Virus record (IMG/VR): IMGVR_UViG_3300037424_000485
Coordinates: 128,001-192,000 of that record
DNA from: a virus
Taxonomy: Duplodnaviria > Caudoviricetes
Reading direction: 5' to 3' (one strand)
Length of the DNA stretch: 64,000 bases
In this document: positions 1-64,000 of the stretch, one piece after another
Layout of the letters: each line of letters opens with the position of its first letter
Position numbering within the stretch: the stretch's first letter is position 1
Made by a program: the position numbers and the translations under genes
The notes under the pieces: model-generated
The model's database searches: none
What the model was told of the DNA's origin: nothing
What the model saw: only the letters and a program-made list of their open reading frames with translations

Positions 1-327
1 TCATCAGAAACCACTAAACTGTTAGGAATGAAATCAGGCAAAAACCATCATTATTATGGAAAATGTCGCACTGAAGGAGATAGAAGAAAGATAGCAGAAA
101 ACCATGCTGATGTGTCAGGAAAAAACAACCCTAGATCAAAAAGCTGGTCTATAATATCACCTGTTGGTGATATTATTGGTATTGAAGGGACTTTAAAATA
201 TTTTTGTGAAGAACATAATATAAGTTTAAGTATCCTAAAAAGAAACAGAGGACATATTATCAAAACTACCCGATACAATACAGAAATATGTAAAAATACT
301 ATAGGGTGGAAACTTATTGAAATTTAA
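1..327 (+). CDS. C-terminal part of a probable NUMOD3-containing homing endonuclease (open at window start)
   Basis: Frame is open from position 1; GKNHHYYGK..RTE..RRKI and GKNNP repeats resemble NUMOD3 DNA-binding motifs; only convincing plus-strand CDS in the window. Confidence 0.55.
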   Translation, partial: SSETTKLLGMKSGKNHHYYGKCRTEGDRRKIAENHADVSGKNNPRSKSWSIISPVGDIIGIEGTLKYFCEEHNISLSILKRNRGHIIKTTRYNTEICKNTIGWKLIEI

Positions 328-407
328 AATTGATTCAATATTACTCATTCTCCATGAGTATCACCAATCACATAGTCTTGTGTATATGGGGTTGTTTTTT
401 CTTTCAT
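324..407 (-). pseudogene. N-terminal remnant of a calcineurin-like metallophosphoesterase
   Basis: Translates MKEKTTPYTQDYVIGDTHGE*VILNQF*; VIGDTHG is metallophosphoesterase motif I; in-frame TGA at 347-345; ends where the opposite-strand endonuclease ends. Confidence 0.5.
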
Positions 408-451
408 ATTGTTATAATACCTTTCGTTGTAATTATTTTTGTATATATAGC

Positions 452-736
452 TTACATCCTAAATAAACTATCTGGTATTGTGGATACATATTCAAGTTCA
501 GTATTATAATACAACCACCCATGGAATCCAACCAATTCCTCATGTAGTAGTGGATCTCCAATATACACACGACAATACATATCACTAAGTGCTGACCCGA
601 TGGCTGTTACAGTTCCTATTTTACCAATAGCGTGATTCTCCATATGAACATTCCAATAAGAGCTATGAAAGCCATGATCGGCATGAGGAACATGAGAAAC
701 TATCCTAACTTTATCACCAGTTTTAAAACGTCCCAT
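452..736 (-). CDS. hypothetical phage protein (start refined to MGRFKTGDKV)
   Basis: ORF track 452..802; GGAG RBS before ATG at 736; sigma70-like promoter upstream. Confidence 0.6.
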   Translation of the reverse strand: MGRFKTGDKVRIVSHVPHADHGFHSSYWNVHMENHAIGKIGTVTAIGSALSDMYCRVYIGDPLLHEELVGFHGWLYYNTELEYVSTIPDSLFRM

Positions 737-790
737 ATAGTATCTCCAATTTACTTTTTTAGGCTGATCCTTTCGGTATAAACATGACTT

Positions 791-818
791 ATTATACACC
801 ATCTATATTATAAGTCAA
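791..818 (-). promoter_or_regulatory. sigma70-like early promoter
   Basis: TTGACT-16 nt-TATAAT. Confidence 0.55.
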
Positions 819-819
819 T

Positions 820-856
820 AAAAAACCCCTATCTCATAAAGAAATAGGGGTTTTTT
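820..856. terminator. bidirectional intrinsic terminator
   Basis: AAAAACCCCTAT...ATAGGGGTTTTT inverted repeat with A/T tracts on both sides. Confidence 0.65.
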
Positions 857-905
857 ATTAGATAAATGTTTTCTGTGTTAGGGGTAAGATAACCCTATCG
901 TAGAT

Positions 906-1142
906 TCATAACAACCATCTAAGCTTGTATACTATGGATATTATGCCCTCCACACATTGGAGGGCGCGGGATCATCACTGCCCATTCCACCCATCATCTT
1001 TTATATGGTCGAGGATAGACACACTACCGTCTGGATTCTTCAAGGCTACAGATCCTGTCTGTATATCATATACAACACCCTACACTTTTCGGCACAACTT
1101 ATTCATCATGCTATTCATACTATTACCAACTTCTACATTCAT
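906..1142 (-). pseudogene. small gene interrupted by an in-frame TAG
   Basis: GAGGAG RBS then MNVEVGNSMNSMMNKLCRKV*GVVYDIQTGSVALKNPDG...; TAG at 1082-1080 with the frame open afterwards to TGA 908-906. Confidence 0.45.
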
Positions 1143-1227
1143 TTTAAATCTCCTCTACATTTTTGATTAATAAAAACACATATTGTTTATACGTGTATGG
1201 TGTTATATTTTACTCTTTGTAAACAAC

Positions 1228-1494
1228 TCATTTATTAAGATCGGAGAGTTGATATTCTCCACTAGCAATCTTAGCGGCAGTTTCTTTCTTATTCTCACCA
1301 AGAAAGTAATTGCGATACTTGCCAGTGGTGACAGAATATCCCCAATATCTCTCATCAAGGGTAATAAGGCCCATATGACGCTTTGCAATGATGCTTTCAT
1401 AGCTCTGGAAATACTCAGCACCATCATCATCAATAATGATAAACTGGTTGGGTATTTTATTTCCCCTATTGCTAGTCATGTTGGTTACTTTCAT
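1228..1494 (-). CDS. hypothetical phage protein
   Basis: ORF with GGAGG RBS; protein-like composition (NQFII...YFQSYESIIAK). Confidence 0.7.
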   Translation of the reverse strand: MKVTNMTSNRGNKIPNQFIIIDDDGAEYFQSYESIIAKRHMGLITLDERYWGYSVTTGKYRNYFLGENKKETAAKIASGEYQLSDLNK

Positions 1495-1559
1495 TTTGAT
1501 ACCTCCTTTTAAAATAATGATTAATATAGCAGTATGTATATATTATATTGACCAGTATG

Positions 1560-1985
1560 TCAAGGATTATTTCGCATCCCTTGGATGATTTTACTTACAA
1601 CTTGACCATCAACGGCCTTACCAAAATGTTTAGTAACCATACCAACAGCTTGCATCTTGTTTTTCAGAGCACCAAAATCAATATTATCTTTAATGAACTT
1701 GATAACATCTTCTTCAGATACTTTTTCAGGTAAAAGACCATCAAGAATATTAACATATTCAGATGTTGAAGGATCTTCCCCTTTAGCAGTTAGCAATTCA
1801 ATCTCAGATTTCATTAATTTCTCAATAATACTAAGCATTTGAATGTCAGTTGGATGTTCATTTGCTTTGAGATTCAAGCGAGGAATTTCACCAAGGATCA
1901 TTCTTAACGTATCTTTCATAACAACATCTTTTTCTTTCATAGCATTTGTAAGAGATGTTCTTAGCTTCACTTCTAGCTTATTCAT
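1560..1985 (-). CDS. GatB/YqeY-domain protein
   Basis: LTNAMKEKD...TLRMILGEI...KSEIE...ILDGLLP..SEEDV...MQAVGMV pattern typical of YqeY; start refined to MNKLEVK. Confidence 0.8.
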   Translation of the reverse strand: MNKLEVKLRTSLTNAMKEKDVVMKDTLRMILGEIPRLNLKANEHPTDIQMLSIIEKLMKSEIELLTAKGEDPSTSEYVNILDGLLPEKVSEEDVIKFIKDNIDFGALKNKMQAVGMVTKHFGKAVDGQVVSKIIQGMRNNP

Positions 1986-2086
1986 TTTTAAATCCTTTTT
2001 ATCATTGTTATGTCTTATCATATCTAAGGGTATAACCCCTTCGTTAATTCTAAAATATATCAATGATTATTTTTGTAATTAAAATT

Positions 2087-2161
2087 TGGTATCCCTACCA
2101 AGAATCGAACTTGGATCACAGCCTTATAAGGACTACGCACTAACCGTTGTGCTATAGGGAT
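2087..2161 (-). tRNA. tRNA-Ile(TAT)
   Basis: Full cloverleaf, anticodon loop CT-TAT-AA, TTCGATT T-loop, encoded CCA. Confidence 0.85.
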
Positions 2162-2225
2162 ATTAAGTTGAATGGATCATATATGACCCTTAACACTATG
2201 TTAGTGGTTTTTATATGAACTAAAA

Positions 2226-2304
2226 TGGTAGGGGCAAAGGGGGTCGAACCCTCACTGGATGGATTTTAAATCCACTATCTCTGCCACAATTGGATTATAC
2301 CCCC
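2226..2304 (-). tRNA. tRNA-Leu(TAA)
   Basis: Anticodon arm GTGGA-TT TAA AA-TCCAT, TTCGA T-loop, CCA end. Confidence 0.8.
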
Positions 2305-2312
2305 ATATTATT

Positions 2313-2606
2313 TTACAGCTTTGAAGCTGTCTTTAATGTGCGTGTCCTAAAAAACCCATCAAATTCAGGTACTTCCAATACAAGCAATCTAGCATATCTA
2401 CTAGTGTAGTTATTATTCAATTTAAAACCATCTTCACTAATAGTTTCAAAACTAATATGCCATCTAACCCTTTCAAATATTGCCTTTGCAGAGTATGTAT
2501 CAAAACCTCTTCTTTTTACTTCTTCTGCAAATCGTTTGAATGCTTTAAAAACAATAGGATTGTTTTTATGATATTCCCAAAATTTAGCATCAATCACATC
2601 CGACAT
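2313..2606 (-). CDS. hypothetical phage protein
   Basis: ORF between tRNAs; FWEYHKNNP..F...YSAKAIFERVRW motif typical of small phage proteins. Confidence 0.7.
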   Translation of the reverse strand: MSDVIDAKFWEYHKNNPIVFKAFKRFAEEVKRRGFDTYSAKAIFERVRWHISFETISEDGFKLNNNYTSRYARLLVLEVPEFDGFFRTRTLKTASKL

Positions 2607-2632
2607 ATTTTCCTCATCTGTTATTGTTTTAA

Positions 2633-2707
2633 TGGTGCGCCTACTAGGAATCGAACCTAGATAGTCTATTTAGAAGACAGATGCACTATCCATTGTACTA
2701 TAGACGC
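2633..2707 (-). tRNA. tRNA-Arg(TCT)
   Basis: Cloverleaf, TCTGT-CT TCT AA-ATAGA anticodon arm, CCA end. Confidence 0.85.
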
Positions 2708-2715
2708 ATATAATT

Positions 2716-2789
2716 TTGAGCACCAGAAGGTAATCGAAACTTCGTATTCTGTATGTAAAACAGACATTCTTCCATTGAACTAAGGGAGC
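2716..2789 (-). pseudogene. degenerate tRNA-Val(TAC)
   Basis: D arm and TCTGT-TT TAC AT-ACAGA arm intact; acceptor and T stems mismatched; ends CAA. Confidence 0.5.
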
Positions 2790-3116
2790 ATATACTACTT
2801 ATCTGTTTTGGATTTGAACCAAAACCCCCACGTTGCGGATTTACGCTTACCATAATTAAGTCAGAATCGAACTGACAACTACCCAAGACATGGTGTACTA
2901 ACCAATTATACGACCAGAATATTTATTTTATTATACCTCTTATAAAACAGCCAGTATACCAAAAGCTAAGAACCATAATACCCCAACTTTCTGTTTGAGA
3001 GGATGCTAGGATATCCTCAAAGCCCATCGGGTTACGGCAAATGACACCGGGAGACTTCAGTTCTGTCTTGATTAAAGTGAGTGAACTAAGCGTTTCCTAC
3101 AATGCTCACTATATTT

Positions 3117-3192
3117 TGGAAGCGGGTATCGGAACTGCCCCGATCTTATACTTGGTTATGAGCCAAGGAAGACACTATGCCTACCACCCGCA
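3117..3192 (-). tRNA. tRNA-Met(CAT), initiator-like
   Basis: CTTGG-CT CAT AA-CCAAG arm; 1:72 mismatch as in fMet tRNAs; non-canonical T-loop; CCA end. Confidence 0.75.
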
Positions 3193-3200
3193 ATACCTTC

Positions 3201-3347
3201 TTATTTATCTACAATATCTTCAAGAGGTTTGTAACATTCATAACATACCATAACTACCTTGGATGCGTCAAGCTGCTTTTGAATATCTTTTTCTTCATCA
3301 GAAGACATACTAAGATCGATATCTTTACCACATGAATAGCACTTCAT
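3201..3347 (-). CDS. 48-aa CxxC...CxxC small protein (below ORF-track cutoff)
   Basis: MKCYSCGKDID...MVCYECYKPLEDIVDK*. Confidence 0.55.
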   Translation of the reverse strand: MKCYSCGKDIDLSMSSDEEKDIQKQLDASKVVMVCYECYKPLEDIVDK

Positions 3348-3445
3348 TTTACACACCCCATAGATTCATCATTGCCAACAGTTCAAAATGAACCATCTAC
3401 CCTAATTAAAATATATATTAATCCTTTCATATCATGATATTAAAA

Positions 3446-3524
3446 TGGAGCGGATAGGAGGTAACGATCCCCTTGTGTATGGTTGGAAACCACATGTCCC
3501 ACCTAGGAACTCAACTCTATCCGC
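3446..3524 (-). tRNA. tRNA-Gly(TCC)
   Basis: GCGGATA/TATCCGC acceptor, TT TCC AA loop, CCA end; atypical D and T arms. Confidence 0.7.
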
Positions 3525-3527
3525 GCA

Positions 3528-3758
3528 TTATTCATCTACAGTAAAAAACTCACAGCAAGGATATTTTCTCCCCTGCTCATCAAATGGTTCTGTTCCGTCT
3601 TCTTCTTGATTACAGGAACAACCCCTTGGCACACAATAATCACAATAGTAATCATTATGTTGTATACCGCCATAACTTGGCATATATAACCAAGTTCCTT
3701 TATTACCACAATTACAATACCCTACAAGCTCACCAGTAGCTATTTCCATACCTGCCAT
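3528..3758 (-). CDS. Cys-rich hypothetical protein
   Basis: ORF; CNCG...YYCDYCVPRGCSCN...YPCCEF pattern. Confidence 0.65.
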   Translation of the reverse strand: MAGMEIATGELVGYCNCGNKGTWLYMPSYGGIQHNDYYCDYCVPRGCSCNQEEDGTEPFDEQGRKYPCCEFFTVDE

Positions 3759-3789
3759 ACAATAACCTTATAAGATATTAAAACGCGCC

Positions 3790-3965
3790 CAACTCATGTT
3801 AATTATACAGTCGGTATGCCTACCAAAGACTGATCCGCTATACATTTAGGGAGCAGGGTACAGCAATGAGCTAGATCAAATTTAAGGGGATTTTCACCCC
3901 CACTCTCTTTACATAGGCTTACAGATGGTTATGCATCCCCATTACTTCCCTATGCCGTGATCTAA
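3790..3965 (-). ncRNA. candidate structured ncRNA of unknown class
   Basis: Nested helices TAGATCA/TGATCTA, GCATAGG/CCTATGT, GGGG-TGAAAAT-CCCC, GCTCAT/ATGAGT, CAGTC/GACTG enclosing GGTA-GGCA-TACC; GC-rich, no ORF. Confidence 0.55.
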
Positions 3966-3981
3966 GAGTAAGACCATGTTT

Positions 3982-4056
3982 TGGCGACCTAGAAGGGATG
4001 TGCGCCCTCACTGTACACGCTGACAACGTGCTGCACTACTATTATGCTACTAGGCC
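3982..4056 (-). tRNA. tRNA-Asp(GTC)
   Basis: GCACG-TT GTC AG-CGTGT arm, CCA end, non-canonical T-loop CGCACAT. Confidence 0.8.
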
Positions 4057-4064
4057 ATATTCTT

Positions 4065-4745
4065 TTATACTTTAGATATCATCAGTTCTGCTTTTTCAAT
4101 AACAGCATTAACAACATCATATGCAGCATTATATTTAATACTATTCTTACGTCCAGCCTGTTTTGCCAGAATTTCCAGCATAATAGATCGTCCGTTTCCA
4201 TAGGGAAGTTTACCTTCCCTTAATCCTTTTGCTACTGAGGAACGAAAACCTCCATTCCCATCTTCAAGTGTATCAGCGATAGACCCCAACAGAGAAATAA
4301 CGGGAGCTAATGCTTCTTGTTTGATCTTCTGATCATCAGCCCATTTCTTCTCAGTAAGCTCATAGTCAGTCAGGCCATCATTTTTTTCTCTCTGAGCTTG
4401 TAACTTTTCTTCACGTTCTTTATTACGCTTCTCTTCACGAAGCTTTCTATCTCTAGCAAGCTTTATTTCATGCACAACACTGGTAAGACCATCATCACCA
4501 GATTTCTTAACACACTCAGATCCAACGGTAAAGAGCTTTCCATTGGCATCTTTAATAATATAATGAATACTCAAAGCAGTATAACAATACTTACATGAAC
4601 CAACGGTAAAGGGAAGATTTTTAAGCATTTCATTCCAGTTTTCTGGATAATTAGCCATCCATTCTCTTGAAGGCATTTCCCAAATCCCATTAACTTTAAA
4701 GGGTGCTTTGCCAAGTCCTTCTACTTCCCATTTATGAATGCTCAT
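4065..4745 (-). CDS. hypothetical phage protein with a CxxC/H/C zinc site
   Basis: ORF; LGKAPF...SCKYC...IHY...VGSECV; promoter upstream. Confidence 0.75.
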   Translation of the reverse strand: MSIHKWEVEGLGKAPFKVNGIWEMPSREWMANYPENWNEMLKNLPFTVGSCKYCYTALSIHYIIKDANGKLFTVGSECVKKSGDDGLTSVVHEIKLARDRKLREEKRNKEREEKLQAQREKNDGLTDYELTEKKWADDQKIKQEALAPVISLLGSIADTLEDGNGGFRSSVAKGLREGKLPYGNGRSIMLEILAKQAGRKNSIKYNAAYDVVNAVIEKAELMISKV

Positions 4746-4779
4746 ATCATAACCTCTGGTTAATTTTGATTATGATATA

Positions 4780-4807
4780 TATTACAACTTTTCTTTAACC
4801 TTGTCAA
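4780..4807 (-). promoter_or_regulatory. sigma70-like promoter
   Basis: TTGACA-17 nt-TAATAT upstream of 4065..4745. Confidence 0.5.
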
Positions 4808-4828
4808 GAAAATAATATTAATTAATTT

Positions 4829-4902
4829 TGGCATACCGTAAAGGTGACGCTCCCTTGTTTTCTGGTTTGGAATAAGATGTTCTACTGTTGAACTAACGAT
4901 CT
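4829..4902 (-). tRNA. tRNA-Trp(CCA), partly degenerate
   Basis: TT CCA AA loop and CCA end; two mismatches in the anticodon stem. Confidence 0.55.
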
Positions 4903-4911
4903 GTACATTTT

Positions 4912-4985
4912 TGGTAGTGGTAAGTGGAATCGAACCACTATCTCAACCTTATCAGGATTGCCCTTTACCGTTAAGGCATACCACT
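4912..4985 (-). tRNA. tRNA-Ile(GAT)
   Basis: Canonical cloverleaf, CT GAT AA loop, CCA end. Confidence 0.9.
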
Positions 4986-4995
4986 ATTTAATTTT

Positions 4996-5081
4996 TGGTG
5001 GGCCAGGTAGGATTCGAACCTACACACCATCGAAGATAAGAGCTTCTAAGACTCCCGTGTCTACCGTTACACCACTGGCCC
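4996..5081 (-). tRNA. tRNA-Leu(TAG)
   Basis: Canonical cloverleaf with long variable arm, CT TAG AA loop, CCA end. Confidence 0.9.
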
Positions 5082-5130
5082 ATAATTATTTCATATCCCA
5101 CGTGGGATAAACCGCCATATTTTATTAAAA

Positions 5131-5291
5131 GATTGAACAGGCAGGAGTCGAACCTGCATATCAGGATTACGTTAGGCTGTTACCTGAAAAGTGGTTTGGC
5201 CCATGAGCCTAGAAGATGTCGTTTCCGTTTCATCCCCATCCATATTGGTTTGCCCCACACTCCCCTATACCAGTTCGGGTACAATTCAATC
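5131..5291 (-). ncRNA. tRNA-like RNA whose anticodon arm is replaced by a multi-helix domain
   Basis: 8-bp acceptor GATTGAAT/GTTCAATC, D-like arm GTACC/GGTAT, T arm GCAGG-TTCGACT-CCTGC, variable arm TCAGG/CCTGA, about 85-nt structured insert. Confidence 0.6.
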
Positions 5292-5456
5292 TTTATTTCT
5301 TTTATCTTATCCATAACCTACGGACAATGTTTCTTCCAATCCATTTATTCATACTACGTTTGAATATAGGAATTAATGACCCTTTCATTAGAGATCTAAC
5401 AATAGCTCTAATGTCATTGTTTATAATATTTAGTTTAAAAAGAGTCATTTTATTCC

Positions 5457-5660
5457 TTATGCCTCATGGTAAATTTCTAGTTTCCGTTGGATAGTTTCGT
5501 AAGACTCAGAACAGTAAAAAGGCTCATCTGAACCAGCTACAAAAACGGAACACTTTTCAACATCTAGCTCATGGATGGCAACTATATAGGATGTTAAAAT
5601 GGATAATTTCTTGCCATTATGGTTTGTAAATAGTTGTTTCTGCATAACAATACACTCCAT
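5457..5660 (-). CDS. hypothetical protein
   Basis: ORF; FlbD-like spacing (IVAI...CSVFVAG...YCSESYETI). Confidence 0.55.
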   Translation of the reverse strand: MECIVMQKQLFTNHNGKKLSILTSYIVAIHELDVEKCSVFVAGSDEPFYCSESYETIQRKLEIYHEA

Positions 5661-5746
5661 ATCCCTTTACCAATTTGGACAATATTAAATCAATTAACAC
5701 TATCTATGCACTGTAACATAACCTATGTTTAAAAGCAATAGTTATG

Positions 5747-6799
5747 TTACAGATTTATATATTTATCAAAGAACCATTTCCTACCCTTATTAGAGATAGC
5801 ACTTGTGACATCTTTAACAATAAGGCCACTAGCAATTAGAGTATCTACCTCTTCTTTCATTACATCTGTAACAACCCATTTCAGAAACTTACCCGTATTG
5901 GATACATCAGGAGTAATGTTATTGGCTTCAAATATATCTCTTATCCCCTGCTCAAGCCTGTTCTCTGTTACTGCGTAATCAACAAACTCTTTAACGGATG
6001 CCAATTTCTCAGGATCGATAGGAGCGAGGCACTTTACCTTAGATCCTGAATGCTTTTCGCCCTTAACTTTAAAACGAAACATATTGCCATTGATATTAGA
6101 AGACCAAACTGCACCCTCACCAATAATAGAACCATTTTCCGAGGTGGCCCCTAACTTTTTAGCAACAGGACATTCTCTTTCTATCTCATTGGTGATATCA
6201 ATTAACTCATTCTGAGATAATTTGGGATCGTTAAGATCTACCTCTATATTATATGTCCCAAAATAATCAATATGGAACATTCTGATATCATGGTATTTCT
6301 CTACATAAAAATCAAACCAATTTGTTTCTTTTTCATTCTCATCAAGTGGGTTAATTGTATGTTTAACACCAAAGATAACAAACATCTTTTCTAATTGGGA
6401 TACACCAACACCACCTGTAATGCCTTTTCCACACCATTCGCCATATATAGAAACAACACCTTCAGTAAGATCATACGCTTTAACGAGCAGGCTGAACAAT
6501 TCTTTAAAAACAACCTTGTTTTTCTCAACGTAACATGCAAAGCCTTTGTTATCATCGGGAATAGTTATAATCCTTTCTCTGGATTGTACCCACATATCAC
6601 CAGTGGTAATATCAAAACATACCCCTGCATTTGTGCCATGGATTTTTACTCTACCTGTGAAATTAATTACAGGGAGTATTTTGTTGTAATCATATATGAC
6701 TTTTCCTTTATCATCCTTGCCATTATATCTAAGGTGATCTACAAGACCCCTTACAGCAGACCCATACACACTTATGGATGGAAATTTAATACAATTCAT
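5747..6799 (-). CDS. RNA ligase, Rnl2-like nucleotidyltransferase
   Basis: Motif I VKIHGTN, IYGEWCG (motif III), GEGAVW (motif IV), FKVKG (motif V); start refined to MNCIKF. Confidence 0.85.
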   Translation of the reverse strand: MNCIKFPSISVYGSAVRGLVDHLRYNGKDDKGKVIYDYNKILPVINFTGRVKIHGTNAGVCFDITTGDMWVQSRERIITIPDDNKGFACYVEKNKVVFKELFSLLVKAYDLTEGVVSIYGEWCGKGITGGVGVSQLEKMFVIFGVKHTINPLDENEKETNWFDFYVEKYHDIRMFHIDYFGTYNIEVDLNDPKLSQNELIDITNEIERECPVAKKLGATSENGSIIGEGAVWSSNINGNMFRFKVKGEKHSGSKVKCLAPIDPEKLASVKEFVDYAVTENRLEQGIRDIFEANNITPDVSNTGKFLKWVVTDVMKEEVDTLIASGLIVKDVTSAISNKGRKWFFDKYINL

Positions 6800-7011
6800 T
6801 ACAATACCTCGTCTATACAATTATGGCTCATGTCATCTTGATGCCAAGCTCTACATTTTGAACATTTTATGCATCTACCAACCGCAACATCCATTTGCTT
6901 ATTATATTTTACAGATAATCCTATATATATCGCAAATAGTATGAATAAAATAGATACTGCCCATACTATAATACCTGTCACTGTACAGATGTCGGTTAGA
7001 ATTGTCAACAT
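6799..7011 (-). CDS. hypothetical membrane protein
   Basis: ORF with an N-terminal hydrophobic helix; TAATG coupling to the ligase. Confidence 0.55.
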   Translation of the reverse strand: MLTILTDICTVTGIIVWAVSILFILFAIYIGLSVKYNKQMDVAVGRCIKCSKCRAWHQDDMSHNCIDEVL

Positions 7012-7019
7012 TTAATTAC

Positions 7020-7235
7020 CTATTTTACAAGTTTCTTACCATCAACAGCCAGGATATCTACATTGCCTGTATAGGTATCAATTTCTACATCAAATTTTAC
7101 TTCATATAATGCATACGAGAATTCTCTTTTTACATCATTTGAGAGCGAAAGACCATATTCGTCTTCAATACTATTAATAAAACTATAATTCTCATCTTTA
7201 CTGCTATGACAATACATAACTGATTTAATTTTCAT
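7020..7235 (-). CDS. hypothetical protein
   Basis: ORF in tandem minus-strand array. Confidence 0.65.
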   Translation of the reverse strand: MKIKSVMYCHSSKDENYSFINSIEDEYGLSLSNDVKREFSYALYEVKFDVEIDTYTGNVDILAVDGKKLVK

Positions 7236-7328
7236 TTCGAATTCACATTTTCCTTAATTAACATTTAGCCGATCTTAATAGATCGTTACCAACATACGCT
7301 ACGTGGAAGCAGTTAATTATTATATGTT

Positions 7329-7400
7329 TCGGAATGAGAGGGGTCGAACCTCTGATCTCTAGTTCCCAAAACTAGCGGCATACCACTTGCCTACACCCCG
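7329..7400 (-). tRNA. tRNA-Pro(TGG)
   Basis: CGGGGTG/CATTCCG acceptor, CTAGT-TT TGG GA-ACTAG arm; CCA not encoded. Confidence 0.85.
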
Positions 7401-7409
7401 GTATAATTT

Positions 7410-7748
7410 TTACCAGTAGAACCAACCAGCATCTTTAATCCATTTATCAAATGAATAACCATCATAATCCATATGACGTAAGACACGTGAAGTCTCTACT
7501 TTATCTTTTGCACGTCTTTCACGATTTAACATCCGTGTATAGGACTTTGGCGCATGGCCATCCCATCCATAACCACTTTTAGTTTCTCTATGGTACTTTG
7601 AAACAGTGTATTTATCATCTCTAATTGAACAATTTCTTGAACAATGAATACCAAAACACCGATCATTAACACATTGCTCTATGCGATAACAATATGTTTC
7701 TAAAATTTGGTCGTTAGTGACCTTTTTTCTTCTGTATGTTCTTGACAT
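7410..7748 (-). CDS. hypothetical phage protein
   Basis: ORF with AGGAG RBS; MSRTYRRK basic start. Confidence 0.7.
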   Translation of the reverse strand: MSRTYRRKKVTNDQILETYCYRIEQCVNDRCFGIHCSRNCSIRDDKYTVSKYHRETKSGYGWDGHAPKSYTRMLNRERRAKDKVETSRVLRHMDYDGYSFDKWIKDAGWFYW

Positions 7749-7839
7749 TTTGAATCTCCTATATATGTATAATTACATATTCGAGTATCAAAATTATTAT
7801 AAATTGTTTTCATTATATTTTTCCTTACATTTTAAAAAT

Positions 7840-7913
7840 TGGGAGGCCCGGATGGTTACGCTCCATCGTTGATCGGTTAAAAGCCGAATATTCTACTATT
7901 AAATTACGAACCC
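7840..7913 (-). tRNA. tRNA-Lys(TTT)
   Basis: TTCGG-CT TTT AA-CCGAT arm, CCA end, T-loop AGCGTAA. Confidence 0.85.
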
Positions 7914-7957
7914 ATACATTTCTTACTAGCATGGATTCATAATTCATCCATACTTTA

Positions 7958-8098
7958 TTATTTACCTTGACCTCTTGACTTCTTTTTCTTAGCACTCTTG
8001 CTCTTGAGGTTGGTATTTTCACTATTACCGATTGAAGTTTTCTTCTTACGGCTAATATCTGATTTTTTTGTTGTTGATGCTGTCTTCGTCTTTGCCAT
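7958..8098 (-). CDS. 46-aa basic protein ending RGQGK (not in ORF track)
   Basis: MAKTKTASTTKKSDISRKKKTSIGNS...KKKKSRGQGK*; AAGGGA RBS. Confidence 0.6.
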   Translation of the reverse strand: MAKTKTASTTKKSDISRKKKTSIGNSENTNLKSKSAKKKKSRGQGK

Positions 8099-8169
8099 TT
8101 TAATTCCCTTATTATAACGTTAAATTAATAGTATATTTTACTTCTGACTTTGTGTCAACTTATATTTAC

Positions 8170-8500
8170 CATATATATAATATACCACACTGTTAGCCTT
8201 CGCTATTGAGCAGGGTATCAGCTTCATCCCGCTCGTCAACCGACAAATGGCTGTAATGGTTCCAGCCGGAGTAGGTATTAAACCAATGACACATCCAGGT
8301 TTTCCCTTGGCACCGCATACAGGATCTTGCATCAACTCCGTCACAGGTCGGACAGCCTTTTTCCAGATATGGAATACAACTATAATTTCTTAGCTACTTT
8401 ATCAACACTTCTCAGGAACCACCCTGTCAGTTTATATCAATTTTGCCAACGGTAACTTACTAGATTCAACTGGTTAGGTGTCCTCTCTCAGTAACCTTAA
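8170..8500 (-). ncRNA. candidate large structured ncRNA
   Basis: Many helices: CAGG/CCTG, GACAG/CTGTC, TTCCA/TGGAA, CGGAGT/ACTCCG, GAAA-capped hairpin, GGCTG/CAGCC, GAGC/GCTC, TAGC-GAAG-GCTA; GC-rich relative to the genome. Confidence 0.6.
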
Positions 8501-8504
8501 ATTT

Positions 8505-8587
8505 GTGAATAGGGTTGGAGTCTAACCAACTAACCTAATTACGGATTTAGGTAAATCTACATGTTATCCTAAGGTTCATGTAATCAC
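8505..8587 (-). pseudogene. tRNA relic with a shrunken anticodon loop
   Basis: Acceptor GTGATTA/TATTCAC, CATG/CATG D stem, GATTT-ACCT-AAATC, T arm GTTGG-TTAGACT-CCAAC; no CCA. Confidence 0.4.
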
Positions 8588-8597
8588 TATATTCTTT

Positions 8598-8684
8598 TGG
8601 AAGAAGATGGAGGTATCGCGCCCCTACGTTTTACCGTACCCTAGGGTTCAAGCCTAGTTTGTAATAACTTTTACGGCACCTTCC
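8598..8684 (-). tRNA. tRNA-Ser(TGA)
   Basis: CTAGG-CT TGA AC-CCTAG arm, long variable arm, CCA end. Confidence 0.8.
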
Positions 8685-8769
8685 TAACAATCAATTAAAG
8701 GACACGAATATTATCTACCCTTCGTTATTTAAGATTAGTCGGTTGGCAGACTAATCTCCTAAAAACTTC

Positions 8770-8847
8770 TGGTGCGCCTGATAGGAATCGAACCCATGCA
8801 AATCCCAACTCTTCAGGATGGTGCTCTTCCAACTGAGCTACAGACGC
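8770..8847 (-). tRNA. tRNA-Phe(GAA)
   Basis: GCTCAGTTGGAAGAGC D arm, CT GAA GA loop, TTCGATT, CCA end. Confidence 0.8.
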
Positions 8848-9014
8848 ATATACTTTAAAAACAGAATGTAGGAATCGAACCTACCAATTCGGGATCATAC
8901 CCCGATATAAACCAATAATCCAACTTATTTAAAATATTAACTAGTATCAATATTAAATGTTGGTGGTCACTAGTGTACTAGCATGTTACCATAACATCTT
9001 TTCTGCTTTAATTC

Positions 9015-9104
9015 TGGTGGGGGCGCATAGAATCGAACTATCCCGGCAGCCACCTACTTTGTTTTACCGAATGGTTTTACAGACCACTTGTAGGAAACGA
9101 CCCC
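9015..9104 (-). tRNA. atypical tRNA-Tyr(GTA) lacking a D arm
   Basis: GTGGT-CT GTA AA-ACCAT arm, T arm ATAG-TTCGATT-CTAT, ACCA end; CCTAC pairs with GTAGG in the variable region. Confidence 0.6.
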
Positions 9105-9118
9105 ATAATCTTTAAAAA

Positions 9119-9236
9119 TGGAATAATAAGAAGTCCATAGAGTCTCCCAACTCTAATTCGCACCTGGGAGAAGATACCGATCTAACCGACTAAGCCCTAT
9201 TCGTAGGGAATTATCTTCAGACCTCTTCTTATATCC
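9119..9236 (-). ncRNA. candidate CCA-ended branched ncRNA
   Basis: Terminal stem GGATATAAGAAG/CTTCTTATTATTCC-A, internal GAAGATA/TATCTTC, CCCTA-CGAA-TAGGG, TCCCA/TGGGA. Confidence 0.5.
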
Positions 9237-9436
9237 AAAAAGCTATATAGTGGTATAGCCAATTGATGAAATTGTTCACCTCACTATACAATTTAATTCA
9301 AAATTATTTGGCTTTTGTTCTCAGAAGTACCATAACTCCTACAACTGGATTATCCAGAAGATTTTAATTAGTTATTCCGTCAACTACCATGTATCATTAA
9401 ATTCTTTATCTACTATACTTTAACTATTTTATAATG

Positions 9437-9703
9437 TCAAGCTATAATTTTACATTTATCATCAGGATATATATAAATTATATGATCCTTATTAACCATC
9501 AATATCTCAGCAGTTATATCATCATTTTTTACATTTGTCAGTATAATAAATTGTTTATTATACGAGTTGAGCCAATCACTTAACCTAGCTCCTTTTTTTA
9601 CATTAACACAGGCACAAAACTCATTCTCTATATTAGTAATCTTAACAGATACTGATATCATATCGACTGTATTTTTCTCATAATCTATAATATTAGCCAT
9701 CAT
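9437..9703 (-). CDS. hypothetical protein
   Basis: ORF; RLSDWLN...FIILTNV...VNKDHI pattern of a small beta-rich bacterial family. Confidence 0.65.
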   Translation of the reverse strand: MMANIIDYEKNTVDMISVSVKITNIENEFCACVNVKKGARLSDWLNSYNKQFIILTNVKNDDITAEILMVNKDHIIYIYPDDKCKIIA

Positions 9704-9756
9704 CTACCTATTTTGTTAATGATATCAACTTTTTTTAAAAAAATTTAAAATAAATA

Positions 9757-9795
9757 AGATGCCCATTCTAATCGTCATCAAAATGGGCATCTTTT
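9757..9795. terminator. intrinsic terminator-like hairpin
   Basis: AAGATGCCCATT...AATGGGCATCTTTT. Confidence 0.55.
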
Positions 9796-9847
9796 GTGTA
9801 TAATCCAGGATACAAAAATCTATTGTTTTATATCCAACACCATGCCT

Positions 9848-10004
9848 TGATGCACCGTCCTCTAACGCTGTGAGGTATTATGCGGTATCATCACTTTTAT
9901 GTCTAGAAGCCTTCTATATCGTGTGATCATCACTCACACATGGGGAATACCCATAATTTTGGCGACCACCTAGTTTCCCGATATGAATATAGTTTCTATG
10001 ACAT
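9848..10004 (-). ncRNA. candidate two-domain structured ncRNA
   Basis: ATGTC(A)TAGAA/TTCTAGACAT, ATATCG/CGATAT, ATGGG/CCCAT, TGTGA/TCACA; second domain TGATG/CATCA, ACCG/CGGT, CCTC/GAGG. Confidence 0.55.
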
Positions 10005-10053
10005 TTTTACTACTAGTATAGTACATTATTTGTTTATTCTCTTATTATATTAT

Positions 10054-10082
10054 ATTATATAATAAGTAGTCAGAGGTGTCTA
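10054..10082 (-). promoter_or_regulatory. sigma70-like promoter upstream of the ncRNA
   Basis: TAGACA-17 nt-TATAAT. Confidence 0.55.
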
Positions 10083-10157
10083 GACATAATCTACTCCTTA
10101 TTGGTTGAATATGGATTTAGGGTTTCTTCTCAACATCTTCTGCAACTCTATAATTAC

Positions 10158-10186
10158 ATCTTACTCTATTTGATTTAGGATGTCAA
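10158..10186 (-). promoter_or_regulatory. sigma70-like promoter
   Basis: TTGACA-17 nt-TAAGAT preceded by an A-tract (UP-like). Confidence 0.55.
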
Positions 10187-10191
10187 CTTTT

Positions 10192-10614
10192 TTATAGTTT
10201 AGATCCGCAAATCTTACAAAAACCTTTTCCATTATCCGCAATCGGTCTTTTGCACTTGACACAGTTAGTCTTAATCACTCGTTCTGGTGTCTTTTTTACC
10301 TTCTCAACAACTACAGGCTCGACTACAGGCTCAACTACAGGCTCGACTACAGGCTCAACTACAGGCTCGACTACAGGCTCAACTACAGGCTCGACTACAG
10401 GCTCGACTACAGGCTCAACTACAGGCTCAACTACAGGCTCAACTACAGGCTCGATATATTTCTTCTTAGAAGATTTCTTTTTCTTCTTAGAAGATTTATC
10501 AACATCCATTTCTTCTACTCTACCAACAACAATATCCATTTCTTCAATATCAACTGTTGTGTTATTCTCAAGGCCGAGATTATTCTCATCCTCTTCTTTT
10601 TTATACCATGTCAT
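10192..10614 (-). CDS. acidic/basic protein with (EPVV)12 and C-terminal CxxC-CxxC
   Basis: ORF with AGGAGG RBS and TATAAATA upstream. Confidence 0.75.
   Translation of the reverse strand: MTWYKKEEDENNLGLENNTTVDIEEMDIVVGRVEEMDVDKSSKKKKKSSKKKYIEPVVEPVVEPVVEPVVEPVVEPVVEPVVEPVVEPVVEPVVEPVVEPVVVEKVKKTPERVIKTNCVKCKRPIADNGKGFCKICGSKL
10309..10452. repeat. 12-bp tandem repeat x12 (RACTACAGGCTC)
   Basis: Counted directly; encodes EPVV. Confidence 0.95.
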
Positions 10615-10647
10615 AATTTTTTCCTCCTATAGATAAAATACTACTAT

Positions 10648-10655
10648 TATTTATA
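10648..10655 (-). promoter_or_regulatory. T4-type late promoter TATAAATA
   Basis: Exact octamer upstream of the RBS; same octamer upstream of genes at 13629-36, 19245-52, 37641-48, 45645-64, 49804-11, 55617-24, 61741-48; gp55 homologue in window. Confidence 0.65.
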
Positions 10656-10768
10656 AGAGAGTGAAAATTATTATATCAACTTTTCTTTAAATCTTTCATG
10701 ATCCCAATGTCTATATATCTACATAATCAAGAAAAAGAACTTCAATAACAATCACCTTTATTTTTAAC

Positions 10769-10844
10769 TGGAAGCCGGGGAGGGGATAGAACCCTCAACA
10801 CTCAGGTTCAAAACCTGATGCTCTACCAATTGAACTACCCGGCT
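10769..10844 (-). tRNA. tRNA-Gln(TTG)
   Basis: TCAGG-TT TTG AA-CCTGA arm, CCA end. Confidence 0.85.
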
Positions 10845-11028
10845 ATTTTTTATACTTCTCCACTAAACTATCAGCATGGTCTAAAGAAGCATATTCACCA
10901 CAAAGACATATACCAACTGAGTGATCACATCCTTCACCAGATCCCTCATGGTATAATTTTATAATTTCCATAAGATCTTCAATACACTCCACAAGCTCAT
11001 GCTGTATTTTATTCTTATTCATATTCAT
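10843..11028 (-). CDS. hypothetical protein
   Basis: ORF with GAGG RBS; CDHSVGICLC. Confidence 0.55.
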   Translation of the reverse strand: MNMNKNKIQHELVECIEDLMEIIKLYHEGSGEGCDHSVGICLCGEYASLDHADSLVEKYKK

Positions 11029-11154
11029 AACACCTCACATTACATTTTAAATAAGTCTTCCGGCACTATGGATATGCCCATATAAGCCATAACTTCTGAT
11101 ATATTATTTACTATATGGTATTTAATATCATATTCAATCATGCCATCCAACACC

Positions 11155-11343
11155 CTACACCCTACCATAATATCTACAATATATTAATTTTTTATCCAAA
11201 CTTAATATCAGATAAGGTGAATCTGAGGTATGTGATATATTAGTATCCTCGAACCGCCATCTAAAACCAATCTTAAACAATTCTTTTTGAATATATACAG
11301 ACTGCATTTCACAGTGTATAGGTATAGCTAAATTATTTATCAT
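11155..11343 (-). CDS. hypothetical protein
   Basis: ORF; TTGACT promoter-like motif upstream. Confidence 0.5.
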   Translation of the reverse strand: MINNLAIPIHCEMQSVYIQKELFKIGFRWRFEDTNISHTSDSPYLILSLDKKLIYCRYYGRV

Positions 11344-11386
11344 ATCTGATAATATACAACTATTTTAAATATAGTCAAGAAAAAAA

Positions 11387-11420
11387 TAAAAGGGTTGGAA
11401 GAAAACTCCATAACCCTTTT
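11387..11420. terminator. terminator downstream of the SSB gene
   Basis: AAAAGGGTT...AACCCTTTT inverted repeat. Confidence 0.6.
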
Positions 11421-11447
11421 AAACAACATAATTAAAACAATAAGATA

Positions 11448-12428
11448 TTATCCAAGCATTTTATCTAGCTCATCAAGAATATCATCATCATCACCAGCAT
11501 CACCAGCATCACCAGCATCACCAGCATCATCATCTTCCTTAATCTCTGCTTTCTTCTCTGCTTTCTTTTTCTCTTGTTTAGGAGGATCAAAATTTACATC
11601 ATCCTTCTCTTCTTTTTCTACCTTAGCTGAAAATCTTTTATTAAATTCATTTTCAACATCATCCCATACCATCTCTTCTCTGAGAAGTTTTTTATGCTCA
11701 TCTGGTGAAAGCTCAAGACTCTTAATATATTCCTCAAGAGATATACGAGATGCCATAAGCTCTTCAAGCTCTTTGTCAGAACCTGCAATAGAAGACGGTT
11801 TACGTGCAAACATAGAAGGAGTATAGTCAGGCCATACCTTTTGATTTGCATCTGGTTTCTTAGCTTCTATTTTTAACAAGAAGTTAAAACCATCTTCTTC
11901 TGGACTAAAAATTAACTGACCGTATCCGTTTTTCTTATCTGTAATTTCAGATTTGAACATCTTCTCAACTGTGGGTGGAAATTCATATAGTCTAACAGTT
12001 TTATTTACTTTACGGGCATCATCTGTCTGTTCTGTATCTCTGGGATCATTAAGAATGAATACGTTAGATACATACTTTTGCTTGCGTTTGTAATCGTTTC
12101 CTTTTTTCTTATCAGAGGCGGTTCCTTTATACAGAATCTGTGCAATCTGACACCATGGGCAATAACAATCTAAACCATGTGTTTTTGGACAAAGAAAGAA
12201 CATCCATTTTTCCCCAACTAGGAACATATGATAGAAATAGCCTTTATAACCACTACCGTCTGTATCAGGAAGAAGTCTGAATTCATACTCTTTTGGTTTT
12301 CCTACACTACCCATTGTAGGTGAGATCCACTTCTTATAAAAGGTTTGGTTCTCGGTGCTTGAATCTTGTTCTGTTGATTTTTGTTCATCCCATTGTTTAA
12401 ATTTTTTGTTGTCTAGCCATTTACTCAT
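11448..12428 (-). CDS. gp32: T4 gp32-like single-stranded DNA-binding protein
   Basis: FRLLP, HMF...CPKTHG..CYCPWC zinc site, KRKQKYVSNVFILNDP, acidic C-terminal tail with (DAG)4. Confidence 0.85.
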   Translation of the reverse strand: MSKWLDNKKFKQWDEQKSTEQDSSTENQTFYKKWISPTMGSVGKPKEYEFRLLPDTDGSGYKGYFYHMFLVGEKWMFFLCPKTHGLDCYCPWCQIAQILYKGTASDKKKGNDYKRKQKYVSNVFILNDPRDTEQTDDARKVNKTVRLYEFPPTVEKMFKSEITDKKNGYGQLIFSPEEDGFNFLLKIEAKKPDANQKVWPDYTPSMFARKPSSIAGSDKELEELMASRISLEEYIKSLELSPDEHKKLLREEMVWDDVENEFNKRFSAKVEKEEKDDVNFDPPKQEKKKAEKKAEIKEDDDAGDAGDAGDAGDDDDILDELDKMLG

Positions 12429-12711
12429 TTTTACTACCTCTAATGTCTTTACTGTTGTTCTACTGTATTATACTGTAGGTTTGCTATCTAATCACAATAC
12501 TATTAATGCAATCAATAACATATATATTATAACCTATTATAGTATGGATGTAAATCAACCCATACTACATAGATCATTTATTTCTTGTGGGTATTTGTCT
12601 TTATCAGGATCTTCTATAAAAGGAATATCATACCTCTCACCAGATTCATAACATTGAAGAATTCTAATGCTATCTCTTCTAATCCATCTGAATTATGTCT
12701 GTTATGCCCTC

Positions 12712-12909
12712 TTAAACTTCCGCATGGTTTCGGCAAGTATCGTTATCATACTCATTTAATTCTTTATCCTGATATTCTTCTTTCTTCTTCTCTTTCTCAA
12801 GAAGCGATTCGCCATCACCATACAACATTTGTTCTCTAACTTTCTCTTTCTTACCGTTAGGCTTCTCTAAATAATCGCCTTTACTAATTTTAGTAGCTTG
12901 TTCGTTCAT
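12712..12909 (-). CDS. hypothetical protein
   Basis: ORF with AGGA RBS. Confidence 0.5.
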   Translation of the reverse strand: MNEQATKISKGDYLEKPNGKKEKVREQMLYGDGESLLEKEKKKEEYQDKELNEYDNDTCRNHAEV

Positions 12910-12919
12910 GGTATTTTCC

Positions 12920-13324
12920 TTAATCTTTAATTCCTGCTTCTTTTTCCATTTTTATAAGTCTAGTATAATAGTCAGGAATCTCACAGAGATGGTCAGTAGC
13001 AATTCTTTCAGATAATATTTTACTTGAAGTATGCTCCATCTCTACTTTTATACCCATAGCTAATTCTTTTTGATCAACATCTTTACTTGTTTTGTTCTTC
13101 TCATTCGCTCTACCATATCCCAAAAAAGATCCAAGCAAAAAGTATATTTGCTCTTCAAATTCATGAGTATTATATTTTAAATTATCGGCAAGGGCATGAA
13201 TATCTTTTTCATCTGATGGATTTGGGTTTTTTTTAAAAAGATCTATTATCTTAGGAACCACACTCATATCTTGCTTTTCTTCTCTATCTTCAAGCAAATA
13301 TTTAATAAATTTATTTTCACTCAT
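12920..13324 (-). CDS. hypothetical protein of a common phage family (GIKVEMEH...IATDHLCEIPDYYTRL), probably late
   Basis: Start refined to MSENKFIKYLLE after AGGAG; TATAAATA at 13629-36 upstream of the operon. Confidence 0.75.
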   Translation of the reverse strand: MSENKFIKYLLEDREEKQDMSVVPKIIDLFKKNPNPSDEKDIHALADNLKYNTHEFEEQIYFLLGSFLGYGRANEKNKTSKDVDQKELAMGIKVEMEHTSSKILSERIATDHLCEIPDYYTRLIKMEKEAGIKD

Positions 13325-13346
13325 AGTTATATTCTCCTGCTGGCAT

Positions 13347-13574
13347 TCAAATAACTGTACAGTATTCGCCAAGTTTTTCTTTCATACAGTGTTGGCAAAT
13401 ATCTATGTATATTTCGGAACCATCTCCAAATACAGATGAGTACCCACCGACCTGGGAAAAGCTAAAAGCCTCTTGTGCTTCCATCTCGTCTTCCATTAGG
13501 TCACGCTTACACACAGAGCAAGTCCATTCTGTAAGTTTCCGTTCTTTAACTTTTACAATCCCATATTTTCTCAT
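13347..13574 (-). CDS. small CxxC protein
   Basis: CSVCKRD...DICQHCMKEKLG. Confidence 0.7.
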   Translation of the reverse strand: MRKYGIVKVKERKLTEWTCSVCKRDLMEDEMEAQEAFSFSQVGGYSSVFGDGSEIYIDICQHCMKEKLGEYCTVI

Positions 13575-13644
13575 TTTAGTTTTCCTTTATCGGGTCGTAT
13601 TACCGCTCCGTTATTAAGACTTCAACTATATTTATATAAATTTA

Positions 13645-13821
13645 CTATTTTTCCCACCTCTTAACATACCAATAGATGTAGTTTTCAAAACCAGAGAAAC
13701 ACCATTTAAATATCTTATATCTTCTGGTATTGAAATTTGTTGACCATGACTTAGGAACATAATCTAGTAAAACCCATCCTAACCACCAAAAAAATATATC
13801 TAATATAGTTGGTTCTTTCAT
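13645..13821 (-). CDS. 58-aa Trp-rich hypothetical protein (not in ORF track)
   Basis: MKEPTILDIFFWWLGW...KRWEK*; ATGA overlap with the upstream ORF. Confidence 0.5.
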   Translation of the reverse strand: MKEPTILDIFFWWLGWVLLDYVPKSWSTNFNTRRYKIFKWCFSGFENYIYWYVKRWEK

Positions 13822-14072
13822 AGGTCAAATAACTCCCTCTTAAATTCTTGTATATATCCTGTATCATACGATCCACACAACCCCCAATGGACACAGTTTT
13901 TACCAATTTTAGAGTGTACCGCTAAAACCTTGAACATCACATCACCAATCATCCTCAATTCTCCCGATTTAATACCATTTTCATATGATATTATAATGGT
14001 TCCTATATATCCATACCAGTTATATTCAACATCATCAACAGATGCTTTAAGATTGGTCGCATGTATTCTCAT
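13818..14072 (-). CDS. hypothetical protein
   Basis: ORF in operon-like array. Confidence 0.55.
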   Translation of the reverse strand: MRIHATNLKASVDDVEYNWYGYIGTIIISYENGIKSGELRMIGDVMFKVLAVHSKIGKNCVHWGLCGSYDTGYIQEFKRELFDL

Positions 14073-14271
14073 ATCTCTCCAACATCAATTTAACACCATC
14101 TGTAATAATCTCGCCTACTTCTTTTTCAATATCATCGATAGTAATATCCGTATCTTTTATATCTTCTTCATTATGGAGTATATTTAAAGTAATGCCATTA
14201 TCTGTACATTCAATATCTGACAGTTCCACATAAATTCCACATTTTTCTAAATACACTTTTGTTTTATTCAT
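14047..14271 (-). CDS. hypothetical protein
   Basis: ORF with ATGA overlap. Confidence 0.55.
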   Translation of the reverse strand: MNKTKVYLEKCGIYVELSDIECTDNGITLNILHNEEDIKDTDITIDDIEKEVGEIITDGVKLMLERYENTCDQS

Positions 14272-14888
14272 ATCATACTCTCTGCTTTCTCAATGAATTT
14301 TTTAATATCGAGCATCTCATCTACCAACTCTCTATAGTTCTGTATAAATACAGTGATATTACCACGTTCAGTATCTGTCAATTTTAGATATCTCTTAACC
14401 ATCAAGAAAGCCATTGTTAGGTTATCTAGCTTGCCTTTAATATAATCCTGATATGCTATATGACTATTACCATCTTTAAGCTTGCAATATGTCTCTAGTT
14501 TGTTATACCCGTTGATAGTTGACCTATCTTCCATATATTTTTTTATATGTTTCATAGATTCAATAACGGTTTCTTTAGATATCCTCATTTTTCTCATATG
14601 GACGGTGGCTTTTCTTTTATACATCTCCATAACGCGAGGATCTTGAAATTGATGATATGAAAAGTTCTTCCATAACTCAAAACCAGTCTGCATATATTTG
14701 TTTAGATCTATATTATGCCACTTGGTATTGAAATTGTTAACTATAGCATCTAAATATACCCTATTACTGGCAGACATTTTAGTTTCCTTAAATGTCTGCC
14801 AGTCCTTTGGTGGTCGGAATCCTTTACCTTTTGCTATAGATTGAGCGTTTCTAAATGCAATATAGACGTTCCAATCGTCCAATGTCAA
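14268..14888 (-). CDS. possible gp59-like helicase loader (tentative)
   Basis: About 200 aa, helical, VY..F......KGFR.PKDW N-terminus; near gp32 as in T4; similarity is weak. Confidence 0.35.
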   Translation of the reverse strand: MTLDDWNVYIAFRNAQSIAKGKGFRPPKDWQTFKETKMSASNRVYLDAIVNNFNTKWHNIDLNKYMQTGFELWKNFSYHQFQDPRVMEMYKRKATVHMRKMRISKETVIESMKHIKKYMEDRSTINGYNKLETYCKLKDGNSHIAYQDYIKGKLDNLTMAFLMVKRYLKLTDTERGNITVFIQNYRELVDEMLDIKKFIEKAESMI

Positions 14889-15085
14889 TACCCACTAATT
14901 TTTCGATAGGTTTTATTACACCACCTAATCTCTTTTACATCTGTTTTGAACTTCTTATTAATGTCCTTTCTAACCTCTGACATCTTACCATAGAACTGCG
15001 ACCTATACTGTTTACCATCAACAATAAGCCAATCAAAAACTCTTACGTAATGATCATCAGTTAATACTATTTCCCCTGCATACAT
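14885..15085 (-). CDS. hypothetical protein
   Basis: ORF with ATGA overlap. Confidence 0.55.
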   Translation of the reverse strand: MYAGEIVLTDDHYVRVFDWLIVDGKQYRSQFYGKMSEVRKDINKKFKTDVKEIRWCNKTYRKISGY

Positions 15086-15113
15086 GTTTTATTACCTTTT
15101 TTAAGGTTTAATC

Positions 15114-17348
15114 TTATGGAACAAGTCTCTTCCCAAACAATGACAAATATGTATTGATATAATGGGTTAGGTTATCATATTCCTCCCAAAACAACTGTTT
15201 TCTAACACTTTCAAAATCTTTGGTATATACTTTATGCCTTAAATCAATATCACCAATTAATTTTTCTATATTACTAACTATATCACCCGATGTATCACAT
15301 GTCAATGTGGCATCTTTATAAGGCTCTACATTTGAGTATACACCTGGACACCCTAGAATGGCGTACTCTAATTTTTTGATATTGCTATTATGAGAAACTA
15401 TCCCATTAGCTAGATAATAACTACCATCTGGAACTTGTATATCATAAACATCATTATTAGATTTTTGTATATCAACTATCTCATCATTCATTTCAAATTC
15501 TTTAAAAGCATTTGATCTTTTATGTGATAACCTTTCTTCTAATATAGATTTCTTTCTATTTGATATAAATCCAATATCCTTATGGAATATTTCAGATGCT
15601 TGTCTTCCTAAATACAGAGTATAGTAATCTTTATCATATGTCTTATTTCTATACACTTGTATACGAGATACTATACCAAAACCTAATAACAGAAATTGAA
15701 CATCTCTAACCAAATCTTTATCCTTACTTACAAAAGAAACAGAAGTTGATTTTTTACATGTAGTTCCATCGGTTTCAAACAAACCTGATAAAAATTCTCT
15801 AATTACTGATTTTGGAGATTTTAATATAACATCAGGAACCCTTAAAATCTTACCATATCTTCCTTTAAACCCAATTTTATCACCTAAAAATACTTTTAGG
15901 TTTCTACTTGATATTTTTATATCAAGGCCCTTGCCAGAATATCCATCATCTCTTTTCTTTTCAACAAAATGATAGTTTAATCCTATATTAGAAGCAAATT
16001 CAGTAATATCATAAATAACATCAATATCGTTCTTATTACAAGAAATAGATATACAATTAGATGTTGCGAGATGTCCATCACCTAATACATAACCAATAAA
16101 TCTACCCCATTGCTCATTAATTCTAACTCTTGGCATAACATCATCATCTAAGCTACTATAATCTATGCTATCTAATTTCTTAGTAATAAACATAGGAAAT
16201 GTTAGCTCTTGATATGGAACATCTGGAAAATCGTAAGTTCCTATATCTACACTATCACCTATTTTAAACTCATCCATTCTTTTATATAGATTAAGACCCC
16301 TAAGTTTATGATTCAATGTGCCTTCAATTTCAAAGCCTTTTTTGGTAATAAATTTTAAAGTATCTCTATTACTATATTTTATATTACTGGCTACATTCTT
16401 ATATGAATTCTCCTGCCATATAGTATTTTTAATATTAACGCTATCTATAGCACAAATACCTTTATCAGTTACCACTCTTGTGTCCTTTACTAGACATTTA
16501 CAACTATTAAATAGATTATCCTCCAATGGTGCTATTGCAATATCAACATCGAGCTTCTTAACATACTGAGGAAACTTCCAAATTGATTGCCATTGATGAA
16601 ATTCTATTTTATCTTTAATATCATGAAGCTCTCTTGGTAATGCTCCCATAATAACCCATTGGATATCATCAACAGTCTTTCTAATATAATCAAGAAGATC
16701 CTTTCCAAAGTCGCCACCTTTCCTATCAGCCTTCATAGCAAAATGATTACTCGATCCAGCCCAATATACACGTGGCTTTCTGCTAATCTCTTCTTTGAAT
16801 GGTAGAGGCTCGCCCCATAGAAATTTTGGTAAATGGTTTGGTATTACCCTGATATTCTTATTAAATTTGCTATATACTTCTTTGAGTTTGTTGGTACTAC
16901 AAATCATACCATCCATCAACCCCATGATCTGAGGAATGAATTCTTGTTGCGGCTTATACCAATCAGCAGCAAAATTCCAATCTGGGATCTCTGTTAGTAG
17001 ATCGTCTATCTCATATATAATTGGTGTGTTTGTTTGTCTGCTTATATTAGATTTAAAATATTGCAGCATCTCAAGTTGTGGTTTTGTAGCACTTCTTTGA
17101 AATTGACAGAATAACAAGTCTTTGTAAAAATTAGGATCTGGAATGAATTTATTTCCATAGTTTGCTAAAATTTTTACCTTTGCTATCTCTTCATAATGAT
17201 TTAGTAATAATGTGGGGAAGATAACTCTTATATGTCCACATCCTTGATTATCAGCAGCATATGAATACATGTTTAACTGGATAGGAGGTTTTATTAAATC
17301 CACCTTTGGTTTATTGCCTTTTCTTTTTATATTTCTTAAATTTCCCAT
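15114..17348 (-). CDS. GT-B glycosyltransferase containing an intein
   Basis: YAADNQGCGHIR, IIYEIDD, WAGS..H, DIAIAPLEDNLFNSCK|SNIKKLEY..LGCPGVYS exteins. Confidence 0.85.
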   Translation of the reverse strand: MGNLRNIKRKGNKPKVDLIKPPIQLNMYSYAADNQGCGHIRVIFPTLLLNHYEEIAKVKILANYGNKFIPDPNFYKDLLFCQFQRSATKPQLEMLQYFKSNISRQTNTPIIYEIDDLLTEIPDWNFAADWYKPQQEFIPQIMGLMDGMICSTNKLKEVYSKFNKNIRVIPNHLPKFLWGEPLPFKEEISRKPRVYWAGSSNHFAMKADRKGGDFGKDLLDYIRKTVDDIQWVIMGALPRELHDIKDKIEFHQWQSIWKFPQYVKKLDVDIAIAPLEDNLFNSCKCLVKDTRVVTDKGICAIDSVNIKNTIWQENSYKNVASNIKYSNRDTLKFITKKGFEIEGTLNHKLRGLNLYKRMDEFKIGDSVDIGTYDFPDVPYQELTFPMFITKKLDSIDYSSLDDDVMPRVRINEQWGRFIGYVLGDGHLATSNCISISCNKNDIDVIYDITEFASNIGLNYHFVEKKRDDGYSGKGLDIKISSRNLKVFLGDKIGFKGRYGKILRVPDVILKSPKSVIREFLSGLFETDGTTCKKSTSVSFVSKDKDLVRDVQFLLLGFGIVSRIQVYRNKTYDKDYYTLYLGRQASEIFHKDIGFISNRKKSILEERLSHKRSNAFKEFEMNDEIVDIQKSNNDVYDIQVPDGSYYLANGIVSHNSNIKKLEYAILGCPGVYSNVEPYKDATLTCDTSGDIVSNIEKLIGDIDLRHKVYTKDFESVRKQLFWEEYDNLTHYINTYLSLFGKRLVP
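15387..16496 (-). mobile_element. 370-aa intein with LAGLIDADG homing endonuclease
   Basis: Starts CLVKDTRV, ends IVSHN followed by Ser; GYVLGDG and SGLFETDG endonuclease blocks. Confidence 0.9.
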
Positions 17349-17457
17349 TTAACCCACAAATTAATTAAAAATAGGGGTTTAGGAGTTATAACGCACTCTT
17401 AACAATGCATATCATATTATTTCTAATATGATCTCCATACCCCTCTACCTTTACTAC

Positions 17458-17982
17458 CTACACAAGATTTTCAAGTATCTCATTGATATACTTGTCAATT
17501 CCTAATGTTTCGACTTTTAACAATAAAAATTCATTGATGGTCGGCGTATATGGAGATCTCTTCAGATACATATTAATATCTCTTAAAGATTTATCTCCTT
17601 TATTATGATTACATTTTTGACATGCACATACACAGTTATCCCATTCTGATTTACCACCTATAGAACTTGGTACAACATGGTCTAGAGTGCATTCATCAAC
17701 TTTCAGTTTAACATCACAATACTGACATGTAAACTTGTCACGTGTAAAAATATTTCTTTTTGAATAGGGAACTCTATTTTTGTAAATTTTCCTAACCATT
17801 TTAACAAGACGAATTATCTTAGGTATAAGCATCTCAAACGATTTAGAGCTGTTAGAAATGACATCATCTGACCATGACAATACATCAACTTTTGCTTGAA
17901 AAACAAGAGTGATTGCCTTCTGCCATGATATAGTATTCAAATATTGATAGTTTGCATTTAATACAACTACTGATCTTACCAT
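17458..17982 (-). CDS. HNH endonuclease (McrA-like)
   Basis: VVVLNANYQYL N-terminus; RDKFTCQYC...TLDHVVPSSIGG..WDNCVCACQKCNHNKG. Confidence 0.9.
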   Translation of the reverse strand: MVRSVVVLNANYQYLNTISWQKAITLVFQAKVDVLSWSDDVISNSSKSFEMLIPKIIRLVKMVRKIYKNRVPYSKRNIFTRDKFTCQYCDVKLKVDECTLDHVVPSSIGGKSEWDNCVCACQKCNHNKGDKSLRDINMYLKRSPYTPTINEFLLLKVETLGIDKYINEILENLV

Positions 17983-18009
17983 CTCAATATACCTTTTGTT
18001 TGTATTAGT

Positions 18010-18276
18010 CTATTTCACTCCCTTGTTTCCTTGTGTGACTAATAGTTTTGATATACCCTCATCCTCCGAGAGTTCCTTTAGATATCTAATATAATTCTTT
18101 TTTGCTTCTTCTTTAGTAACCTTATCTTTAAAATTTCCATTGCTATCTTTAAGTGTTACCTCATCTTTCAATGTTTGGCAGAAAATACATTTACAAATAT
18201 CTCCTGTCGCTGTGGTGTCTACCACAATCATCCAATCTGGATGAAATAAAAATTTACAAACCGCACACTCTGGCAT
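18010..18276 (-). CDS. hypothetical CxxC protein
   Basis: ORF with GGAG RBS. Confidence 0.65.
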   Translation of the reverse strand: MPECAVCKFLFHPDWMIVVDTTATGDICKCIFCQTLKDEVTLKDSNGNFKDKVTKEEAKKNYIRYLKELSEDEGISKLLVTQGNKGVK

Positions 18277-18351
18277 TATTCTCTCCTTGTTTAAGTATTA
18301 ACATTACTATATTTTATAAATTTTGTCAATGTTATTGTATATGTAGCTTAT

Positions 18352-19227
18352 TTATAAGATATAAGATTCTTTTGCTATAATATCCAGCAATTTTTCAACT
18401 TTTTTACTATAATTTGATTCAACTATATAAAAGGAATTGCTTGTATCTTCTCTCATCATAAGGACACGACAAATACAATTATCATTAGTCTCCCCATTAC
18501 CACTCTCAATCCACTCACATATATTTTCTATGTATTTTAAAGCTTTTGATAATGGTAATTTAGGTAGTGTAATTTTTACTTCATTAGTACCAAAAGATGT
18601 AATTTCACATTCATCTATAAAAGATAATCCACTAAAATCAATACTTTTTATCTCTTCATATGGATCTTTAATAAGAGGCTCTTGCATAAATTCAGCATTA
18701 CCGCCTTCTAATACCCATAATATAGGATTGAACTGTTGTTCTCCCATATATTTTATATAAGGATTGAGATCTACCTCCGCAATTTTTACATTCTTATATT
18801 TTATTTCTGTGTCTTCATATAGTTCACGAAGGATGTTAATAGCTTCCTTACATTTCTTTATATCTTCCCTTAATGTATTAGTTTTTCTTGCTATTGTCAT
18901 TGGCACTAAATCTATATCTGATCTAATATCTAACAACGCTGCGTGTGTTTGTTTGATCTTATCTTTTTCTTTGTCTATATCAATTTCTATATCAAGAAGT
19001 TCTTTTAAAGTGTTCTCATACTCATATCTAAAAGAGTTAACAGCTTTCTTATAGGCACTCCATGATTCATAAGCCTCTTTATATCCCATATCATCATAAG
19101 ATATACGATCATAAGACATATATTCAAATTCACATTGTAATATTATTTTGTCATTATTTAATGATTCTTTTATTTTATTTATATTCATATTCTCAGTCAA
19201 TATATTATATTTCTGTAGTCTGCTCAT
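18352..19227 (-). CDS. hypothetical late protein with a coiled coil
   Basis: Start refined to MSRLQKY after TATAAATA (19245-52) and AAGGAG. Confidence 0.7.
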   Translation of the reverse strand: MSRLQKYNILTENMNINKIKESLNNDKIILQCEFEYMSYDRISYDDMGYKEAYESWSAYKKAVNSFRYEYENTLKELLDIEIDIDKEKDKIKQTHAALLDIRSDIDLVPMTIARKTNTLREDIKKCKEAINILRELYEDTEIKYKNVKIAEVDLNPYIKYMGEQQFNPILWVLEGGNAEFMQEPLIKDPYEEIKSIDFSGLSFIDECEITSFGTNEVKITLPKLPLSKALKYIENICEWIESGNGETNDNCICRVLMMREDTSNSFYIVESNYSKKVEKLLDIIAKESYIL

Positions 19228-19252
19228 ATAAATCTCCTTACTAGTATTTATA

Positions 19253-19492
19253 TTAACAGCACTGGTCAAAATAGTAATCCTCCAAATCAAGACTATTTAT
19301 TTCATCCCATGTTTTTTCATTAGTTACTTTATATACGTTTTTTTTACGTACTAGATGTATATCTACAATATCTATATCATATTGATCTTCTTCGTTATCA
19401 TCATCATAGTAAGACTCGCCCCTAGTAACTTCTACATTCACTTCCACTTGGTAATCAAGGCCATTTAATTCAATCTCTAGTATCTCTATCAT
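19253..19492 (-). CDS. acidic hypothetical protein
   Basis: ORF. Confidence 0.55.
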   Translation of the reverse strand: MIEILEIELNGLDYQVEVNVEVTRGESYYDDDNEEDQYDIDIVDIHLVRKKNVYKVTNEKTWDEINSLDLEDYYFDQCC

Positions 19493-19621
19493 AGTGTTGT
19501 TATTGTTTAATTTTTCTAGGAAATATATACTTTTTTCCTATATTTTAATATCCCTAAAGCCTATGGTGTATATAGACCCAAAGTCTCTTTTGGATTTAGA
19601 CTATTTGCTTATCCCTATTTA

Positions 19622-19813
19622 CTAAAAATAATGGTAACACTCCCACTCTGTTAAATCAGAAAATCTTTTTACTAAGGCCATTCCAGTACGTTTTATTTCT
19701 CTTTCTATAGTTTTATCTTCCAACCCATATATGCTATTAGGATTGTTTGGTACTATAGGTGGACTGGATATTATATCGCCTGTATCTGTTTTTAGTTTAA
19801 GTATAAAAGGCAT
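19622..19813 (-). CDS. hypothetical protein
   Basis: ORF, TAATG coupled. Confidence 0.5.
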   Translation of the reverse strand: MPFILKLKTDTGDIISSPPIVPNNPNSIYGLEDKTIEREIKRTGMALVKRFSDLTEWECYHYF

Positions 19814-20169
19814 TAATCCTCACCTAACTGGATTACTGGTAATCTCTCAAGTTCTGTTATGATAGCATCTATAGTGCTATCTGTCAATTCACCATAAATA
19901 AATAAATCATAACTATAATCCATTTGTTTATAAAATGGTTTTGAATGATCTACCATGTCTGTCTTACTAATATATAGATGATTTATTCTACCACCATTGA
20001 TACCATAGATGCTTGGGCTATCAGCGACATTTGCCCTTACCCATCTACCATTAATAATAGCAGTAATCCATCCAGTTATAGAATGTGGATCTACTATTAT
20101 TATGTTTCCTGTTTTTACTATTTTACTTTCTTCCATATTGTTATTCTGGGTATCGTATAATCCTTCCAA
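19813..20169 (-). CDS. hypothetical protein
   Basis: ORF; WVRANVADSPSIYGINGGRINHLYI. Confidence 0.6.
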   Translation of the reverse strand: MEGLYDTQNNNMEESKIVKTGNIIIVDPHSITGWITAIINGRWVRANVADSPSIYGINGGRINHLYISKTDMVDHSKPFYKQMDYSYDLFIYGELTDSTIDAIITELERLPVIQLGED

Positions 20170-21798
20170 TTTTGGCTTCTATCATATCAATTTGATACTC
20201 ATATATATGGGAACCAGAGCTATAATAATACATCTTACCTACTTTTTTACCTATATATTCAGCGACCATTTCTTGTAGTCTAGCCATACCACCCATATTA
20301 ACAGGGAAGCCAGCCCATAAATCATTACTGCGCCAATAAGTGGTAAGAGTCAGAGAATCACCAACTACTTTGAAATCAATTTCTCTAAGACAGCTTGGGT
20401 CATTAATTAATACATCTTCTTTCCTTCCTATAGCAATACATGTCTGATTAGTATTTGGTGTGTTTAGAAGAGTTTCCATTACGGTGGGTAGCTGTTCGCC
20501 AATTCTTTCTGCATAGGTATTACCAGACCAACATGCCTTTCCATTTCTTCTAACATATAATATATGATTTTTTGGTAATCTTGAACAGTAAACAGCGCAT
20601 GATTTATCATTATCAATTACTTTAACATTTTTATCTTTTAACACATGAGGCATATTAAAAATATCGTTTTTATAAATATAATTTATATATATATTATTAT
20701 CCACTCTTTTAGTTAATGTAGAACTATACCCTATTTTTAAACACAACTCTTGTACATTATCAGCAAGCTGTTTTGATAATGTAGAATATGAACAGTTTCT
20801 TGTTGTGCCATCACATCTATACATCCAGTAAAACAATATTTTTAATTGTTCTTTTGATAGATTCATAAAATCTCTATCAATATATTTATCTCTTGACTTG
20901 CCAAATTTTTCAAGATAACAATATAACTGCTTATCGCTTATTAATATATCTTTATCATAAACTCTGACATTATCAAATATCTTAGAGAATACTTTTATAA
21001 AAATATCTTGTTCTTTTTTATTTTGTTTTGTAATAGTTACAACATATTGATTTTTATCTTTATATCTCCTTAATGACCCATCTGCTAACCAAGCACCATA
21101 GAACATTAACCATATATTCATTTTTATCTGTCTTTGTTCGCCATAGCCATTATATCTATGATTATTATATTCTATAGAAGGAAGAATAAAGTTTTCTTCT
21201 TTATTACCTTTCCATATACCATTCTTTTTAAACCTAAATCTATAATATGGTATATCATCAACAGGCGATAGATTAAATAATTCTCTATTTTCTTTTGATA
21301 TATATAGTGAATGTCCTGATGATACTAACTGATCTATATACTTGGATTTAACATGATATAGAGGTTTTATAGTATCAAATTTAACATTTTCTATAGGCTT
21401 TATATATTCTATTTCATTATTTATAGGGTTTAAGGAACATATCTTTTCATCACCTTTTAGATCTTTAAAAAAAACCATCCTATATCAGTGAGGACTTCAG
21501 TATCTTCCGAATAACAGTATTCCTCATTCTTCTCTGGCTTCTTACCACCTAAAATATAATTACAATAGTATTCTTCAATAAACTCTTGAGTAGATGGTGG
21601 GGCTACCCCAACTGGAACACTAGGAACCATATCTACTAAAGGATTTTCAATTTCTACTGATAGAAAGGGGTACTGTAGACGGTATGACTCATTTTCAAAT
21701 GAGCCTCTATCTATAACTTGTTTATATACTTCTGGAAGGTCTAAATGATATAACACTTGAAACCATGCATCACTTATAGTTTTTCCAATAATTTCCAT
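20141..21798 (-). CDS. thyA: thymidylate synthase (ThyA-type) with intein, split by a -1 frameshift at 21466-21474
   Basis: Exteins join as NEEY|TYAERI; DPSCLREIDF, WRSNDLWAGFPVN, SGSHIYE catalytic motifs; encoded by track ORFs 21457..21798 and 20141..21478. Confidence 0.8.
20519..21516 (-). mobile_element. intein with LAGLIDADG endonuclease (998 nt, one base short of in-frame)
   Basis: Starts CYSEDTEVLTDIGW, ends VRRNGKACWSGN followed by Thr; GAWLADGS and WMYRCDG blocks. Confidence 0.85.
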
Positions 21799-21908
21799 TA
21801 CTTATATATTCCCTATATTCCTTTGCCCATCTAATAAAATCTATTTGACCACTGGTTTTTATATATTTCTGATATGTCAAACTACAACAGGTCATACAGA
21901 GTGCATAA

Positions 21909-22073
21909 TCATCCTAGATCATCTCCACAATTAGAGCAATGCATGTCTGGTTCATCACCATAGACATTATACCAAACAACCCTAGTATGGCCTTTAGACC
22001 TACAAACAAAAGCCCTTATGGAAAAAGGATCTTGACATAAATATTTCCACCACTCTTTAGTAAGCCAATGCAT
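21909..22073 (-). pseudogene. small Cys/His-rich gene with compensating frameshifts
   Basis: MHWLTKEWWKYLCQDPF* then SIRAFVCRSKGH in another frame, then back to NVYGDEPDMHCSNCGDDLG*. Confidence 0.4.
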
Positions 22074-22074
22074 A

Positions 22075-22417
22075 TTATTTATCCTTTAGACGATCAGTAT
22101 TTAATATATTATCTACTTGTTCTTTTAAATCCATGTTTTTTTCATTAAGATATCTATGATAAGATCTGGATATAATAGAAGACATATCATCCACGTGATA
22201 TATACCTACACCATTAAACTTTCTAGTAAGCATATTATCACCCCAGCTCAAACTCATTCCGTATAACTCTACCTAATGAATGATGGCCTGTAGTTACAGC
22301 GTCTTCTTCATTCATAAGCATATACTGCTCAATGGTTATATCATCGAAGTCATTAGCTATGATTTCGCTTATACGCTCAAAATTATACAATATGGTTAAT
22401 GACAGTCCTATTAGCAT
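22075..22417 (-). pseudogene. gene split by a frameshift near 22245
   Basis: ...HHSLGRVIRNEFELG* continues in another frame as WGDNMLTRKFNGVGIYHVDDMSSII. Confidence 0.45.
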
Positions 22418-22450
22418 TTATTTATCCTCAAATGATACCTATTCTAATCA

Positions 22451-22657
22451 TTAAGAAATTTTCCTAGATTTATATGCTGAACCAAGGCCCCTACTAAATT
22501 TAGAAGCTTGTCTTGTTGTTGCTGGAATACCAGCATTTTGACATGCTTTAATAAAAGCGTCTGATTTTACGATATTTCTGTTTCTCTCTGCTGCTGCTGA
22601 TGTATCATAAATCGGCGCACCACCTCTAACACGTTCCCACTGTCTAGCTTTACTCAT
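22451..22657 (-). CDS. small basic phage protein
   Basis: AAGGAG RBS; FIKACQNAGIPATTRQASKF..G.G.AYK. Confidence 0.7.
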   Translation of the reverse strand: MSKARQWERVRGGAPIYDTSAAAERNRNIVKSDAFIKACQNAGIPATTRQASKFSRGLGSAYKSRKIS

Positions 22658-22784
22658 TTACATCTCCTTGTTTAATTTTAACTTTTTTTTCTTCTTTATT
22701 GATATAAAGAAAACATATTTTATTTAACACTGCCTATACAGGCAGTGGAAGTGATGTTCTTATATTCAATACATATCCTCTTCT

Positions 22785-23018
22785 TTATAAACGTTTAACA
22801 TCTATTTTTTTATTATATATATCAGACATCATAATGTAAACAAACAGATCTGTTAGATCGTGTTTTACTTTATCCCCTTTTACAAGATCTTCAAAAGCCG
22901 TTGGAATGAAAACACTGTCATCTTCTCTATAAACTTTTTTATTTTGATCTCTAACACCCCAACATCCATCCAACATATTATCAGTAATCATTATTATTTT
23001 TACCATAGTAATAGTCAA
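22785..23018 (-). CDS. hypothetical protein
   Basis: ORF. Confidence 0.5.
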   Translation of the reverse strand: MTITMVKIIMITDNMLDGCWGVRDQNKKVYREDDSVFIPTAFEDLVKGDKVKHDLTDLFVYIMMSDIYNKKIDVKRL

Positions 23019-23159
23019 TCACATGCTGAAAACCCATTCCCAAAACAAACCATATAGGCGATACTAATCCGTTGGCTGGTGTCTTCAAAAGAAAGCATAG
23101 CATATGCCCAATAATAGCAAACAATATAAGAATATAAAGAACTTTAAATCCAACCCACA

Positions 23160-23315
23160 TTAATAGTTCCTCATGTTCTTGTGTTTCTTGTTACGTACAT
23201 AAGAACCCTTGCCTTTTATAGGACGATGTACAATAACACCTATCTTTGAAACAGGTTTACGAATACTTCTTTGTATTGCTATCATATCTATTTTCATATT
23301 CGTTATCATTTTCAT
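23160..23315 (-). CDS. 51-aa ArfA/BrfA-like peptide (not in ORF track)
   Basis: MKMITNMKIDMIAIQRSIRKPVSKIGVIVHRPIKGKGSYVRNKKHKNMRNY*; AGGAGG RBS; TTGACG-17-TATATT promoter at 23347-23375. Confidence 0.55.
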   Translation of the reverse strand: MKMITNMKIDMIAIQRSIRKPVSKIGVIVHRPIKGKGSYVRNKKHKNMRNY

Positions 23316-23381
23316 TGTCCTACCTCCTATTGATTTATTTCATAGCAATATACTACTATCTTTATCTACCGTCAATCTATT

Positions 23382-23546
23382 TTATACATTTTTCTTAAAT
23401 TGGGTATATTCATATAGAACATGATAGTATGAGCTACGTGCTGCGATATACTCATTCTTCAGCCCTTCCTGACCAGAGACACAAGAATAAATTTTATCAT
23501 TTAAACTGCTGATTTCGTTGGATATTTTACTCTCAAAAGCGTCCAT
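23382..23546 (-). CDS. 54-aa hypothetical protein (not in ORF track)
   Basis: AGGA RBS; MDAFESKISNEISSLNDKIY...KKNV*. Confidence 0.5.
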   Translation of the reverse strand: MDAFESKISNEISSLNDKIYSCVSGQEGLKNEYIAARSSYYHVLYEYTQFKKNV

Positions 23547-23581
23547 ATGTTAGTTTTCCTATATTTATTTTAAAATACCTA

Positions 23582-23610
23582 TTGACAAACCTTATTCTTT
23601 ATGTTATAAT
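23582..23610 (+). promoter_or_regulatory. perfect consensus sigma70 promoter on the plus strand with no downstream ORF
   Basis: TTGACA-17 nt-TATAAT with TGn extended -10. Confidence 0.65.
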
Positions 23611-23694
23611 AAAACCTGTTAAGGGGGGAAATATAATATTTGAATTTTAGAAGCAACAGATTCAAATTTGAATTAGAAATTTGAATTAGAAATT

Positions 23695-23943
23695 TTAAAC
23701 AAATGTTTCCTTTATCCAATCCTTAATAGAAGAAATAGTTTTACAATTATCAAGAGACTCTAATTGAGAAGAAGACAATTTAAAATTAACATTCTTTATT
23801 ATCATATTACCCAATGAAGTTAAAGGATGATTACCTTTCTTTAACCACTTTATATAAAGACTCCAACCAACAGAACCCTTTTTAACCATCTTATTAGTCT
23901 CTATATTAAAAACAGTATTACTTTTATTTGTTATTTGATACAT
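23695..23943 (-). CDS. tail-fibre-associated small protein
   Basis: ORF after the adhesin; WSLYIKWLKKGNHP resembles XkdW/tail-fibre-assembly motifs. Confidence 0.55.
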   Translation of the reverse strand: MYQITNKSNTVFNIETNKMVKKGSVGWSLYIKWLKKGNHPLTSLGNMIIKNVNFKLSSSQLESLDNCKTISSIKDWIKETFV

Positions 23944-23955
23944 TTAATATCTCCT

Positions 23956-25311
23956 TTATACCTTATAAATGTAAGCTTTACCACTTGATAAACCACCTGC
24001 ATCGTCTTCCAGATAAGCACCAACAATTGCATAGTTGTCTGATATAGCTATAGAGTATCCAAAGCTATCACCATCACTAGTGTTATAAGCATTAGGGTTG
24101 TCTAATGTACTAAGCAAAGCACCTGTAGCTGGATTGTAAATATAAGCTTTACCACTTGTCAAGCCACCTGCATCATCTTCATAAGGAGCACCAACAATAG
24201 CATAGCTGTCTGATATAGAAACATAATATCCAAAATAATCGCCTGTTGTTGAGCTATAAGCATTAGGATTGTCTAGTGTATGAAGCAAAGCACCTGTAAC
24301 GCTGTTGTAAATATAAGCTATACCACTACCTAACCCACTAATATCATCTTCTTGATAAGCACCAACAATAGCATAAATATCTGAAATAGAAACAGAGTAT
24401 CCAAAGCTATCACCAGCACTAGTGTCATATGCATTAGGGTTGTCTAATGTCCATAGCAAAGTACCTGTAGCATTATCGAAAATATAAGCTTTACCGCTAC
24501 TTAAACCACCAGCATCATCTTCCAAATAAGCACCAATAATAGCATAGCTATTTGATATAGAAACAGAGTATCCAAAATAATCACCATCAGTAGTGCCATA
24601 TGCATTAGGGTTGTCAAGTGTCCATAATAGAGCACCTGTAGAAGAATTGTAAATATAAGCTTTACCACTACCTGTGCCACCTGCATCATCTTCATAAGGA
24701 GCACCAACAATAGCATAGCTATCTGATATAGCTATAGAGTATCCAAAACCATCAACAGCACTAGTGTCATAAGCATTAGGGTTATCTAGTGTCCATAATA
24801 GAACACCAGTAGCATTATCATAAATATAAGCTTTACCACTGTCCAATCCACCTGCATCATCTTCCAGCATAGCACCTACAATTGCATAGCTTTCTGAAAT
24901 AGAAACAGCTCTACCAAAGTTATCATTAAGGCTAGTGTCATAAGCATTAGGGTTATCTAGTGTCCATAATAGAACACCAGTAGCATTATCGAAAATATAA
25001 GCTTTACCACTACCTGTTCCGCCTATATCATCTTCAGCATAAGCACCTACAATTGCATAGCTATTTGATATAGATACAGCTCTACCAAAATAGTCATTAA
25101 GGCTAGTGTCATAAGCATTAGGGTTGTCTAGTGTGCGAAGAAAACTTATAAGTGCCTTACCATAGCCATCAGAAAGACTAATAGCACCTGTATAAACACC
25201 AAACAAATGTCTCAAATTAGCCTGTCCAAGGCTAATTAGTGTTGTTGATATTTCACTAAGCTCAGTATTTACTTGTGATAATGATATGCTTCCGCTTGCT
25301 GGTAATGTCAT
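23956..25311 (-). CDS. adhesin-like protein: short fibre-tip N-domain plus 7 FG-GAP-type beta-propeller blades
   Basis: MTLPASGSISLSQVNTEL...GAISLSDGYGK N-terminus; 7x TLDNPNAY..D.FG.SV.IS..YAIVGA.ED..G..SGKAYI. Confidence 0.8.
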   Translation of the reverse strand: MTLPASGSISLSQVNTELSEISTTLISLGQANLRHLFGVYTGAISLSDGYGKALISFLRTLDNPNAYDTSLNDYFGRAVSISNSYAIVGAYAEDDIGGTGSGKAYIFDNATGVLLWTLDNPNAYDTSLNDNFGRAVSISESYAIVGAMLEDDAGGLDSGKAYIYDNATGVLLWTLDNPNAYDTSAVDGFGYSIAISDSYAIVGAPYEDDAGGTGSGKAYIYNSSTGALLWTLDNPNAYGTTDGDYFGYSVSISNSYAIIGAYLEDDAGGLSSGKAYIFDNATGTLLWTLDNPNAYDTSAGDSFGYSVSISDIYAIVGAYQEDDISGLGSGIAYIYNSVTGALLHTLDNPNAYSSTTGDYFGYYVSISDSYAIVGAPYEDDAGGLTSGKAYIYNPATGALLSTLDNPNAYNTSDGDSFGYSIAISDNYAIVGAYLEDDAGGLSSGKAYIYKV

Positions 25312-25317
25312 TAAATA

Positions 25318-27837
25318 TTACCCTAGTTTAGATTCTAATATTTTAATTTTATTATTAAGTTCTTTTATAGCCTCTATTAATAGAGGGACTAATTTTTCAT
25401 ATTGAACAGTCATATAATTTTCACCTGATTTAGATGATATATATCCTAACTCTGCATCTCTATTAATATCAAATGGAGCTGGTTTTACTACTTGAGGGAG
25501 AATTAATTTTACCTCTTGAGCACTGATACCAACCTCTATATCATCACTCATATATCCATATGATTTTGCTATACTATTAGCAGTATAATAAAAGCCATTT
25601 AGGGTACTGATCATATCAAGAGCGTTTTCAATATTACCGATCTTATTTTTAAGTCTCATATCAGAAAAATAAGCAGTTATATTTCCAGTAGCTGTAATAT
25701 CCCCTGTAGTAGCAAAACCTGCACTGGCTGATTCTACTGTTATGTCATGAGATCCATCAAATTGAATACCACCTATAGTACGAGCTGTTTCAAGGGTTGT
25801 AGCAGTTGATGAATTACCTACAAGATCGCCGGTAAATGTTGTAGTTGTAAGTATACCGGCAGCAGAGTTAAAAGTTAAATTTGTACCTGTATGTATTTGC
25901 TGTATTCCCTCAGGACTATTAAAATATGCTACATAACAGCTAGTATCTGCACTCTCATCAAATGATGTAATAGTGATAGCATTCCCAGATAAAGATTGTA
26001 CATCTAACAGTTCTGACTGTGTTAAGTGATAATACTCACCAGGGCCTCCTCCTTGTATGCTACCAAGGCCATTATGGAGAACAGGTGTTGATGATTGCAG
26101 TAATTGGGAAAAAGGACTTTGAATTTCAGTTATATTTGAAGCACCTTGTAAATAAATTACCTTCCCTACTAATTGAGATCCTACACCTGTTGCTTCTGGT
26201 GGTAAAATTCCTGGTATCTCTGCCACTTGAGCATCTGTTAGTGTTGCGTACTGATCTTGTCCATATACAGAATATAAAGAAGATGAAGTACCTATAATTA
26301 AATAAATCCAATGAACACCGTAATATCCGGCTGTCATTGCTGAAAGTGTCCCTGTCCCGACATCAAAATAATTAACATCTATATCTGTTTGAGATGGCGT
26401 TCTTACCCAATCACCTCCCGACATATACAATGTAGTGAATGTATCCGCTGCACTAGTATCAAATGATGGATGGGTTCTTTTAATATTAGCTAAGTAAAAA
26501 ATACCAGCTGTTAGGTTCAATCTAAGAGCACTAGTACCTTCTGTTAGAACTGTACCTCCTGGTTGATGTTCATACCCATTAACAAAGAAGTCTTTTCTTG
26601 AGTTATTTGCCTGATAATTAAGACCATATTCTCTCATATCAACAATATGTAGAGTATTTTCTATTCTATTAACAATCCATATAGGAACTTTTGTATATCC
26701 AGCCTCTACAGGCACTGAAGTTTCACATGTAATTCTGGTAGTACCCATATTCCAATCAGCAAATAAATAGTTAGGTATATTATCTACCAATGATGATATA
26801 CCACCAATACCTGTAGTTCCAGATGGTACACTGAATTCTTCAAGTGATGTTGTGTATATATCAAGTCCTGTTCTTAATAATGCATTACCAGCGGATATAG
26901 TTACAGTTCCATTTCCATTATCAATAAGATCAAATCCACTAAGTGGTGTTGATGACATTACATGATCAAAATATGCCTGAACACTTGAAAGACTAGGTGT
27001 TTCTGAATGTGTTGGATAATCTATAGCTGATGTTGGCCATGTATAATATAGTATATTATCTACATTAACCTGTACACTTTCAATTTCATTTTGTAATATA
27101 ATAGCAGATACACTAAGTACATTTATATCATAATTATTAGCATCTATAGCTGCTGATAGAAAATCTGTATTTAACTCTAAAGAATATACGCTTGATGATA
27201 GAGGCATCATATCAATAATTGATTGTGTATTAGCATCTATAGCTGCTGATAGAAATGCTGTATATGCTGTTAAATAACTACCATCTACAGTTAAATTATC
27301 AATAGATGCTGATAGAAATTCAGTATTTAAATTAAGAGTATTTAGATGATTATCACTTACCAGTTTATTCCTAATAGTATCTATACTACCATCTACAATA
27401 CTATATATATTATGAGCACCTTCATTATAGCTAGTTCCTGTTACATGCTCAGTCCAAATATTTGCATAGTAGTTACTAACCACCCTATCTTTGGTTTGAC
27501 TATTATCTTTAACATCAACAGGATAATAATCAAGACTCTCATCAAAAACATCTACGTAATCTATATGACCTTTTGATATCCCTGCTTTATCCCATGCTAT
27601 TTTTATTTTTTGAGATGAATCATATCCGCCATCTTCTTGTAAATCTGCAATCCAGAATTCAAAAAATCCATTAGATAATGTTACTACTTGACCAACAGCA
27701 TCAGGCGATCCGCCATCTTCTTGATGATATATAGTAGCTTGTGTTTCACTACCTGCAAGATACACCTGTACAGTAGCACCTTCAATTGGTTGTCCTTCTC
27801 TGTTTATCAAATACTGCCATACATGTGCTCTAGCCAT
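25318..27837 (-). CDS. tail fibre protein with a C-terminal S74-type intramolecular chaperone
   Basis: YFSDMRLKNKI...NGFYY...VQYEKLVPLLIEAIKEL. Confidence 0.85.
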   Translation of the reverse strand: MARAHVWQYLINREGQPIEGATVQVYLAGSETQATIYHQEDGGSPDAVGQVVTLSNGFFEFWIADLQEDGGYDSSQKIKIAWDKAGISKGHIDYVDVFDESLDYYPVDVKDNSQTKDRVVSNYYANIWTEHVTGTSYNEGAHNIYSIVDGSIDTIRNKLVSDNHLNTLNLNTEFLSASIDNLTVDGSYLTAYTAFLSAAIDANTQSIIDMMPLSSSVYSLELNTDFLSAAIDANNYDINVLSVSAIILQNEIESVQVNVDNILYYTWPTSAIDYPTHSETPSLSSVQAYFDHVMSSTPLSGFDLIDNGNGTVTISAGNALLRTGLDIYTTSLEEFSVPSGTTGIGGISSLVDNIPNYLFADWNMGTTRITCETSVPVEAGYTKVPIWIVNRIENTLHIVDMREYGLNYQANNSRKDFFVNGYEHQPGGTVLTEGTSALRLNLTAGIFYLANIKRTHPSFDTSAADTFTTLYMSGGDWVRTPSQTDIDVNYFDVGTGTLSAMTAGYYGVHWIYLIIGTSSSLYSVYGQDQYATLTDAQVAEIPGILPPEATGVGSQLVGKVIYLQGASNITEIQSPFSQLLQSSTPVLHNGLGSIQGGGPGEYYHLTQSELLDVQSLSGNAITITSFDESADTSCYVAYFNSPEGIQQIHTGTNLTFNSAAGILTTTTFTGDLVGNSSTATTLETARTIGGIQFDGSHDITVESASAGFATTGDITATGNITAYFSDMRLKNKIGNIENALDMISTLNGFYYTANSIAKSYGYMSDDIEVGISAQEVKLILPQVVKPAPFDINRDAELGYISSKSGENYMTVQYEKLVPLLIEAIKELNNKIKILESKLG

Positions 27838-27864
27838 TATAAACCTCTTTTTATTTCCTTATAA

Positions 27865-29142
27865 TTAATATGCTTCATTCCATTTTTCTATCTGAGCATA
27901 ACTTCCAGATCCTGTTACTTTATAAGTGGCTCCTGGCGGTACATAGAATATTAAATGTGATGTATACTCCCACTGACATCCCCAGTTGACTGCTAAATTA
28001 TTATCTACTAATGTTAGACCAGATCCTCTATTTACATAAGCATACATGTATGCATAAAATGGAGAACATGCCGCATCATGGAAGCTTACATGAACTGCCA
28101 TTACCTTTCCAGTATTATTAGTATACAAAACATCTTTTGATTTAGAAACCTCGCCTTGCCATGTACTGAAAGGAGATGATGTAGATACTTTACTGTCAAT
28201 ATATGCTTTAATACTTTGCTGAGTAGCAAGATGAACATCAGAATTAGATGCCATGTTGTCTTCATCTTTAATAGCAGTTCCAGTTATCTGTGTATTTATA
28301 ACAGGACTTGTTAAAGTCTTATTAGTCATTGTTATAGTGCCAGAGTCAACATATGCTTTAATACTTTGCTGAGTAGCAAGATGAACATCAGAATTAGATA
28401 TCATATCATCTTCATCTAATACGGCAGTTCCCGACACACTTGTATTAAGAATTGAAGATGTTAAAGTCTTATTAGTCATATTGATAGTACCACTATCAAC
28501 ATATGCTTTAATACTTTGCTGAGTAGCAAGATGAACATCAGAATTAGATATCATATCATCTTCATCTTTTATAGCAGTTCCAGTTATCCCTAATGCATTT
28601 AACTGTACATCGGTTCCATCAATACCATTATCCAACACTTTGAATGTATTATCAGAAGCATATATATCACCTCTTAACTTACCAGCAATTTGAGCATCAC
28701 CAATAACTGTTAATCCATTATAAACAGTTAAATCACCCATAGTGGCAGATACAGCTGATAGCCCTACAGTTCCAGTATAATTTGCATATAAATTATTTAG
28801 TATGTTTACATCATGATATATAGTTATTATACTACCATTATTAGCTGATAATGAATCTGTACTTACTCCATCACCATATAACTTCATCAATGTCCATCTT
28901 TGGAAACCTGTTTCATCATTAGGTTTAATATAGTATGGCAGGTCATCACCGACTGTGATTTCAAAGGGATATGTAACCGCATTGTAAAAATACATACCGC
29001 CTTCATGTTCTGTCATTACAATATCATTATCATTGATAACATCTGTTGAGATTTTATCAACAGAATATGCCGTATCAGAAGCACCAACAATATCATTAAT
29101 TAATGTATATGCCCCCATTATTTTAATAGGTGTTACTGCCAT
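27865..29142 (-). CDS. tail-fibre-like structural protein with three internal repeats
   Basis: TA(I/V)(K/L)DED(D/N)M.SNSDVHLATQQSIKAY(V/I)DS x3. Confidence 0.75.
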   Translation of the reverse strand: MAVTPIKIMGAYTLINDIVGASDTAYSVDKISTDVINDNDIVMTEHEGGMYFYNAVTYPFEITVGDDLPYYIKPNDETGFQRWTLMKLYGDGVSTDSLSANNGSIITIYHDVNILNNLYANYTGTVGLSAVSATMGDLTVYNGLTVIGDAQIAGKLRGDIYASDNTFKVLDNGIDGTDVQLNALGITGTAIKDEDDMISNSDVHLATQQSIKAYVDSGTINMTNKTLTSSILNTSVSGTAVLDEDDMISNSDVHLATQQSIKAYVDSGTITMTNKTLTSPVINTQITGTAIKDEDNMASNSDVHLATQQSIKAYIDSKVSTSSPFSTWQGEVSKSKDVLYTNNTGKVMAVHVSFHDAACSPFYAYMYAYVNRGSGLTLVDNNLAVNWGCQWEYTSHLIFYVPPGATYKVTGSGSYAQIEKWNEAY

Positions 29143-29164
29143 ATATCCACTCCATTTAGCTAGA

Positions 29165-29602
29165 TCATCTCATAAGGGTATAATCAATTGATTTTTGAGA
29201 ATATGAATCTTCCTCTTCTCTTATGAATAAATCCTTTTGTTGATAGCACATGTCCTTTATTGTACTGTGCTTCTTTTGTTTTTCAATATACGCTACAAAA
29301 GCATTATAACATATCATAGTGATATAGTTGAAGATAGTACCTTTCTCTGGTTTGTAATTATGAAAATACTTAATTGTATTATGCAAACCTTCCATGATAA
29401 AATCTTCTTTGTATGTATACTGATTAAAATTTCCCTTGTTTGATAAATTTTTTGATATTTTAAATATCATCGTACCAAATTCTTCTGTAGTCTTTGCCGA
29501 TCCATATATATATTTACCTGCTGATGTGTATTGTGCAGTAAGTGTATATATATCAGCTTGCTTTTTTAAATCTTCAGGCTCTATATAATAATTATCTTCC
29601 AT
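29165..29602 (-). CDS. gp55: T4 gp55-like late sigma factor
   Basis: KISKNLSNKGNFNQYTYKEDFIMEG..NTIKYFHNYKPEKG.IFNYITMICYNAF matches the gp55 pattern; GGAGG RBS. Confidence 0.85.
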   Translation of the reverse strand: MEDNYYIEPEDLKKQADIYTLTAQYTSAGKYIYGSAKTTEEFGTMIFKISKNLSNKGNFNQYTYKEDFIMEGLHNTIKYFHNYKPEKGTIFNYITMICYNAFVAYIEKQKKHSTIKDMCYQQKDLFIREEEDSYSQKSIDYTLMR

Positions 29603-29640
29603 AAATTAAACTACCTCCTATAATAGTAATAATTATAATT

Positions 29641-29670
29641 ATTATATCATTTTAGGTATCGTTATGTAAA
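29641..29670 (-). promoter_or_regulatory. sigma70-like promoter for gp55
   Basis: TTTACA-18 nt-TATAAT with TGn extended -10. Confidence 0.5.
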
Positions 29671-30014
29671 TTAGATCTCTGTAGAGTTCTTTCAAACTCT
29701 TTTTGTATAATTGCAAGATCATTATTAAACTCATCAATCTTACGAAAAATTCTTTCTCTCTTTTTAGTATTTATATCAAGATGATTTATATTTTCTTCTT
29801 CCTTGATATAAAATCCAAATTTATATTTTCCTTTTAATATATTTTTAAATTGTTTATTACATTTTTCAATGGTTTCAAGAATATCTATATGTTGATATTT
29901 TTTAATCACATCAACATATAGATCATCTTTTTCAACAATTCCTATATTTAAGGAGCGAAATGTTAGTTCATCTGGTGTTTTAGAAGATAGTGTTATATAT
30001 TTAAGAAATTTCAT
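29652..30014 (-). CDS. hypothetical protein
   Basis: ORF with ATGA overlap. Confidence 0.6.
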   Translation of the reverse strand: MKFLKYITLSSKTPDELTFRSLNIGIVEKDDLYVDVIKKYQHIDILETIEKCNKQFKNILKGKYKFGFYIKEEENINHLDINTKKRERIFRKIDEFNNDLAIIQKEFERTLQRSNLHNDT

Positions 30015-33000
30015 AATGTATCTATCTTATATATATATGTTTTACCACTGTATGTTCCGCCATCATCAGACTCGCTATAAGCACCTACGATTGCATGAGT
30101 ATTAGATATTCCTACAGAATATCCGAATCTATCACCAGCAGTAGTGTCATATGCATTAGGGTTGTCAAGTGTGTGAAGCAAAGCACCTGTAGCATTATCG
30201 AAAATATAAGCTTTACCACTATTTGTCCCATCAATACTATCTTCTCTATAAGCACCTACAATAGCATAGCTATCTGATATAGATACAGAATATCCAAACT
30301 GATCATCAGCACTAGTGCCATATGCATTAGGGTTGTCTAATGTCCATAGCAAAGCACCAGTAGCATTATCATAAATATATGCTTTACCACTACCTAATCC
30401 ACCAGCATCACCCTCTTGATAAGCACCTACAATAGAATAAGTATCTGATATAGAAACAGATATACCAAAATAATCAACAGCACTAGTGTCATAAGCATTA
30501 GGGTTGTCTAGTGTCCATAATAGAGCACCAGTAGCATTATCATAAATATAAGCTTTACCACTGTCCAATCCACCTGCATCATCTTCAGCATAAGCACCTA
30601 CAATAGAATAAGTATCTGATATAGAAACATTATTTCCAAACTGATCACCAGCACTAGTGTCATAAGCATTAGGGTTGTCTAGTGTATGAAGCAAAGTGCC
30701 TGTGATAGTATTATAAATATAAGCTTTACCACTATTTACACCTCCTATATCGTTTACTTCATAGGCACCTATAATGGTATAAGTATCATTAATTGATATA
30801 GAAGATGCAAATCCACCAGATAATGATGGATTTGTTAATGTATGTAATAAGGAACCTGTAGATGTAGTATATATATATACAACACCATTTCCAATAATAC
30901 CCCCTTCATAAGGTGTTGCAACAGCTGTATAAGTATCTGATATAGCTACAGAATATCCAAAGCTATCACCAGCACTAGTGTCATAAGCATTAGGGTTGTC
31001 TAATGTATGAAGTAAAACACCTGTTGCATTATCAAATATATAAGCTTTACCACTATCTATACCACCACCAACACCATCCTCCTCAGGAGCACCAATAATA
31101 GCATAAGTATCTGATATAGCTATAGAGTATCCAAATTTATCCCAATCTGATGTTCCATATGCATTAGGGTTGTCTAATGTTAATATAGATACCTCAGGAA
31201 CTGCTTCTATATATTCATTTGTTATCAACCATGTATCACTATAAATACAACCCTCTACAGTTACAGTAACATCATTTCTAGCAGCACCAGTAGCACTTAC
31301 TATATGAGAGAAGCCTTGACTGTAATATCCCATATCTCCGACAAATACATATGCAGGATCGGATAATGTCCATGTTAGATCACCAGAAGCTGCATCTGTT
31401 TTTACATATACAATAGCTGTTTCATAAGGATTAATAGTAAAATTAGATATAGATGTATTTATATCAATATAGGATATTCCCTCATACACTGTAGTTAATG
31501 TATTTTCTATATATACACCTGTTCCAGAGCTAACAGATATAGTCACATCTTCCCCATCAGACCCGGAACAAGATATACCTAGAGTCACAACATATAAATC
31601 TGGATTTAAAGGATCTATATAATATGAATCTGTTAAAGGGTGATATCCTGTATGAGTTTTAGTTCCAGTATCAGACCATACAACCCCCGGTAGTGTTGAT
31701 GTAATATCCCATGTCAAAACAGAAGGATGTGCATTTGTGCTTATACTTATTAATGACTCAGACCCACATTGATTTATAGGAATTGTTGTTGATGTAGCAC
31801 CATCTCCATCAACAACATCATTCCATGCTATAGTTTCACCCATAGCTGTTTTAATAACCCTGTAATGCATTAAAAAATCTACATATGGTGGTTTGTATAA
31901 ATCAGAAATGGTAGTTCTAAATTGTACTTTATCTCTACTAATGATCTCTATTGTAGCAATATCCTCATACTCAGAAGCATAATCAAGACCCCAATTCATA
32001 TAGTAATGTCTATTATCTCTTTTAAATTCTGAGATAACACCAGTTTCTAACACGTTTTGATCTCCATCAAGTAGCTTATATGTTGGGGAGTTTTGAATAC
32101 CAAAACTATCAAATCCAATAAGCTCTTGAAGGATATTATAACTTCCACCATCTATTAATATAGCAGTACCGGACTGAGGAGTGCTAAATGTTAGCTTTGT
32201 AGACATGATGTTAAGCAATTTTATATCATCTGGTACTATGCTTACTCCATCTGTATCATATGATTGAATAAATATAAGCTTGCTTTCAAAATCATGATTT
32301 ACAATACAGCTATTATCCACACCAGATGTTTCAAATGTCTGTAATGTTAATGTTTCATTTGATGATAAATGTACATTTATGGTATTAATACTTATATTTC
32401 CTATACCTATATCAATTTCTATATTGTTGTCATCTATAATTGTTACAGAATCAATATCTATAAGACTCTGTTCTCCATTAATAGTATTATATTCATATAC
32501 CTGTACAAAAAGATCATCCCTGTTTAAAGAATGCTCTATTGATAGTATTTGATTACCACCAACATTTGTTGTTATAGGTGTTTTATTTGCTTTTTTAATA
32601 ACAATATATCCTGACTTTAATCCACTAAATGTTACTAATACATTTTCGCCATTATTTGTTATTACTGTAGATATAGGTGTTATTAGATTATTTACTTTAT
32701 CAAAGCATTGAATTATTAAATTCTGTGTATTTAGATCGGTATGAAATACCCACTCTGAAGCAGATACACACTGAAGTCCTATATATGTCGTTGCAGTATA
32801 ATAATCTTGTGTAAATGATCTAGAATTTACATATGTATTTGTATAACTCTCTCCTAAACTATTCTTATCACCATATAGAGACATAACATCCCCTGTTAAA
32901 TCAACTATTGGTGAAAACACAACACTATATCTGCAAGTTCTATAAACAGGTCTTACAGTCTCAAATGCATCGTATAGACCATCAAATGTAGCCTTTGAGA

Positions 33001-34507
33001 ATACAGAAGTGTTGGATAAAGGTTCTGAATTTATATCTAGCTCTACCCTATAGTTAGATGATAAAACCATATCATCCATAGAGTATCTATTTAATGGATA
33101 GTCTGGAAAATCAACAGATGATGATATAGGAGTACATACATCTAAATTAGTTATATCGATGTAAGGATATTCTGCATACCAACCAACTCCTGCTCCATCT
33201 GTATATACAGATACATTATAATCATCTAGGGATGTGTATATAATATCTTCCCACTCGTCTTCTTGTACAACTCTTGTAGTGTCTATTAGTGATTGATTTC
33301 CAGATGGTATCCATCTTTCATAAACATTAAGACGATTTGTTGTTTGAGTAACAGCACTCCAAACAGCATATAGATCAGAAAATGTTCCTTTTCTTTTTAG
33401 AAGATGAATTATATTTTTAACAAATTCTCTATATACAGAATCCTCCTGTACTATTGGTTGAAAATCTGTCATACCATAATATTGAGATAGATATCCAATA
33501 TATTTAATATCTACCTCGCTTGGATCATAAGGAGTATAACCATCCTTTTGTCTTGTATATATATTATGATATAATCTATCAAATGCTATATTGATAAATT
33601 CTTTCAAATTAGGGGTTCTTTGATGTTGTGGTACAAGAGTAAATATATAGTCTTTAAGACCATAATATTCTATAATATAATTAATACCTTCTTCATTAGC
33701 AGCTGCTTCATATATTTTACCAAGATATATAAACATTTTATCAGTGTTTATATATCCTCGTATATCAATTTCTATACCAAATTTTTCTCTAATAATATCC
33801 TGTGCAAATCTAGTTAGCCAATCATGAAACATACTATCTTTTCTAAAATATACTTCTCTACCTATAATGAGATTTATAAATTGTGTTGTATCATATTCTA
33901 GAAAATATCCACCAGAAATAGAAGACCCAGGGATAACACTAGCAATACTACCTGGATATTCTTTATAATCATTATGCACTGAGATTCTAATTAGATTTTC
34001 ATCTTGAAAATCTACATAAGTAAAATTAAGAGGGAAATATCCTTTTTGTTTATCAGATCCTAGCTCATCATCAGGATTATGTTTAATAAACAATTCATCT
34101 ACATCTCCACCATCAGTTATAATACCGTTTTCAACACTAAATAGAGCACAATCACCGCTTGATGACATAGCCCATATATTACTATCAGTAGCATAGCTTG
34201 ACATATTAAATTTTATTCTTTCTCTATAGTGTTCATCTCTTCTATCAAAAAAATATACACCACCACTAGTACCAGCAGATGCTATCATACCATTTGTGTA
34301 GTAGTCTGCACTCTCAACATCACCATTGATAAGTATAGCACCACCTGTAGTTTGGTAACTATCAAATTGCCTACTTGAAAATAAAATATTATCCCATTTT
34401 ATAGACTTGTTATAATCTGTATTTGGAAATGGAATATAGTTTGTGCTGGCATAATTATCTGTTAAATATTCTTTTAATATAAAATATGGTGTTTCTGCAA
34501 ATTTCAT
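30011..34507 (-). CDS. baseplate wedge-like (gp7/gpI-like) protein with a C-terminal 7-blade FG-GAP propeller
   Basis: Follows gp6; VDIKYIGYLSQYYG...HLLKRKGT motif; 7 TL(D/T)NP blades at the C-terminus. Confidence 0.7.
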   Translation of the reverse strand: MKFAETPYFILKEYLTDNYASTNYIPFPNTDYNKSIKWDNILFSSRQFDSYQTTGGAILINGDVESADYYTNGMIASAGTSGGVYFFDRRDEHYRERIKFNMSSYATDSNIWAMSSSGDCALFSVENGIITDGGDVDELFIKHNPDDELGSDKQKGYFPLNFTYVDFQDENLIRISVHNDYKEYPGSIASVIPGSSISGGYFLEYDTTQFINLIIGREVYFRKDSMFHDWLTRFAQDIIREKFGIEIDIRGYINTDKMFIYLGKIYEAAANEEGINYIIEYYGLKDYIFTLVPQHQRTPNLKEFINIAFDRLYHNIYTRQKDGYTPYDPSEVDIKYIGYLSQYYGMTDFQPIVQEDSVYREFVKNIIHLLKRKGTFSDLYAVWSAVTQTTNRLNVYERWIPSGNQSLIDTTRVVQEDEWEDIIYTSLDDYNVSVYTDGAGVGWYAEYPYIDITNLDVCTPISSSVDFPDYPLNRYSMDDMVLSSNYRVELDINSEPLSNTSVFSKATFDGLYDAFETVRPVYRTCRYSVVFSPIVDLTGDVMSLYGDKNSLGESYTNTYVNSRSFTQDYYTATTYIGLQCVSASEWVFHTDLNTQNLIIQCFDKVNNLITPISTVITNNGENVLVTFSGLKSGYIVIKKANKTPITTNVGGNQILSIEHSLNRDDLFVQVYEYNTINGEQSLIDIDSVTIIDDNNIEIDIGIGNISINTINVHLSSNETLTLQTFETSGVDNSCIVNHDFESKLIFIQSYDTDGVSIVPDDIKLLNIMSTKLTFSTPQSGTAILIDGGSYNILQELIGFDSFGIQNSPTYKLLDGDQNVLETGVISEFKRDNRHYYMNWGLDYASEYEDIATIEIISRDKVQFRTTISDLYKPPYVDFLMHYRVIKTAMGETIAWNDVVDGDGATSTTIPINQCGSESLISISTNAHPSVLTWDITSTLPGVVWSDTGTKTHTGYHPLTDSYYIDPLNPDLYVVTLGISCSGSDGEDVTISVSSGTGVYIENTLTTVYEGISYIDINTSISNFTINPYETAIVYVKTDAASGDLTWTLSDPAYVFVGDMGYYSQGFSHIVSATGAARNDVTVTVEGCIYSDTWLITNEYIEAVPEVSILTLDNPNAYGTSDWDKFGYSIAISDTYAIIGAPEEDGVGGGIDSGKAYIFDNATGVLLHTLDNPNAYDTSAGDSFGYSVAISDTYTAVATPYEGGIIGNGVVYIYTTSTGSLLHTLTNPSLSGGFASSISINDTYTIIGAYEVNDIGGVNSGKAYIYNTITGTLLHTLDNPNAYDTSAGDQFGNNVSISDTYSIVGAYAEDDAGGLDSGKAYIYDNATGALLWTLDNPNAYDTSAVDYFGISVSISDTYSIVGAYQEGDAGGLGSGKAYIYDNATGALLWTLDNPNAYGTSADDQFGYSVSISDSYAIVGAYREDSIDGTNSGKAYIFDNATGALLHTLDNPNAYDTTAGDRFGYSVGISNTHAIVGAYSESDDGGTYSGKTYIYKIDTL

Positions 34508-34510
34508 TAA

Positions 34511-36316
34511 TTATCCTTCGTTGATAACTACACAATGATTTATTGATAGTCTTGGAAATTGATCATATCGTAAAACAATTCTTCTTATACTATTATCATA
34601 TAGATATCCACTACCTCCATCATCAATATAAGATTTTTCATAATGAGGAAATTGTTGTGTTGATGGAATACTTAGGTCATATATAGTTTCTGAATTTCCT
34701 GAAACAGGTGTAGTGTATATATTTAAATCTCTAAATAATAGATTTCTTATTCCTCTTGTATTAGTGAAATCATCTGTTGAAGATGTATTTGCAGGGTCTA
34801 TAAGAAATTCAGTTATATCAAAGAAGTCTATAGTTTCCCCAAACTTTCTAAACTCAAGACTAAAATAATATTCTAATTTATTTAATAGATCAGTCCTAAC
34901 ATTTGTAAAATTATAGTTTCTCTTTATTTTAATTCCTATTTCAAACATAAAATATACAAAATTTGGAATAATAAGAGTTTCTAAAACATTTATAGCCTTT
35001 CTTTGTTCTAAGTATCTGATAATACCTGTATTATAATCTGAATCATAAGATACTGGAACTTGTATATCAGCTGTAATAGGTGATGTTACTGTAGACAATC
35101 CCCACGCATGTGCTGATGTCTCTAAAGTCCCTAATTGAAATGATATACCATCTCCACTTAAAGGGGGTATAGTAGAGAAATATACTTTATTAAATAGAAT
35201 TGGCTGACCTGCATTTATATCTTGTTCTCCCCATGCATAAGCAACAACAACATCTGTTCTCTCCTCAAGGTTTACCTTATAGTCATTTTTAGTTATGTTC
35301 CTAAGTTGAGATTGAATAATAGCTTTTGAATTATTTCTTAAATCATCAAGTGTTTCTGGATTAGATGCCTGACTAGCAACATTGGTATTTGTTACTGTGT
35401 GTATATTTACTACATCAACAACAGAATTTAATGTTAGATTTGAAATATTTATTCCTTCTAAACTGGTTATAACTCCTTTATCTATTATACCATTAACACC
35501 ATTAGATTTAAGAACCTTAACTCTTATAATTGACTGTAATGATGGAACGTTCCTTGAGGTTGAAAAATCAATAACATACTGTTTATATTTATCATAATTA
35601 AATTGAAAAACATTATTACCCTCTGTAGTGGTAACACCAGAAAGACCCTCATAAAAATCAGACACGCGCTGCCATCCTGTATATTCAGTATCACCAGTTA
35701 GTGAGTTTTTAATAGAAACTTGGATACTTTCCATTGTGAAAGGATATATACCATAATCATATTTAAATAGAGGTAATAATATTTGATTATCTACTAACTC
35801 ATCACCATAATATTCTAAATCAACAATAGCTCCTTCTCTAAGCTCTATTTCAAAAGAAGCATTGCCATTTATATCTACAGTGGTTAAAGCCTCAGATTCT
35901 GTATTTGGAACATAAGAATATATGATAGGCTGACCATCATCTGTTTCCAGACCAGTATCAATATATTGCCATGGCTCTATATATAGTTGATTACCTACTG
36001 GTAGTCCACTTACAGATATTGATAATGTTGTTTGTCCTGATACATATCCTTTTGGCTGATATCCCTTTGTTTTTACAATCCTATGCAATACTTCAAAAAT
36101 ATCTGTTGTATCTTCATAACTATTTTTAGCTAGTAGGTTTGTATAATAAGTGCTAAGATCACCAACATATGAGAATAGTTCAATAAGCATTGCTATATTA
36201 GAGCCTTCAAAGTTATAATCTTTAAAAACCTCGCTCTTACCCATAAGATTTTTTAATCTTGTTTGCAGGGAATTGAAATCAGTTTCTAGATATGATGGTT
36301 GAAGTTCATTTGACAT
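34511..36316 (-). CDS. gp6: baseplate wedge protein gp6-like
   Basis: DFNSLQTRLK...FKDYNFEGSNIAMLIELFSY...ETLDDLRNN..Q.RNITKNDYK. Confidence 0.9.
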   Translation of the reverse strand: MSNELQPSYLETDFNSLQTRLKNLMGKSEVFKDYNFEGSNIAMLIELFSYVGDLSTYYTNLLAKNSYEDTTDIFEVLHRIVKTKGYQPKGYVSGQTTLSISVSGLPVGNQLYIEPWQYIDTGLETDDGQPIIYSYVPNTESEALTTVDINGNASFEIELREGAIVDLEYYGDELVDNQILLPLFKYDYGIYPFTMESIQVSIKNSLTGDTEYTGWQRVSDFYEGLSGVTTTEGNNVFQFNYDKYKQYVIDFSTSRNVPSLQSIIRVKVLKSNGVNGIIDKGVITSLEGINISNLTLNSVVDVVNIHTVTNTNVASQASNPETLDDLRNNSKAIIQSQLRNITKNDYKVNLEERTDVVVAYAWGEQDINAGQPILFNKVYFSTIPPLSGDGISFQLGTLETSAHAWGLSTVTSPITADIQVPVSYDSDYNTGIIRYLEQRKAINVLETLIIPNFVYFMFEIGIKIKRNYNFTNVRTDLLNKLEYYFSLEFRKFGETIDFFDITEFLIDPANTSSTDDFTNTRGIRNLLFRDLNIYTTPVSGNSETIYDLSIPSTQQFPHYEKSYIDDGGSGYLYDNSIRRIVLRYDQFPRLSINHCVVINEG

Positions 36317-36332
36317 TTATATGTTCCTTTAT
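36285..36332. repeat. 48-bp perfect direct repeat, copy 1 (copy 2 at 37210..37257)
   Basis: TCTAGATATGATGGTTGAAGTTCATTTGACATTTATATGTTCCTTTAT at both positions. Confidence 0.95.
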
Positions 36333-37241
36333 TTTTAACAAACAGTGTTTTTTATTTTCTATCCAGTCTTGTTCTTGAATTACCAATAAATCAATATTTT
36401 TTTCTTTGCATTGTTTTTTCTTAATTCTATCATGTGATATGGTTTTTTCTAGAGAATGCCAATACTCACCATTAAATTCTATAGCTTTATTTAAAGATGG
36501 TATCCATATATCTAATTCAAGATTAAAACCTGTTTTAGGATTTAATATTTGTGTTCTATCGTTAGAAATTATATCAACGAATCTGGATATAAATATTTGT
36601 ATTTCTTTCTCTGCCTTGGAAGATGTTTTTTCTCTACCACACCGAGGACATCTATTACCATTTAAGAAATTATCAAATCTAGCATCAAAAATATGACCTT
36701 TTCCACACTGTATTGTTATATTTTTCTTGTTATTTAAATATTCATTACTTAATAGCTTATATCCCTCTTTTTCTATTATTTCTTTAACATATTCTATATC
36801 ATTACTCATATTTTTACTTATTTCTTTTCTTTTACATATATTACATCTAGCATTACCTGATATAAAATTATTAAATCTTACACCATACGTATGGTTTTCT
36901 GGACACATAACTTCTAATTTAACAAATGCATTTAAATATTCATTACTTAATAGCTTATATCCCTCTTTTTCTATTATTTCTTTCACAGAAGTATAAGTAT
37001 GTTTTACACTTCCATTACATACATTACATCTCTGGCCCTGTTTAAATTTAGCCCATCTTGCTTTATAAATATGTCCTTTATTACATCTAATTATCAATTT
37101 AGAAGAAGAATTTAAATATTCATTACTTAATAGCTTATATCCCTCTTTTTCTATCTCTCTTTTAATAAATGAATACTCCAATTTTCTAGTAGAATGTTTT
37201 TTATTGTTCTCTAGATATGATGGTTGAAGTTCATTTGACAT
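36306..37241 (-). mobile_element. free-standing endonuclease gene (Zn-ribbon repeats plus Vsr/PD-(D/E)xK-like domain)
   Basis: 3-4x EKEGYKLLSNEY...C..GH...G.RC..C; ELDIWIPSLNKAIEFNGEYWH; flanked by the 48-bp repeat. Confidence 0.8.
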
Positions 37242-37253
37242 TTATATGTTCCT

Positions 37254-37622
37254 TTATCTTGTTCTAAAAATATAATCTATTTTTTCTACATTATCTGAAT
37301 TTATAAGACTATAATATAGTGTTGTTTTGTATTGATTGTTGTCTTCATCCATCTCAACATTAAAACTCTCGATATAAATTCTATCATCCCATTTTCTTAT
37401 AGCTGATACCAACCCTTCTCCAAGTCTTCTGGATGTTTCTTCGTCCATAGGCTCAAAGAGAATACCATTGATAAATATAAATGCGTCTGGGAGCATTCTT
37501 CTTGATCCCTTAATTGTTGAAAATATATTAATAAGCGAATTTTTAATAGCTTCTAAATCAGTCATTGCTTTTATATCGCCATCTTGCTGTTTGGTTAAAA
37601 AAATATCAATATCTTTCCACAT
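37254..37622 (-). CDS. gp25: baseplate wedge subunit gp25-like
   Basis: DLEAIKNSLINIFST..GSRRMLP...LFEPMD...AIRKWDDRI; TATAAATA upstream. Confidence 0.9.
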   Translation of the reverse strand: MWKDIDIFLTKQQDGDIKAMTDLEAIKNSLINIFSTIKGSRRMLPDAFIFINGILFEPMDEETSRRLGEGLVSAIRKWDDRIYIESFNVEMDEDNNQYKTTLYYSLINSDNVEKIDYIFRTR

Positions 37623-37656
37623 TATTATATCCTACTGTATTATTTATATCTTTATT

Positions 37657-38448
37657 TCAAAAAAAATTGTCTGGTATTAAACTACTTGATGTGCTTGCTA
37701 CTAGATTTTTGGCTTTCATACTAATTGCTGTTGTGTATGACTGTAGAGTATTTGCATTGGTATCTATATCAGTAGCAGCCACACCACCTATACCAGCCGC
37801 ATCTAAAACATTTGCCAAGTCTATACCACCAGTGTCTGTTAATACAAACTCTGCTGTAAAGTTGCTTATCTCTAAAAAATATCCATCTATTGTCCCTGCA
37901 TCAACCAACGTCCCGCATGAGCTATCACTTAAACATCCTAACATCTCATCAAGAGATGCAAGGGCTTTTTCTATTCCTAATGATGTAACTATTGATTGCA
38001 TATTTGCAAATCTATTAAGAATTGTTAATATAGGAGAAAAAGCTGTGTCGAATGTTTCTTGTGTCATAGTTCCAAAGGTATCTATTAAATCTGATATATC
38101 AGCAACACCCGCAGCTGCGCCCATTAGAGATCCTGTACCACTAGATGCATTTTTAGCAAGTGCTGTTAAAGGCCCCATAACAGCGTTTAAGCACGATCCA
38201 GTTAAACTAGTGATGGAGCTATCCAAAGAGTCCATATTGTTCAAGGAAGTGTCCAAACCAGCTATTAAATTATCATTAACTCTGTTTGTAAGATTCACGT
38301 CAATAACATGACCTGTATTGGTGATATCTTCCATTGAATCTTTCATAGGCCCCATAGCATATCTCATTGTATTGAGATTATTAAGACCTTTGACAATCTC
38401 TTTTTGTAATTCCAGACATGGGTTTAGTGCATCTACATTTAGACTCAT
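37657..38448 (-). CDS. hypothetical baseplate-region structural protein
   Basis: ORF between gp5 and gp25. Confidence 0.65.
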   Translation of the reverse strand: MSLNVDALNPCLELQKEIVKGLNNLNTMRYAMGPMKDSMEDITNTGHVIDVNLTNRVNDNLIAGLDTSLNNMDSLDSSITSLTGSCLNAVMGPLTALAKNASSGTGSLMGAAAGVADISDLIDTFGTMTQETFDTAFSPILTILNRFANMQSIVTSLGIEKALASLDEMLGCLSDSSCGTLVDAGTIDGYFLEISNFTAEFVLTDTGGIDLANVLDAAGIGGVAATDIDTNANTLQSYTTAISMKAKNLVASTSSSLIPDNFF

Positions 38449-38449
38449 A

Positions 38450-38674
38450 TTAGCTTATTACATTAATGTTAGGATGAACATGGGGGCCTGTACCAGCTGG
38501 ATCTTCTCCAATCACGGCTCCATTTATAATTTCATCAATAATACCTTGACACATTGCAACCAGCATATCATCTGCATAACTACTATCTGATATAGGCCCT
38601 TCGGATGGACTAGGGGTTATTGTAGTTTGATGAATTCTAATTGCTGCTGCCATATCTGCTGCTGACATTGCCAT
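38450..38674 (-). CDS. small protein downstream of gp5
   Basis: Start refined to MAMSAADM after AAGGA. Confidence 0.6.
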   Translation of the reverse strand: MAMSAADMAAAIRIHQTTITPSPSEGPISDSSYADDMLVAMCQGIIDEIINGAVIGEDPAGTGPHVHPNINVIS

Positions 38675-38685
38675 AATTTTATTCC

Positions 38686-39708
38686 TTATAATGATGCATT
38701 TACATCTGATGAGCTTTGCATGTGCGGTTTTCCTGTAAATGCACATATACACTGGCCTGTTACCACACCACTATTTATACCACCACCGCCATCTATATCC
38801 ACTGTAGCCGCTGTAATATTACATTGTCCTGTTACCACAATGTCACAGTCACCAGTAACATTAATTGCTAGATTTCCTGTTATATTATCAGTGTTGTCAA
38901 CGCCAATGGTTCTGGTAACACTTCCATTAACTTTTGATGTTTCATTTCCAGAGACAAGGAATGTTTTATTCCCATCTATTGTCTCATTTTTATTTTGTTT
39001 AATATGGATATTGTTATTTCCCATAACTATCTCATATTTATCTTTATTATTTTTTATAATCATAGTTCCATCATTATTTATTTCTACATAGCTATTTGAC
39101 GAATGAAATATATGTATGCGTCTGCTTCCAGGTGTGCTATCTAACTCTATAATATTACCACCATGTGTAGCCAAGACAACATTATTAGGATATATAGTCT
39201 CATAGAATGATGGTGGTTCTGACCAAGAGTCTCCATCAGCTGTTTCTACATCTTCATCTAGGTTGTTATTTTTACCTTCAACGATAGTGCCTTCAGAAAC
39301 GCCTCTAACGAGTCTATGCACGTCAGGTTCATCTAACCTATGCTTTGTTGGATAAACACCGTCAGGATCATTAAACCCCATAGATGGATCTGATTCTTGA
39401 GTAGGCTTGCCTGGAACACTTGCAAAATAAACTGGCTGATTAGGATGTCCATTTTCAAAAAATAAAAATACATGACTTCCCTGTACAGGAACAGCCCATG
39501 TGCCAAACCCAGATATAGATCCACCCATTATAGAATTTGCAGGGGTGGCCCATGGCAAATCCTCTATAAGTACCCCATCTTTACCTTTGTTTATCTTGGT
39601 TTTATGGGGTGTATGTACACCAAAAACACGTATTTTACATCTCCCCATCTTCTCTGGGTCAATGTTGTTCTCTACAACACCCCTAAACACACCCAATAAA
39701 TCTTTCAT
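38686..39708 (-). CDS. gp5: baseplate central spike gp5-like (OB fold plus beta-helix, no lysozyme)
   Basis: GVVENNIDPEKMGRCKIRVFGVH..LPWA; YPNNVV..T.GG.IIELDSTPG.RRIHIFH. Confidence 0.9.
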   Translation of the reverse strand: MKDLLGVFRGVVENNIDPEKMGRCKIRVFGVHTPHKTKINKGKDGVLIEDLPWATPANSIMGGSISGFGTWAVPVQGSHVFLFFENGHPNQPVYFASVPGKPTQESDPSMGFNDPDGVYPTKHRLDEPDVHRLVRGVSEGTIVEGKNNNLDEDVETADGDSWSEPPSFYETIYPNNVVLATHGGNIIELDSTPGSRRIHIFHSSNSYVEINNDGTMIIKNNKDKYEIVMGNNNIHIKQNKNETIDGNKTFLVSGNETSKVNGSVTRTIGVDNTDNITGNLAINVTGDCDIVVTGQCNITAATVDIDGGGGINSGVVTGQCICAFTGKPHMQSSSDVNASL

Positions 39709-40949
39709 ATGTTAACCTTCTTAGCCTTTATAAAAGTACCCTCTTGCCTTTCACCAAATCCATTCTTTATCAATACGATTGATTGTTGATATTTTGGTGT
39801 TCTGGAATGGCTTAGATGATGAGTAATAGACTTAATAAGGTATTTTCCATTAAGGGATTGATTTAATTTTTCCCCTGTTACATTTTTAGACTTCCATACA
39901 ACCTCTATCATCCCACCAGCATATCTATCTTCATGTCCTTTTACATTTATCTCTATAAGCTGTTGTAAACAATATTTTTTTATCCAATCACCAAACCACA
40001 TATTATCCATTATTTTTAAATCAGATTCACCAGTGTTTATAGGTGTTGCCTCACTTTGTAGATAAGGGAGTATTTGAGTAGATTCAAATAATGTATGCAT
40101 TCCTAATATTGTATATTTATCGATAGCATCTATATAACTATATGTTCTATGATTAAAAATCTTAGTCATAGGGTCATATCCAAGTAAATATCCTCTTGAT
40201 ATATCAGGAACTACTTTATTAGATACTCCTTTGATCTTATGACTCTGTATTTTATTGATATAATTAATATTAACATCATCAAAAACATACATTTCCTCCT
40301 TGCTTGTTATCCACATTTTCTTTTTCTGTTGTAGTAGATATTCAAGAGTGGTAAGGTTCCATCTTTTTTCAGATGTATTCTGGTACATAAGATATCCAGG
40401 TTGTCCAGATTTAGTTCCAGAGCATCTTTTCAATAGCCATTTTATATTATCAGCGGGTGTGCTATTATCAGTATCAAAATATGGTAATTTTTCAATACAA
40501 TCTTCAAATAATTGATATTCTAATATTTTAAAATATTTACTTGCTAAATCTTTAACAATATCAGTATATAAGGAGTTGCTGGTGTATGAGGATGAATAAG
40601 TATGATAATTTAGATCTTTAAATGATTCGTCTATAAGATCCATTTCTATTCTATAATCTGTCTTGTTTATTAAAATAGACTTTGTATTATGGACATGGAA
40701 TGATATAGATTTTTTATTATCTTCTTGTCCGTATACTATTTCTATTGTTTCTGTTCCTGATATACCACCAAACTCCATAAGACCATCTTTATCAACAAAT
40801 GACAGCCTTCCTTTCATACATAATGAGTATATATCTTCAATAAACCAGAGATCGATAATATCATTTGATAAAATGTTTAATTCTAAAACTGATGTTCTGA
40901 TATATACCTCAAAGGTATCCATAGCATCTATATTTTTTAGTTCATTCAT
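39705..40949 (-). CDS. baseplate hub protein gp27-like
   Basis: Position before gp5; FIEDIYS..MKGRLSFVD; GKYLIKSITHH. Confidence 0.7.
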   Translation of the reverse strand: MNELKNIDAMDTFEVYIRTSVLELNILSNDIIDLWFIEDIYSLCMKGRLSFVDKDGLMEFGGISGTETIEIVYGQEDNKKSISFHVHNTKSILINKTDYRIEMDLIDESFKDLNYHTYSSSYTSNSLYTDIVKDLASKYFKILEYQLFEDCIEKLPYFDTDNSTPADNIKWLLKRCSGTKSGQPGYLMYQNTSEKRWNLTTLEYLLQQKKKMWITSKEEMYVFDDVNINYINKIQSHKIKGVSNKVVPDISRGYLLGYDPMTKIFNHRTYSYIDAIDKYTILGMHTLFESTQILPYLQSEATPINTGESDLKIMDNMWFGDWIKKYCLQQLIEINVKGHEDRYAGGMIEVVWKSKNVTGEKLNQSLNGKYLIKSITHHLSHSRTPKYQQSIVLIKNGFGERQEGTFIKAKKVNI

Positions 40950-41329
40950 TATAGAATAGATAACCTATTTAAATCATTAAAAACAATATACAAATAGTTC
41001 TCTTTTAATATTTTAATTACCATACCCTCTTCAATTTCTTCCATTGGATTTACAATATCATTTAATATACATATAACCCACCATAGATTAGGAGTATCAT
41101 AATGTAAATTTGATATATTATCCCACCAATCTTCTGTTTCTATTACATATGTAAACCAATAGTCATCTTTTAATTTAATTTTACTGCTAATTACATATGA
41201 GCGAAAGATATTTATAAAGTGTTCATTGTTCCATTCCTTTAGAATAGGAAACATTCTCAGTCTGGACGTTGTTTGTAATCTCTGTCCAGTGAGATCCATA
41301 AAACTTCTTTCTTCTTTATTTATAGTCAT
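40949..41329 (-). CDS. gp53: baseplate wedge gp53-like (LysM)
   Basis: EDWWDNISNLHYDTPNLWWVICILNDIVNP. Confidence 0.8.
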   Translation of the reverse strand: MTINKEERSFMDLTGQRLQTTSRLRMFPILKEWNNEHFINIFRSYVISSKIKLKDDYWFTYVIETEDWWDNISNLHYDTPNLWWVICILNDIVNPMEEIEEGMVIKILKENYLYIVFNDLNRLSIL

Positions 41330-41337
41330 TAAATATC

Positions 41338-42426
41338 CTATACTTTATGTTTTGGCTTTACCAGTTTTGAAGCTGGATTTATTGTAAGATCTGATGATTT
41401 TTCTTTTGGTGTTACTAATTTAGAATATGGGTTAACTGTTTTAGCTTTATTACTAATTGTAACAATATTTTGATTAGCAACTGTAGAATCAAATCCACCT
41501 ACTGTTGATCTATAAACAGGTAAAATGCTAGATAGTGTAATAGTTATATCTGCTTTTGTTGGAATGCCATTTCTATAAGGCCCTCCAAAAGAAAATTGCA
41601 AACTTGTTATTGCTGCAAATTTCATGTTTATAATAGGAACAGAAGAATTGCCCCATACTGTATTTACCTCACATACATAGGGAAATTCCATTTTTATTAG
41701 ATCTCTTTCTCTAGATCCATGACCAATTGATGGTTTACTAGCAGCCGATAAATATCTAAGCATTTGCACAGGTAATAAAATATCATATTCTGGATCTGAA
41801 GAATCTCCAAGACTGAACATAAAGTTATATGATGGTTTTGGAGATTCTTTATACTGTTGTGGAGCATCATATTTATAGAAAGACTCCTTTCTATAGTCTT
41901 TAGCAGCTCTATTAATTTTCGACTCATACTCTTTATGGAATGACTTTTGAGCCTCATTGCTTTTTTGTAATTCGTCCTCTGCTTCTTTAGTTCCTGAATT
42001 TTCCCCAGGCTTCATTCTGTCCATTAGCAGATTTCCTTGAGAGGTTATTGTATTAACTAATGAATTAGCATCAGATAAAGTCTTACTAAATCCTGTCCAT
42101 GCTGTGAGTGCTCTACCTGCTATGTTACTGGCATCGTCCCATTGATGGGTAAATGTTTCTTGTAGTTCCATAGGGGCTATAAACATCAGAGTAGGGCCTT
42201 CTACCATTGTCTTATTACCCCTTGAGTCTGTAGTGCCAAAACCACCATTTTCCCATATATTACCCGTAAGAGATGTAAATTTTTTAAACTTCAATTCTAT
42301 CCACATCATATTTTTAGCCATATCCCCAGAAATTCTTGCATTTCCCCCAGGTTCTGGAAACATTAAAACTTTTCCACCTAAAGATGCTGATTTAAGGTCT
42401 GACATATATTGTTCATATCTTGTCAT
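41338..42426 (-). CDS. baseplate tail-tube cap gp48-like
   Basis: Position after the tape measure; FMFSL...FPYVCEV...KFAAITSLQFSF...PT..DITITLS. Confidence 0.6.
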   Translation of the reverse strand: MTRYEQYMSDLKSASLGGKVLMFPEPGGNARISGDMAKNMMWIELKFKKFTSLTGNIWENGGFGTTDSRGNKTMVEGPTLMFIAPMELQETFTHQWDDASNIAGRALTAWTGFSKTLSDANSLVNTITSQGNLLMDRMKPGENSGTKEAEDELQKSNEAQKSFHKEYESKINRAAKDYRKESFYKYDAPQQYKESPKPSYNFMFSLGDSSDPEYDILLPVQMLRYLSAASKPSIGHGSRERDLIKMEFPYVCEVNTVWGNSSVPIINMKFAAITSLQFSFGGPYRNGIPTKADITITLSSILPVYRSTVGGFDSTVANQNIVTISNKAKTVNPYSKLVTPKEKSSDLTINPASKLVKPKHKV

Positions 42427-42433
42427 TAATGAT

Positions 42434-44026
42434 TTACCATGTGTTATTTAATGAATCTACTTCAGTATCGTATGATCTTGTATTATCGCTATTATTTACC
42501 ACATGTGATGGAGCGATTACACTATTTTGAGTATTAATATTTGTAGTGTTAAAAAATCCTTGCATTTTATTACCTAATGTAGATGTTTGTTCTGCCATGG
42601 CTGTCTTCATACCGTTAGATGCCATAACACCCATAACTCTCACATTTTTTATTTCACCAGCCACTATAGTATCTGATAAGTTTGATATAGGAGATTTAGA
42701 CGGAACGGAAAAAGTAGCATTCTCCTCGTCCTTGAACCAGTTAGCTGGATTGTATTTATCTATTATCTTCTGTACATTCTCTTTAATATTTTTAAAGAAG
42801 TTGAAAATAGAAGAACCTATATCCATAATAACTCTAATAATTTTATCTATTAGCTTCGGTGCATTTTCTTTAATATTTTTAAAGAAGTTGAAAATAGAAG
42901 AACCCATATCCATAATAAATCTAATAATTTTACCTATAGTATTTCCTTCCCATTTTATAAACTCGATGTAAGTATTGCCAAGAAATTTCCATAGGTTCCA
43001 TATCATTAATCCTAGATCGCCTATAAATCTAATTGCTATGCCTATCCCCTTTCCTATAAAAGCAAATACAGGCTGTAGTTTTTCACCAGCTAATGCCAGA
43101 CCTCTAAGAGCAATCTCTATAGGCCAGAATAATATATCGATAATCTTATTACCTAGATCTGGTATTTCTTTAAATCCTGTCCATTTTAAGAATTTATTTA
43201 TTACCCATGCGAAAGGCTGTACAAATATATCTATAAGACCTTTAAATACATTTTTAAGACCAGCCACAATTTTATCTAATGTACTACCTTTTTCTCCACT
43301 ATATCCTGTAAAGAAATCATAGATACTCATAACGGCTTGTATAGGCCAGAAGAATTTTTTACCTAATTTAAACCCCAATCCTAACTTTCTAAGTAACGGG
43401 TTTTTAGATGTTTTTTCTAATACTTCAAAAAATTTACCTATTTTTCCAAAGAAATTGCCCTTACCAAGAAGCTTAATTTTAGTAATTTTTTCAAATGCCC
43501 ATGCAAATAATTTTATAGGAGCTAGTAGAATATTCGCTGCTAGTTGTAGCTTAGAAGCGAATATACCTATAGCTATTCCTAGAATAAGAAATATACCCCC
43601 TATAAGCTTCATAATACCACCCTTTCTACCTCTGCTCTCGCTATCACTTTTATCTTGTCTTAGAAATAATTTAGCAAACCCTTTTTTTATATGAGCACCA
43701 ATAGATATAAGAGGTGAAATAAATGTAGTATGGATTTTACCCATAATCTCCATATATGTACTTCTTATGTTACGAAATGCCTCGCTAAATCCATCTTTCA
43801 GCCATATAAAAAATTGTGTTCCTGCTGTTTTGAATATAGTAGGGAATAAATTAATCAAGCTTTTATTAACATTTGCAAAACCAGGAGCTTTTGCAAATTT
43901 AGATCCTGGTATATCTCTTGAAAGTGCGGTTCCTATGCTTTTTCTTTCAATGATATTTCGTAGACTATCAATGGATTTTGCAAATTTCTCTTGAATTGTG
44001 TGATGTTTTTTTAAATCTATTGCCAT
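42434..44026 (-). CDS. tape measure / gp29-like protein
   Basis: Helical, aromatic-spaced repeats, hydrophobic segment; follows the chaperone pair; start refined to MAIDLKK. Confidence 0.7.
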   Translation of the reverse strand: MAIDLKKHHTIQEKFAKSIDSLRNIIERKSIGTALSRDIPGSKFAKAPGFANVNKSLINLFPTIFKTAGTQFFIWLKDGFSEAFRNIRSTYMEIMGKIHTTFISPLISIGAHIKKGFAKLFLRQDKSDSESRGRKGGIMKLIGGIFLILGIAIGIFASKLQLAANILLAPIKLFAWAFEKITKIKLLGKGNFFGKIGKFFEVLEKTSKNPLLRKLGLGFKLGKKFFWPIQAVMSIYDFFTGYSGEKGSTLDKIVAGLKNVFKGLIDIFVQPFAWVINKFLKWTGFKEIPDLGNKIIDILFWPIEIALRGLALAGEKLQPVFAFIGKGIGIAIRFIGDLGLMIWNLWKFLGNTYIEFIKWEGNTIGKIIRFIMDMGSSIFNFFKNIKENAPKLIDKIIRVIMDIGSSIFNFFKNIKENVQKIIDKYNPANWFKDEENATFSVPSKSPISNLSDTIVAGEIKNVRVMGVMASNGMKTAMAEQTSTLGNKMQGFFNTTNINTQNSVIAPSHVVNNSDNTRSYDTEVDSLNNTW

Positions 44027-44098
44027 ATTTTCTCCATAAAAAAAGTCCAAAGAGTGTTTTAACACAACCCTTCAGACTTTCATCCATAACTCAATGAG

Positions 44099-44296
44099 TT
44101 AAGTGAGGTTATCTAATCCTGTTTGTTTTTTGCTGTCATCCCTATATAGTTTACCAAGGATCATTTTTCTTTCAAAATCAGGCATATTATGAGACTCTGA
44201 TATGCCTATATTACAATTCTTTGCTAATATATATTGCTCTTCTAATATGCCTTCTAAACTATCATCGGAACATGCCAGATGGATTAGGCGAAAAAA
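44099..44296 (-). CDS. gp51-like frameshift extension of the tail assembly chaperone (no own start codon)
   Basis: -1 frame FFRLIHLACSDDSLEGILEEQYILAKNCNIGISESHNMPDFERKMILGKL...LT*; preceded by TAA, entered through T TTT TTC. Confidence 0.7.
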   Translation of the reverse strand, partial: FFRLIHLACSDDSLEGILEEQYILAKNCNIGISESHNMPDFERKMILGKLYRDDSKKQTGLDNLT

Positions 44297-45024
44297 TTAT
44301 CTACAGGTATACTATATTTTTCTTCATTACCGCATCCAATGCAATTTAAATCTGTAGTGAACTGCATACCAAAGTCGTTATCTTCTAACCATTTTTTTAG
44401 AGTCTCAAAGCCACTTGTAGGTATACCATTATCAATAAGATCAATTTTGTCTTCTAGAGGTATATTACTATCTTCTTCATCACCAACAATAAAAGTATTC
44501 ATAGACTGTGCAACGCTCATAGTAACTACTTCTACAAATTTTTCAGTAGTTGTTAGTTTTTTTCTATTAACTCTTTTATATACTTCTTTCTGTTCACCTC
44601 TAGTAATGAGTTTCATCTTTACAGATATCTTATCATTTATAACAATAGGTGTTTCATCAACATCCATTGGTGTAACTTTCATTTCTGATATTTTTATAGA
44701 CTTAGGAGAAGTCATATTACATTTTGAACATGTATAATTAAAATTATAAATATCTCCTTTAGAATTTTCTCTAATTTTTAATAGAAGATAAAATCTATCT
44801 TGTAATAGTAATTCATCTACAAAAAAATCTTCTGTAATGACACATTCATTCATGATATCATCAAGAATGCTCTCAATCATAAATGGATCAGTAGAATTTT
44901 CATATACCAACATCTTTTTCATCTGACCTGTTGTGAATGGTTTAAAAGTAATAGACCTTCCATCACTTGGTAATTCACAAGTAAACTCATAACTGTTTAT
45001 ATGATCTCTAAGTTTAATAGACAT
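44284..45024 (-). CDS. gp26: gp26-like baseplate hub / tail assembly chaperone
   Basis: ELPSDG.SITFKPFT..Q.K.ML; DRFYLLLKIRENSKG; C.KC; ends DNFFA. Confidence 0.8.
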   Translation of the reverse strand: MSIKLRDHINSYEFTCELPSDGRSITFKPFTTGQMKKMLVYENSTDPFMIESILDDIMNECVITEDFFVDELLLQDRFYLLLKIRENSKGDIYNFNYTCSKCNMTSPKSIKISEMKVTPMDVDETPIVINDKISVKMKLITRGEQKEVYKRVNRKKLTTTEKFVEVVTMSVAQSMNTFIVGDEEDSNIPLEDKIDLIDNGIPTSGFETLKKWLEDNDFGMQFTTDLNCIGCGNEEKYSIPVDNFFA

Positions 45025-45049
45025 ATTGAATAACTCCTTATTTCACTGA

Positions 45050-45562
45050 TTATAATATGGTATGATATTGATATGAAAAAGTTACATCAAATTGTAATGT
45101 ATCTTTATTAGCATAATCAAGTGCTGCTGTTCCTACTACTTTAGGATATGCCCCATGCATGACATATTGGATGTTATTTGAGCTATCGGTATTTAGATGT
45201 GTCATGTTAAGAATACACATATAACTAGCAGGGCTTGCATGTGTATTGTCTGCTGGATTGTGTATATAGTTTACCCAATTTACAAAGTCATAACGAATAA
45301 GTGAGTCTTTATCAACATTAAATGTTACTGTGATATCGTTAAAAGTTTGAGTTGCTGCTAATTTATAAGTCATGCCTTGCCACGGAACAGCTATTTCTTC
45401 TAGATTTGAATCAGGAAGAGATGTTGTTCTAACAAGATAAGGATAACTTTCTTTCCATAGACCTAGAGGCGCATTATCAATTTCAAATTTGAAAAGATAT
45501 CCCCTCGCAAAGTCCTTATATTGACCTAATAAACTGTCTAAATTAAATCCTACATCTGCCAT
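45050..45562 (-). CDS. gp19: tail tube protein gp19-like
   Basis: ARGYLF...LVRTTSLP...VPWQG...TFNDITVTF...W.N...HGAYP..VG..LDY...QFDVTFSY. Confidence 0.9.
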   Translation of the reverse strand: MADVGFNLDSLLGQYKDFARGYLFKFEIDNAPLGLWKESYPYLVRTTSLPDSNLEEIAVPWQGMTYKLAATQTFNDITVTFNVDKDSLIRYDFVNWVNYIHNPADNTHASPASYMCILNMTHLNTDSSNNIQYVMHGAYPKVVGTAALDYANKDTLQFDVTFSYQYHTIL

Positions 45563-45667
45563 TATATTATTCCTCCTAATATCTATCTAATTTATAATAC
45601 ACTTCTTAATAGTGTATTAATTGTTATGCTGCTTCTACTACTCTTATTTATATTTATATTTATAAAA

Positions 45668-46531
45668 TTATTTGCATTTAAGCTGATTATATTTACAGCC
45701 TTCTTGTTTATGCACTGCTTTATGACATTTTTTACATAATGTAATACAATTATCTATATCTGTGCTCTCAATCGGGTTGATTTCTATGCCCTCATAATGG
45801 TGACAGTGTAAGTTTGATACTGAGTCACATTTTTGGCATGTCCAGTTGTCTCTTTCTAAAACTAATTTTCTTAGTTGTGCCTGTACTTCTCTTGTGTATT
45901 TATTGTTCTTATGTCCTTTGGGATATTTTATCCGACCGTAAATATCACAACTACCCTTACATTCTTCAGAGCAATAAAATCTACAATCACCAGCCCCTCC
46001 ATTTATAGATCTTATCCTATGTACCAAATCATTTACTATAGGTATATGCCATTTATTACAATAGGTGCATCTTACTTCTAATATGTTTTCATCATCAGGG
46101 TATCTTCTTGTTTCTTCACAAAAATCTAACTGATGTGAGTATGTATCATATAATGGGATTGTTTTATATCCACCCTTCCACATATAACAATTTTTACCAG
46201 ATTTTTTATGCTTAGTTTCTGACTGAACTTTAATCATTGCTAAACTTCTTTTTTTCTTCGTTTCTTTTGATTTGTTTGTTATTTTTTGTTTATTAGCAGC
46301 ATTTTTCCTTTTCTCTACATCATCACCATAAGGACTTTTATGTTTTATTTGGCAAGATCTAGAACAATAAGTAGAATTTTCTTTTTGTGTTAGATATGGA
46401 TCATTACAATATAGACAGCTTTCATTCTCTGTATAATATGTTATACCGCCTTTTTCTCTATATTGTTTATATAGTTGATCTCTTTCCTTATTATATTTAA
46501 AATCATTAATATTATCCCAACATATTCTCAT
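45668..46531 (-). mobile_element. free-standing HNH homing endonuclease
   Basis: LERDNWTCQKC...LHCHHYE...DNCITLCKKCH; N-terminal MRICWDNI. Confidence 0.8.
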
Positions 46532-46661
46532 ATAAATCTCCTATTTAGATTATTAAAAATAAGAGGTAGATTGATAAAATAGGTATCAATCAGAGATGGC
46601 CATCCTTTTCCCTCTTAATTTATAGCTAGACATTAAACTGTAAGGTTTAATGTCATATCTT

Positions 46662-48389
46662 TTAGACTATATCAGTAAGTTCATCAAATGATGCACCAGT
46701 TTTTGTAGCGATAAAATTTAATATAATAAATTCAGCACTCCTAGTAGGTTTGATAAAAATATTACACCAAAGCTCATTTCTATCCACCCTTTCAGGTGTA
46801 TTTATTGTGTTATCACATACCACTTTGAAATCATATACACCTCTACGAGCTTTAACATCACGTAGGAAAGGTTCAATCATATTAACCAACACTCTACGGG
46901 TAGCAGGATCATTAGGTTCAAATAGGAAGTATTTGGTAGCTGTAGAGATGGCTTTCTCCATAACCATAAATAGTCTTCTAACATTTACTCTGTTGAAGGC
47001 ACTTGACTTGTCAAGCATTGTTTTTTGCCCCCAAGTTACCTTTCCTTGACCAGCAAAAGAAACGATAGAATTGATACCATTACTATAAAGAATGTCTCTT
47101 GCGCCTTGTGAAGGATTCCAAGCTAGTTTTCTAATACCAGTTATAACCCCACGATTAAGACCAGCAGGGGCGAACCAAGGACCAGATACATCATCGGTTT
47201 TAGCATAAATACCAGCAACATAACCAGATGCAGGAACCCATACGTATTTTTTGGTATATCTGTTGTATACTTCAAACCAGTTACCATACAGAGCTGCATA
47301 GCTTGTATTGGCATTAAGAGTCTCACCAGATGCAAGACCCCTTCTCCAATCACGAAGATTTGTTGTCTCACTACCACGTTGATTTATTACATCACTTTCT
47401 TGACAATCTAGAACTACAATGCAGTCTTTTCTTTCTTCTGCAATAACGATCATATAACGCTTAACATCTTCTGGTTTATCAGAGTCAATCAAGATATTAA
47501 TATCTGTTTCTTCTGAGTTTCTATACAGATCAAGAGCATCCATAATATCAGCATTAGAAACCAAATCCCCTTGATTATCAGCACCTGATGAAAAAGTCAT
47601 AAAATTAGATAGTGTAGATGCACTTAATGAAACGCCTATCATTGACGGATCAAGCTTCATTCTAATATATTTTGAATTTTCATTGATAACATTCTCTACG
47701 AATTTAGAAGCACCTTGATCATCAATAGCAAGCTCTAGTGTAGATACGTTCCAGATTTCCTTAGTAACATAGTTTGTTTTTCCTTGATCTTTATACTGAA
47801 CCATAAGCAAGAAGTCTGTATCTTCTTCAAGACGGTCATCAACACTAAGCCATGCAGAACTTGTATTGAAAGATTCATAGGCAACACCACCTGTTAAAAT
47901 AGATGTCTGTGATGTTCTATCAAGTAATGAAATTCTTACATTATTACCCCAAGCACCTCTGGAATTTGCAATAAAGTACATATCCGCACCAGTAAGTCCT
48001 TCAGTATGGAATTGATCAGGATCTTCGCTTGTAAGATCTGATAGCTTATAAGCTGATGATACTTCTGGTGTTCCAGTCCATGAATCATTATTAATGCTAC
48101 CACCAGCAAATGTTGCAGATGCTGGCATAACTCTAGTTGCATAAAGTTTGTTTCCATATTTTAGAAATGCTTCTGCTGATAGCATATCTCTATAACAATC
48201 AGAATTAGTGGTAGGATCTCCAAAAGCAATTACTAATTCATCTTTATTTGAAACAAAAGTTTGTTTAAGTTCAGATCCTTTATATGTATTTCTAACAATA
48301 ATTGCGCCTATTGAAGTAGCCACCGCAGGAATTGTAGTAGATACATCGACTTCATTTACATCAACTAATGGGCTTAAATAGAATGCCAT
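46662..48389 (-). CDS. gp18: tail sheath protein gp18-like
   Basis: MAFYLSPLVDVNEVD; WFAPAGLNRG; GQKT...SAFNRVNVRRLF; RNELWCNIFIKPTRSAEFI. Confidence 0.95.
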   Translation of the reverse strand: MAFYLSPLVDVNEVDVSTTIPAVATSIGAIIVRNTYKGSELKQTFVSNKDELVIAFGDPTTNSDCYRDMLSAEAFLKYGNKLYATRVMPASATFAGGSINNDSWTGTPEVSSAYKLSDLTSEDPDQFHTEGLTGADMYFIANSRGAWGNNVRISLLDRTSQTSILTGGVAYESFNTSSAWLSVDDRLEEDTDFLLMVQYKDQGKTNYVTKEIWNVSTLELAIDDQGASKFVENVINENSKYIRMKLDPSMIGVSLSASTLSNFMTFSSGADNQGDLVSNADIMDALDLYRNSEETDINILIDSDKPEDVKRYMIVIAEERKDCIVVLDCQESDVINQRGSETTNLRDWRRGLASGETLNANTSYAALYGNWFEVYNRYTKKYVWVPASGYVAGIYAKTDDVSGPWFAPAGLNRGVITGIRKLAWNPSQGARDILYSNGINSIVSFAGQGKVTWGQKTMLDKSSAFNRVNVRRLFMVMEKAISTATKYFLFEPNDPATRRVLVNMIEPFLRDVKARRGVYDFKVVCDNTINTPERVDRNELWCNIFIKPTRSAEFIILNFIATKTGASFDELTDIV

Positions 48390-48437
48390 GTGTTTTCTCC
48401 TTAATATTGCCTATCTAAGATTCATAAATAGGTCTTT

Positions 48438-49295
48438 TTATTTACATCTAAGCTGATTATATTTACAGCCATCTTGTTTATGTACTTCTTTATGACACTT
48501 TTTACATAATGTAATACAATTGTCTATATCAGCACTTTCAATAGGATTTATTTCGATACCCTCAAAGTGATGACAGTGTAGTTCTTTTGATGAGTTACAC
48601 TTCTGACATGTCCAATTGTCACGTTCAAATACTATATTTCTTAAATCTGGTTGATCTTTTCTTATTTTTATATCAACATTATTATTTATTAAAGTTGTTA
48701 TATGTTTTCCAAAAACATAACACTTTTGTCTACATTCATCAGAACAGTAAAACAGTCTATTTTCTTTATTTCCTTTAATAGTCTGTACTCTATTATCAAC
48801 AAGTGATCTCGATGGGATAAACCATTTATTACATTTGTTATGATAGCACCTTACTTCTAATATATTTTCATCATCAGGACATCTTCTTGTTTCTTCATAT
48901 GGCTCTAACTTATGTGAATAAGAGTCGTAATATACATATTCACACCCACCTTTAAATCCAATACCTAATTTACTACTACTTATTTTTCTTCTATGCTCTT
49001 TGGAAAGTTTTCTATTATAATTACCGTTTTTATAGCCAGACAACATACCCTTCATTATATTACTGTGATTGTTTTTAAATTCCTCTGTATGTTCTCTACC
49101 ATAAAAAGGGTTTCCATCACCTTCAAAATACTCTTTCTTACAATCATTAGAACAGTATGAATTGTTATTTCTTGAGCTTATATATAGCTCTTCACATATA
49201 GTACATTCACACAAATATCTTGTTTTATTATTGACAAGAAAATTGCCTCTTAAAGATAAACTTAATGTATCTATATTATCCCAACATAGTTTCAT
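48438..49295 (-). mobile_element. free-standing HNH homing endonuclease with NUMOD3-like motifs
   Basis: GNPFYGREHTEE, FERDNWTCQKC...LHCHHFE; paralogue of 45668..46531. Confidence 0.8.
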
Positions 49296-49798
49296 GGTGT
49301 TTCGATTTCATATCGATCATACATGAAATTCACACTTGAAGCTAAATTCACCTCACCTTCTCTGTAAGACATTGATATCTCTCCTAACATACTAGGCCAT
49401 ACGTTTTTAAAATTTATTGTCATTATAGATTCTCGCATGTTGTTTAATATATTTAAACTTGCATCAACAACATAATCTGGCCTATCACGACCATATCTAT
49501 CTTTGTTATTATTTATATAATTTATCCAATTATATAATATTTTCCAGTTATCAAAATTATCATCAATAAGAAAATTTACATACCAAGGCTCGTATGATAT
49601 CCCACCAGAGTCCCAATTGGCCTTACCACCCATCCAATTTTGCTCTCTTGTATCTAGCGTTATTGTTGGGAGAACAGATGAAAAAACATTCATTGATAAA
49701 CTATTAGATTCTTTCAGACTTCCTAGATTAGGTAGCACAGGAAATAATAATTCAAAATTCTCTGGTGATGATTTATTTAAATTTGTAATATTTGCCAT
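49292..49798 (-). CDS. gp3: tail completion protein gp3-like
   Basis: NFEL...NVFSSVLPTITL...YEPWYVNFLIDDNFDNWKILYNWI. Confidence 0.8.
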   Translation of the reverse strand: MANITNLNKSSPENFELLFPVLPNLGSLKESNSLSMNVFSSVLPTITLDTREQNWMGGKANWDSGGISYEPWYVNFLIDDNFDNWKILYNWINYINNNKDRYGRDRPDYVVDASLNILNNMRESIMTINFKNVWPSMLGEISMSYREGEVNLASSVNFMYDRYEIETP

Positions 49799-49815
49799 AT
49801 TATTATTTATATATT

Positions 49816-50046
49816 TTATTTTTCATCAATTGCTAATTGATTAATCCATGAATCATAAACTACTAAATTTCCAAATTTCTGATTCTCTCCCAAAACAGGT
49901 ATATTGACAGGCAGCCATCCATATTCTTTCAGTATATGATTTGACTGTCTGTCAAAATTAATAATACCATTATGACTACGTGGTGGATTGCAAGGCCCTT
50001 TAACAATTTTATCTTCTTTCACTAAACAATATAACGTATCTTCCAT
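49816..50046 (-). CDS. hypothetical protein
   Basis: ORF with AAGGA RBS. Confidence 0.6.
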   Translation of the reverse strand: MEDTLYCLVKEDKIVKGPCNPPRSHNGIINFDRQSNHILKEYGWLPVNIPVLGENQKFGNLVVYDSWINQLAIDEK

Positions 50047-50055
50047 GTATGTTCC

Positions 50056-51933
50056 TTATTCGTATATTACTGCTATCTTTGATGTAGTTACAACAATAGT
50101 AAGTCCATTACTATAAGGTGCATTAAAATCTAATGTACCTAAAGCCTTTGCTGTATCAATAATAGCAATTAATGTTCCAGATGCTGTTATACTATCATAA
50201 ATAGTTACAACACCAGCATTGTCTAAATTAATTACTCTTTGTAAAACACCAGCACTATTTTTAAGTGTATATGTACCAGGAGTGCCTAAATATCTATATT
50301 TAGGATTTGCTGTTAAGTTTCCTAATCTAATAATAGATGCCATTCTTACATCCATTGTATTAACAGTTGTATTTCCATTGATATTATTATTTTCAAATCT
50401 AATAGTGAGATTTAAAGTATTAGTAGTTGTTGTCATATTATTCAAAGTATGTAGTAAAACATCATTAATAAAGAAATTTACATAATAAGAACTATATTCT
50501 ATAACTAATCTTTTTATATTTGTATCCATAGTGACAACAGAACCCCAATTTCCATTAAAATTTCCTGTTGTTACTACTGTATCAACACCACCTTTTCTAC
50601 TAACAACCTCTAATAGCAGTCCATTAATCTGAAAGAAAAAACCATTGTTATCATCAAACGCACCGGCTTTTCTTATATTATTAACATCTGGTGACGTTCC
50701 TAATCTTGATATAGATCTAAATTGATTCACAACCCCTGATATTTTTCTAGCTCTATCATTAGTTTCATATCTTATTGTTGAGTTTGAGGTAGCACCTGTT
50801 GATAGTGTTATTTGACCACTCTGTGTAACAGACCCCGTTCCAACTATAGTCTCTGTCCAAAAATTGGTATCTTTAGTTGTATCATTAAATGAAGATCCTA
50901 TCAATCTAACAGGTGTTGTTGTTTTTAATGTGCCTAATACATCAACCTCTGCTTTTATTCCGGTTTCTTCATTTACAATACCAGAACTTGTTTTTAATCT
51001 TCCCCTGTTGTTTAGTGTCCTAGGTAATGACGAAACAATTGGTGCTAATATACCTTGTAGTCTGAAATAGGTAGTTGCTATTGCTGAATCTAGAACTACC
51101 CTAATTTTCCAATATGACGAAACAGCCTGTACAGTATCACCCGTACCACCATTAATATAATAGTATTGAAAACTATCTACAATATCCCAATTAATACCAT
51201 CAGTAGATTGTTCTATATATACCATTGCATTTACATCAGTTTTTAGATTCCACTGAATAGCACCAACACCAAGAGTAGTTGTAGCTGTTCCATTAAATGT
51301 ATATGAATTTCCTGCATCTAGATTAACTGTACTTGAGTTATTAGGATCAACATATATTTTTTGCACAACGGCTGATGCTAAACTATATCCTCCGTCTACA
51401 GAAGGTGTTATGTCAACATTTGCATATCCATCCCCAATTACCTTTCCTGATATAATAGATCTTGTTGTTTTTGCTGTTGAAGAATCTGTTAATATTTCTC
51501 CTATAGGAATATATACAGAACCTCTTTCATATTCACTATTGATAGTTTGTAATCTAAGAAATGTTTGATCAGTAATAGATGTATTTGTTAACACTATTCT
51601 GATGTATTTTGACCTGGGTGATATTGCAAAGAATAGAGATCCATCAGTTAATGGATGTACAAAAGTTCTATCAATATTCACACCATCTGATGAATTTTGA
51701 AAATAGCAATTTCCTGACAATGCATCTGTTATAATATTAACATTAATAGAACCAAAATTTAATACATCTTCCCATTCTCCTATGAATGTCTCACCAGCCG
51801 TTAAAGGAACTGTTGATGAATTAACAGTAGAAACTTCATTATTAATATTTTCTGTAACTACTGGTAATGGATTGCTCAGACCTATCTCAACTCCATCTTC
51901 ATCTTTTATTTTTGTTGATTGAAAATCTGCCAT
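50056..51933 (-). CDS. beta-rich virion structural protein
   Basis: 625-aa Thr/Val/Asn-rich ORF in the neck module; internal duplication (VSTVNSSTVPL / VDPNNSSTVNL). Confidence 0.7.
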   Translation of the reverse strand: MADFQSTKIKDEDGVEIGLSNPLPVVTENINNEVSTVNSSTVPLTAGETFIGEWEDVLNFGSINVNIITDALSGNCYFQNSSDGVNIDRTFVHPLTDGSLFFAISPRSKYIRIVLTNTSITDQTFLRLQTINSEYERGSVYIPIGEILTDSSTAKTTRSIISGKVIGDGYANVDITPSVDGGYSLASAVVQKIYVDPNNSSTVNLDAGNSYTFNGTATTTLGVGAIQWNLKTDVNAMVYIEQSTDGINWDIVDSFQYYYINGGTGDTVQAVSSYWKIRVVLDSAIATTYFRLQGILAPIVSSLPRTLNNRGRLKTSSGIVNEETGIKAEVDVLGTLKTTTPVRLIGSSFNDTTKDTNFWTETIVGTGSVTQSGQITLSTGATSNSTIRYETNDRARKISGVVNQFRSISRLGTSPDVNNIRKAGAFDDNNGFFFQINGLLLEVVSRKGGVDTVVTTGNFNGNWGSVVTMDTNIKRLVIEYSSYYVNFFINDVLLHTLNNMTTTTNTLNLTIRFENNNINGNTTVNTMDVRMASIIRLGNLTANPKYRYLGTPGTYTLKNSAGVLQRVINLDNAGVVTIYDSITASGTLIAIIDTAKALGTLDFNAPYSNGLTIVVTTSKIAVIYE

Positions 51934-52547
51934 TATGAACCTCTTATCCAGTTGATATTATTACTATAAATTACAATAGAATCCCATTGACTAGTAAGGA
52001 CTATATTTGAGTCACCGCTTATGGTTTCTACACCATTTGGAGTTATTGTTACATTCCCAGCTCCTGTTCTAATTATATTATATCTTTTACCTAACAGACC
52101 AACAGCTGTTGGTAGTGTTATATCAGTAAGATCATTTGCTTCTACTATATCATATGTATAATCAAGTAAAACACTCCCAGAAACAATACTATAATTAGAT
52201 GCTACTGCATTTTCTGCAATATCTGCCCAATATGCAGCACTTACCATATAACCAGATGTGGCAATAGAATAATTATAGGTACTGTCTAATAGATTAGCAG
52301 CACTTACCATATAACCAGATGTGGCAATAGAATAATTATATGCCGCTTCTGCTGCACTAACAGATGTACTCATGGCATCTGTTATTGCAGTAGCTACCAT
52401 AGGTGCTATATTAACTGCTAGAACTGTAGCCTTAATATGCCTCCCAGAATCATCAGGCTGTTCTCTAGTATCAATAACAGGAATTAATAAATCGTCCCTT
52501 ATTATTGTTATCTCTGGTGATGAAGATATTCTTTTTCTATTTGCCAT
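51933..52547 (-). CDS. fibre-like structural protein
   Basis: YNYSIATSGYMVSAA x2; ITLPTAVG..G.RYNI...G..TI C-terminal module. Confidence 0.65.
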   Translation of the reverse strand: MANRKRISSSPEITIIRDDLLIPVIDTREQPDDSGRHIKATVLAVNIAPMVATAITDAMSTSVSAAEAAYNYSIATSGYMVSAANLLDSTYNYSIATSGYMVSAAYWADIAENAVASNYSIVSGSVLLDYTYDIVEANDLTDITLPTAVGLLGKRYNIIRTGAGNVTITPNGVETISGDSNIVLTSQWDSIVIYSNNINWIRGS

Positions 52548-52559
52548 TATATTAATTCC

Positions 52560-53477
52560 TTATTCATATACTATTGGAGTGCCATCATCCCATGTTATAG
52601 TAAATTCATTACCACTAACACCCATTGATAAAAGATAATCAATAATCTCAGGTTCTGTAAATATTTCATAATCTGATAGAACATTACCATCATTATCATA
52701 CTTAACAGCACTTGTAGCCCATGTTAATATCTCTTCACTATCATGCCCTATACCACTTAATTGCTCTGTTGTTGTATCTGTAGAGTGTGACCATGCCTCA
52801 TCTGAGGTATATATTTTTTGTACTACTGTGAGAACATTACTATCAAGCTTAGTATTGGTGAATAGATATCCATCAACTTTAAATTGTAGATTCCATAATA
52901 GTGCTCTATAATTAGCTTCTTCTATATCAACAGATGTCTCTTGGCTAGAACTTTCAAGTATGGTTTTTAATTCAAGAGTTTTAGCACCTTGCTCTTGAGT
53001 AGCACTATCAGTGTTTATATTCAGTTCAGGGATTGTAATTCTTACATAATTTGTTGGTGTGAAATATGGTAAGATCTGCTCAAGGATCTGTGTTAATTCA
53101 ATTATATACTTAGCGGCTATCTTAACCTCGAAAGTATATGTAAAAGGCTCTGGATTTGTATATCTAAACGTTTGATTTAGCGTCCTTAATGCCTCTACTT
53201 GAAAATGCTTGCTGGTCTTTCTCTCACTATTATATTCAACATTGACCATTTGAACAGAGATGATAGGTAGTATTTTATCTCTAACACGCCTACCTTCACT
53301 ATCAGTCTTTTCTATCCAGTACCATTGTTTGGATTTTGGAGCCAGCTTAACAGGAACTTTTACATATTTTGTAATATTCCCATTTTTATCATACTTAGCA
53401 ATCTTAATATCATTAAACATATCAAGAAATTGTATGATAGTCTTACGCATGATGTTGAAAAAATAATGTGTTTTCAT
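52560..53477 (-). CDS. gp15: tail terminator / sheath stabiliser gp15-like
   Basis: RKTIIQF..MFNDIKI..KVPVKLAPK..LPIIS..QILEQILPYFTP. Confidence 0.9.
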   Translation of the reverse strand: MKTHYFFNIMRKTIIQFLDMFNDIKIAKYDKNGNITKYVKVPVKLAPKSKQWYWIEKTDSEGRRVRDKILPIISVQMVNVEYNSERKTSKHFQVEALRTLNQTFRYTNPEPFTYTFEVKIAAKYIIELTQILEQILPYFTPTNYVRITIPELNINTDSATQEQGAKTLELKTILESSSQETSVDIEEANYRALLWNLQFKVDGYLFTNTKLDSNVLTVVQKIYTSDEAWSHSTDTTTEQLSGIGHDSEEILTWATSAVKYDNDGNVLSDYEIFTEPEIIDYLLSMGVSGNEFTITWDDGTPIVYE

Positions 53478-53483
53478 ATTACT

Positions 53484-53687
53484 TTATTTCTTATTCATTG
53501 CATGTTTTAGTGCATCTATAGCATTACTGCCTCTTATAGAAAGAAGAGTATCTAGAGCCTTTTTATAATCTTTTGCATTTTTAGCAGTTAATACAGCATT
53601 ATATAGAGGATCTTCCCTAAACTCTATAGGAATGTCCTTATATGATGGAGCCTCTTTTAACAAGTATTTTTCATATGTTAATTTCAT
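53484..53687 (-). CDS. small hypothetical late protein
   Basis: MKLTYEKYLLKEA; AGGA RBS. Confidence 0.65.
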   Translation of the reverse strand: MKLTYEKYLLKEAPSYKDIPIEFREDPLYNAVLTAKNAKDYKKALDTLLSIRGSNAIDALKHAMNKK

Positions 53688-53692
53688 TTTTA

Positions 53693-54029
53693 TTATCCTA
53701 TAGCCTTTCTGATACCATTTTCATCAGTGGTTATATAATCCATACCACTCAATTCACTCTTCATAACATTTTGAAGTACAGTTGTAGTTGATGAATACTT
53801 ATCTACATTCAGATAAATCTTTCCACTTTTATATCTATAAAGAATAGGTGTTTCATAATTAACCATACTCCATCCATTTACTTCCTTGTTTATTTTAAGA
53901 TTTTTAGTTCCCCAATTAGGCATTTTATTTTTTTGGAAATTCATCACCAATAAACATATTAATAACCTCTTGATTTGTGGCTTCATTTACTAAATATTTC
54001 TCAATCTTATCTTCTATTTTCATGTTCAT
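53693..54029 (-). CDS. 111-aa gene interrupted by one extra base in an A7 run (or two coupled ORFs)
   Basis: MNMKIEDKIEKYLVNEA...GDEFPKK* (54029..53925) continues in +1 frame as NKMPNWGTKNLKI... Confidence 0.55.
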
Positions 54030-54032
54030 TTC

Positions 54033-54740
54033 TTACCTTCCAAATATTTTTTCATCAATAGATGAGTAATCATCTATTGCATCACTTTCTTCTTCAATAT
54101 ACTCATTGTCTCCATATTCCAATAATTCATCATATATAGGTGTTCCATCTGCCGCACTGCTGGTAGCTGTAAGTGTTGCTGTTGGGTCTAATTTATGCAA
54201 TCTGTATGCCTCTAGTGACTCACTGCTATATCTGAAAGGTCTAAGTATTAATTCCCAAATCAGCTTCTTAGCTTGAAAGATTTGCTGTTCCGCCCCCACA
54301 TTCACTACCTCATACTTCCTGTTATTCCATTTAGTATGAATTACCATTCCTGGTATAGGGTGAAGATTACCAGCACTTAATGATGGTATTGATAAAAATG
54401 TATCTGTACAGTCCCTTGCAAACATAGTCTTAGGAATGACAGCATATTGTAGTGTCTCATCACTGGTAATACCAAAAGACTCAAGTATACTTGTTTCTTC
54501 TGTTGGTTCATATATTAGTTTTGTAGTGATAGCATTTGATAGATTTGTATTTGGATCTTCACCATATAATTTATCCCAGCTAACAATAGGAAAATATATA
54601 TCGATTTCAAATCCGACAACATCCGTAAATTCATTAATAAATGAGTCATATAGATAATGCTCTGGATTGTCTGATGAAATATCATAAAGCCTCCAAAGTG
54701 GTGTTCCTGCTAAAGCATTTTTAACTGTTTCTATTGACAT
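54033..54740 (-). CDS. gp14: neck protein gp14-like
   Basis: EFTDVVG..I.IYFP..D.LYGEDP...SFGITSDET...PGMVI...YEVVNV. Confidence 0.85.
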   Translation of the reverse strand: MSIETVKNALAGTPLWRLYDISSDNPEHYLYDSFINEFTDVVGFEIDIYFPIVSWDKLYGEDPNTNLSNAITTKLIYEPTEETSILESFGITSDETLQYAVIPKTMFARDCTDTFLSIPSLSAGNLHPIPGMVIHTKWNNRKYEVVNVGAEQQIFQAKKLIWELILRPFRYSSESLEAYRLHKLDPTATLTATSSAADGTPIYDELLEYGDNEYIEEESDAIDDYSSIDEKIFGR

Positions 54741-55611
54741 CTATAAAATCCTCAATCTTATCAAAACAGCAATATTTATTATTAATCCAATCACTTTCAT
54801 TAATAACCAATAAATCTATTCCTTTTTCTTGACATTGTTTTATTTTTATTATATCTTTTTCTTTTATCATATCTAGAGAATGCCAATACTCACCATTAAA
54901 TTCTATAGCTTTATTTAAAGATGGTATCCATATATCTAATTCAAGATTAAAACCTGTTTTAGGATTTAATATTTGTGTTCTATCGTTTGGTAAGAATGAT
55001 ATCCTATCTGATAAAAAACTCTGTATTTCTTTCTCTGCCTTAGAAGATGTTTTTTCTCTATCACAATTAGGGCATCTCTTACCTTGTTGAAAATTATACC
55101 ATCTCACCTTGTATTTATGATTATTATTACATTTTATATTTATTGGTGACTGTGCATTTACATATTCTTTGCTTAATAGGATATATCCTTCATTTTCTAT
55201 CTGTTCTTTTACATAATCATATGATAGTTTTTCTCTTCCACAACAAGAAATACATCTCTTACCTTGTTGAAAATTTCCATATGTTATAAGACTTTCATGT
55301 CCTTTGTTGCATTTAACACTTAAAATACTTGTAGTATTTACATATTCTTTGCTTAATAGGACATATCCTTCATTTTCTATCTGTTCTTTTACATAATCAT
55401 ATGATAGTCTTCGTGTGTTATGTGATTTTTCATTACCACAAATTCTACATCTATGTCCTTTTTTAAAAGACCAAAATGTAGGATGATATATATGTCCTTT
55501 ATTACATTTAACTTCTAATTTAGAATTAGATCCTATATAATTTTCTGATAGTAGTTCATATCCTTCATTTTCTATCTGTTCTTTTACAAATTCATATGTA
55601 TCCTTCTTCAT
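54721..55611 (-). mobile_element. free-standing endonuclease gene, paralogue of 36306..37241
   Basis: EQIENEGY.LLS repeats; ELDIWIPSLNKAIEFNGEYWH; start refined to MKKDTYEF. Confidence 0.8.
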
Positions 55612-55639
55612 ATATGTATTTATATAATATCTATAATAA

Positions 55640-56278
55640 TTACGTAGGCCAGCCAGTAGTAATATCATAATTGATAATATCTAAATGGTTTTGAAGAAGA
55701 TTTATGGCTTTACTATGATTATATTCATTTCTAAAGCATTGTTGTACATGAAACCCTACAACATTTGCTATAATTAATGCTGTTGTACTATCTATATCTA
55801 CCCATCCGTCATCACCTTTAAAATTAATTAACTCTGTTGGGTTAAGCTCGATAAACGACTTCAAACCATTGATCATGGCCTGACTACTTCTATCTGTTGA
55901 TATAGTAATACTCCCCCCGCCACTTAATGGCATGGAAAGACCGCTTATTTCTTTTTGATATCTAAATGTTGCTAGTTCTTTTAATTTATAATACCTTATA
56001 GATTCTGTATTAGCCGCTATTTCTTCTGGTGTTAATTCAGTAATAACCCATGAAATTGTCCATATGTCAGATATAAGATGTGGATATGAGCTTGATAAAC
56101 CTTGTGTTGTGGTATCATAGCTTGGAGCACCTGATGAGACTACAGTAAATACATCATAGCTGTTAAGTATTTCTTCTGTTATACTACGAGGAAACGAAAC
56201 ATTAGGGTTGTCTGCATGAAGATCTATAAGGGTATATGGATATTTTTGTATAATTCCGTTATTTGCTTTTAAGTACAT
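55640..56278 (-). CDS. tail-fibre-assembly-like protein (DUF4376-type C-terminus)
   Basis: KLKELATFRYQKEISG...ISTDRSSQ...NFKGDDGWV...VQQCF..E. Confidence 0.7.
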   Translation of the reverse strand: MYLKANNGIIQKYPYTLIDLHADNPNVSFPRSITEEILNSYDVFTVVSSGAPSYDTTTQGLSSSYPHLISDIWTISWVITELTPEEIAANTESIRYYKLKELATFRYQKEISGLSMPLSGGGSITISTDRSSQAMINGLKSFIELNPTELINFKGDDGWVDIDSTTALIIANVVGFHVQQCFRNEYNHSKAINLLQNHLDIINYDITTGWPT

Positions 56279-56292
56279 TTATTCTCTCTCTT

Positions 56293-58557
56293 TTATAAAT
56301 CATATATGTAAGCTTTACCACTGTTTAGATAGCCATCCTCATCCTCCAATGGCGCACCAATAATAACATGTGTATCTGATATAGATACAGTATATCCAAA
56401 CTGATCACCGGTACTTGTTCCGAATGCATTAGGATTGTCTAATGTATGAAGTAAAATACCTGTAGCATTATCATAAATATAAGCTTTACCGCTTGATAAA
56501 CCACCTGCATCGTCTTCTAAATAAGCACCTACAATTGCATAGCTATCTGATATAGCTACAGAATATCCAAACCAATCGTTGGCAGTAGTGCTATATGCAT
56601 TAGGGTTGTCAAGTGTCCACAATAGAGCACCTGTAGCATTATCATAAATATAAGCTTTACCGCTTGATAAACCACCTGCATCGTCTTCTAAATAAGCACC
56701 TACAATTGAATATGTATTAGATATAGCTACGGCCCTACCAAAGCTATCACCAGCACTAGTACCATAAGCATTAGGATTGTCAAGTGTATGAAGCAAAGCA
56801 CCTGTAACATTATCGAAAATATAAGCTTTACCGCTACTTAAACCACCTGCATCGTCTTCTTGATAGGCTCCAACTATTGAATAGTTGCCATGAGTAGAAA
56901 CCGAATATCCAAATCTATCAGCAGCACTAGTTCCATATGGATTTGGATTGTATAGTGTATGAAGTAAAGATCCATTTGTAGTATTGAATATATATGCTCG
57001 TCCACTATCAGCCTGAGTGTCATCTACACCATAAGCACCAACAATAGCATATGAATTTGAAATACTTACTGATCTTCCAAAAAAACCACCTGTACTATAT
57101 GCGTTTAGTGTATGAAGCAAAGCACCTGTAACGCTGTTGTAAATATAAGCTTTACCAGATTGAGTAGATTCATAATGAGCACCAATAATAGCATAAGTAT
57201 CTGATATAGCTACACAATATCCAAAATAATCTTCAGTGCTGGTTCCATAAGCATTAGGATTGTTTAATGTATGGAGTAAAGCACCTGTAGTATTATCATA
57301 AATATAAGCCTTACCGCTTTGTACTCCTCCAGCATCATCCTCTTGATAAGCACTTACAATTGAATAATTATCTGATATATCAACACTATAACCGAATCTA
57401 TCTTCAGTGCTAGTTCCATATGGATTTGGATTGTTTAATATGTTAGAGGGAGCTGATATTATTGTCGGGATTCTATAAATATAAGCTTTACCGCTACTTA
57501 AACCACCAGCATCGTCTTCTAAATAAGCACCTACAATTGCATAGTTGTCTGAGATAAATACAGATCTGCCAAAATAGTCATTAAGGCTAGTGTTATAAGC
57601 ATTAGGGTTATCTAATGTACTAAGCAAAGCACCAGTGGCTGGATTAAAAATATAAGCTTTACCGCTACTTAAACCACCAGCATCATCCTCACCATAAGCA
57701 CCTACAATTGCATAATTATCTGATATAGCTACAGAATATCCAAAGCTATCACCAGCACTAGTGTCATAAGCATTAGGGTTGTCTAGTGTATGAAGCAAAG
57801 TGCCTGTAGCATTATCGAAAATATAAGCTTTACCGCTACTTAAACCACCAGCATCATCCTCACCATAAGCACCTACAATTGCATAATTATCTGATATAGA
57901 TATATCTATCCCGAATTGATCACTAGCAGTAGTGCTATAAGCATTAGGGTTGTCTAATGTCCATAGCAAAGCACCTGTAGATGGATTGTAAATATAAGCT
58001 TTACCACTTGATAATCCACCGGCATCGTCTTCTTGATGTGATCCCACAATAGCATATGTATTAGAGATAGCTACATTCTGACCAAAGTTATCATTAAGGC
58101 TAGTGTCATAAGCATTAGGGTTGTCTAATGTCCATAGCAAAGCACCTGTAGAAGGATTATAGATATAAACCACACCACTGCCAACATCACCAGCAGGGCT
58201 TTTTTCATTATAAGCACCTACAATAGCATAGCTTTCTGATATCCCAACAGAATATCCAAAAACATCAACAGCAGTAGTGCCATATGCATTAGGGTTATCT
58301 AATGTACTAAGCAAAGCACCAGTGGCTGGATTAAAAATATAAGCTTTACCACTTGTCAAGCCACCTGCATCATCCTCACCATAAGCACCTACAATTGCAT
58401 AGCTATCTGATATAGCTATAGAGTATCCAAAGCTATCACCATCACTAGTGTTATAAGCATTAGGGTTGTCTAATGTTTGTGATAGTGTGATATTAATAGG
58501 GGTTTCCGGTAGTGTTTCAGGTATACTACCACACATCATTAAATCTCTATATCCCAT
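56293..58557 (-). CDS. virion protein with 13 FG-GAP-type blades (6+7, tandem propellers)
   Basis: 13 TL(D/N/Y)NP blade starts counted; linker IYRIPTIISAPSN after blade 6. Confidence 0.8.
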   Translation of the reverse strand: MGYRDLMMCGSIPETLPETPINITLSQTLDNPNAYNTSDGDSFGYSIAISDSYAIVGAYGEDDAGGLTSGKAYIFNPATGALLSTLDNPNAYGTTAVDVFGYSVGISESYAIVGAYNEKSPAGDVGSGVVYIYNPSTGALLWTLDNPNAYDTSLNDNFGQNVAISNTYAIVGSHQEDDAGGLSSGKAYIYNPSTGALLWTLDNPNAYSTTASDQFGIDISISDNYAIVGAYGEDDAGGLSSGKAYIFDNATGTLLHTLDNPNAYDTSAGDSFGYSVAISDNYAIVGAYGEDDAGGLSSGKAYIFNPATGALLSTLDNPNAYNTSLNDYFGRSVFISDNYAIVGAYLEDDAGGLSSGKAYIYRIPTIISAPSNILNNPNPYGTSTEDRFGYSVDISDNYSIVSAYQEDDAGGVQSGKAYIYDNTTGALLHTLNNPNAYGTSTEDYFGYCVAISDTYAIIGAHYESTQSGKAYIYNSVTGALLHTLNAYSTGGFFGRSVSISNSYAIVGAYGVDDTQADSGRAYIFNTTNGSLLHTLYNPNPYGTSAADRFGYSVSTHGNYSIVGAYQEDDAGGLSSGKAYIFDNVTGALLHTLDNPNAYGTSAGDSFGRAVAISNTYSIVGAYLEDDAGGLSSGKAYIYDNATGALLWTLDNPNAYSTTANDWFGYSVAISDSYAIVGAYLEDDAGGLSSGKAYIYDNATGILLHTLDNPNAFGTSTGDQFGYTVSISDTHVIIGAPLEDEDGYLNSGKAYIYDL

Positions 58558-60503
58558 TATAAGCTACCTATTGCAGCTACCTGACCATGCCATGTAGTTC
58601 CACCATTATTTGTAGTGAATACTAATATATCAATGCCAGAAGCTGTAAGTGTCGGAGCTATAGCAGAAGGCCATTTAACACCAGGCCAAGTAACCACTGA
58701 TGAACCGCCATTTGTTAAATATAAAACAAAACCGCTCTGTCTTCCAGTAGTAGCAGGATTTGTAAACGCAAATGATGTTGTTGTTGCCACGGTAGCAGTA
58801 ACAACATTACCAAGTGATAAATCAATAGGCTGATTTGCAGCTGCCACACCAATAATATTTACAACCTCTTCTACCTGTTTAAATAAAGGTTTTGTAAGAG
58901 ACTTGTTGGTTAATACTTGGATATCTGTGGTTCCTACAATAACACCACTGGGAGCTACCTTAGTAGAGTCCTTAATTAATTTTCCTGTTATGCCATTAAA
59001 CAAAGGTATTGTTGAATCAAGAGAGGAAGTAGGGCCTGTTACTTTATTATCCAAAGCTGTTTGTACATCTGTTGTTATGGGTAGATTTGTAGCATGATAT
59101 CCATCTAATAAATCTGCATCTAGACCAGATGTACTACCATCGACAGTTTTTATAGCTGTGAGAATTTCTGAAGCTGTTTGGTCGGCTGTGGCACTAGGCT
59201 CGATAAGATTTAATTTAGAAAGAAGAGAATCAGTAAATGCATTTGTATCTGGATTTGCTTCATATAATGTTTTTATCTGAAGTCCATTAAAATCTATATA
59301 GTTTAAGATAATAGACCAGTCGGTTAATGCTACTGGATCATTAATATTGGCAAAAATAAAATCACCAGTATTTAAATTCAAATCAAAGAATGTTCCAGAT
59401 GTTGTTATTGTATATAGATCCCCTGATACTATTCCAGGAATTGGAGATACGTCTAAATCTGGTGTATTTGTAAGGGCATCATAACCACCTTTGAAATGAA
59501 TAGCAGAAACTACAAACTGATCAACATATGTTTTTACGCTTTGTTGTGTTGGTATTTTATTAGCAGTATTTGAGATCATATTGTCTTCATCAATAACAAA
59601 AGACATAAGTGATGCATTTGTACTGTCAAACATTACAGCACCAGCAGCAGATACATTAACTGATCCTGTTACATCAGCAGATACAGATATGGTATCTAAT
59701 TTTTCTTTATCTAATAATGTTAATATAGCATTTGTTGTTCCACTACTGATATTATCTGCATTTGTAGTATCTATATTAACAACATTCCCTAAATCAACAT
59801 CAGATGCAGTTACCTGATGGGGGTTTCCTGATACTAAAGTTGTATGAGTATATGTATTATCCCAATTATTGCTATTGTTAGGTATTACAGAGTAAAAACC
59901 AAAACCATTGGTTATCATTATACCGTCTGATGTAAAATCATAATCTGTTAATATAGCCCCACTAACAGACATCCCTAGAATTTGTTCCTCTAGATCAGTG
60001 GTGAATGATGCAGTTGTAGCTTGTAGAATATCTGAATATGCCTGTATTGTTGTACCTATAAAACTCTCACTAAAAGAATCCCCACTAACAGATAGACTAG
60101 AAATCCACTCAGCTTCAGAGCCTATAAAACCATTGTTTATAGCTATCTCATAAGCACTAATACCATCAGCTCCATCAGCTCCACTAACAGATAGACTAGA
60201 AATCCACTCAGCTTCAGAGCCTATAAAACCATTGTTTATAGCTATCTCATAAGCACTAATACCATCAGCTCCATCAGCTCCACTAACAGATAGACTAGAA
60301 ATCCACTCAGCTTCAGAGCCTATAAAACCATTGTTTATAGCTATCTCATAAGCACTCGAACCTTTCTGACCTATGGTAACAATAGCTGTTATTGTTTCCT
60401 CTATGGTGGTTATAGGTATAGTGTATGTAGGCGGCTCTGTGGCTAGAGGGACTACAACTATAGTTGTGTCTATGGTGGTTATAGGTATGCTTATAGTTGT
60501 CAT
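58557..60503 (-). CDS. fibre/whisker-like protein
   Basis: SAYEIAINNGFIGSEAEWISSL x3; SGLDADLLDG fibre motif; C-terminal DLSLGNV...TNGGS..VTWP.VKWP module. Confidence 0.75.
   Translation of the reverse strand: MTTISIPITTIDTTIVVVPLATEPPTYTIPITTIEETITAIVTIGQKGSSAYEIAINNGFIGSEAEWISSLSVSGADGADGISAYEIAINNGFIGSEAEWISSLSVSGADGADGISAYEIAINNGFIGSEAEWISSLSVSGDSFSESFIGTTIQAYSDILQATTASFTTDLEEQILGMSVSGAILTDYDFTSDGIMITNGFGFYSVIPNNSNNWDNTYTHTTLVSGNPHQVTASDVDLGNVVNIDTTNADNISSGTTNAILTLLDKEKLDTISVSADVTGSVNVSAAGAVMFDSTNASLMSFVIDEDNMISNTANKIPTQQSVKTYVDQFVVSAIHFKGGYDALTNTPDLDVSPIPGIVSGDLYTITTSGTFFDLNLNTGDFIFANINDPVALTDWSIILNYIDFNGLQIKTLYEANPDTNAFTDSLLSKLNLIEPSATADQTASEILTAIKTVDGSTSGLDADLLDGYHATNLPITTDVQTALDNKVTGPTSSLDSTIPLFNGITGKLIKDSTKVAPSGVIVGTTDIQVLTNKSLTKPLFKQVEEVVNIIGVAAANQPIDLSLGNVVTATVATTTSFAFTNPATTGRQSGFVLYLTNGGSSVVTWPGVKWPSAIAPTLTASGIDILVFTTNNGGTTWHGQVAAIGSL
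60082..60357. repeat. 93-bp tandem repeat x3
   Basis: Near-identical DNA units encoding (ADGADGI)SAYEIAINNGFIGSEAEWISSLSVSG. Confidence 0.85.
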
Positions 60504-60504
60504 A

Positions 60505-60861
60505 TTAATATGTTCTGTCTTCTGAGATCTTTATATTGCCTCTTATATATGTCTTAGTAATACCTAGACTATCGGTTGTTTCAAAATCCCAAGTCCATGT
60601 GCCAGCCTCTAGTGGTAGACTCTGTTCAGCAATAGATATCTCCCATGTGTTAGCATCAGTAATAACAATAATGCCATATCCTACTGTTGATATAGATGAG
60701 AATCCATATCCAAGCTTATTGGCTTTATCACGAAAATGTAACCTACAGCTTACTAAAGCATTGGTTGGTGCGACATTATCAAATGTTATAGGGCCTATCT
60801 GAATCCCTGACCATGTATCGCCTCTTACAAAAGGCGGTAGTTCTACAAAAGCTGGTGTCAT
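60505..60861 (-). CDS. small Ig-like structural protein (BppU N-terminal-like)
   Basis: FVRGDTW...WTWDFETTDS.G..KTYIRG.I. Confidence 0.6.
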   Translation of the reverse strand: MTPAFVELPPFVRGDTWSGIQIGPITFDNVAPTNALVSCRLHFRDKANKLGYGFSSISTVGYGIIVITDANTWEISIAEQSLPLEAGTWTWDFETTDSLGITKTYIRGNIKISEDRTY

Positions 60862-60908
60862 AATATTTATCTCTTTTTTAATTTAACTTATTAATATCAA
60901 CTACTTAT

Positions 60909-61709
60909 CTAACCCATAGAAATTCCATACCCCATATGACAATCTTCATCTCTTAGCCTTTCTTCTAATTTTTCAATCATAGTATCAGCTTCAGATATTA
61001 ATTCACTACCATCCAATGAAATACCCTGATTACCAACAGATGCAAAAGAGCTAAATTTTCTTCTTATAATGCCTAGGGTTCTCATAGACAATGCAAATGC
61101 ATAATCTTGTACTGTTTGCTCGCTATATATATCCTCATCTTCAGCTTCTAATTTAAAAACTCTCAGTAGGGCGAATCCAGGACTATCTATATAAATAGGT
61201 TCACCAGCTGATGTATATCCTGTTATGATATAACCACCACTAACAGGTGGAGTAGGGGTGAGTGTTAGTTGGTTTTTAAATTTATTATATGTCCATTGAT
61301 ACTTAGAGTGTACATATCTGCTTAGTGTCTCAAGGAAATCTAGCGCGATATGATATCCAATTAGATCAAATGGATTTTGAATATTTGCCAACATGCCTTG
61401 CGAATAGAAATAGTTTTCAATTGTGAATAATGTATTAATACTACCACCAAAAGACCCGCCGCCTACACCATCGGTATATGCAACAACTTCCTTGATAGAG
61501 GGTAGAAGATCATAGGTGGCCTGTCCACCAGATAGCAGTACAGTTATATATTCCTCCTGTACTGCATTACCTATCGCAACTTTTATAAATCTATCCCTAG
61601 AATAATCAATAGCATCTTCTATTTGTGTATCGGTGAGTTCAACCTTTATGAGTGGAAAACCAAGCCTTCTTTTGATTAATTCTATTAGCTCTGATTTAGT
61701 TATTGTCAT
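60909..61709 (-). CDS. gp13: neck protein gp13-like
   Basis: LIELIKRRLGFPLIKVELTDTQIEDAID...LGIIRRKFS..G..I.LDG.EL; TATAAATA upstream. Confidence 0.9.
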   Translation of the reverse strand: MTITKSELIELIKRRLGFPLIKVELTDTQIEDAIDYSRDRFIKVAIGNAVQEEYITVLLSGGQATYDLLPSIKEVVAYTDGVGGGSFGGSINTLFTIENYFYSQGMLANIQNPFDLIGYHIALDFLETLSRYVHSKYQWTYNKFKNQLTLTPTPPVSGGYIITGYTSAGEPIYIDSPGFALLRVFKLEAEDEDIYSEQTVQDYAFALSMRTLGIIRRKFSSFASVGNQGISLDGSELISEADTMIEKLEERLRDEDCHMGYGISMG

Positions 61710-61754
61710 GTTATTTTTCCTATATAAATATATCTTCTAGTATTTATATAAATA

Positions 61755-63293
61755 TTAGTTTTTTGTTAGCCAGCTCCAATCATCATCTCTCCCATCTATA
61801 AAGTCAGTTAGCAACCCCCAACCATCATCTTCTGTTAGTTCGTTGGCTTTAAACTCAAATTTTTCATCTAAAATGTCCATTTCTAAGAGAAAAATAGCCC
61901 AATATAGTGCGGAAACTAAGTCATCATCAATATTAGCACCGCCAAATTTGTTATGACCCTTATCTTGGAAATCTGTTAATTGTCTAACAGTTTCCATATC
62001 AACCAATTCAATACTATCATCTTCTATTAATTTCTTCATAAGAAGAACAGCTCTTGGTTTTGTATTTCCTGTAGCTCTAATTCCTAATTTAGATTCTTTA
62101 GAACCTTCGTTAATAAGATTTGGATTTTCATAATCCCACCATAATTTCATAACAACAGGAGCACCCTCACCATTATTCTCACACATGATATGTGCATTAT
62201 TATAATAGTAACAAGTCCTATTAACAATCTCAGAAAAGGTGTATGTATCTGTAAAATTATTTTCAAATACAGCTACTTGTTTCATTTTAATAGGTTTTGT
62301 ACTGTCTATTCGTAATACCTGTATGGTTGAATAATGCTCACCAGTACCCTTTGCAACATCAACACCCAAACAATACATGGCACCGGGAACAGGCTTTTCA
62401 TAAACTCTAAATTTGTTATTAAGATCATACGTTTCTGGCTCTGGGTAGTGTCGTTTCAATAACACTTCTAATACATTAGAATCAATAACAGTGTTAGAAC
62501 TACCAATAAAATTTACCATCATTTCTTGTGCAAATTTTAATTTACCCAAAACACCTAATTGTTCTTTAGCCCATTCATCATCTCTATCTGGATGTGCTGT
62601 CCAATCATATTTTATACATTTAAATGCATTTGTCCCATTTTCAGCCCCTGTATATAATTTATGGAATGTATTAAACATACCTTGTGGTGTTGAAATAATA
62701 ATAACCTTTGCAGTCTTTGATGATGATATTGTGGGCCAGTTGGAAGTCCAAAATGAATCTGCTCTTGGAGCAAATGCCATCTCATCTAAAATTAAAAGAG
62801 CAAATGTACTACCCCTGAATGCACTATCACTGGTAGCAGATACTTTTATTTCTGAATGATTTTCAAACTCTACTGCTGTTTCTGCCCATTTAACAACCCC
62901 AGGTTTTATCCAAACTGGTAGGAGTTCATACATATTTTTCAATTTCTTTAAAAAATCTATTGCTGATTTTTCTTTATTTGAAGCTATACCTATAACTCTA
63001 TCATTATGAAATATAGCAAACCATAATGCATATGCAGAAACAAGAATAGACTTCCCTTGTTGACGTGCAACCATTGCGATAGAAAATCTATTGGATATGA
63101 AGTGTTTTAATAGGTTTTTTTGAAAATCATATAATTCAAATAAAATTTTACCTTTGTCAACAGAAACTATATAAATATAGTTCTCAATGAAGTATAATGG
63201 ATCTTTTTTACACCTAACTAACTCTTTAATCTGGTGGGAAGTATATTCGTGCTCTACATCACATGGTTTTACAAAATCTACATTCTTAGCCAT
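61755..63293 (-). CDS. gp17: terminase large subunit gp17-like
   Basis: ARQQGKS Walker A, LLILDEMAF Walker B, ISTPQG, GVDVAKGTG.DYS-like nuclease motif, DDLVSAL. Confidence 0.95.
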   Translation of the reverse strand: MAKNVDFVKPCDVEHEYTSHQIKELVRCKKDPLYFIENYIYIVSVDKGKILFELYDFQKNLLKHFISNRFSIAMVARQQGKSILVSAYALWFAIFHNDRVIGIASNKEKSAIDFLKKLKNMYELLPVWIKPGVVKWAETAVEFENHSEIKVSATSDSAFRGSTFALLILDEMAFAPRADSFWTSNWPTISSSKTAKVIIISTPQGMFNTFHKLYTGAENGTNAFKCIKYDWTAHPDRDDEWAKEQLGVLGKLKFAQEMMVNFIGSSNTVIDSNVLEVLLKRHYPEPETYDLNNKFRVYEKPVPGAMYCLGVDVAKGTGEHYSTIQVLRIDSTKPIKMKQVAVFENNFTDTYTFSEIVNRTCYYYNNAHIMCENNGEGAPVVMKLWWDYENPNLINEGSKESKLGIRATGNTKPRAVLLMKKLIEDDSIELVDMETVRQLTDFQDKGHNKFGGANIDDDLVSALYWAIFLLEMDILDEKFEFKANELTEDDGWGLLTDFIDGRDDDWSWLTKN

Positions 63294-63634
63294 CAGTCTA
63301 CATTCCCACCTAAATCTCTAACATTTTGTTTCATGTCAGCCACCTGTTGTTGTAGCCTATTCTTCATTACCTTTTCAACATCTGTAGCAACGCCCATTTG
63401 TTCTTTAAGAGAGTATTCAAATATGGTATTTTCTTTTTCCCTGATATCTTTCTTCTCTTGAACGATCTGATATTCCACCATATCACCAGCATGGACATAT
63501 CTACTATCAATCCAGAATATTGATCCTATTATGAATGTTATAATTGCTATGACTCCTGTTATTGATTTGATAGGATTCTCCTTTATATTTTTCCATGCTA
63601 CAGAGCTTGTAGATGGTATTACATCATCACCCAT
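63293..63634 (-). CDS. single-TM coiled-coil membrane protein
   Basis: One hydrophobic helix (ITGVIAIITFIIGSIFWI) followed by a charged coiled coil. Confidence 0.6.
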   Translation of the reverse strand: MGDDVIPSTSSVAWKNIKENPIKSITGVIAIITFIIGSIFWIDSRYVHAGDMVEYQIVQEKKDIREKENTIFEYSLKEQMGVATDVEKVMKNRLQQQVADMKQNVRDLGGNVD

Positions 63635-63644
63635 TTTTACCTCC

Positions 63645-64000
63645 TTATAGGCCAGTTTTTAGTATTGTGTTGCATATAGGCCCTCTTGATTTAGAACCTT
63701 GTAATACAATGTGACCATAGTTAGGTTGTCCTTTAAGCATACGAACTACCCAATTAAGGCCATTATTTTCCGTATTCAAATGGCTATTATCTACTTGGTT
63801 TGTATCCCCGTTAATAATACATTTAACATTTTCACCCATACGTGTCATAATAGTCCTAATTTGGATTCTACTGAAATTCTGAGCCTCTTCTATGATGACT
63901 ATCGCATTATCGATATTCATGCCTCTCATGTGGTTAATTGGAATAAATTCAATGTATTTGGGGTTAAGGATAGCATTACCATTCTGAATATCTAAAAATA
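63645..64000 (-). CDS. phoH: PhoH-family protein, C-terminal part (open at window end)
   Basis: IEFIPINHMRG.NIDNAIVIIEEAQN...TRMGE..K..INGDTNQVD; frame open to 63998. Confidence 0.9.
   Translation of the reverse strand, partial: FLDIQNGNAILNPKYIEFIPINHMRGMNIDNAIVIIEEAQNFSRIQIRTIMTRMGENVKCIINGDTNQVDNSHLNTENNGLNWVVRMLKGQPNYGHIVLQGSKSRGPICNTILKTGL

What the first reader, a model, noticed from the sequence alone, without database searches (positions are those of the whole stretch)
1560..10844. RNA island: tRNAs, tRNA mimics, unassigned structured RNAs, an RNA ligase and YqeY in one co-oriented block
Seen: about 15 tRNA genes, at least 5 relics and at least 5 non-tRNA structured RNAs (3790-3965, 5131-5291, 8170-8500, 9119-9236, 9848-10004), with an Rnl2-type ligase in the middle and YqeY at the end, fed by several sigma70-like promoters. 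Known: phage RNA ligases and tRNAs counter anticodon-nuclease defences (T4 Rnl1/Pnk versus PrrC). Inference: this may be a translation-protection system in which tRNA-shaped RNAs act as decoys or ligase substrates and are released by the same RNase P/RNase Z-type processing as the tRNAs.
Basis: partly seen in the sequence, partly recalled or inferred. Interest (0 to 1): 0.78.

Follow-up and report, generated by a model that had tools for sequence, protein, structure and literature searches.

The report
Phage tRNA island with uncatalogued RNAs
This 9-kb stretch of a large sediment phage is a tRNA gene island of a known kind. It holds an RNA-sealing enzyme, a self-cutting ribozyme that trims one tRNA, and several folded RNAs of unknown job, one of which belongs to a knotted, tRNA-shaped RNA family found in about twenty unrelated phages and absent from the RNA catalogue.

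Summary
The block is real. It lies on the minus strand of a 204-kb T4-like phage from sediment. It holds 11 tRNAs above Rfam's threshold, about 6 non-canonical tRNA-shaped genes, several tRNA fragments, a distant Rnl2-type RNA ligase and YqeY.

It starts exactly after the discriminator of tRNA-Pro, the only strong tRNA without an encoded CCA. This scan has seen that arrangement before on other DNA.

Of the five "non-tRNA" RNAs:
- 5131-5291 is a member of a pseudoknotted, tRNA-elbow RNA family with no Rfam match. I collected 20 distinct copies, with compensatory changes in 23 of 29 pairs.
- 9119-9236 and the 5' third of 8170-8500 are conserved in the only close relative.
- 3790-3965 and 9848-10004 have no comparative support.

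Elsewhere the genome encodes RtcB, a CCA-adding enzyme with an HD domain, and Ro60 beside a Y-RNA-like hairpin.

The general reading, tRNA supply plus RNA repair against tRNA-cutting defences, is already the published view for jumbo phages. The specific decoy or ligase-substrate idea is unsupported, because the conserved RNA also occurs in phages with no RNA ligase. Function remains unknown and expression could not be tested.

The parts
10772..10844 (-). tRNA-Gln(UUG), CCA encoded; upstream end of the island
   Evidence: Rfam 63.7 bits; ARAGORN; CCA
9745..10190 (-). Promoter-to-terminator unit with no plausible ORF.
   Evidence: TTGACA-17-TAAGAT at 10186 and a 17-bp terminator at 9793-9756. 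No minus-strand ORF longer than 23 aa between them. Fold z -2.2. No homologue found.
9437..9703 (-). Small protein gene, DUF6812
   Evidence: Pfam PF20660, E 3e-11
9119..9236 (-). Conserved four-helix RNA (terminal stem, P2 enclosing hairpin H1, hairpin H2 with a GCGAA-containing loop); lineage-specific, function unknown
   Evidence: Matches L014 363-474, z 4.9 against shuffles. The common architecture lies within 0.1 and 1.0 kcal/mol of the optimum in both sequences, and P2, H1 and H2 have different sequences.
9016..9104 (-). Non-canonical tRNA-Tyr(GUA)-like gene: 7-bp acceptor, A73, encoded CCA and T arm, no D arm, and a long anticodon arm with loop CUGUAAA
   Evidence: 80% identical to L014 464-573. 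95.8% of cells pair and 3 pairs show compensatory change. Weak tRNA-Sec model hit, 25 bits. No other Tyr tRNA in either island.
8773..8847 (-). tRNA-Phe(GAA), CCA encoded. Flanked by the weak tRNA-like 8924-8860 and the Ser(UGA)-like 8684-8598.
8385..8500 (-).
   Evidence: blastn match to L014 1337-1385. Local alignment z 8.7. RNAalifold gives 23 pairs, 7 of them with changes on both sides, from two effective sequences.
8170..8384 (-). Remainder of that stretch: a decayed tRNA-like module closed by CGGAGT/ACTCCG, plus hairpins; not shown to be conserved
   Evidence: Reading. In the alignment to L014 the counterpart is an odd tRNA-like gene. Fold z for the whole stretch is -0.3.
7843..7913 (-). 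tRNA-Lys(UUU), CCA encoded
   Evidence: Rfam 44.1 bits
7329..7400 (-). tRNA-Pro(UGG), no encoded CCA
   Evidence: Rfam 62.1 bits; the next bases are AACATA
7255..7328 (-). HDV-like (theta-type) self-cleaving ribozyme. P1 is 7328-7322 with 7297-7291. P2 is 7319-7312 with 7262-7255. L3 is UCCACGU. P4 is CGAUC/GAUCG. The candidate catalytic C is at 7268.
   Evidence: RF02682, 40.8 bits, full-length alignment. E 3e-7 and the only hit in the 204-kb genome. It starts at the base after A73 of tRNA-Pro.
5747..6769 (-). ATP-dependent RNA ligase, distant Rnl2 type (340 aa)
   Evidence: PF09414 and phrog_548, E 9e-57. Profile hit to T4 Rnl2 2HVQ over residues 36-329. Best fold matches are 2HVQ and 2HVR. 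K42, H44, G45, E111, E218, K234 and K236 are invariant.
5127..5294 (-). Pseudoknotted tRNA-elbow RNA: core 5283-5138 plus a 10-bp closing helix. It has a D arm, T arm, two variable hairpins and a 5-bp pseudoknot. It belongs to a family with no Rfam match.
   Evidence: 76.8% identity to an unannotated gap in the tRNA array of Synechococcus phage S-CRM01. 6-sequence alignment: 100% paired, 19 of 29 pairs compensatory. 20 sequences: 94.8% paired, 23 of 29 compensatory. Closing helix. No Rfam hit.
4832..5081 (-). tRNA-Leu(UAG), tRNA-Ile(GAU) and a weak Trp(CCA)-like tRNA, all with CCA encoded
3985..4056 (-). tRNA-Asp(GUC) with an unusual T loop, CCA encoded
   Evidence: Rfam 47.2 bits
3790..3965 (-). 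Candidate structured RNA, unverified
   Evidence: GC 0.43; fold z -1.1; no homologue
2799..3516 (-). Gly(UCC)-like 3516-3447 and Met(CAU)-like 3192-3117 tRNA-shaped genes, a small ORF, and tRNA fragments 3042-2799
   Evidence: ARAGORN at relaxed threshold only; sequences
2090..2789 (-). tRNA-Val (no CCA), tRNA-Arg, a 97-aa phrog_13625 protein, tRNA-Leu(UAA) and tRNA-Ile(UAU)
1560..2063 (-). YqeY (GatB_Yqey-type) protein; downstream end of the island
   Evidence: PF09424, E 7e-11; phrog_1460

Best explanation
The block is the tRNA and RNA-maintenance island of a T4-like jumbo phage. That is a known kind of locus, and this one carries some RNAs that no catalogue lists.

Inferred transcription and processing: early sigma-70-type promoters drive polycistronic precursors. 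These carry tRNAs, tRNA-shaped RNAs, small ORFs and other folded RNAs. Host RNase P and 3' processing enzymes cut them out.

Shown: most tRNAs encode their own CCA. tRNA-Pro does not. An HDV-like ribozyme fused to its 3' end is placed to cut exactly after A73.

Inferred from family knowledge: the cut leaves a 2',3'-cyclic phosphate. The phage's own CCA-adding enzyme, which carries an HD phosphohydrolase domain, could then heal that end and add CCA.

Shown to be present, with activity inferred from the families: the Rnl2-type ligase inside the island, RtcB just downstream and Ro60 elsewhere give the phage the means to reseal or clear tRNAs cut by host anticodon nucleases. The phage tRNAs replace lost ones.

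The non-tRNA RNAs are the counterpart of the small stable RNAs of the T4 tRNA cluster (species 1 and 2). The one at 5127-5294 is a phage-restricted RNA that keeps a tRNA-like D-loop/T-loop elbow on a long closing helix and replaces the anticodon arm with a pseudoknotted domain. My best guess for it is a tRNA-elbow mimic that engages some factor that reads tRNA shape. Which factor is unknown.
For: - tRNAs, ribozyme and proteins.
- Nine of the 11 firm tRNAs encode CCA. tRNA-Pro does not, and the ribozyme's first base follows its discriminator.
- Kienbeck et al. 2024 report that only 4.5% of theta-associated tRNAs encode CCA, and that CCA-adding enzymes are enriched 250-fold in such phages (PMC10879173). 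This genome has such an enzyme with an HD domain.
- The ligase is Rnl2-like by profile and by fold. RtcB and Ro60 are present.
- Published synthesis of the same gene set in jumbo phages: PMC7824862.
- The same layout, a ligase embedded in a co-oriented tRNA array, recurs in L014 (19 tRNAs by ARAGORN; ligase 57% identical) and in L029 (31 tRNAs; 32% identical).
- The RNA family at 5127-5294. Eleven of 20 other copies have a tRNA within 1 kb.
- T4 species 1 RNA folds with a T arm and a closing stem around large inserts.
Against: - No expression data were available for any element.
- The ribozyme scores 40.8 bits, below Rfam's gathering score of 44. It starts with A1-U rather than the usual G at the cleavage site, so its activity is not assured.
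- Thermodynamic z-scores of the unassigned RNAs are weak, -0.3 to -2.2.
- Only one close relative exists for most of the island. Covariation for 9119-9236, 8385-8500 and the Tyr-like gene therefore rests on two sequences.
- Many tRNA-shaped genes score poorly and may be decaying rather than functional.
- No polynucleotide kinase-phosphatase was identified to prepare ends for an Rnl2-type ligase. Only an AAA_33/zeta-like kinase was found.
Confidence: 0.75

Rival explanations
1. First reader's model. The tRNA-shaped RNAs are decoys for host anticodon nucleases, or dedicated substrates of the island's ligase, and together form a translation-protection system.
For: - tRNA-shaped RNAs sit beside an Rnl2-type ligase, with RtcB 3 kb downstream.
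- The Tyr-like RNA keeps a perfectly conserved anticodon stem-loop, A73 and CCA, as a decoy or a nuclease-resistant replacement would.
- Three carriers of the 5127-5294 family have a PF09414 ligase: this phage, L029 and the 277-kb genome behind L049.
Against: - Two complete genomes with the 5127-5294 RNA, S-CRM01 and GP100, have no PF09414 ligase, no RtcB and no Ro60.
- That RNA has no anticodon loop and no free acceptor end.
- No test here bears on cleavage or ligation.
Confidence: 0.15
2. One or more of the unassigned RNAs (5127-5294 or 9119-9236) is a Y RNA that partners the phage's Ro60. The long terminal helix would bind Ro60 and the tRNA-like module would recruit an effector, as in bacterial Yrn1 and YrlA.
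For: - The genome encodes Ro60 (TROVE plus vWA_Ro60).
- The closest relative carries a YrlA-like RNA inside its tRNA island (L014 5216-5345).
- 5127-5294 has a long closing helix with D and T arms. Chen et al. describe Yrn1 as differing from YrlA in the order of these arms (PMC4201824).
- The hairpin loop in 9119-9236 and its L014 homologue shares GCGAA. A CGAA motif is used to spot phage Y RNAs (PMC12135203).
Against: - The Rfam YrlA model finds nothing real in the island. Its only hit is an artefact spanning two adjacent tRNAs.
- The motif GGCGTAG...CGATT, shared by the L014 Y RNAs, occurs in this genome only beside the Ro60 gene and not in the island.
- Five other carriers of the 5127-5294 family have no TROVE gene.
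Confidence: 0.1
3. Much of the 'extra' RNA is debris. The low-scoring tRNA-shaped genes, the fragments, 3790-3965, 9848-10004 and 8170-8384 would be decaying tRNA genes and spacers with no function of their own.
For: - The relative L014 has 19 well-scoring tRNAs by ARAGORN where this phage has many sub-threshold ones (against 4, 16).
- Clear fragments with half a cloverleaf are present.
- These stretches have no homologue and weak fold z-scores.
Against: - Five of the odd tRNA-shaped genes keep a paired acceptor stem and an encoded CCA.
- The Tyr-like one is 80% identical to its L014 counterpart, although the ligase proteins are only 57% identical.
- 9745-10190 has its own promoter and a strong terminator.
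Confidence: 0.3

Closest known systems
Small stable RNAs of the phage T4 tRNA cluster (species 1 = rnaC, species 2 = rnaD)
   Same: They are non-coding RNAs of 120-140 nt, co-transcribed with phage tRNAs, and their function is unknown. T4 species 1 folds with a T arm and a closing stem around large inserts. That is the same general plan as 5127-5294.
   Different: There is no sequence similarity, and my model R2 does not hit the T4 tRNA region except at tRNA-Leu. The family here has a covarying pseudoknot and a D arm, and it is found in other phage groups.
Theta ribozymes: minimal HDV-like ribozymes at the 3' end of phage tRNAs (Kienbeck et al. 2024, PMC10879173; Rfam RF02682)
   Same: It has the nested double-pseudoknot layout. 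The cut site abuts the tRNA 3' end. The tRNA lacks CCA, and the phage encodes a CCA-adding enzyme.
   Different: The source is a sediment T4-like jumbo phage, not a gut phage. The partner is tRNA-Pro, not Met, suppressor or Leu. The first base is A rather than G. The score is just under Rfam's threshold. The phage ligase is Rnl2-type, not the DRB0094 family that the paper found enriched.
Jumbo-phage RNA-repair gene sets (Iyer et al. 2021, PMC7824862)
   Same: The set combines many tRNAs with RtcB, an Rnl2-family ligase, a TROVE/Ro protein and a CCA-adding enzyme.
   Different: Here the ligase is embedded in the tRNA array itself. That paper does not describe the RNAs between the tRNAs.
Bacterial and phage Y RNAs (YrlA, Yrn1) that mimic tRNA and bind Ro60 (Chen et al. 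2014, PMC4201824)
   Same: They have a tRNA-like D/T elbow on a long terminal helix. Ro60 is present in this genome, and a YrlA-like RNA sits in the relative's island.
   Different: There is no match to the YrlA model. No Ro-binding motif was seen in the island RNAs. Most carriers of the 5127-5294 family lack Ro60.
T4 RNA ligase 2 (Rnl2; PDB 2HVQ)
   Same: It has the same two-domain layout and motif residues, and T4 Rnl2 is the best profile and fold match.
   Different: Identity is only about 19%. The NCBIfam equivalog score is 27 bits against a cut-off of 197. It belongs to a separate clade, phrog_548.

Membership tests
tRNA (Rfam RF00005) | Cloverleaf scoring at or above the 29-bit gathering score | tested here: met
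   11 hits from 38 to 66 bits. Six further tRNA-shaped genes fall below the score.
Theta / HDV-like ribozyme | Nested double pseudoknot (P1, P1.1, P2, P3, P4) with a C in J4/2 | tested here: met
   Full-length alignment to RF02682. P1 has 7 bp, P2 8 bp, P3 3 bp, L3 is UCCACGU, GG is available for P1.1, P4 has 5 bp, and GCUAA provides C7268 (and reading).
Theta / HDV-like ribozyme | Rfam gathering score (44 bits) | tested here: not met
   40.8 bits. E is 7e-5 over 11 kb against all families and 3e-7 over the genome for this family alone.
Theta / HDV-like ribozyme | Cleavage site within 1 nt of a tRNA 3' end, and a tRNA without CCA | tested here: met
   The ribozyme starts at 7328 and the tRNA-Pro discriminator is at 7329. 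No CCA follows.
Theta / HDV-like ribozyme | Self-cleavage that depends on the catalytic C | not testable with these tools
   Needs in vitro transcription of 7400-7255 with and without C7268U.
Rnl2-family RNA ligase | Nucleotidyltransferase motifs, including the motif I lysine and the motif V lysines | tested here: met
   K42, H44, G45, E111, E218, G219, K234 and K236 are invariant in 32 homologues. They align with the T4 Rnl2 profile match.
Rnl2-family RNA ligase | C-terminal helical domain of Rnl2 type | tested here: met
   The profile match covers residues 36-329 of 2HVQ. The model has helices at 253-338. Foldseek aligns 322 columns to full-length Rnl2.
Rnl2-family RNA ligase | NCBIfam TIGR02307 equivalog cut-off (197 bits) | tested here: not met
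   27 bits: a distant relative, not an equivalog.
DRB0094-family RNA ligase (enriched with theta ribozymes) | Match to the family model | tested here: not met
   The NCBIfam scan lists only TIGR02307.
YqeY | Pfam PF09424 above the gathering score | tested here: met
   42.9 bits against 27.
YrlA / Y RNA | Match to RF02553, or the shared Ro-side stem motif | tested here: not met
   The best hit is 15.8 bits across two adjacent tRNAs. The GGCGTAG motif occurs only beside the Ro60 gene, outside the window.
GOLLD / ROOL and other large ornate RNAs | Match to the Rfam models | tested here: not met
   No hit at E up to 10 over 1000-12000.
Pseudoknotted tRNA-elbow RNA family (defined here, model R2) | D arm, T arm, helices b and d, two hairpins and a 5-bp pseudoknot, all maintained by compensatory change | tested here: met
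   The window copy scores 156.8 bits. In 20 distinct sequences 94.8% of cells are paired and 23 of 29 pairs are compensatory. The pseudoknot, which is not part of the model, is 86% paired.

The most novel reading that the evidence does not exclude
The RNA at 5127-5294 may represent a new, phage-restricted class of tRNA-elbow mimic. It combines a long closing helix, a D/T elbow and a pseudoknotted core. It could act in the conflict over the translation apparatus, for example by sequestering or redirecting a host factor that recognises tRNA shape: a tRNA-targeting defence nuclease, RNase P, a modification enzyme, or Ro60 where present. The lineage-specific RNAs at 9119-9236 and 8385-8500 would then be further members of an unexplored repertoire of phage 'tRNA-operon RNAs'.
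Probability: 0.2. Interest if true: 0.8.

Novelty: new variant of a known kind. Interest (0 to 1): 0.55.

Why it matters
Phage tRNA clusters are usually annotated as tRNAs plus "gaps". In this island at least three gaps hold conserved folded RNAs. One of them defines a family with textbook covariation in about twenty large environmental phages and two cultured ones (S-CRM01 and GP100), and it has no Rfam match. Because cultured carriers exist, the family can be tested directly.

The function of the small stable RNAs in the T4 tRNA cluster has been open for about fifty years. A second, better-conserved example with a clear tRNA-like elbow offers a new way into that question.

The island also extends theta-type tRNA-trimming ribozymes to a sediment T4-like jumbo phage that carries its own CCA-adding enzyme.

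Tried and rejected
- Close relatives. megablast of the island against 50,697 phage records found nothing. A ligase peptide scan of IMG/VR found nothing. Two DNA patterns taken from the lineage-specific RNAs returned only chance hits or nothing in IMG/VR. The single metagenome scan returned only distant ligases of at most 41% identity.
- The 226-aa island protein leads to unrelated mobile-element contexts.
- P0061, the closest partial ligase, lies on a 2-kb contig with a homing endonuclease and has no RNA context.
- Expression. No RNA holder is listed. Only two DNA runs from sediment metagenomes hold the stretch.
- Model R1 for the Tyr-like RNA found no further members in 214 kb of loci.
- T4. 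No RNA gap was found beside vs.8 in the reference record, so that lead from earlier notes was not pursued. R2 does not find the family in the T4 tRNA region.
- blastn of 9745-10190 and 3759-3984 against phages found no match.
- The pattern search for the 5127-5294 family in 185,579 prokaryote species genomes gave 12 places, none confirmed by the model.
- tRNA-with-intron reading of 5131-5291. I could not find an anticodon stem at the borders of the insert, and the family's closing helix is far longer than an acceptor stem. Rejected.
- The region after the Ro60 gene is GC-rich but reads as two small ORFs. I did not take it as RNA.

Full report
**Where it is.** The window is bases 128001-192000 of a 204,431-base IMG/VR virus record, estimated 85% complete. 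Two sediment metagenome runs hold the stretch. Overall GC is 32%. Every tRNA that the tRNA model finds in the genome lies in this one block, on the minus strand. No cultured phage and no other IMG/VR contig is close to it at the DNA level.

**Checking the observation.**
- Rfam finds 11 tRNAs above its threshold, and ARAGORN at default settings finds 8 of them.
- Relaxed searches add tRNA-shaped genes in the gaps, on the right strand. Five of them have paired acceptor stems and an encoded CCA: Trp-like 4902-4832, Tyr-like 9104-9016, Ser-like 8684-8598, Met-like 3192-3117 and Gly-like 3516-3447. Clear fragments are also present.
- The count of tRNAs and relics is therefore about right.
- The ligase (PF09414, phrog_548) and YqeY (PF09424) are confirmed.
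- Five perfect TTGACA-17-nt promoters lie in intergenic positions, and a 17-bp terminator lies at 9793-9756. The promoter scan as a whole does not exceed shuffled sequence.

Directly after the discriminator of tRNA-Pro (7329) begins a 74-nt match to the HDV-like ribozyme family RF02682. It scores 40.8 bits against a gathering score of 44, is aligned over its full length, and is the only such hit in the genome at E 3e-7.
- All helices can be placed: P1 with 7 bp, P2 with 8 bp, P3 with 3 bp, L3 UCCACGU, GG for P1.1 and a 5-bp P4. The sequence GCUAA supplies the candidate catalytic C at 7268.
- Nine of the 11 firm tRNAs encode CCA. tRNA-Pro does not.
- This is the arrangement described for theta ribozymes. 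Only 4.5% of their tRNAs encode CCA, and CCA-adding enzymes are enriched 250-fold in such phages (PMC10879173).
- This genome encodes a CCA-adding enzyme with an HD domain.
- Differences from the published set are the habitat, tRNA-Pro as partner, an A rather than a G as first base, and a ligase that is not of the DRB0094 family.
- Earlier notes of this scan report the same arrangement in other genomes.

**The ligase.**
- A profile of 32 homologues hits only T4 RNA ligase 2 in the PDB, at E 1.8e-8 over residues 36-329.
- An AlphaFold model with pLDDT 89.7 has full-length Rnl2 as its best fold match, at E 6e-11.
- The motif lysines and glutamates are invariant.
- It scores far below the NCBIfam Rnl2 equivalog cut-off, 27 bits against 197. 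I call it a distant Rnl2-type enzyme.
- Its nearest relative is 57% identical and lies in 5-6-kb contigs (L014-L016) that form the same kind of island, with 19 ARAGORN tRNAs around the ligase.
- A much more distant homologue, 32% identical, also sits in the middle of a 31-tRNA array in a 318-kb contig, L029.

**The rest of the genome.** Outside the window the phage encodes four relevant genes:
- RtcB, on the same strand about 3 kb downstream of YqeY.
- Ro60, with TROVE and vWA_Ro60 domains.
- The CCA-adding enzyme.
- An AAA_33/zeta-like kinase.

Just upstream of Ro60 is a hairpin, GGCGTAG...CGATTGTTCC. The same stem, with compensatory changes, occurs twice in L014, once around a permuted tRNA-like module that the YrlA model picks up weakly. 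The lineage therefore has a Ro60/Y-RNA system, but in this phage the Y-like hairpin is not in the island. The combination of tRNAs, RtcB, Rnl2, TROVE and CCA-adding enzyme is already described as the RNA-repair equipment of jumbo phages (PMC7824862).

**The five unassigned RNAs.** Thermodynamic z-scores are weak, from -0.3 to -2.2, so I relied on comparison.

1. *5131-5291.* blastn finds a 139-nt match at 76.8% identity in an unannotated gap of the tRNA array of Synechococcus phage S-CRM01, and a shorter match in Pseudomonas phage GP100.
   - Pattern scans of IMG/VR and a covariance model built from six sequences raised the set to 20 distinct sequences, from contigs up to 518 kb.
   - The structure has a 3-bp D stem with a tRNA-type D loop, a T arm with GTTCGA, two long-range helices, two hairpins of free sequence, and a 5-bp pseudoknot between the segment before CUCAUGG and the loop AACAGC..ACGUAA.
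   - In the MAFFT alignment of six sequences every one of 173 cells pairs and 19 of 29 pairs show compensatory change. None of 500 shuffles reaches this, and slid controls pair in 34-49% of cells.
   - In the 20-sequence alignment 94.8% of cells pair and 23 of 29 pairs are compensatory. That alignment was fitted to the nested helices, but the pseudoknot was not in the model and is still 86% paired, with 4 of its 5 pairs covarying.
   - The flanks form a long closing helix, 10 bp here and up to about 19 bp elsewhere. There is therefore no free acceptor end.
   - Eleven of the 20 other copies have a tRNA within 1 kb.
   - No copy was confirmed in prokaryote genomes.
   - No Rfam family matches.
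2. *9119-9236.* It is similar to L014 363-474 at the syntenic place, z 4.9. Both sequences fold into the same four helices within about 1 kcal/mol of their optimum, and three of the helices differ in sequence.
3. *8170-8500.* Only the 5' ~115 nt are conserved, z 8.7, including a 49-nt block at 86% identity. The remainder aligns with an odd tRNA-like gene in L014. It is not one 330-nt RNA.
4. and 5. *3790-3965 and 9848-10004.* No homologue was found anywhere I could look. The second lies in a 400-nt unit with its own promoter and terminator and no ORF, which is suggestive but no more.

In addition, the "relic" at 9104-9016 is 80% identical to its L014 counterpart. It has compensatory changes in the acceptor stem and in the long arm. 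It keeps A73, CCA and an invariant CUGUAAA loop, and it lacks a D arm. Neither island has another tRNA-Tyr, so it may be the phage's tRNA-Tyr in an unusual shape.

**How it most likely works.**
- Shown: the gene content, the placement of the ribozyme, and the conservation and structure of the RNAs.
- Inferred from family knowledge: precursors are cut by host RNase P and 3' nucleases. The ribozyme frees tRNA-Pro with a cyclic phosphate, which the HD-domain CCA enzyme can heal and extend. Rnl2-type and RtcB ligases reseal cut tRNAs, and phage tRNAs replace lost ones.
- Not shown: any role for the non-tRNA RNAs.

The decoy or ligase-substrate idea is weakened because S-CRM01 and GP100 carry the 5127-5294 RNA without any PF09414 ligase, RtcB or Ro60. 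A Y-RNA role is weakened for the same reason, and by the lack of any YrlA match. The closest analogue is the pair of small stable RNAs in the T4 tRNA cluster. T4 species 1 also has a T arm and a closing stem around large inserts, and its function is still unknown.

**Verdict.** This is an ordinary kind of locus: a jumbo-phage tRNA and RNA-repair island with a theta-type ribozyme. It contains RNAs that no catalogue lists. One RNA family is firmly established here by covariation, and cultured phages are available to study it. Two more RNAs are conserved only within the lineage, and two remain unverified.

Noticed in passing
outside the window: genome 13098-13150 and 13406-14938 (locus L037 4098-4150 and 4406-5938): The phage encodes Ro60 (TROVE plus vWA_Ro60). 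Just upstream is a 9-bp hairpin flanked by GGCGTAG and CGATTGTTCC. The same stem occurs twice in the relative L014 with compensatory changes, so it is a likely short Y RNA.
   Followed up: partly
outside the window: genome 125220-126400 (locus L036 7220-8400, minus strand): The RtcB ligase is read as a 368-aa ORF. The last ~50 residues of the family match fall in a separate 60-aa ORF, which suggests a frameshift, a sequencing error or a small insertion near the C-terminus.
   Followed up: no
outside the window: genome 34268-35716 (locus L038 2268-3716): A 482-aa CCA-adding enzyme with PolyA_pol head, RNA-binding and HD domains. It is a likely partner of the ribozyme-trimmed tRNA-Pro.
   Followed up: partly
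window 5094-5109: A perfect 16-nt palindrome, TATCCCACGTGGGATA, lies in the spacer between the pseudoknotted RNA and tRNA-Leu. It could be a hairpin or a protein-binding site.
   Followed up: no
window 10192-10614 (minus strand): A 140-aa ORF with about 13 tandem copies of the 12-nt unit GAGCCTGTAGT[TC], which encodes (EPVV)n. It ends in a CxxC...CxxC zinc-ribbon-like tail.
   Followed up: no
L014 5216-5345 and 4861-4925: The closest relative's tRNA island holds a YrlA-like Y RNA (a permuted tRNA module on a long stem; Rfam 31 bits) and a short copy of the same stem. L014 1398-1508 looks like an unannotated long tRNA-like gene closed by GGAACAT/ATGTTCC.
   Followed up: partly
L014 1786-2046: An 86-aa HNH endonuclease gene sits directly in front of the ligase. 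In L035 a NUMOD3 homing-endonuclease gene interrupts a ligase homologue. Ligase genes of this clade seem to attract mobile endonucleases.
   Followed up: no
outside the window: genome 118176-118976 (locus L036 176-976): About 800 nt of apparently non-coding DNA with GC of 0.45-0.63 in a 32% GC genome. This is the most GC-rich gap of the phage. I did not examine it.
   Followed up: no
L029 1-20969: A 318-kb metagenomic phage contig carries 31 co-oriented tRNAs by ARAGORN, with an Rnl2-type ligase in the middle. It also has a divergent copy of the pseudoknotted RNA at 16678-16819.
   Followed up: partly
window 3985-4056, 3447-3516, 8598-8684: Several tRNA-shaped genes have T loops that lack the usual TTCGA: CGCACAT, ATCGTTA and CGCGATA. 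The ATCGTT form also occurs in well-scoring tRNAs of the relative L014.
   Followed up: no

Follow-up and report, generated by a model that had tools for sequence, protein, structure and literature searches.

A tRNA-like gene with an unusual core in a phage tRNA cluster

The window, i.e. the whole 64,000-nucleotide stretch that was analysed, comprises bases 128001-192000 of a 204-kb IMG/VR record with a CheckV completeness of 85% and a GC content of 32%. Its genes include those for a tail sheath, long tail fibres, a gp32-type SSB and a large terminase, the last of which is 36-38% identical to the terminases of T4-like cyanomyoviruses, indicating that the phage is a distant T4-superfamily myovirus. 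A minus-strand tRNA cluster at positions 2000-11000 holds 8 genes called by ARAGORN, 3 found with Rfam only and several degenerate look-alikes. Within this cluster, and on the same strand, is a tRNA-like gene of 90 nt, including an encoded CCA, at 9015..9104 (-), with the anticodon GUA and a GC content of 51% compared to 32% for the genome. The gene was called neither by ARAGORN, with default or relaxed settings, nor by the Rfam tRNA model RF00005, and its best Rfam match, to tRNA-Sec (RF01852), scores 25.2 bits against a gathering score of 47. The family covariance model R1 (below), which has the gene among its 72 seed sequences, scores it at 74.2 bits (E 7e-22).

Read as RNA from 9104 to 9015, the gene is GGGGUCGU UU CCUAC AA GUGGU CUGUAAA ACCAU UCGGUA AAACAAA GUAGG UGG C UGCCGG G AUAG UUCGAUU CUAU GCGCCCCC A CCA, with the following features.

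9412..9440 (-): possible promoter TTGACA-17-TATAGT, 11/12 matches, ~300 nt upstream on the same strand; a weak candidate from a consensus scan
9097..9104 (-): acceptor 5′ strand GGGGUCGU, nt 1-8; partner 9019-9026
9095..9096 (-): UU linker, nt 9-10; in the family, U at the first position in 58/72 and at the second (U10) in 70/72
9090..9094 (-): long-range D-like helix strand 1, CCUAC, nt 11-15; partner 9053-9057
9071..9087 (-): anticodon arm, stem GUGGU/ACCAU, loop CUGUAAA; anticodon GUA at 9078-9080
9065..9070 (-): variable stem 5′ strand UCGGUA, nt 35-40; partner 9043-9048
9058..9064 (-): A-rich linker AAACAAA, nt 41-47; linker columns 56% A across the family
9053..9057 (-): D-like helix strand 2, GUAGG, nt 48-52, within the variable-arm loop; from the sequence and family covariation
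9050..9052 (-): UGG motif after GUAGG; in the family, first G in 56/72 and second G in 71/72
9043..9048 (-): variable stem 3′ strand UGCCGG, nt 57-62; crosses the D-like helix
9027..9041 (-): T arm, 4-bp stem AUAG/CUAU, loop UUCGAUU; from the sequence and RNAalifold
9019..9026 (-): acceptor 3′ strand GCGCCCCC; pairs with 9097-9104
9015..9018 (-): discriminator A73 and encoded CCA, as at a tRNA 3′ end

The number of promoter-like sites that the consensus scan finds in this region is not above that in shuffled sequences.

The two acceptor strands face each other over 8 positions, forming 7 pairs, the last a U8-G79 wobble, and one U5-C82 mismatch. Together with the 4-bp T stem, which closes a loop of the GTTCRANYC type, they provide the 8 + 4 = 12 bp stack of a tRNA. 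The anticodon arm is likewise that of a tRNA, with a 5-bp stem and a 7-nt loop that includes U33 and A37. The initial annotation had described an 8-position acceptor with one mismatch, an 8/4 acceptor-T stack, a normal GTA anticodon arm and an ACCA end, and all four are present in the sequence. It had also described the D arm as absent, and this holds: the acceptor and anticodon stems are separated by just 9 nt (UU CCUAC AA), which is too few for a local D hairpin, so the gene has no equivalent of the stem-loop at positions 10-25 of the cloverleaf. A conventional D arm was also rejected by relaxed ARAGORN (-ps80), which finds nothing at 9015-9104.

In place of a D arm, the CCTAC/GTAGG complementarity that had been noticed around the anticodon arm gives a 5-bp helix, strand 1 of which runs on through AA into the anticodon stem. 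Two further elements had been missed. The variable region has its own 6-bp stem, UCGGUA (35-40)/UGCCGG (57-62), which crosses the CCUAC/GUAGG helix and makes the fold a pseudoknot, and GUAGG is followed by UGG. Single-sequence folding of the window gene returns a different structure as the minimum free energy (MFE) fold (-21.1 kcal/mol, z-score +0.62). The acceptor, T and anticodon stems of the proposed fold amount to -13.6 kcal/mol, which becomes -16.4 kcal/mol with the long-range helix added and -19.2 kcal/mol with the variable stem added instead. As the nested MFE structure is a different fold, and more stable than the nested parts of the proposed one, thermodynamics neither supports nor excludes the knot.

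A family of knotted tRNA genes in phages and bacterial tRNA arrays

Viral relatives were collected from IMG/VR by pattern scans anchored on the anticodon arm and either the 5′ spacing or the T loop, and bacterial relatives by the same pattern scan of one genome per GTDB species. These scans yielded 72 distinct members resembling the query (8/4), 45 of them viral, including the window gene, and 27 from bacterial tRNA arrays; the anticodon loop, the GG/CC core of the anticodon stem and the T loop are prescribed by the patterns, so that conservation of these parts is built in and the counts are biased. Pattern scans also gave a second, 7/5 subtype with 16 members, characterized by a 7-bp acceptor, a UA linker, a 5-bp T stem and a CCA that is usually not encoded. 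An exact IMG/VR scan for the anticodon arm of the window gene found one look-alike, L027, in which both the long-range helix (CUUUAC/GUAAAG) and the variable stem (UGUCG/CGGCA) differ by compensatory changes.

ARAGORN misses 87 of the 88 family members (72 8/4 and 16 7/5). G1-C72 is present in 72/72 of the 8/4 members and A73 in 71/72, while CCA is encoded in 33/45 of the viral and 10/27 of the bacterial ones. Most members score 80-97 bits with R1, which places the window copy among the lower-scoring ones.

The bacterial members are mostly from Planctomycetota and Alphaproteobacteria and are always located within dense arrays (22-34 tRNA genes per 8 kb). By ARAGORN, these arrays contain no Tyr gene; the knotted gene occupies a gap between the tRNAs that the program calls. 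A role as the housekeeping tRNA-Tyr of Planctomycetota was rejected on the basis of Singulisphaera sp. PoT, the one complete bacterial genome checked. It also keeps a canonical tRNA-Tyr elsewhere, in a Thr-Tyr-Gly-Thr cluster (L155), so the knotted copy in its 28-gene array is accessory. The tRNA genes of the Planctomycetota arrays on five contigs (L118, L120, L130, L138 and L149) are compact, with 22-34 of them in 8 kb, and mostly have no encoded CCA; they include a tRNA-Met that is 69-70 nt long and has its anticodon at position 30-31.

Both crossing helices covary

In a structure-blind MAFFT alignment of the 72 8/4 sequences, the long-range helix is 80.7% paired and all of its pairs (6/6) have changed on both sides; the variable stem is 88.5% paired with 3/4 pairs covarying, and the 8-bp acceptor is 96.5% paired. 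The structure as a whole is 91.8% paired in this alignment, compared to 69.8% in shuffled and 41-60% in slid controls. From the same alignment RNAalifold, which considers nested structures only, recovered the 8-bp acceptor, the anticodon stem and the 4-bp T stem unaided and reported neither of the crossing helices.

The sequences were then realigned with R1, a model that includes the long-range helix and leaves out the variable stem. In the fitted alignment the long-range helix is 97.5% paired, again with 6/6 pairs changed on both sides, and the variable stem 86.5%, while the 8 pairs of the acceptor are 97.4% paired, with 7/8 changed on both sides. The covariation of the long-range helix is thus equal in strength to that of the acceptor. 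Pair 14-55 is CG in 33, GC in 15, UA in 14, AU in 6 and GU in 4 members, with 0 unpaired, and pair 16-54 is AU in 37, CG in 18, GC in 10 and UA in 7. The eighth acceptor pair, part of the initially proposed 8/4 stack, is kept in 70/72 members (45 GC, 14 UG, 5 AU, 3 CG and 3 UA), and the anticodon stem covaries within the family as well.

Strand 1 occurs in 38 distinct sequences, which form 5.85/6 pairs with their own partners compared to 3.8/6 with the partners of other members. In the 7/5 subtype the topology is identical, with the long-range helix 98.8% and the variable stem 100% paired. The covariation in the 72 relatives, the slid and shuffled controls and the test of own against foreign partners led us to reject a chance complementarity of CCUAC and GUAGG.

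Knotted tRNAs in cultured and GenBank phages

A BLAST search for the same topology in other phages, which the initial annotation had proposed, gave a divided outcome. Queried against GenBank phages, the 801-bp stretch of the window at 8600-9400 matched in the neighbouring tRNA-Phe region only, and the window gene region had no BLAST match in plasmids. A search with a high-scoring family member as the query did find copies in Pseudomonas phages, whose hosts are P. trivialis / P. fluorescens. Phage Rembedalsseter (PQ464593.1, 44629-44716, minus; L156:513-600:+) carries an unannotated Tyr-family copy that lies outside the seed set and scores 86.8 bits with R1; it is the sole tRNA-like locus of that 45-kb genome. 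A related Tyr-family copy (75.7 bits), also unannotated, is present in phage SCYZ1 (MH518298.3; L159:582-670:+). Its long-range helix shows a compensatory change, CCUCAC/GUGAGG against CCCCAC/GUGGGG. In both phages the small terminase gene follows shortly downstream of the copy. A member with the anticodon UCU is carried by a Zobellviridae metagenome phage (PQ867846.1).

Tyrosine identity and the acceptor ends of other anticodon types

Bacterial tyrosine identity resides in A73, U35 and G1-C72 (PMC9976931). The window gene carries all three, along with G34 and a long variable arm, and thus has the identity features of a bacterial tRNA-Tyr.

Two scans did not fix the anticodon to GUA. A narrow one, with GGGG at nt 1-4, UU at nt 9-10 and the anticodon left free, gave only GUA among its tRNA-like matches. 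The other took the same backbone with any anticodon not starting with G, and the following counts hold among the matches listed. At least about 20 distinct phage sequences with the same knot have the anticodon UCU (Arg, AGA codon), including those at L201:7491-7576:+, L169:8691-8777:+, L222:10938-11025:+ and L160:591-678:+, and one has UAU (L164:3883-3971:+). In this UCU/UAU set the long-range helix is 90.5% paired and the variable stem 82.5%, and the UCU-type fold occurs both in the 8/4 frame and in a 7/5-like frame (L167, L211 and L268).

The acceptor ends of the UCU set differ from those of the GUA set at both 1-72 (9 GU, 5 AU, 3 GC and 1 CG among the matches listed) and the discriminator (7 U, 6 G and 5 A), which means that the acceptor end tracks the anticodon. 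Such a change would be expected of aminoacylated tRNAs of different identity, and a decoy would not need it. One can speculate further that phages, and tRNA arrays acquired by bacteria, use a knotted, non-cloverleaf chassis, with at least Tyr(GUA) and Arg(UCU) and perhaps Ile(UAU) versions, that works on ordinary bacterial ribosomes. The altered core may have been retained for evading host nucleases or further factors that recognise the ordinary tRNA body, with synthetase identity preserved; we regard this broader proposal as possible, though doubtful.

Separately, a recurrent phage tRNA(UAU) type (L188:1438-1529:+, L186, L204, L250 and about 12 more) has a 3-bp D stem with a 4-nt loop, lacks the GG and has a variable region of ~30 nt. 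It may represent another non-standard tRNA class.

A proposed D stem rebuilt with a strand of the variable-arm loop

In canonical tRNAs the 3′ strand of the D stem (22-25) is followed by nucleotide 26 and then by 27, while the 5′ strand (10-13) is followed by the D loop, which contains G18 and G19. The knotted genes show the same connectivity at both strands of the long-range helix. Across the family, 1-2 nt join strand 1 to the anticodon stem and the GG follows strand 2 after 1-2 nt, so that the GG, coming after a 6-bp helix and one nucleotide, lies at roughly the chain distance that a 4-bp D stem and nucleotides 14-17 would give. Because both the strand connectivity and the GG distance match, the core can be described as a D arm with its 5′ strand and loop relocated to the loop of the variable arm. 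The extra helix is therefore best taken to be the D stem, one strand of which is now supplied by that loop, and the UGG motif is proposed, from its position, to be the counterpart of D-loop G18 G19.

The window gene is, in all likelihood, a functional tyrosine tRNA in which the D stem has been strand-swapped into the variable arm to give a non-cloverleaf core, as judged from sequence comparison. In such a molecule, the 8-bp acceptor would stack on the 4-bp T stem to form the usual 12-bp arm, and the standard anticodon arm would read UAU and UAC. With no local D hairpin, nt 11-15 (5-6 nt in relatives) would pair with the strand in the variable-arm loop. Strand 1 would hold the place of the canonical D-stem 3′ strand (22-25) and enter the anticodon stem directly, and strand 2 with the conserved GG would hold that of the D-stem 5′ strand (10-13) and G18 G19. 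The variable stem would be retained, knotted with the swapped D arm. The covarying 5-6-bp helix adjoins the anticodon stem; in three dimensions, the conserved UU may link the acceptor to the elbow-side end of the D-like helix, and the RNA may adopt an L-shaped fold with the GG docked on the T loop. Host TyrRS would then charge the tRNA, EF-Tu would deliver it and it would decode the abundant Tyr codons of the phage.

Role of the gene and alternative explanations

Neither ARAGORN nor the pattern scan found a second GUA tRNA in the 204-kb record, in which Tyr codons account for 50 per 1000 codons. No phage-encoded TyrRS was found, PF00579 having no match in the 85%-complete record. Other carriers vary in this respect: the Tyr gene of a 304-kb, 100%-complete phage is solely of the knotted kind, two other huge phages have knotted and canonical Tyr genes near each other, and a canonical GUA tRNA is also present at 14/88 family loci. 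The simplest role for the gene is the supply of tRNA-Tyr to an AT-rich phage that is rich in UAU codons, which fits the rest of its tRNA set (including Ile-UAU, Leu-UAA, Arg-UCU and Lys-UUU). An added benefit is speculative; evasion of host factors directed at the ordinary tRNA-Tyr core would be one example. Inside the tRNA cluster are also an RNA ligase gene (phrog_548, PF09414; 5747-6820 (-)) and a YqeY-like gene (PF09424; 1560-2063 (-)), which may function in tRNA repair or handling.

The initial annotation had left the choice between a functional non-canonical Tyr tRNA and a decoy for anticodon nucleases, and the identity set, the location in tRNA clusters, the 12-bp stack and the CCA favour the former. 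As a tRNA mimic acting outside translation, the RNA would present its Tyr-type anticodon arm, as a decoy or sponge, to a host tRNA nuclease or other tRNA-binding factor and so protect the host or phage tRNA-Tyr. There are precedents, as tRNA-Tyr is a known target of anti-phage defence and the tRNA-Tyr of phage T5 counteracts retron-Eco7/PtuAB (PMC11555353). The RNA ligase gene in the window's tRNA cluster would fit a conflict over tRNA integrity. Also in favour of a mimic are the phages that hold a canonical Tyr tRNA and the knotted form side by side, and Rembedalsseter, where the knotted gene is the sole tRNA-like gene of the 45-kb phage. However, a decoy would need just the parts that a nuclease recognises, yet G1-C72, A73, the 12-bp acceptor/T arm and the T-loop consensus are fixed and CCA is often encoded; moreover, at most loci the knotted gene is the only Tyr decoder among many ordinary tRNAs. 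A decoy function in place of translation is thus unlikely, although the two roles do not exclude each other.

A further reading accepts the family as real. The window copy could be a decaying pseudogene or a weakly active gene, given its U5-C acceptor mismatch, a long-range helix of 5 bp rather than 6, a score of 74.2 bits compared to 80-97 for most members and the several degenerate tRNA-like sequences in the same cluster. But the conserved U10, C11, GG, A73, CCA and T loop are all present, one acceptor mismatch is not unusual, given that 2-3 of the 72 sequences are mismatched at every acceptor column, and the gene is the sole Tyr gene of a phage with 5% Tyr codons, with its GC island intact. 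While the mismatch, the 5-bp helix and the below-average score suggest that this copy could be a weaker member of the family, we consider a decaying or weakly active gene quite improbable. Charging with another amino acid, leucine through A73 and the core shape or serine through the long variable arm, with UAY codons recoded or misread, is highly improbable. In its favour, 8/4 allo-tRNAs are serine acceptors whatever the anticodon (PMC5389517), and leucine identity in E. coli depends on A73 and tertiary core elements and not on the anticodon (PMC9976931). Against it, A73, G1-C72 and U35 are the bacterial tyrosine set, fixed in GUA members only, and the arrays would otherwise have no Tyr tRNA. 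For serine identity, G73 and a long variable arm that is free are usually required, while the variable arm here has 4-6 bp with its loop tied into the knot. The ORFs of the window give no sign of an altered genetic code.

Relation to known tRNAs and tRNA-like structures

With canonical class II tRNA-Tyr(GUA) of bacteria and phages (RF00005), the knotted gene has in common the CUGUAAA loop, G1-C72, A73 and the T-loop consensus. Both also have a long variable region that contains a stem, as well as a 12-bp acceptor/T arm and a tRNA-cluster location. It differs in having no local D hairpin, in a D-like helix that uses a strand of the variable-arm loop and in an 8/4 rather than 7/5 stack. The 8-bp acceptor and 4-bp T stem, as well as the residence in phage tRNA gene clusters, recall the 8/4 allo-tRNAs and the phage (8/4) tRNA-Ser and tRNA-His, and the long variable arm is common to the knotted gene and Ser-type 8/4 tRNAs. 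Those 8/4 and 9/3 tRNAs of Mukai et al. 2017 are reportedly cloverleaves with a normal D arm. Membership of the 8/4 allo-tRNAs was rejected: the gene does have the 8-bp/4-bp arrangement, but it lacks a D hairpin, has A73 and a Tyr anticodon, and the loop of its variable arm is part of the knot. The survey by Mukai et al. 2017 (PMC5389517) covers Ser, His, Cys and Sec species with 8/4 or 9/3 stacks, has no Tyr species beyond one cited title and mentions no pseudoknot. Bacterial tRNA-Sec (RF01852) has an 8-bp acceptor and a long variable arm as well, hence its being the best Rfam match; membership was rejected given the 25.2 bits against 47, a GUA rather than a UCA anticodon, the lack of a 6-bp D stem and a T stem of 4 bp, not 5.

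Absence of the D hairpin is also a feature of metazoan mt-tRNA-Ser(AGY) (PMC7609411, PMC9427863), the mitochondrial RNAs being functional adaptors. The D-armless mt-tRNAs are shortened, have lost the arm and work with adapted mitochondrial partners, whereas the knotted RNA is of full length with the helix and the GG apparently rebuilt elsewhere in the chain, and it would have to work with ordinary bacterial machinery. The tRNA-like structures of plant viruses (TYMV; the BMV TLS, which is tyrosylated; PMC9976931) are pseudoknotted viral RNAs as well, and can be charged. In these, however, the pseudoknot forms the acceptor arm of a non-decoding structure located at a genomic RNA 3′ end, while the phage gene stands on its own, has a true anticodon arm and carries the knot in its core.

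A full-text literature search, which did not cover subscription journals, returned no description of a knotted tRNA fold in phages or bacteria, and the fold appears neither in PMC5389517, which deals with 8/4 tRNAs, nor in PMC7609411, which deals with non-canonical ones. The structured RNA csRNA DNAVirus_1423 of a 2023 viral catalogue (PMC10690425) sometimes overlaps ARAGORN tRNA-Tyr calls. We found the knotted fold in no paper and, judging from the full texts searched, it appears to be undescribed. D-armless tRNAs are otherwise known, from the literature searched, only from animal mitochondria, where the translation machinery is co-adapted. If the proposed fold is correct, widespread tRNAs with a pseudoknot core, presumably served by standard RNase P, TyrRS, EF-Tu and ribosomes, would change the view of the minimal bacterial tRNA architecture. 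They would also explain apparent Tyr gaps in many phage and array tRNA sets, Tyr seeming to be missing because annotation tools miss the knotted genes, and would offer new scaffolds for orthogonal tRNA engineering. The family might in addition show how phage tRNAs evade tRNA-directed defences by structural means, and the cultured Pseudomonas phage carriers make the tRNA question directly testable.

Other RNA features of the tRNA cluster

Several further tRNAs or tRNA-like sequences of the cluster are missed by default ARAGORN (7843-7913, 4832-4902, 8860-8924, 3985-4056 and 2719-2789, all (-)). Some of these have an unusual T loop, AGCGUAA or AGCGUCA, and the anticodons Lys-UUU and Trp-CCA, while the one at 8860-8924 (-), with a truncated D region and an odd AUG anticodon, may be a pseudogene. 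Directly upstream of the Tyr gene, a structured stretch at 9112-9236 (-) has an MFE of -36.5 kcal/mol (z -1.86) and matched no Rfam family; it is closed by AUAAGAAG/CUUCUUAU and contains a 7-bp hairpin, UCUCCCA/UGGGAGA. Finally, directly next to the 3′ end of tRNA-Pro (7329-7400) is a match to the HDV-like ribozyme family RF02682 at 7257-7328 (-), which scores 40.8 bits (E 6.6e-5), below the gathering score of 44. HDV-like ribozymes have been reported downstream of phage tRNAs, where they could cut out the tRNA 3′ end, and the window match is presumably similar to these.

Follow-up and report, generated by a model that had tools for sequence, protein, structure and literature searches.

A 51-residue phage peptide with an ArfA-like tail and a remodelled head is a candidate unregulated ribosome-rescue factor

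A gene for a 51-aa peptide was found in the genome of a virus that, judged by its marker proteins, is a distant T4-like myovirus. The open reading frame is a selected protein-coding gene, and residues 30-51 of its product were shown by profile comparison to be homologous, in exact register, to the segment of ArfA that occupies the vacant mRNA channel when a ribosome has stalled at the 3' end of its message. ArfA itself is seen as a back-up factor of proteobacteria, narrow in distribution and held low by an unusual circuit of non-stop mRNA. We put at roughly 60% the probability that the phage product is a release-factor-dependent, unregulated (constitutive) ribosome-rescue peptide of a remodelled ArfA type, made at mature length. 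The window analysed here is a stretch of 64,000 nucleotides (128001-192000) from an IMG/VR virus record of 204,431 bp, which has 32% G+C and an estimated completeness of 85%. It contains the following features.

2087-10844: tRNA island, 12 kb from the ArfA-like gene
22981..23160, minus strand: downstream 59-aa ORF, hydrophobic, no family, in the same transcription unit
23160..23315, minus strand: coding sequence of the ArfA-like peptide (P0001), 51 aa, ATG start, stop included
23163..23225, minus strand: codons 31-51, basic tail homologous to ArfA 31-51 (Pfam, PDB search, hhalign)
23226..23261, minus strand: codons 19-30, Pro and beta-prone hydrophobic strand (family alignments), role putative
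23323..23328, minus strand: ribosome-binding site AGGAGG, 7-nt spacer to the ATG
23347..23375, minus strand: sigma-70-like promoter TTGACG-17-TATATT, 10 of 12 consensus matches in the promoter scan
23382..23546, minus strand: upstream 54-aa ORF, no family, in the same small-gene array (ORF list)

The sequence-only reading had proposed a 51-aa ORF with an AGGAGG site and its own promoter, and both were recovered where listed. Read from the sequence, the start ATG lies at 23313-23315 and the stop TAA at 23160-23162 on the minus strand, and the region of the ribosome-binding site was unfolded as RNA (z 0.04). The promoter occupies the 66-nt gap behind the upstream 54-aa ORF; taken alone it is weak evidence, because such sites are common in AT-rich DNA (14 observed in the AT-rich stretch scanned vs 10.1 in shuffled sequences). 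The stop of the peptide gene and the ATG of the 59-aa ORF overlap by one base (TAATG). This 59-aa ORF is not a conserved neighbor, as no gene directly follows the homologue on the related contig L001.

The tail was compared with E. coli ArfA (YhdL; reference translated from the K-12 record; structures PDB 5MDV, 5MDW, 5U4I, 5H5U, 5MGP, and 7OJ0). The KGKGS motif noted earlier is present, and it falls at the residue numbers of E. coli ArfA: K34, G35, K36, G37, S38, Y39, R41, K44, and H45 are identical in residue and number in the two proteins, as are V29, N47, and N50. In ArfA, the vacant mRNA tunnel is occupied by residues 31-48, almost half of which are basic; truncation at N47 leaves the protein active, whereas truncation after M40 abolishes its function (PMC5378476). 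The phage peptide therefore holds the whole minimal tail. Its overall length also equals that of the active truncated form of E. coli ArfA, as had been suggested, with 51 aa against 52-55 aa for mature ArfA (PMC6299226). Like E. coli ArfA, the peptide carries no catalytic motif, and no RF-1 (GGQ-bearing) domain was matched in Pfam, where ArfA was the only hit; a release factor would therefore have to perform the chemistry.

Searches with family models gave the same answer at modest scores. ArfA (PF03889) was the sole Pfam family returned for the peptide (E 2.7e-4, residues 29-46 on model positions 27-44 of 44) in the HMM check that the earlier proposal had called for, but the score of 20.8 bits falls under the gathering threshold of 25.5. 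Other scored family members reached 18.4-23.3 bits, and two members carry a precomputed PF03889 match. All nine members of the family alignment matched ArfA at E < 0.01 (best 1.1e-5), with one other Pfam family appearing once among the nine. NCBIfam gave no match for the peptide, and PHROGs gave an unnamed family alone, weakly. The single sequence searched against all PDB chains ranked ArfA first, weakly (E 0.15), while the family profile searched against all PDB sequences returned ArfA chains only below E 0.01 (7e-5 to 4e-3), the next match standing at E 0.89. By hhalign, the family aligned with E. coli ArfA at 94%, columns 30-53 on 30-53, and with an ArfA alignment including phage ArfAs at 96.7% (E 4.6e-10, 23 columns). 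Similarity beyond the short motif thus extends over a tail of 23-24 columns in register, and the part of ArfA that activates RF2, the N-terminal part, was left unmatched. A homologue search with E. coli ArfA listed close enterobacterial sequences only. In an alignment of 21 sequences running from this family through to E. coli ArfA, K34, G35, K36, Y39, and R41 were invariant and V29, P32, G37, and S38 were conserved in at least 90%. In a language-model atlas, the nearest cluster was all-viral, with PF03889 in 15% of its members (score 0.92).

The front half of the peptide is different. In E. coli ArfA, P23 packs on A1492/A1493 (PMC5378476), residues 15-24 form a short helix, F25 makes RF2-specific hydrophobic contacts, and Q27-E30 extend the domain 2/4 sheet of RF2 by a strand; the N terminus becomes ordered only on RF2 opening, a step that A18T blocks (PMC8012679). 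The N-terminal hydrophobic minidomain of ArfA (residues 1-20, including A18), which triggers hydrolysis once ordered against the switch loop of RF2, could not be aligned with the phage peptide, and profile comparison by hhalign gave no alignment to ArfA before column 30; pairwise phmmer placed residues 13-21 on ArfA 15-23, weakly (E 0.15). Because family members have only 8-20 residues ahead of the Pro, with no conserved pattern, the minidomain is not a feature of this family. The residues that are invariant in the front half of the family are R19, P21, G26, V27, I28, and H30. As in E. coli ArfA, a Pro stands ahead of a short putative strand, and this Pro and V29 align with their ArfA counterparts, although profile methods are silent there and the spacing is two residues longer, with eight residues from Pro to V29 in the family versus six in ArfA. 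The segment I25-V29 is hydrophobic and beta-prone, where ArfA has F25 and a polar strand that pairs with RF2. The Pro recurs across several head types in the 21-sequence alignment. AlphaFold2 run on the family alignment was uninterpretable (mean pLDDT 59, pTM 0.17), and modelling of a complex between the family and E. coli RF2, run on the family alignment without controls, scored 0.00 and counts neither way. From these alignments, the peptide may be read as a diverged ArfA with a remodelled head, in which the Pro and strand of codons 19-30 would take the place of ArfA P23 and the strand Q27-E30.

ArfA genes are carried by other phages. The product of g10 of Citromicrobium phage RXM is annotated as ArfA (PMC8953757), and gp30 (ArfA) of pelagiphage HTVC027P shows high expression at 3 h post infection and once more at 12-15 h (PMC12753301). 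In Pseudoalteromonas phage J2-1, the annotated ArfA scored 41 bits with PF03889. Pseudomonas phage pf16 (KU873925.1) has an unannotated 47-aa full-length ArfA ORF (L012:1495-1638, 72.5 bits); its record annotates an opposite-strand hypothetical ORF, pf16_199, that overlaps the start of the ArfA ORF. An ArfA homologue in Salmonella phage Arash, gp99 (L011:1417-1641), is labelled 'ribosomal protein L2' and lies within a cluster of tRNA genes; an internal Met is its probable start. Roseobacter phage CRP-212 has a 41-aa ArfA-like ORF (L014:1489-1611) that lies over the 3' end of gp38 (1203 aa) but in a different reading frame; this reflects either an over-extended annotation of gp38 or a true gene overlap. 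All phage ArfA genes examined encode 41-51 aa and have true stops. The family described here resembles these canonical phage ArfAs in being short and phage-borne, in having a true stop soon past the tail, and in sharing a V-(E/H)-K-P-K-K segment and the core motif. Unlike them, it has a different head, and it matches only the last 18 positions of the ArfA model, whereas the pf16 and J2-1 proteins match the model at full length above its cut-off. Canonical phage ArfA genes are thus already annotated, and the remodelled type is not. In the literature searched, an experimental test of any phage ArfA was not found.

The same tail is more widespread among viruses. A pattern scan of IMG/VR for the end of the strand plus the tail yielded 28 loci (L015-L042) with ORFs of 33-73 aa, all sharing V-H-K/R-P and the core motif and together carrying at least five unrelated heads; in L020, L025, and L039, the start is zinc-ribbon-like (CxxC...CxxxC). 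Some tail-sharing peptides also matched DUF7230 (PF23876) weakly, and the J2-1 ArfA matched it above cut-off; we know of no function for this family.

The diversity of heads on one tail suggests a portable docking module, and it bears on the alternative that survives best, namely that the ArfA-type tail docks in the empty channel while the nascent chain is not released, the peptide acting as a blocker or competitor or recruiting another partner. Such a peptide might bar tmRNA-SmpB or host ArfA from the ribosome so that no tagging occurs, might park vacant host ribosomes, or might recruit a partner other than RF2. The homology can be demonstrated for the tail alone, that tail is found behind many unrelated heads in the 28 viral loci, including a zinc-ribbon-like one, and the A18T variant of ArfA demonstrates that the protein can bind and recruit RF2 yet fail to bring about activation (PMC8012679). 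Yet every head type retains V29 of the RF2-pairing strand along with its flanking basic residues, a short head is no bar to function, as the 40-aa ArfT works (PMC6299226), and release of ribosomes is the more obvious gain for a lytic phage. We therefore consider docking without release unlikely, though deserving of weight. A related proposal, which we hold rather doubtful, is that the ArfA tail is a portable 'empty-channel sensor' mounted on interchangeable heads, where the head engages a partner other than RF2, which might be RF1 or a host-specific factor, or plugs the channel and so might deny tmRNA-SmpB, and rescue or defence factors of the host, access to stalled ribosomes. If this were true, the phage would not simply supplement the ribosome quality control of its host but would redirect it.

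It is improbable, in our estimate, that the peptide is instead a generic early product, basic and nucleic-acid-binding, that acts away from the ribosome and whose likeness to ArfA is convergent or coincidental. The match is indeed short, rich in lysine and glycine, and under the Pfam cut-off, and AlphaFold gave no confident fold. Against coincidence, 11 of 17 ungapped positions are identical between the peptide and E. coli ArfA, with matching residue numbers. Across all six frames of the 204-kb genome, the core hexapeptide is encoded a single time, against 0.009 expected, and the nine-residue pattern is expected 6e-7 times per genome; a six-frame search of the whole genome with the ArfA model found this single place (E 1.5e-4). 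ArfA is the only Pfam family for the peptide and the only PDB match of the family profile below E 0.01, intermediates in the 21-sequence alignment bridge the family to canonical ArfA, and the PF03889 cut-off is passed by three of the ten tail-sharing viral ORFs scanned.

Evidence for selection came from related sequences. The identical protein was called by gene callers on three further metagenome contigs, and word-indexed and exhaustive searches together yielded a small family of proteins of 41-53 aa. Two of these are encoded on T4-like contigs (L001 and L006) in a conserved gene order, with rIIA/rIIB, three opposite-strand small genes, the peptide gene, a cell-wall hydrolase, and a CCA-adding enzyme, the last 1.2-1.8 kb from the peptide gene in both. 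The pN/pS values of three homologue pairs, computed in every case over 27 alignable core codons, were 0.19/0.64, 0.26/0.86, and 0.20/0.89, indicating purifying selection, with synonymous sites near saturation (pS 0.64-0.89) and little non-synonymous change (pN 0.19-0.26). A promoter-like site lies just upstream of the gene in both relatives and thus at all three homologues, which would fit early transcription by the host polymerase. The possibility that the ORF is not a gene and is a chance open frame in AT-rich intergenic DNA is practically untenable: the ORF is short and unannotated in every source, and a promoter match is weak evidence in such DNA, but the ribosome-binding site is strong and correctly spaced, gene callers found the ORF on independent contigs, and the T4-like homologues differ by saturated synonymous changes and few non-synonymous ones.

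Several other matches were rejected or came to nothing. A match on L005 (an Acidobacteriaceae MAG) was attributed to chance, as it lies antisense inside a 557-aa gene; a 1231-aa match (P0003) from the exhaustive representative search was spurious, being a repeat-rich, fibre-like protein whose repeat resembles the strand and the start of the tail; and three Klebsiella phage matches in a tblastn search of phages with the peptide (E 2) were taken as chance. Species-representative bacterial genomes gave no counterpart, the chance match on L005 being the only one there. Scanning viral contigs for related loci with the family alignment confirmed nothing, and when IMG/VR was scanned by exact pattern for the strand and tail particular to this family, and so for its head type, 0 loci were returned. 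In the relative on L006, a weak terminator-like hairpin (L006:6321-6340) spans the end of the peptide gene, from its last codons through the stop; its T-run falls past the stop, so the message would retain the stop.

The gene differs from its bacterial counterparts in how its product would be made. In bacteria, ArfA and BrfA are produced from truncated messages that lack a stop, and tmRNA keeps them low (PMC8012679). Unlike the E. coli gene, the phage gene has a real stop, with TAA standing in frame at codon 52 and coupling the gene to the next one, no RNase III hairpin, and no tmRNA-linked control. The promoter/terminator scan found no terminator-like site in 22400-24000, the 3' fold was not distinct from shuffled sequences (z -1.38), and there was no internal hairpin. 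With a true stop and neither an internal hairpin nor a terminator, the peptide would therefore be made at mature length and outside the tmRNA circuit. The earlier suggestion of a constitutively active form fits these findings.

Two other small rescue factors were compared. ArfT of Francisella tularensis, a working rescue factor of 40 aa that acts with RF1 or RF2, shows that a minimal head can suffice (PMC6299226). Like the phage peptide, it is a very small stand-alone peptide with a lysine/glycine-rich tail near its C terminus; according to its description, ArfT has no shared motif past the charge pattern (PMC6299226). BrfA (YqkK) of Bacillus subtilis (PDB 6SZS) performs release-factor-dependent rescue with its tail in the mRNA channel, as would be predicted by analogy for the phage peptide, and has in common with it the K-H pair, whose contacts are conserved in ArfA and BrfA (PMC8012679). 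The BrfA message is truncated by a terminator and that of the phage gene is not. The sequence-only reading had gone further, treating KGKGS as shared by ArfA and BrfA and the peptide as BrfA-like; this part did not hold, as BrfA was absent from the PDB matches at E <=10 for both the single sequence and the family profile, and the KH motif, not KGKGS, is the sole motif named as common to the two proteins in a review (PMC8012679).

The assignment of the source virus to distant T4-like myoviruses comes from its large terminase, which is of T4 type with cyanophages as its best cultured relatives (about 36% identity), from a tail sheath with 33-39% identity to its counterparts in pelagiphages, rhizobiophages, and others, and from a gp6-like baseplate protein. 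A megablast search of the 5-kb surroundings of the gene against cultured phages gave no match. No PF00472 (RF-1 domain) match was found anywhere in the phage genome, and that genome was searched for a release-factor domain, SmpB, and tmRNA, none of which turned up; a host factor would therefore have to act. The gene for the CCA-adding enzyme lies about 117 kb from the ArfA-like gene in this phage. Models for RegB and T4 RNA ligase 1 found no match in the phage, and the controls were equally silent.

Other features of the window were recorded as well. A perfect sigma-70 consensus promoter (TTGACA, 17 nt, TATAAT, with TG) at 23582-23610 on the plus strand opposes all surrounding genes and has no plus-strand ORF behind it. 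At 22075-22417 on the minus strand, overlapping ORFs of 59 and 60 aa match the two halves of DUF6794 (model 11-50 and 51-83), which points to a gene that is split or frameshifted, or else to a programmed shift. A thymidylate-synthase-like gene with a LAGLIDADG insert (20141-21798, minus strand) is spread over two ORFs (113 and 445 aa, with a 22-nt overlap), of which the first terminates in an intein-like start, and a second intein-bearing protein is encoded at 15114-17348.

As a rescue factor, the peptide would be expected to work as follows. The tail would dock only where the mRNA channel is empty and would place the conserved Pro and the beta-prone strand, residues 25-30, in the decoding centre. 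As ArfA Q27-E30 does with RF2, the strand would extend the beta-sheet of a class-I release factor from the host, whose GGQ loop would then hydrolyse the peptidyl-tRNA without a stop codon. Not coming from a non-stop message, the peptide would escape tmRNA tagging, and it should accumulate from the start of infection through its host-type promoter. It would provide extra rescue capacity when message decay or RNA-cutting defences put ribosomes on truncated mRNAs; a link to the tRNA island or to RNA-cleaving defences of the host is plausible.

In contrast to E. coli ArfA, the peptide is encoded by a phage, and phage ArfAs made at mature length with ordinary stops would be natural, always-on rescue factors. 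Their existence suggests that the release of stalled ribosomes limits phage yield. The remodelled head and the other heads found on the same tail would form a natural series from which it may be learned which part of ArfA recruits the release factor and which part activates it, and the series would also bear on the host specificity of the release-factor step.

Follow-up and report, generated by a model that had tools for sequence, protein, structure and literature searches.

In the (gp37)3-gp38 complex of phage S16, a monomer caps a trimer, as described in section 2.7 of PMC6851490. For the T-even gp37/gp38 pair, mosaic evolution of fibres at glycine-rich and His-box motifs has been reported (Tetart et al. 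1998; Trojet et al. 2011; both as cited in PMC6851490). Staphylococcus phage phi11 uses another type of binding module: the five-bladed propeller of its receptor-binding protein (RBP) Gp45 is a glycan-binding platform (PMC4901313). Proteins of the FG-GAP_2 family also occur in other phages and in giant viruses; one of them, cyanophage S-TIM5 gp054, is a "virion structural protein" by GenBank annotation alone. In the literature, we came across no published account of what phage FG-GAP_2 proteins do, nor of paralogues exchanging sequence.

We have analysed a window of 64,000 nt from a metagenome-derived contig of an uncultured phage (parent record of 204,431 bp, about 85% complete), the source being sediment metagenomes. 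The window represents a block of tail and virion genes from an AT-rich myovirus, distantly T4-like, in which three genes, termed P0001, P0002 and P0003, encode FG-GAP_2 repeats. We propose, with a probability of about 0.6, a joint explanation: the repeat units (blades) of the three genes would constitute one mosaic pool, the propellers that they form would bind surfaces, and P0001 would cap a tail fibre in the manner of gp38.

A megablast search with 14 kb of the window against isolated phages gave zero matches, and a search for related loci with the P0002 body and the gp6-like protein yielded no close relatives (best match, 38% over a short segment). The T4 late-promoter motif, TATAAATA, has 33 matches where 23 are expected, which is not significant, and none of these is directly upstream of P0001, P0002 or P0003.

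The FG-GAP_2 genes and their blades

All three genes are on the reverse strand. P0001 (451 amino acids; 23956..25311) starts with a head of 58 amino acids (nt 25138-25311), followed by a seven-blade propeller, A1-A7. P0002 (1498 amino acids; 30011..34507) consists of an orphan body of 1,109 amino acids and a seven-blade propeller, B1-B7 (nt 30011-31180), while P0003 (754 amino acids; 56293..58557) has an N-terminus of 27 amino acids and 13 blades, C1-C13. The three proteins score above the curated cut-off (23 bits) of Pfam PF14312 (FG-GAP_2), which matches seven stretches in P0001 (256.8 bits, E 8e-78), seven in P0002 (residues 1110-1498; 195.5 bits, E 1e-58) and 13 in P0003 (429.4 bits, E 1e-131). 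When all 204,431 bp of the record were scanned in six frames, exactly 27 blades were detected, all of them in these three genes. The initial annotation of the window had counted the same 27 blades, distributed 7/7/13 over the three genes, with a unit of about 56 amino acids; the modal length is, in fact, 57 amino acids. Every loop sequence that it quoted (SLNDY, SLNDN, SAVDG, TDGDY, SAGDS, SDWDK, STEDR and TANDW) is present.

The AF2 model of P0001 (pLDDT 85, pTM 0.85) shows seven four-stranded blades; the N-terminal strand at residues 56-62 is available for ring closure. With this model as the query, Foldseek ranks integrin alpha propellers first among PDB entries (E 2e-21, TMq 0.67). Pfam, the AF2 model and Foldseek thus agree on the integrin-alpha-like fold predicted from the outset.

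Variation between blades had been ascribed to one hypervariable loop. The 4-1 loop is indeed variable, but the variation is not unique to it: columns 33 and 42 in the 2-3 loop, as well as columns 50-52, are about as variable as columns 13 and 15. Columns 12, 18, 32, 40 and 41 also count among the variable ones. Column variability in this genome correlates with that among 476 blades of other proteins (r = 0.90); judged from these alignments, the variable positions in the 4-1 and 2-3 loops are a family-wide pattern that extends beyond this genome. The dN/dS ratio is about 1.5 at columns 9, 12, 13 and 15, against 0.10 at conserved loop columns and 0.35 overall, these being noisy values for columns picked for their variability among gene-converted paralogues. 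The 1-2 turn counts only 2-3 residues (columns 24-25), and the acidic EDDAGG motif sits in the 2-3 loop. In integrins, the 4-1 and 2-3 loops make up the ligand-binding face, as Springer is reported to have described in 1997. Since it is these two loops that vary, the propellers are most likely surface-binding heads, directed at the host or at glycans. The Pfam scan detected no catalytic family in the three proteins.

Exchange between blades

A 71-nt identity between sites 34 kb apart had been noted before and is exact: 24038-24108 equals 58406-58476 (both reverse strand), which corresponds to columns 1-24 of both A7 and C1. This tract carries the loop NTSDGDS and links the last blade of P0001 to the first of P0003. 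Likewise, 69 nt at 30934-31002 (reverse strand) are identical to 57717-57785, shared by B2 and C5 over columns 2-25 (loop DTSAGDS; global P 0.015), and 61 nt at 24804-24864 (reverse strand) are identical to 30526-30586, shared by A2 and B4 over columns 34-54 (global P 0.024). A Sawyer-type permutation of polymorphic sites singled out six blade pairs whose shared tracts are globally significant; four of these pairs cross genes (A7/C1, B2/C5, A2/B4 and A4/C4). Blade C5 is chimeric, B2-like in columns 2-25, C4-like in columns 21-48 and C1-like from column 43 on. The longest exact tracts overall, 82 and 80 nt, are both inside P0003.

As a control, we compared the blades with propellers of other phages that have equal or higher amino-acid identity. 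The exact tracts shared with those are at most 33 nt, as opposed to 61, 69 and 71 nt between the genes of this phage, so that homologous recombination between blades is well supported by the sequences. The codon bias of a single genome adds to the excess of nucleotide over amino-acid identity, but leaves the long tracts and the permutation result unexplained.

Nucleotide identity amongst blades is 71.1% within genes and 71.9% between genes, and positional orthology is absent between the seven-blade sets of P0001 and P0002. In a maximum likelihood tree of the blades, the gene label takes 14 changes, compared to 12.1 with shuffled labels, and gene-mixing clades are supported: (A1,A2,C6) with 99/94 and (A7,C1) with 96/98. 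We looked for strict clustering by gene without mosaicism and did not find it; tree, permutation tracts and tract-length control concur with the initial proposal that blades are shuffled between the three genes. A comparison of P0003 with P0004, a 13-blade protein encoded at locus L004, similarly lacks blade-by-blade orthology (66.8% on the diagonal, 66.7% off it), and the blades inside P0004 are 77% alike, which we count, from alignment, as concerted evolution elsewhere. Mean synonymous divergence between the blades of our phage is high (pS 0.47), which implies that most exchanges are old.

The conserved blade cores would provide homologous DNA, all in one orientation, that recombination can use. 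Ordinary homologous recombination (non-crossover gene conversion) would copy segments of 30-80 nt between blades over evolutionary time, within a gene and among all three genes, and the copied segments would often carry the variable 4-1 loop. By such copying within and between genes, the 27 blades would make up one mosaic pool rather than three lineages.

The head of P0001 and the fibre tip

P0001 starts 6 nt past the stop codon of the gene for an 839-amino-acid tail fibre (25318..27837, reverse strand), which has PHROG matches to long-tail-fibre distal subunits. This fibre ends in a Peptidase_S74 domain of the intramolecular chaperone type (PF13884; residues 725-785, nt about 25318-25665; 34.8 bits versus a cut-off of 22) with a putative cleavage motif, GNITAYF/SDMRLK (the slash marks the cut), at S725, SDMRLK being residues 725-730; its C-terminus matches S16 gp37 (PDB 6F45_A, E 1.3e-5). 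Upstream of it is the gene for a 425-amino-acid protein (27865..29142, reverse strand) with PHROG tail fibre matches and three copies of a repeat of roughly 43 amino acids.

The head of P0001 contains three ISL pseudo-repeats (SISLS, residues 8-12; LISLG, 25-29; AISLS, 43-47). At least 1,383 cluster representatives, which vary widely in length, carry it at residues 1-53; their C-terminal parts include the Pfam GP38 adhesin, Gly_rich_2, SPRY and Laminin_G_3 domains and other propellers. The GP38 family (PF05268) is matched at E<=0.001 in nine of 75 head-family members, three of which exceed the curated cut-off of 25 bits on individual rescan; matches among head bearers are those of P0210 (31.9 bits), P0213 (27.8) and P0135 (25.7). 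P0001 itself has no PF05268 match in the Pfam scan. Five head genes were checked (in this window, in loci L001, L016 and L015, and in Vibrio phage PhiImVa-1), and each comes immediately after a gene for a Peptidase_S74 fibre.

We modelled a complex of three copies of fibre residues 560-725 with P0001 residues 1-58. It has an ipSAE of 0.82, compared to 0.15 for the best of three controls; at least 95% of the contacts recur between runs, with a partner pLDDT of 91 or more. In calibration, 51 of 78 solved complexes attain this ipSAE mark, as do two of 108 mismatched pairs, counts that are only rough for a 3+1 job. In the model, fibre residues 718-724 of all three chains contact P0001 residues 6-12, 22-29 and 42-47. 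A search of the PDB with the head sequence gave no match, which makes it unlikely that, for the head itself, the model recalls a solved complex; the architecturally similar complex 6F45 has been solved, and part of the good score may reflect that likeness. The GN[IV]TAY/SD strand is common to S74 fibres generally, so that its conservation is not specific to the pairing of this fibre with P0001.

Gene order, the S74 fibre, the head family and the predicted complex are all in line with the fibre-tip location initially suggested for one of the propellers, and P0001 probably acts as a gp38-like cap, as modelled. The 839-amino-acid fibre would trimerise and then shed its Peptidase_S74 chaperone at S725, after which one P0001 would cap the three freed C-terminal strands (GNITAYF) via the three ISL pseudo-repeats of its head. 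With such a cap, the fibre would display just one propeller at its tip, in the manner of the gp38 adhesin of T2/S16. More tentatively, and with doubt prevailing over confidence, the 53-residue "ISL x3" head may be a hitherto undescribed and very widespread trimer-to-monomer adaptor that places monomeric binding domains onto S74-cut fibre ends. If that is true, podoviruses, N4-like viruses and myoviruses could attach any gp38 body, lectin, SPRY domain or propeller in this way and, in our phage, conversion from the blade pool, i.e., with the baseplate and second-fibre copies, could re-tune the specificity of the fibre tip.

Gene contexts of P0002 and P0003

P0002 takes the place of gp7 in the gene order, directly downstream of the gene for a gp6-like baseplate wedge subunit (34511..36316, reverse strand; phrog_219, E 8e-31). 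Its body (residues 1-1100) has one homologue among 5.8 billion proteins (P0122, 873 amino acids, 28% identity), which is without FG-GAP repeats; there is no Pfam match to the body, nor a match in phage records or the Atlas, and the single PHROG match, phrog_21918, is a family of unknown function. A baseplate location, as first annotated, is partly supported, namely by gene order, in the position after the gp6 homologue. P0002 would probably put a propeller on the baseplate protein at the gp7 position.

The AF2 model of P0003 has a pLDDT of 75.8 and a pTM of 0.83. With VIA-align, seven-bladed propellers superpose on residues 23-424, that is, on seven units. The 13 blades annotated initially are extant, but their division into 6+7 is not established, as this superposition makes 7+6 at least as likely. 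The start codon of P0003 overlaps the stop codon (TAATG) of the gene for a 648-amino-acid fibre protein (58557..60503, reverse strand) with PHROG tail fibre matches, to which the gene preceding P0004 in L004 is weakly homologous. Downstream of P0003 is the gene for a DUF4376 or tail-assembly-chaperone-like protein of 212 amino acids (55640..56278, reverse strand; PF14301), 45% identical over 94 amino acids to the Phage_tail_APC gene product encoded downstream of P0004. Fibre, 13-blade protein and tail-assembly-chaperone-like gene thus form a conserved cassette. The neck location once suggested for P0003 finds no support in this context; P0003 would belong to a second fibre cassette.

Two HNH homing endonuclease genes, at 36306-37241 and 54721-55668, each adjoin one of the three FG-GAP genes.

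Independent assemblies and switching

Reverse transcriptase, reported missing from the window, is absent from the whole record too: the 204-kb record (about 85% complete) gave no PF00078 match at E<=0.1. A diversity-generating retroelement (DGR) was rejected for that reason. Two more assemblies, made independently from other samples, match the window at 100% identity over 7,090 and 5,950 bp; they cover the whole of P0001 and four P0002 blades. Since three consensus assemblies are identical at this locus, there is no visible ongoing exchange in the dominant genotype; the dedicated recombination-driven system that had been envisaged shows no sign of programmed or frequent switching. Logan contigs from two sediment runs and one soil run break at every repeat of at least 31 nt over 23800-34600; their joints and variant letters fall in repeats and stem from paralogous blades, which renders them uninformative on population chimeras.

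Alternative explanations

The blades could be alike by tandem duplication within genes, or by duplication of whole propellers, combined with purifying selection, in which case there would be no cross-gene exchange. Tandem repeats do grow by slippage or unequal crossing-over, and the two longest tracts are confined to P0003, but this account leaves us with blades that do not cluster by gene, seven-blade sets without positional orthology, globally significant tracts in four cross-gene pairs and individual blades composed from blades of different genes, and we hold it to be very improbable. Programmed diversification, i.e., frequent targeted cassette switching like pilE/pilS or vlsE, or else a DGR, is still less probable. 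The layout does resemble donor and acceptor cassettes, and the HNH genes beside two of the three genes could supply double-strand breaks, but all copies are full-length genes of the expressed type, none being a silent cassette; moreover, the lack of reverse transcriptase, the zero differences across three assemblies and the high pS between blades all speak against it. The least credible alternative is a short-read assembler mixing near-identical repeats into false mosaics. The contig is metagenome-derived, and Logan unitigs of two runs fragment inside the repeats; the exact repeats, however, do not exceed 82 nt, which is expected to be shorter than the reads, every reading frame is intact with a regular 57-residue periodicity, and the two other assemblies agree completely with ours over P0001 and four blades of P0002.

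Taking blade exchange as the preferred reading of the repeats, one can ask what the propellers bind. They might be decorations that bind mucus, exopolysaccharide or particles in the environment, like Hoc-type Ig domains, or carbohydrate-active enzymes, rather than receptor-binding proteins. The sediment origin of the phage, the three separate carriers, which could point to unspecific adhesion and not to recognition of a particular receptor, and the lack of a published function for phage FG-GAP_2 proteins would fit with this. We nevertheless consider it unlikely, given that the P0001-type head is fused elsewhere to GP38-type adhesins and lectin-like domains, that each of the three genes is associated with fibre or baseplate genes, and that a catalytic family was not detected.

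Comparison with described systems

Environmental phage sequence abounds in FG-GAP_2 propellers of exactly this type, with more than 4,700 close relatives among the matches listed. The locus yields testable hypotheses: that one propeller is a gp38-like tip adhesin, that its head resolves the trimer-to-monomer mismatch on S74-processed fibres and is reused with many binding domains, and that paralogous blades in one genome swap loop-bearing segments. If confirmed, the head would aid the annotation of receptor-binding proteins in thousands of uncultured phages, and might offer a plug-in handle to those who engineer fibres in laboratory phage-host systems.

Like gp38 of T2 and S16 (PDB 6F45, PF05268), P0001 is encoded directly downstream of the distal fibre gene, and that fibre is homologous to S16 gp37 at its C-terminus. 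One P0001 is predicted to cap a homotrimer by a small N-terminal domain with three equivalent contacts, and heads of its type are fused to true GP38-family bodies in other phages. Unlike gp38, P0001 has a head without detectable sequence similarity to the solved protein, predicted to use three ISL segments where gp38 has three Trp-tipped helices, and its body is a seven-blade FG-GAP propeller instead of a polyglycine sandwich. With integrin alpha, the blades share the predicted fold, the FG...GA motifs and the location of variable residues in the loops of the ligand face; they differ by an identity of ~17%, the lack of a beta-subunit partner and far greater regularity, and by the position of EDDAGG in the 2-3 loop, the Ca2+-binding DxDxDGxxD hairpin of integrins being canonically in the 1-2 loop. 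Pfam family and fold are also shared with S-TIM5 gp054, a structural protein of S-MbCM6, the "FG-GAP repeat protein" of Vibrio phage nt-1 and mimivirus collagen-repeat proteins. Identity to such phage and giant-virus proteins is about 30% (BFVD matches, E 1e-28 to 1e-32), and the TLDNPNAY subfamily, to which the present blades belong, has thousands of far closer counterparts among metagenomic proteins (50-72% identity). In isolated phages, FG-GAP_2 proteins are annotated as single genes, whereas here, there are three paralogues. Gp45 of phi11 likewise is a phage binding protein with a beta-propeller (in our case, both binding and propeller are predicted), but it has five blades, belongs to another family and is a homotrimer in a siphovirus baseplate. 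As in the mosaics of T-even gp37/gp38, conserved boxes flank variable binding segments as recombination linkers; there, the partners are orthologues of co-infecting phages, while here, they are paralogous repeats of three genes.

Blades of Three Genes Form One Mosaic Pool

FG-GAP_2 units (Pfam PF14312) occur exactly 27 times in the whole record, all in three proteins, matching the initial annotation's count for the window: seven in P0001 (451 aa; 23956–25311), seven at the C-terminus (aa 1110–1498) of P0002 (1498 aa; 30011–34507) and 13 in P0003 (754 aa; 56293–58557). The unit repeats as described, albeit with a length of 57 aa instead of about 56 aa (consensus TLDNPNAYxTSxxDxFGxSVxISxxYAIVGAxxEDDAGGxxSGKAYIYxxxTGxLLx). 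All quoted loop variants are present in the blades, and the 71-nt identity between 24038–24108 and 58406–58476 is exact, with one copy in the final blade of P0001 and the other in the opening blade of P0003. Blades are called A1–A7 (P0001), B1–B7 (P0002) and C1–C13 (P0003), and columns are positions in the unit.

The mean nucleotide identity of blades is 71.1% within genes versus 71.9% between genes. On a maximum-likelihood blade tree, clustering by gene is absent (14 label changes, where shuffled labels average 12.1), and two well-supported clades mix genes: (A1,A2,C6) at 99/94 and (A7,C1) at 96/98. With a Sawyer/GENECONV-style test, in which 136 polymorphic alignment columns were permuted and significance was assessed across all blade pairs, we found significant shared runs in six pairs, two within P0003 (C11/C12 and C4/C5) and four between genes (B2/C5, A7/C1, A2/B4 and A4/C4), which bears out the proposed exchange among the three genes. 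Exact tracts of 30–82 nt make a patchwork over the blades; C5, for instance, equals B2 at columns 2–25, C4 at 21–48 and, from column 43 on, C1, in a tract that continues into the following blade. Tract ends tend to fall in the conserved boxes TLDNPNAY, FGxSVxIS, EDDAGG and SGKAYIY, and the variable 4-1 loop forms a cassette within several of the exact tracts.

The case is strengthened by a between-genome control: the longest exact between-gene tracts in the window genome measure 61, 69 and 71 nt, whereas those shared with propeller genes of three other phages reach at most 33 nt. The latter limit holds even for P0062, a propeller protein of another phage contig, although its protein similarity (73%) is above that among the window paralogues. 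P0003 and P0004, a 13-blade protein on another T4-like contig, lack blade-by-blade orthology (diagonal 66.8%, off-diagonal 66.7%), while P0004's own blades are 77% alike; concerted evolution thus characterises the family as a whole. The mosaic is unlikely to stem from misassembly, since other samples yielded two more assemblies, with 100% identity over 7,090 and 5,950 bp, that include the complete P0001 and four P0002 blades.

Predicted Fold and Variable Loops

An AF2 model of P0001, with 40 homologues as input (pLDDT 85, pTM 0.85), has four strands per unit and an N-terminal strand (56–62) positioned for ring closure. In the PDB, integrin alpha propellers match it best (4mmz_A, E 2e-21, TMq 0.67), in agreement with the integrin-like propeller anticipated earlier; the best viral matches include a “virion structural protein” of S-TIM5 and giant-virus collagen-repeat proteins. 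The P0003 model is all-beta (pLDDT 75.8, pTM 0.83), and seven-bladed propellers superpose on its residues 23–424; the 6+7 division initially assigned is therefore not established, and by this model a 7+6 split would be at least as likely.

Columns 13 and 15 form an entropy peak (2.4 and 3.0 bits), in keeping with the hypervariable loop noted at the outset, but this loop is not unique: columns 33 and 42 (2.9 and 2.5 bits) and 51–52 are comparable. The predicted strand positions assign columns 9–15 to the 4-1 loop, which is long, and columns 32–42 to the 2-3 loop. In integrins, the 4-1 and 2-3 loops make up the ligand-binding face. Pooled dN/dS is 1.5 at columns 9, 12, 13 and 15 versus 0.35 overall, 0.8 at the variable 2-3 loop columns and 0.10 at conserved loop columns, values that are indicative only, as the column sets were picked after the variability was known. 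In 476 further blades, drawn from 118 other proteins, variation falls at matching positions (r = 0.90), and 372 of these 476 blades have distinct seven-residue loops; the pattern is a trait of the family and not of the window genome. To a non-receptor role of the propellers, such as general stickiness or decoration, we give roughly one chance in five.

P0001 as a Predicted Fibre-Tip Cap

P0001 starts 6 nt after the gene of an 839-aa fibre, the C-terminus of which matches long-tail-fibre distal subunits, Peptidase_S74 (34.8 bits) and S16 gp37 (PDB 6F45; E 1.3e-5), with a cleavage motif, GNITAYF|SDMRLK, at S725. P0062 shares 65% identity with the whole of P0001, head (the first 58 residues) included; its gene comes immediately after that of a 1,088-aa S74 fibre, on an SU10-like podovirus contig unrelated to the window phage. 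In all five cases checked, the gene immediately preceding that of the head protein encodes a Peptidase_S74 fibre (the window, contigs L001, L015 and L016, and Vibrio phage PhiImVa-1).

A complex of three copies of fibre residues 560–725 and one copy of P0001 residues 1–58 was modelled with an ipSAE of 0.82, while the highest of three controls scored 0.15; 51 of 78 solved complexes attained the calibration mark, as did 2 of 108 mismatched pairs, counts that are only approximate for such a 3+1 job. Three runs share at least 95% of contacts (partner pLDDT at least 91). Fibre residues 718–724 of all three chains, predicted to be the strands remaining at the C-terminus after S74 cleavage, contact P0001 residues 6–12, 22–29 and 42–47, which are three pseudo-repeats, SISLS, LISLG and AISLS. 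Gene order and model together support the fibre-tip propeller of the initial annotation.

The head module (P0001 first 53 aa; 25138–25311, minus strand) is strongly conserved: an exhaustive HMMER search, for which the first 58 residues served as query, recovered it in no fewer than 1,383 representatives of 50%-identity clusters. The match always covers residues 1–53 (consensus MtLPaSGaISLsQVNTELG..T..ISLN...VR.LFGV.SGAISMSdGYGKS), in proteins of 57 to 1,315 aa with very different C-terminal domains (e.g., P0123–P0272). Among 75 head proteins, these include Gly_rich_2 (10), the Pfam GP38 adhesin (nine; of nine members rescanned singly, three exceeded the curated cut-off), SPRY, Laminin_G_3, fn3 and other propellers; FG-GAP_2 is absent from the top 150. 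The head has no sequence match in the PDB and no Pfam family, and PHROG 26817 lists it as “unknown function”. A 412-aa FG-GAP_2 propeller gene without the ISL head occurs on a 282-kb contig (L014, 1–9239), 2 nt after the gene of a giant protein (3,042 aa) whose final 998 aa lack an S74 match.

Placement of P0002 and P0003

P0002 lies 3 nt after a gp6 homologue, the position of gp7 in T4. Its body (aa 1–1109; 31181–34507, minus strand) has a single homologue among 5.8 billion proteins, 28% identical and without a propeller, no Pfam family and one PHROG match (phrog_21918, unknown function). The suggested baseplate location is thus a putative one, derived from gene order.

Upstream of P0003 lies a 648-aa fibre gene whose stop overlaps the P0003 start, and downstream a DUF4376 protein is encoded; P0004 has an equivalent three-gene arrangement, its downstream gene specifying a Phage_tail_APC chaperone 45% identical to the DUF4376 neighbour. 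This shared gene order places P0003 in a fibre cassette; its position between neck-protein genes does not assign it to the neck, the location first proposed. The 648-aa fibre (58557–60503, minus strand) contains three tandem 33-aa units at aa 47–141 (SAYEIAINNGFIGSEAEWISSLSVSGADGADGI) and one copy of a DEDxMxSNS...TQQSxKxYxD motif, of which a 425-aa fibre (27865–29142) has three.

Genomic Context

The window (bases 128001–192000 of an IMG/VR virus record) has a G+C content of 30–36%, with all long ORFs on the minus strand, and was found in two sediment metagenome runs; no DNA-level match exists in the phage collection. PHROG and Pfam scans recognised a T4-type structural block: large terminase, neck-type adaptor, gp15-like sheath stabiliser, sheath, baseplate hub, gp5-like hub/lysozyme, gp25-like and gp6-like wedge proteins, gp55-like late sigma factor, several fibre proteins and four HNH homing endonucleases. 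The sheath protein is just 33–39% identical to the best-matching isolates listed, including Pelagibacter phage HTVC008M and T4-like phages of Stenotrophomonas, Ochrobactrum and Sinorhizobium. The HNH genes, all on the minus strand, are two paralogous pairs amid essential tail genes, located between gp25 and gp6 (36306–37241), near P0003 (54721–55668) and flanking the sheath gene (45668–46531 and 48438–49295). A thymidylate-synthase-like gene (20141–21798, minus strand) appears interrupted: its 113-aa N-terminal ORF (21457–21798), with an intein-like end (CYSEDTEVLTDIGW), overlaps a 445-aa ORF (20141–21478), of which the first ~260 aa are intein/homing-endonuclease-like and the last 175 aa match thymidylate synthase. 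It may contain an intein plus a frameshift.

Mechanism of Exchange

The simplest account is that, in a phage replicating in the T4 manner, direct repeats undergo ordinary homologous recombination. If same-orientation repeats up to 34 kb apart crossed over, essential genes would be deleted, and therefore the surviving events would be non-crossover conversion tracts only. That HNH genes beside two of the three propeller genes stimulate conversion is speculation. Against a programmed or fast switching system argue the high mean synonymous divergence between blades (pS 0.47), the identity of the three assemblies, the absence of silent cassettes and that of a reverse transcriptase, noted initially for the window and now extended to the whole record (204,431 bp, estimated completeness 85%).

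Comparison with Known Systems

Among phages, the GenBank records of S-TIM5, S-MbCM6 and Vibrio nt-1 carry annotated FG-GAP proteins, and a 2025 preprint reports them from marine myoviruses, while a 2024 paper called a prasinovirus possibly the first virus with FG-GAP repeats; we found no functional study of the phage proteins in the literature. What is new here is the statistical evidence that three genes in a single genome have exchanged blades, and the link of one propeller to a widespread, apparently undescribed head that, by modelling, caps a fibre. At the (gp37)3-gp38 tip of S16 and T2, a monomer caps the trimer via three equivalent contacts (PMC6851490, section 2.7). P0001 resembles gp38 in that one copy of its head is modelled on the trimer via three pseudo-repeats, but differs in having no PF05268 match; we therefore read P0001, on the strength of the model, as a probable functional analogue of gp38 from outside the gp38 family.
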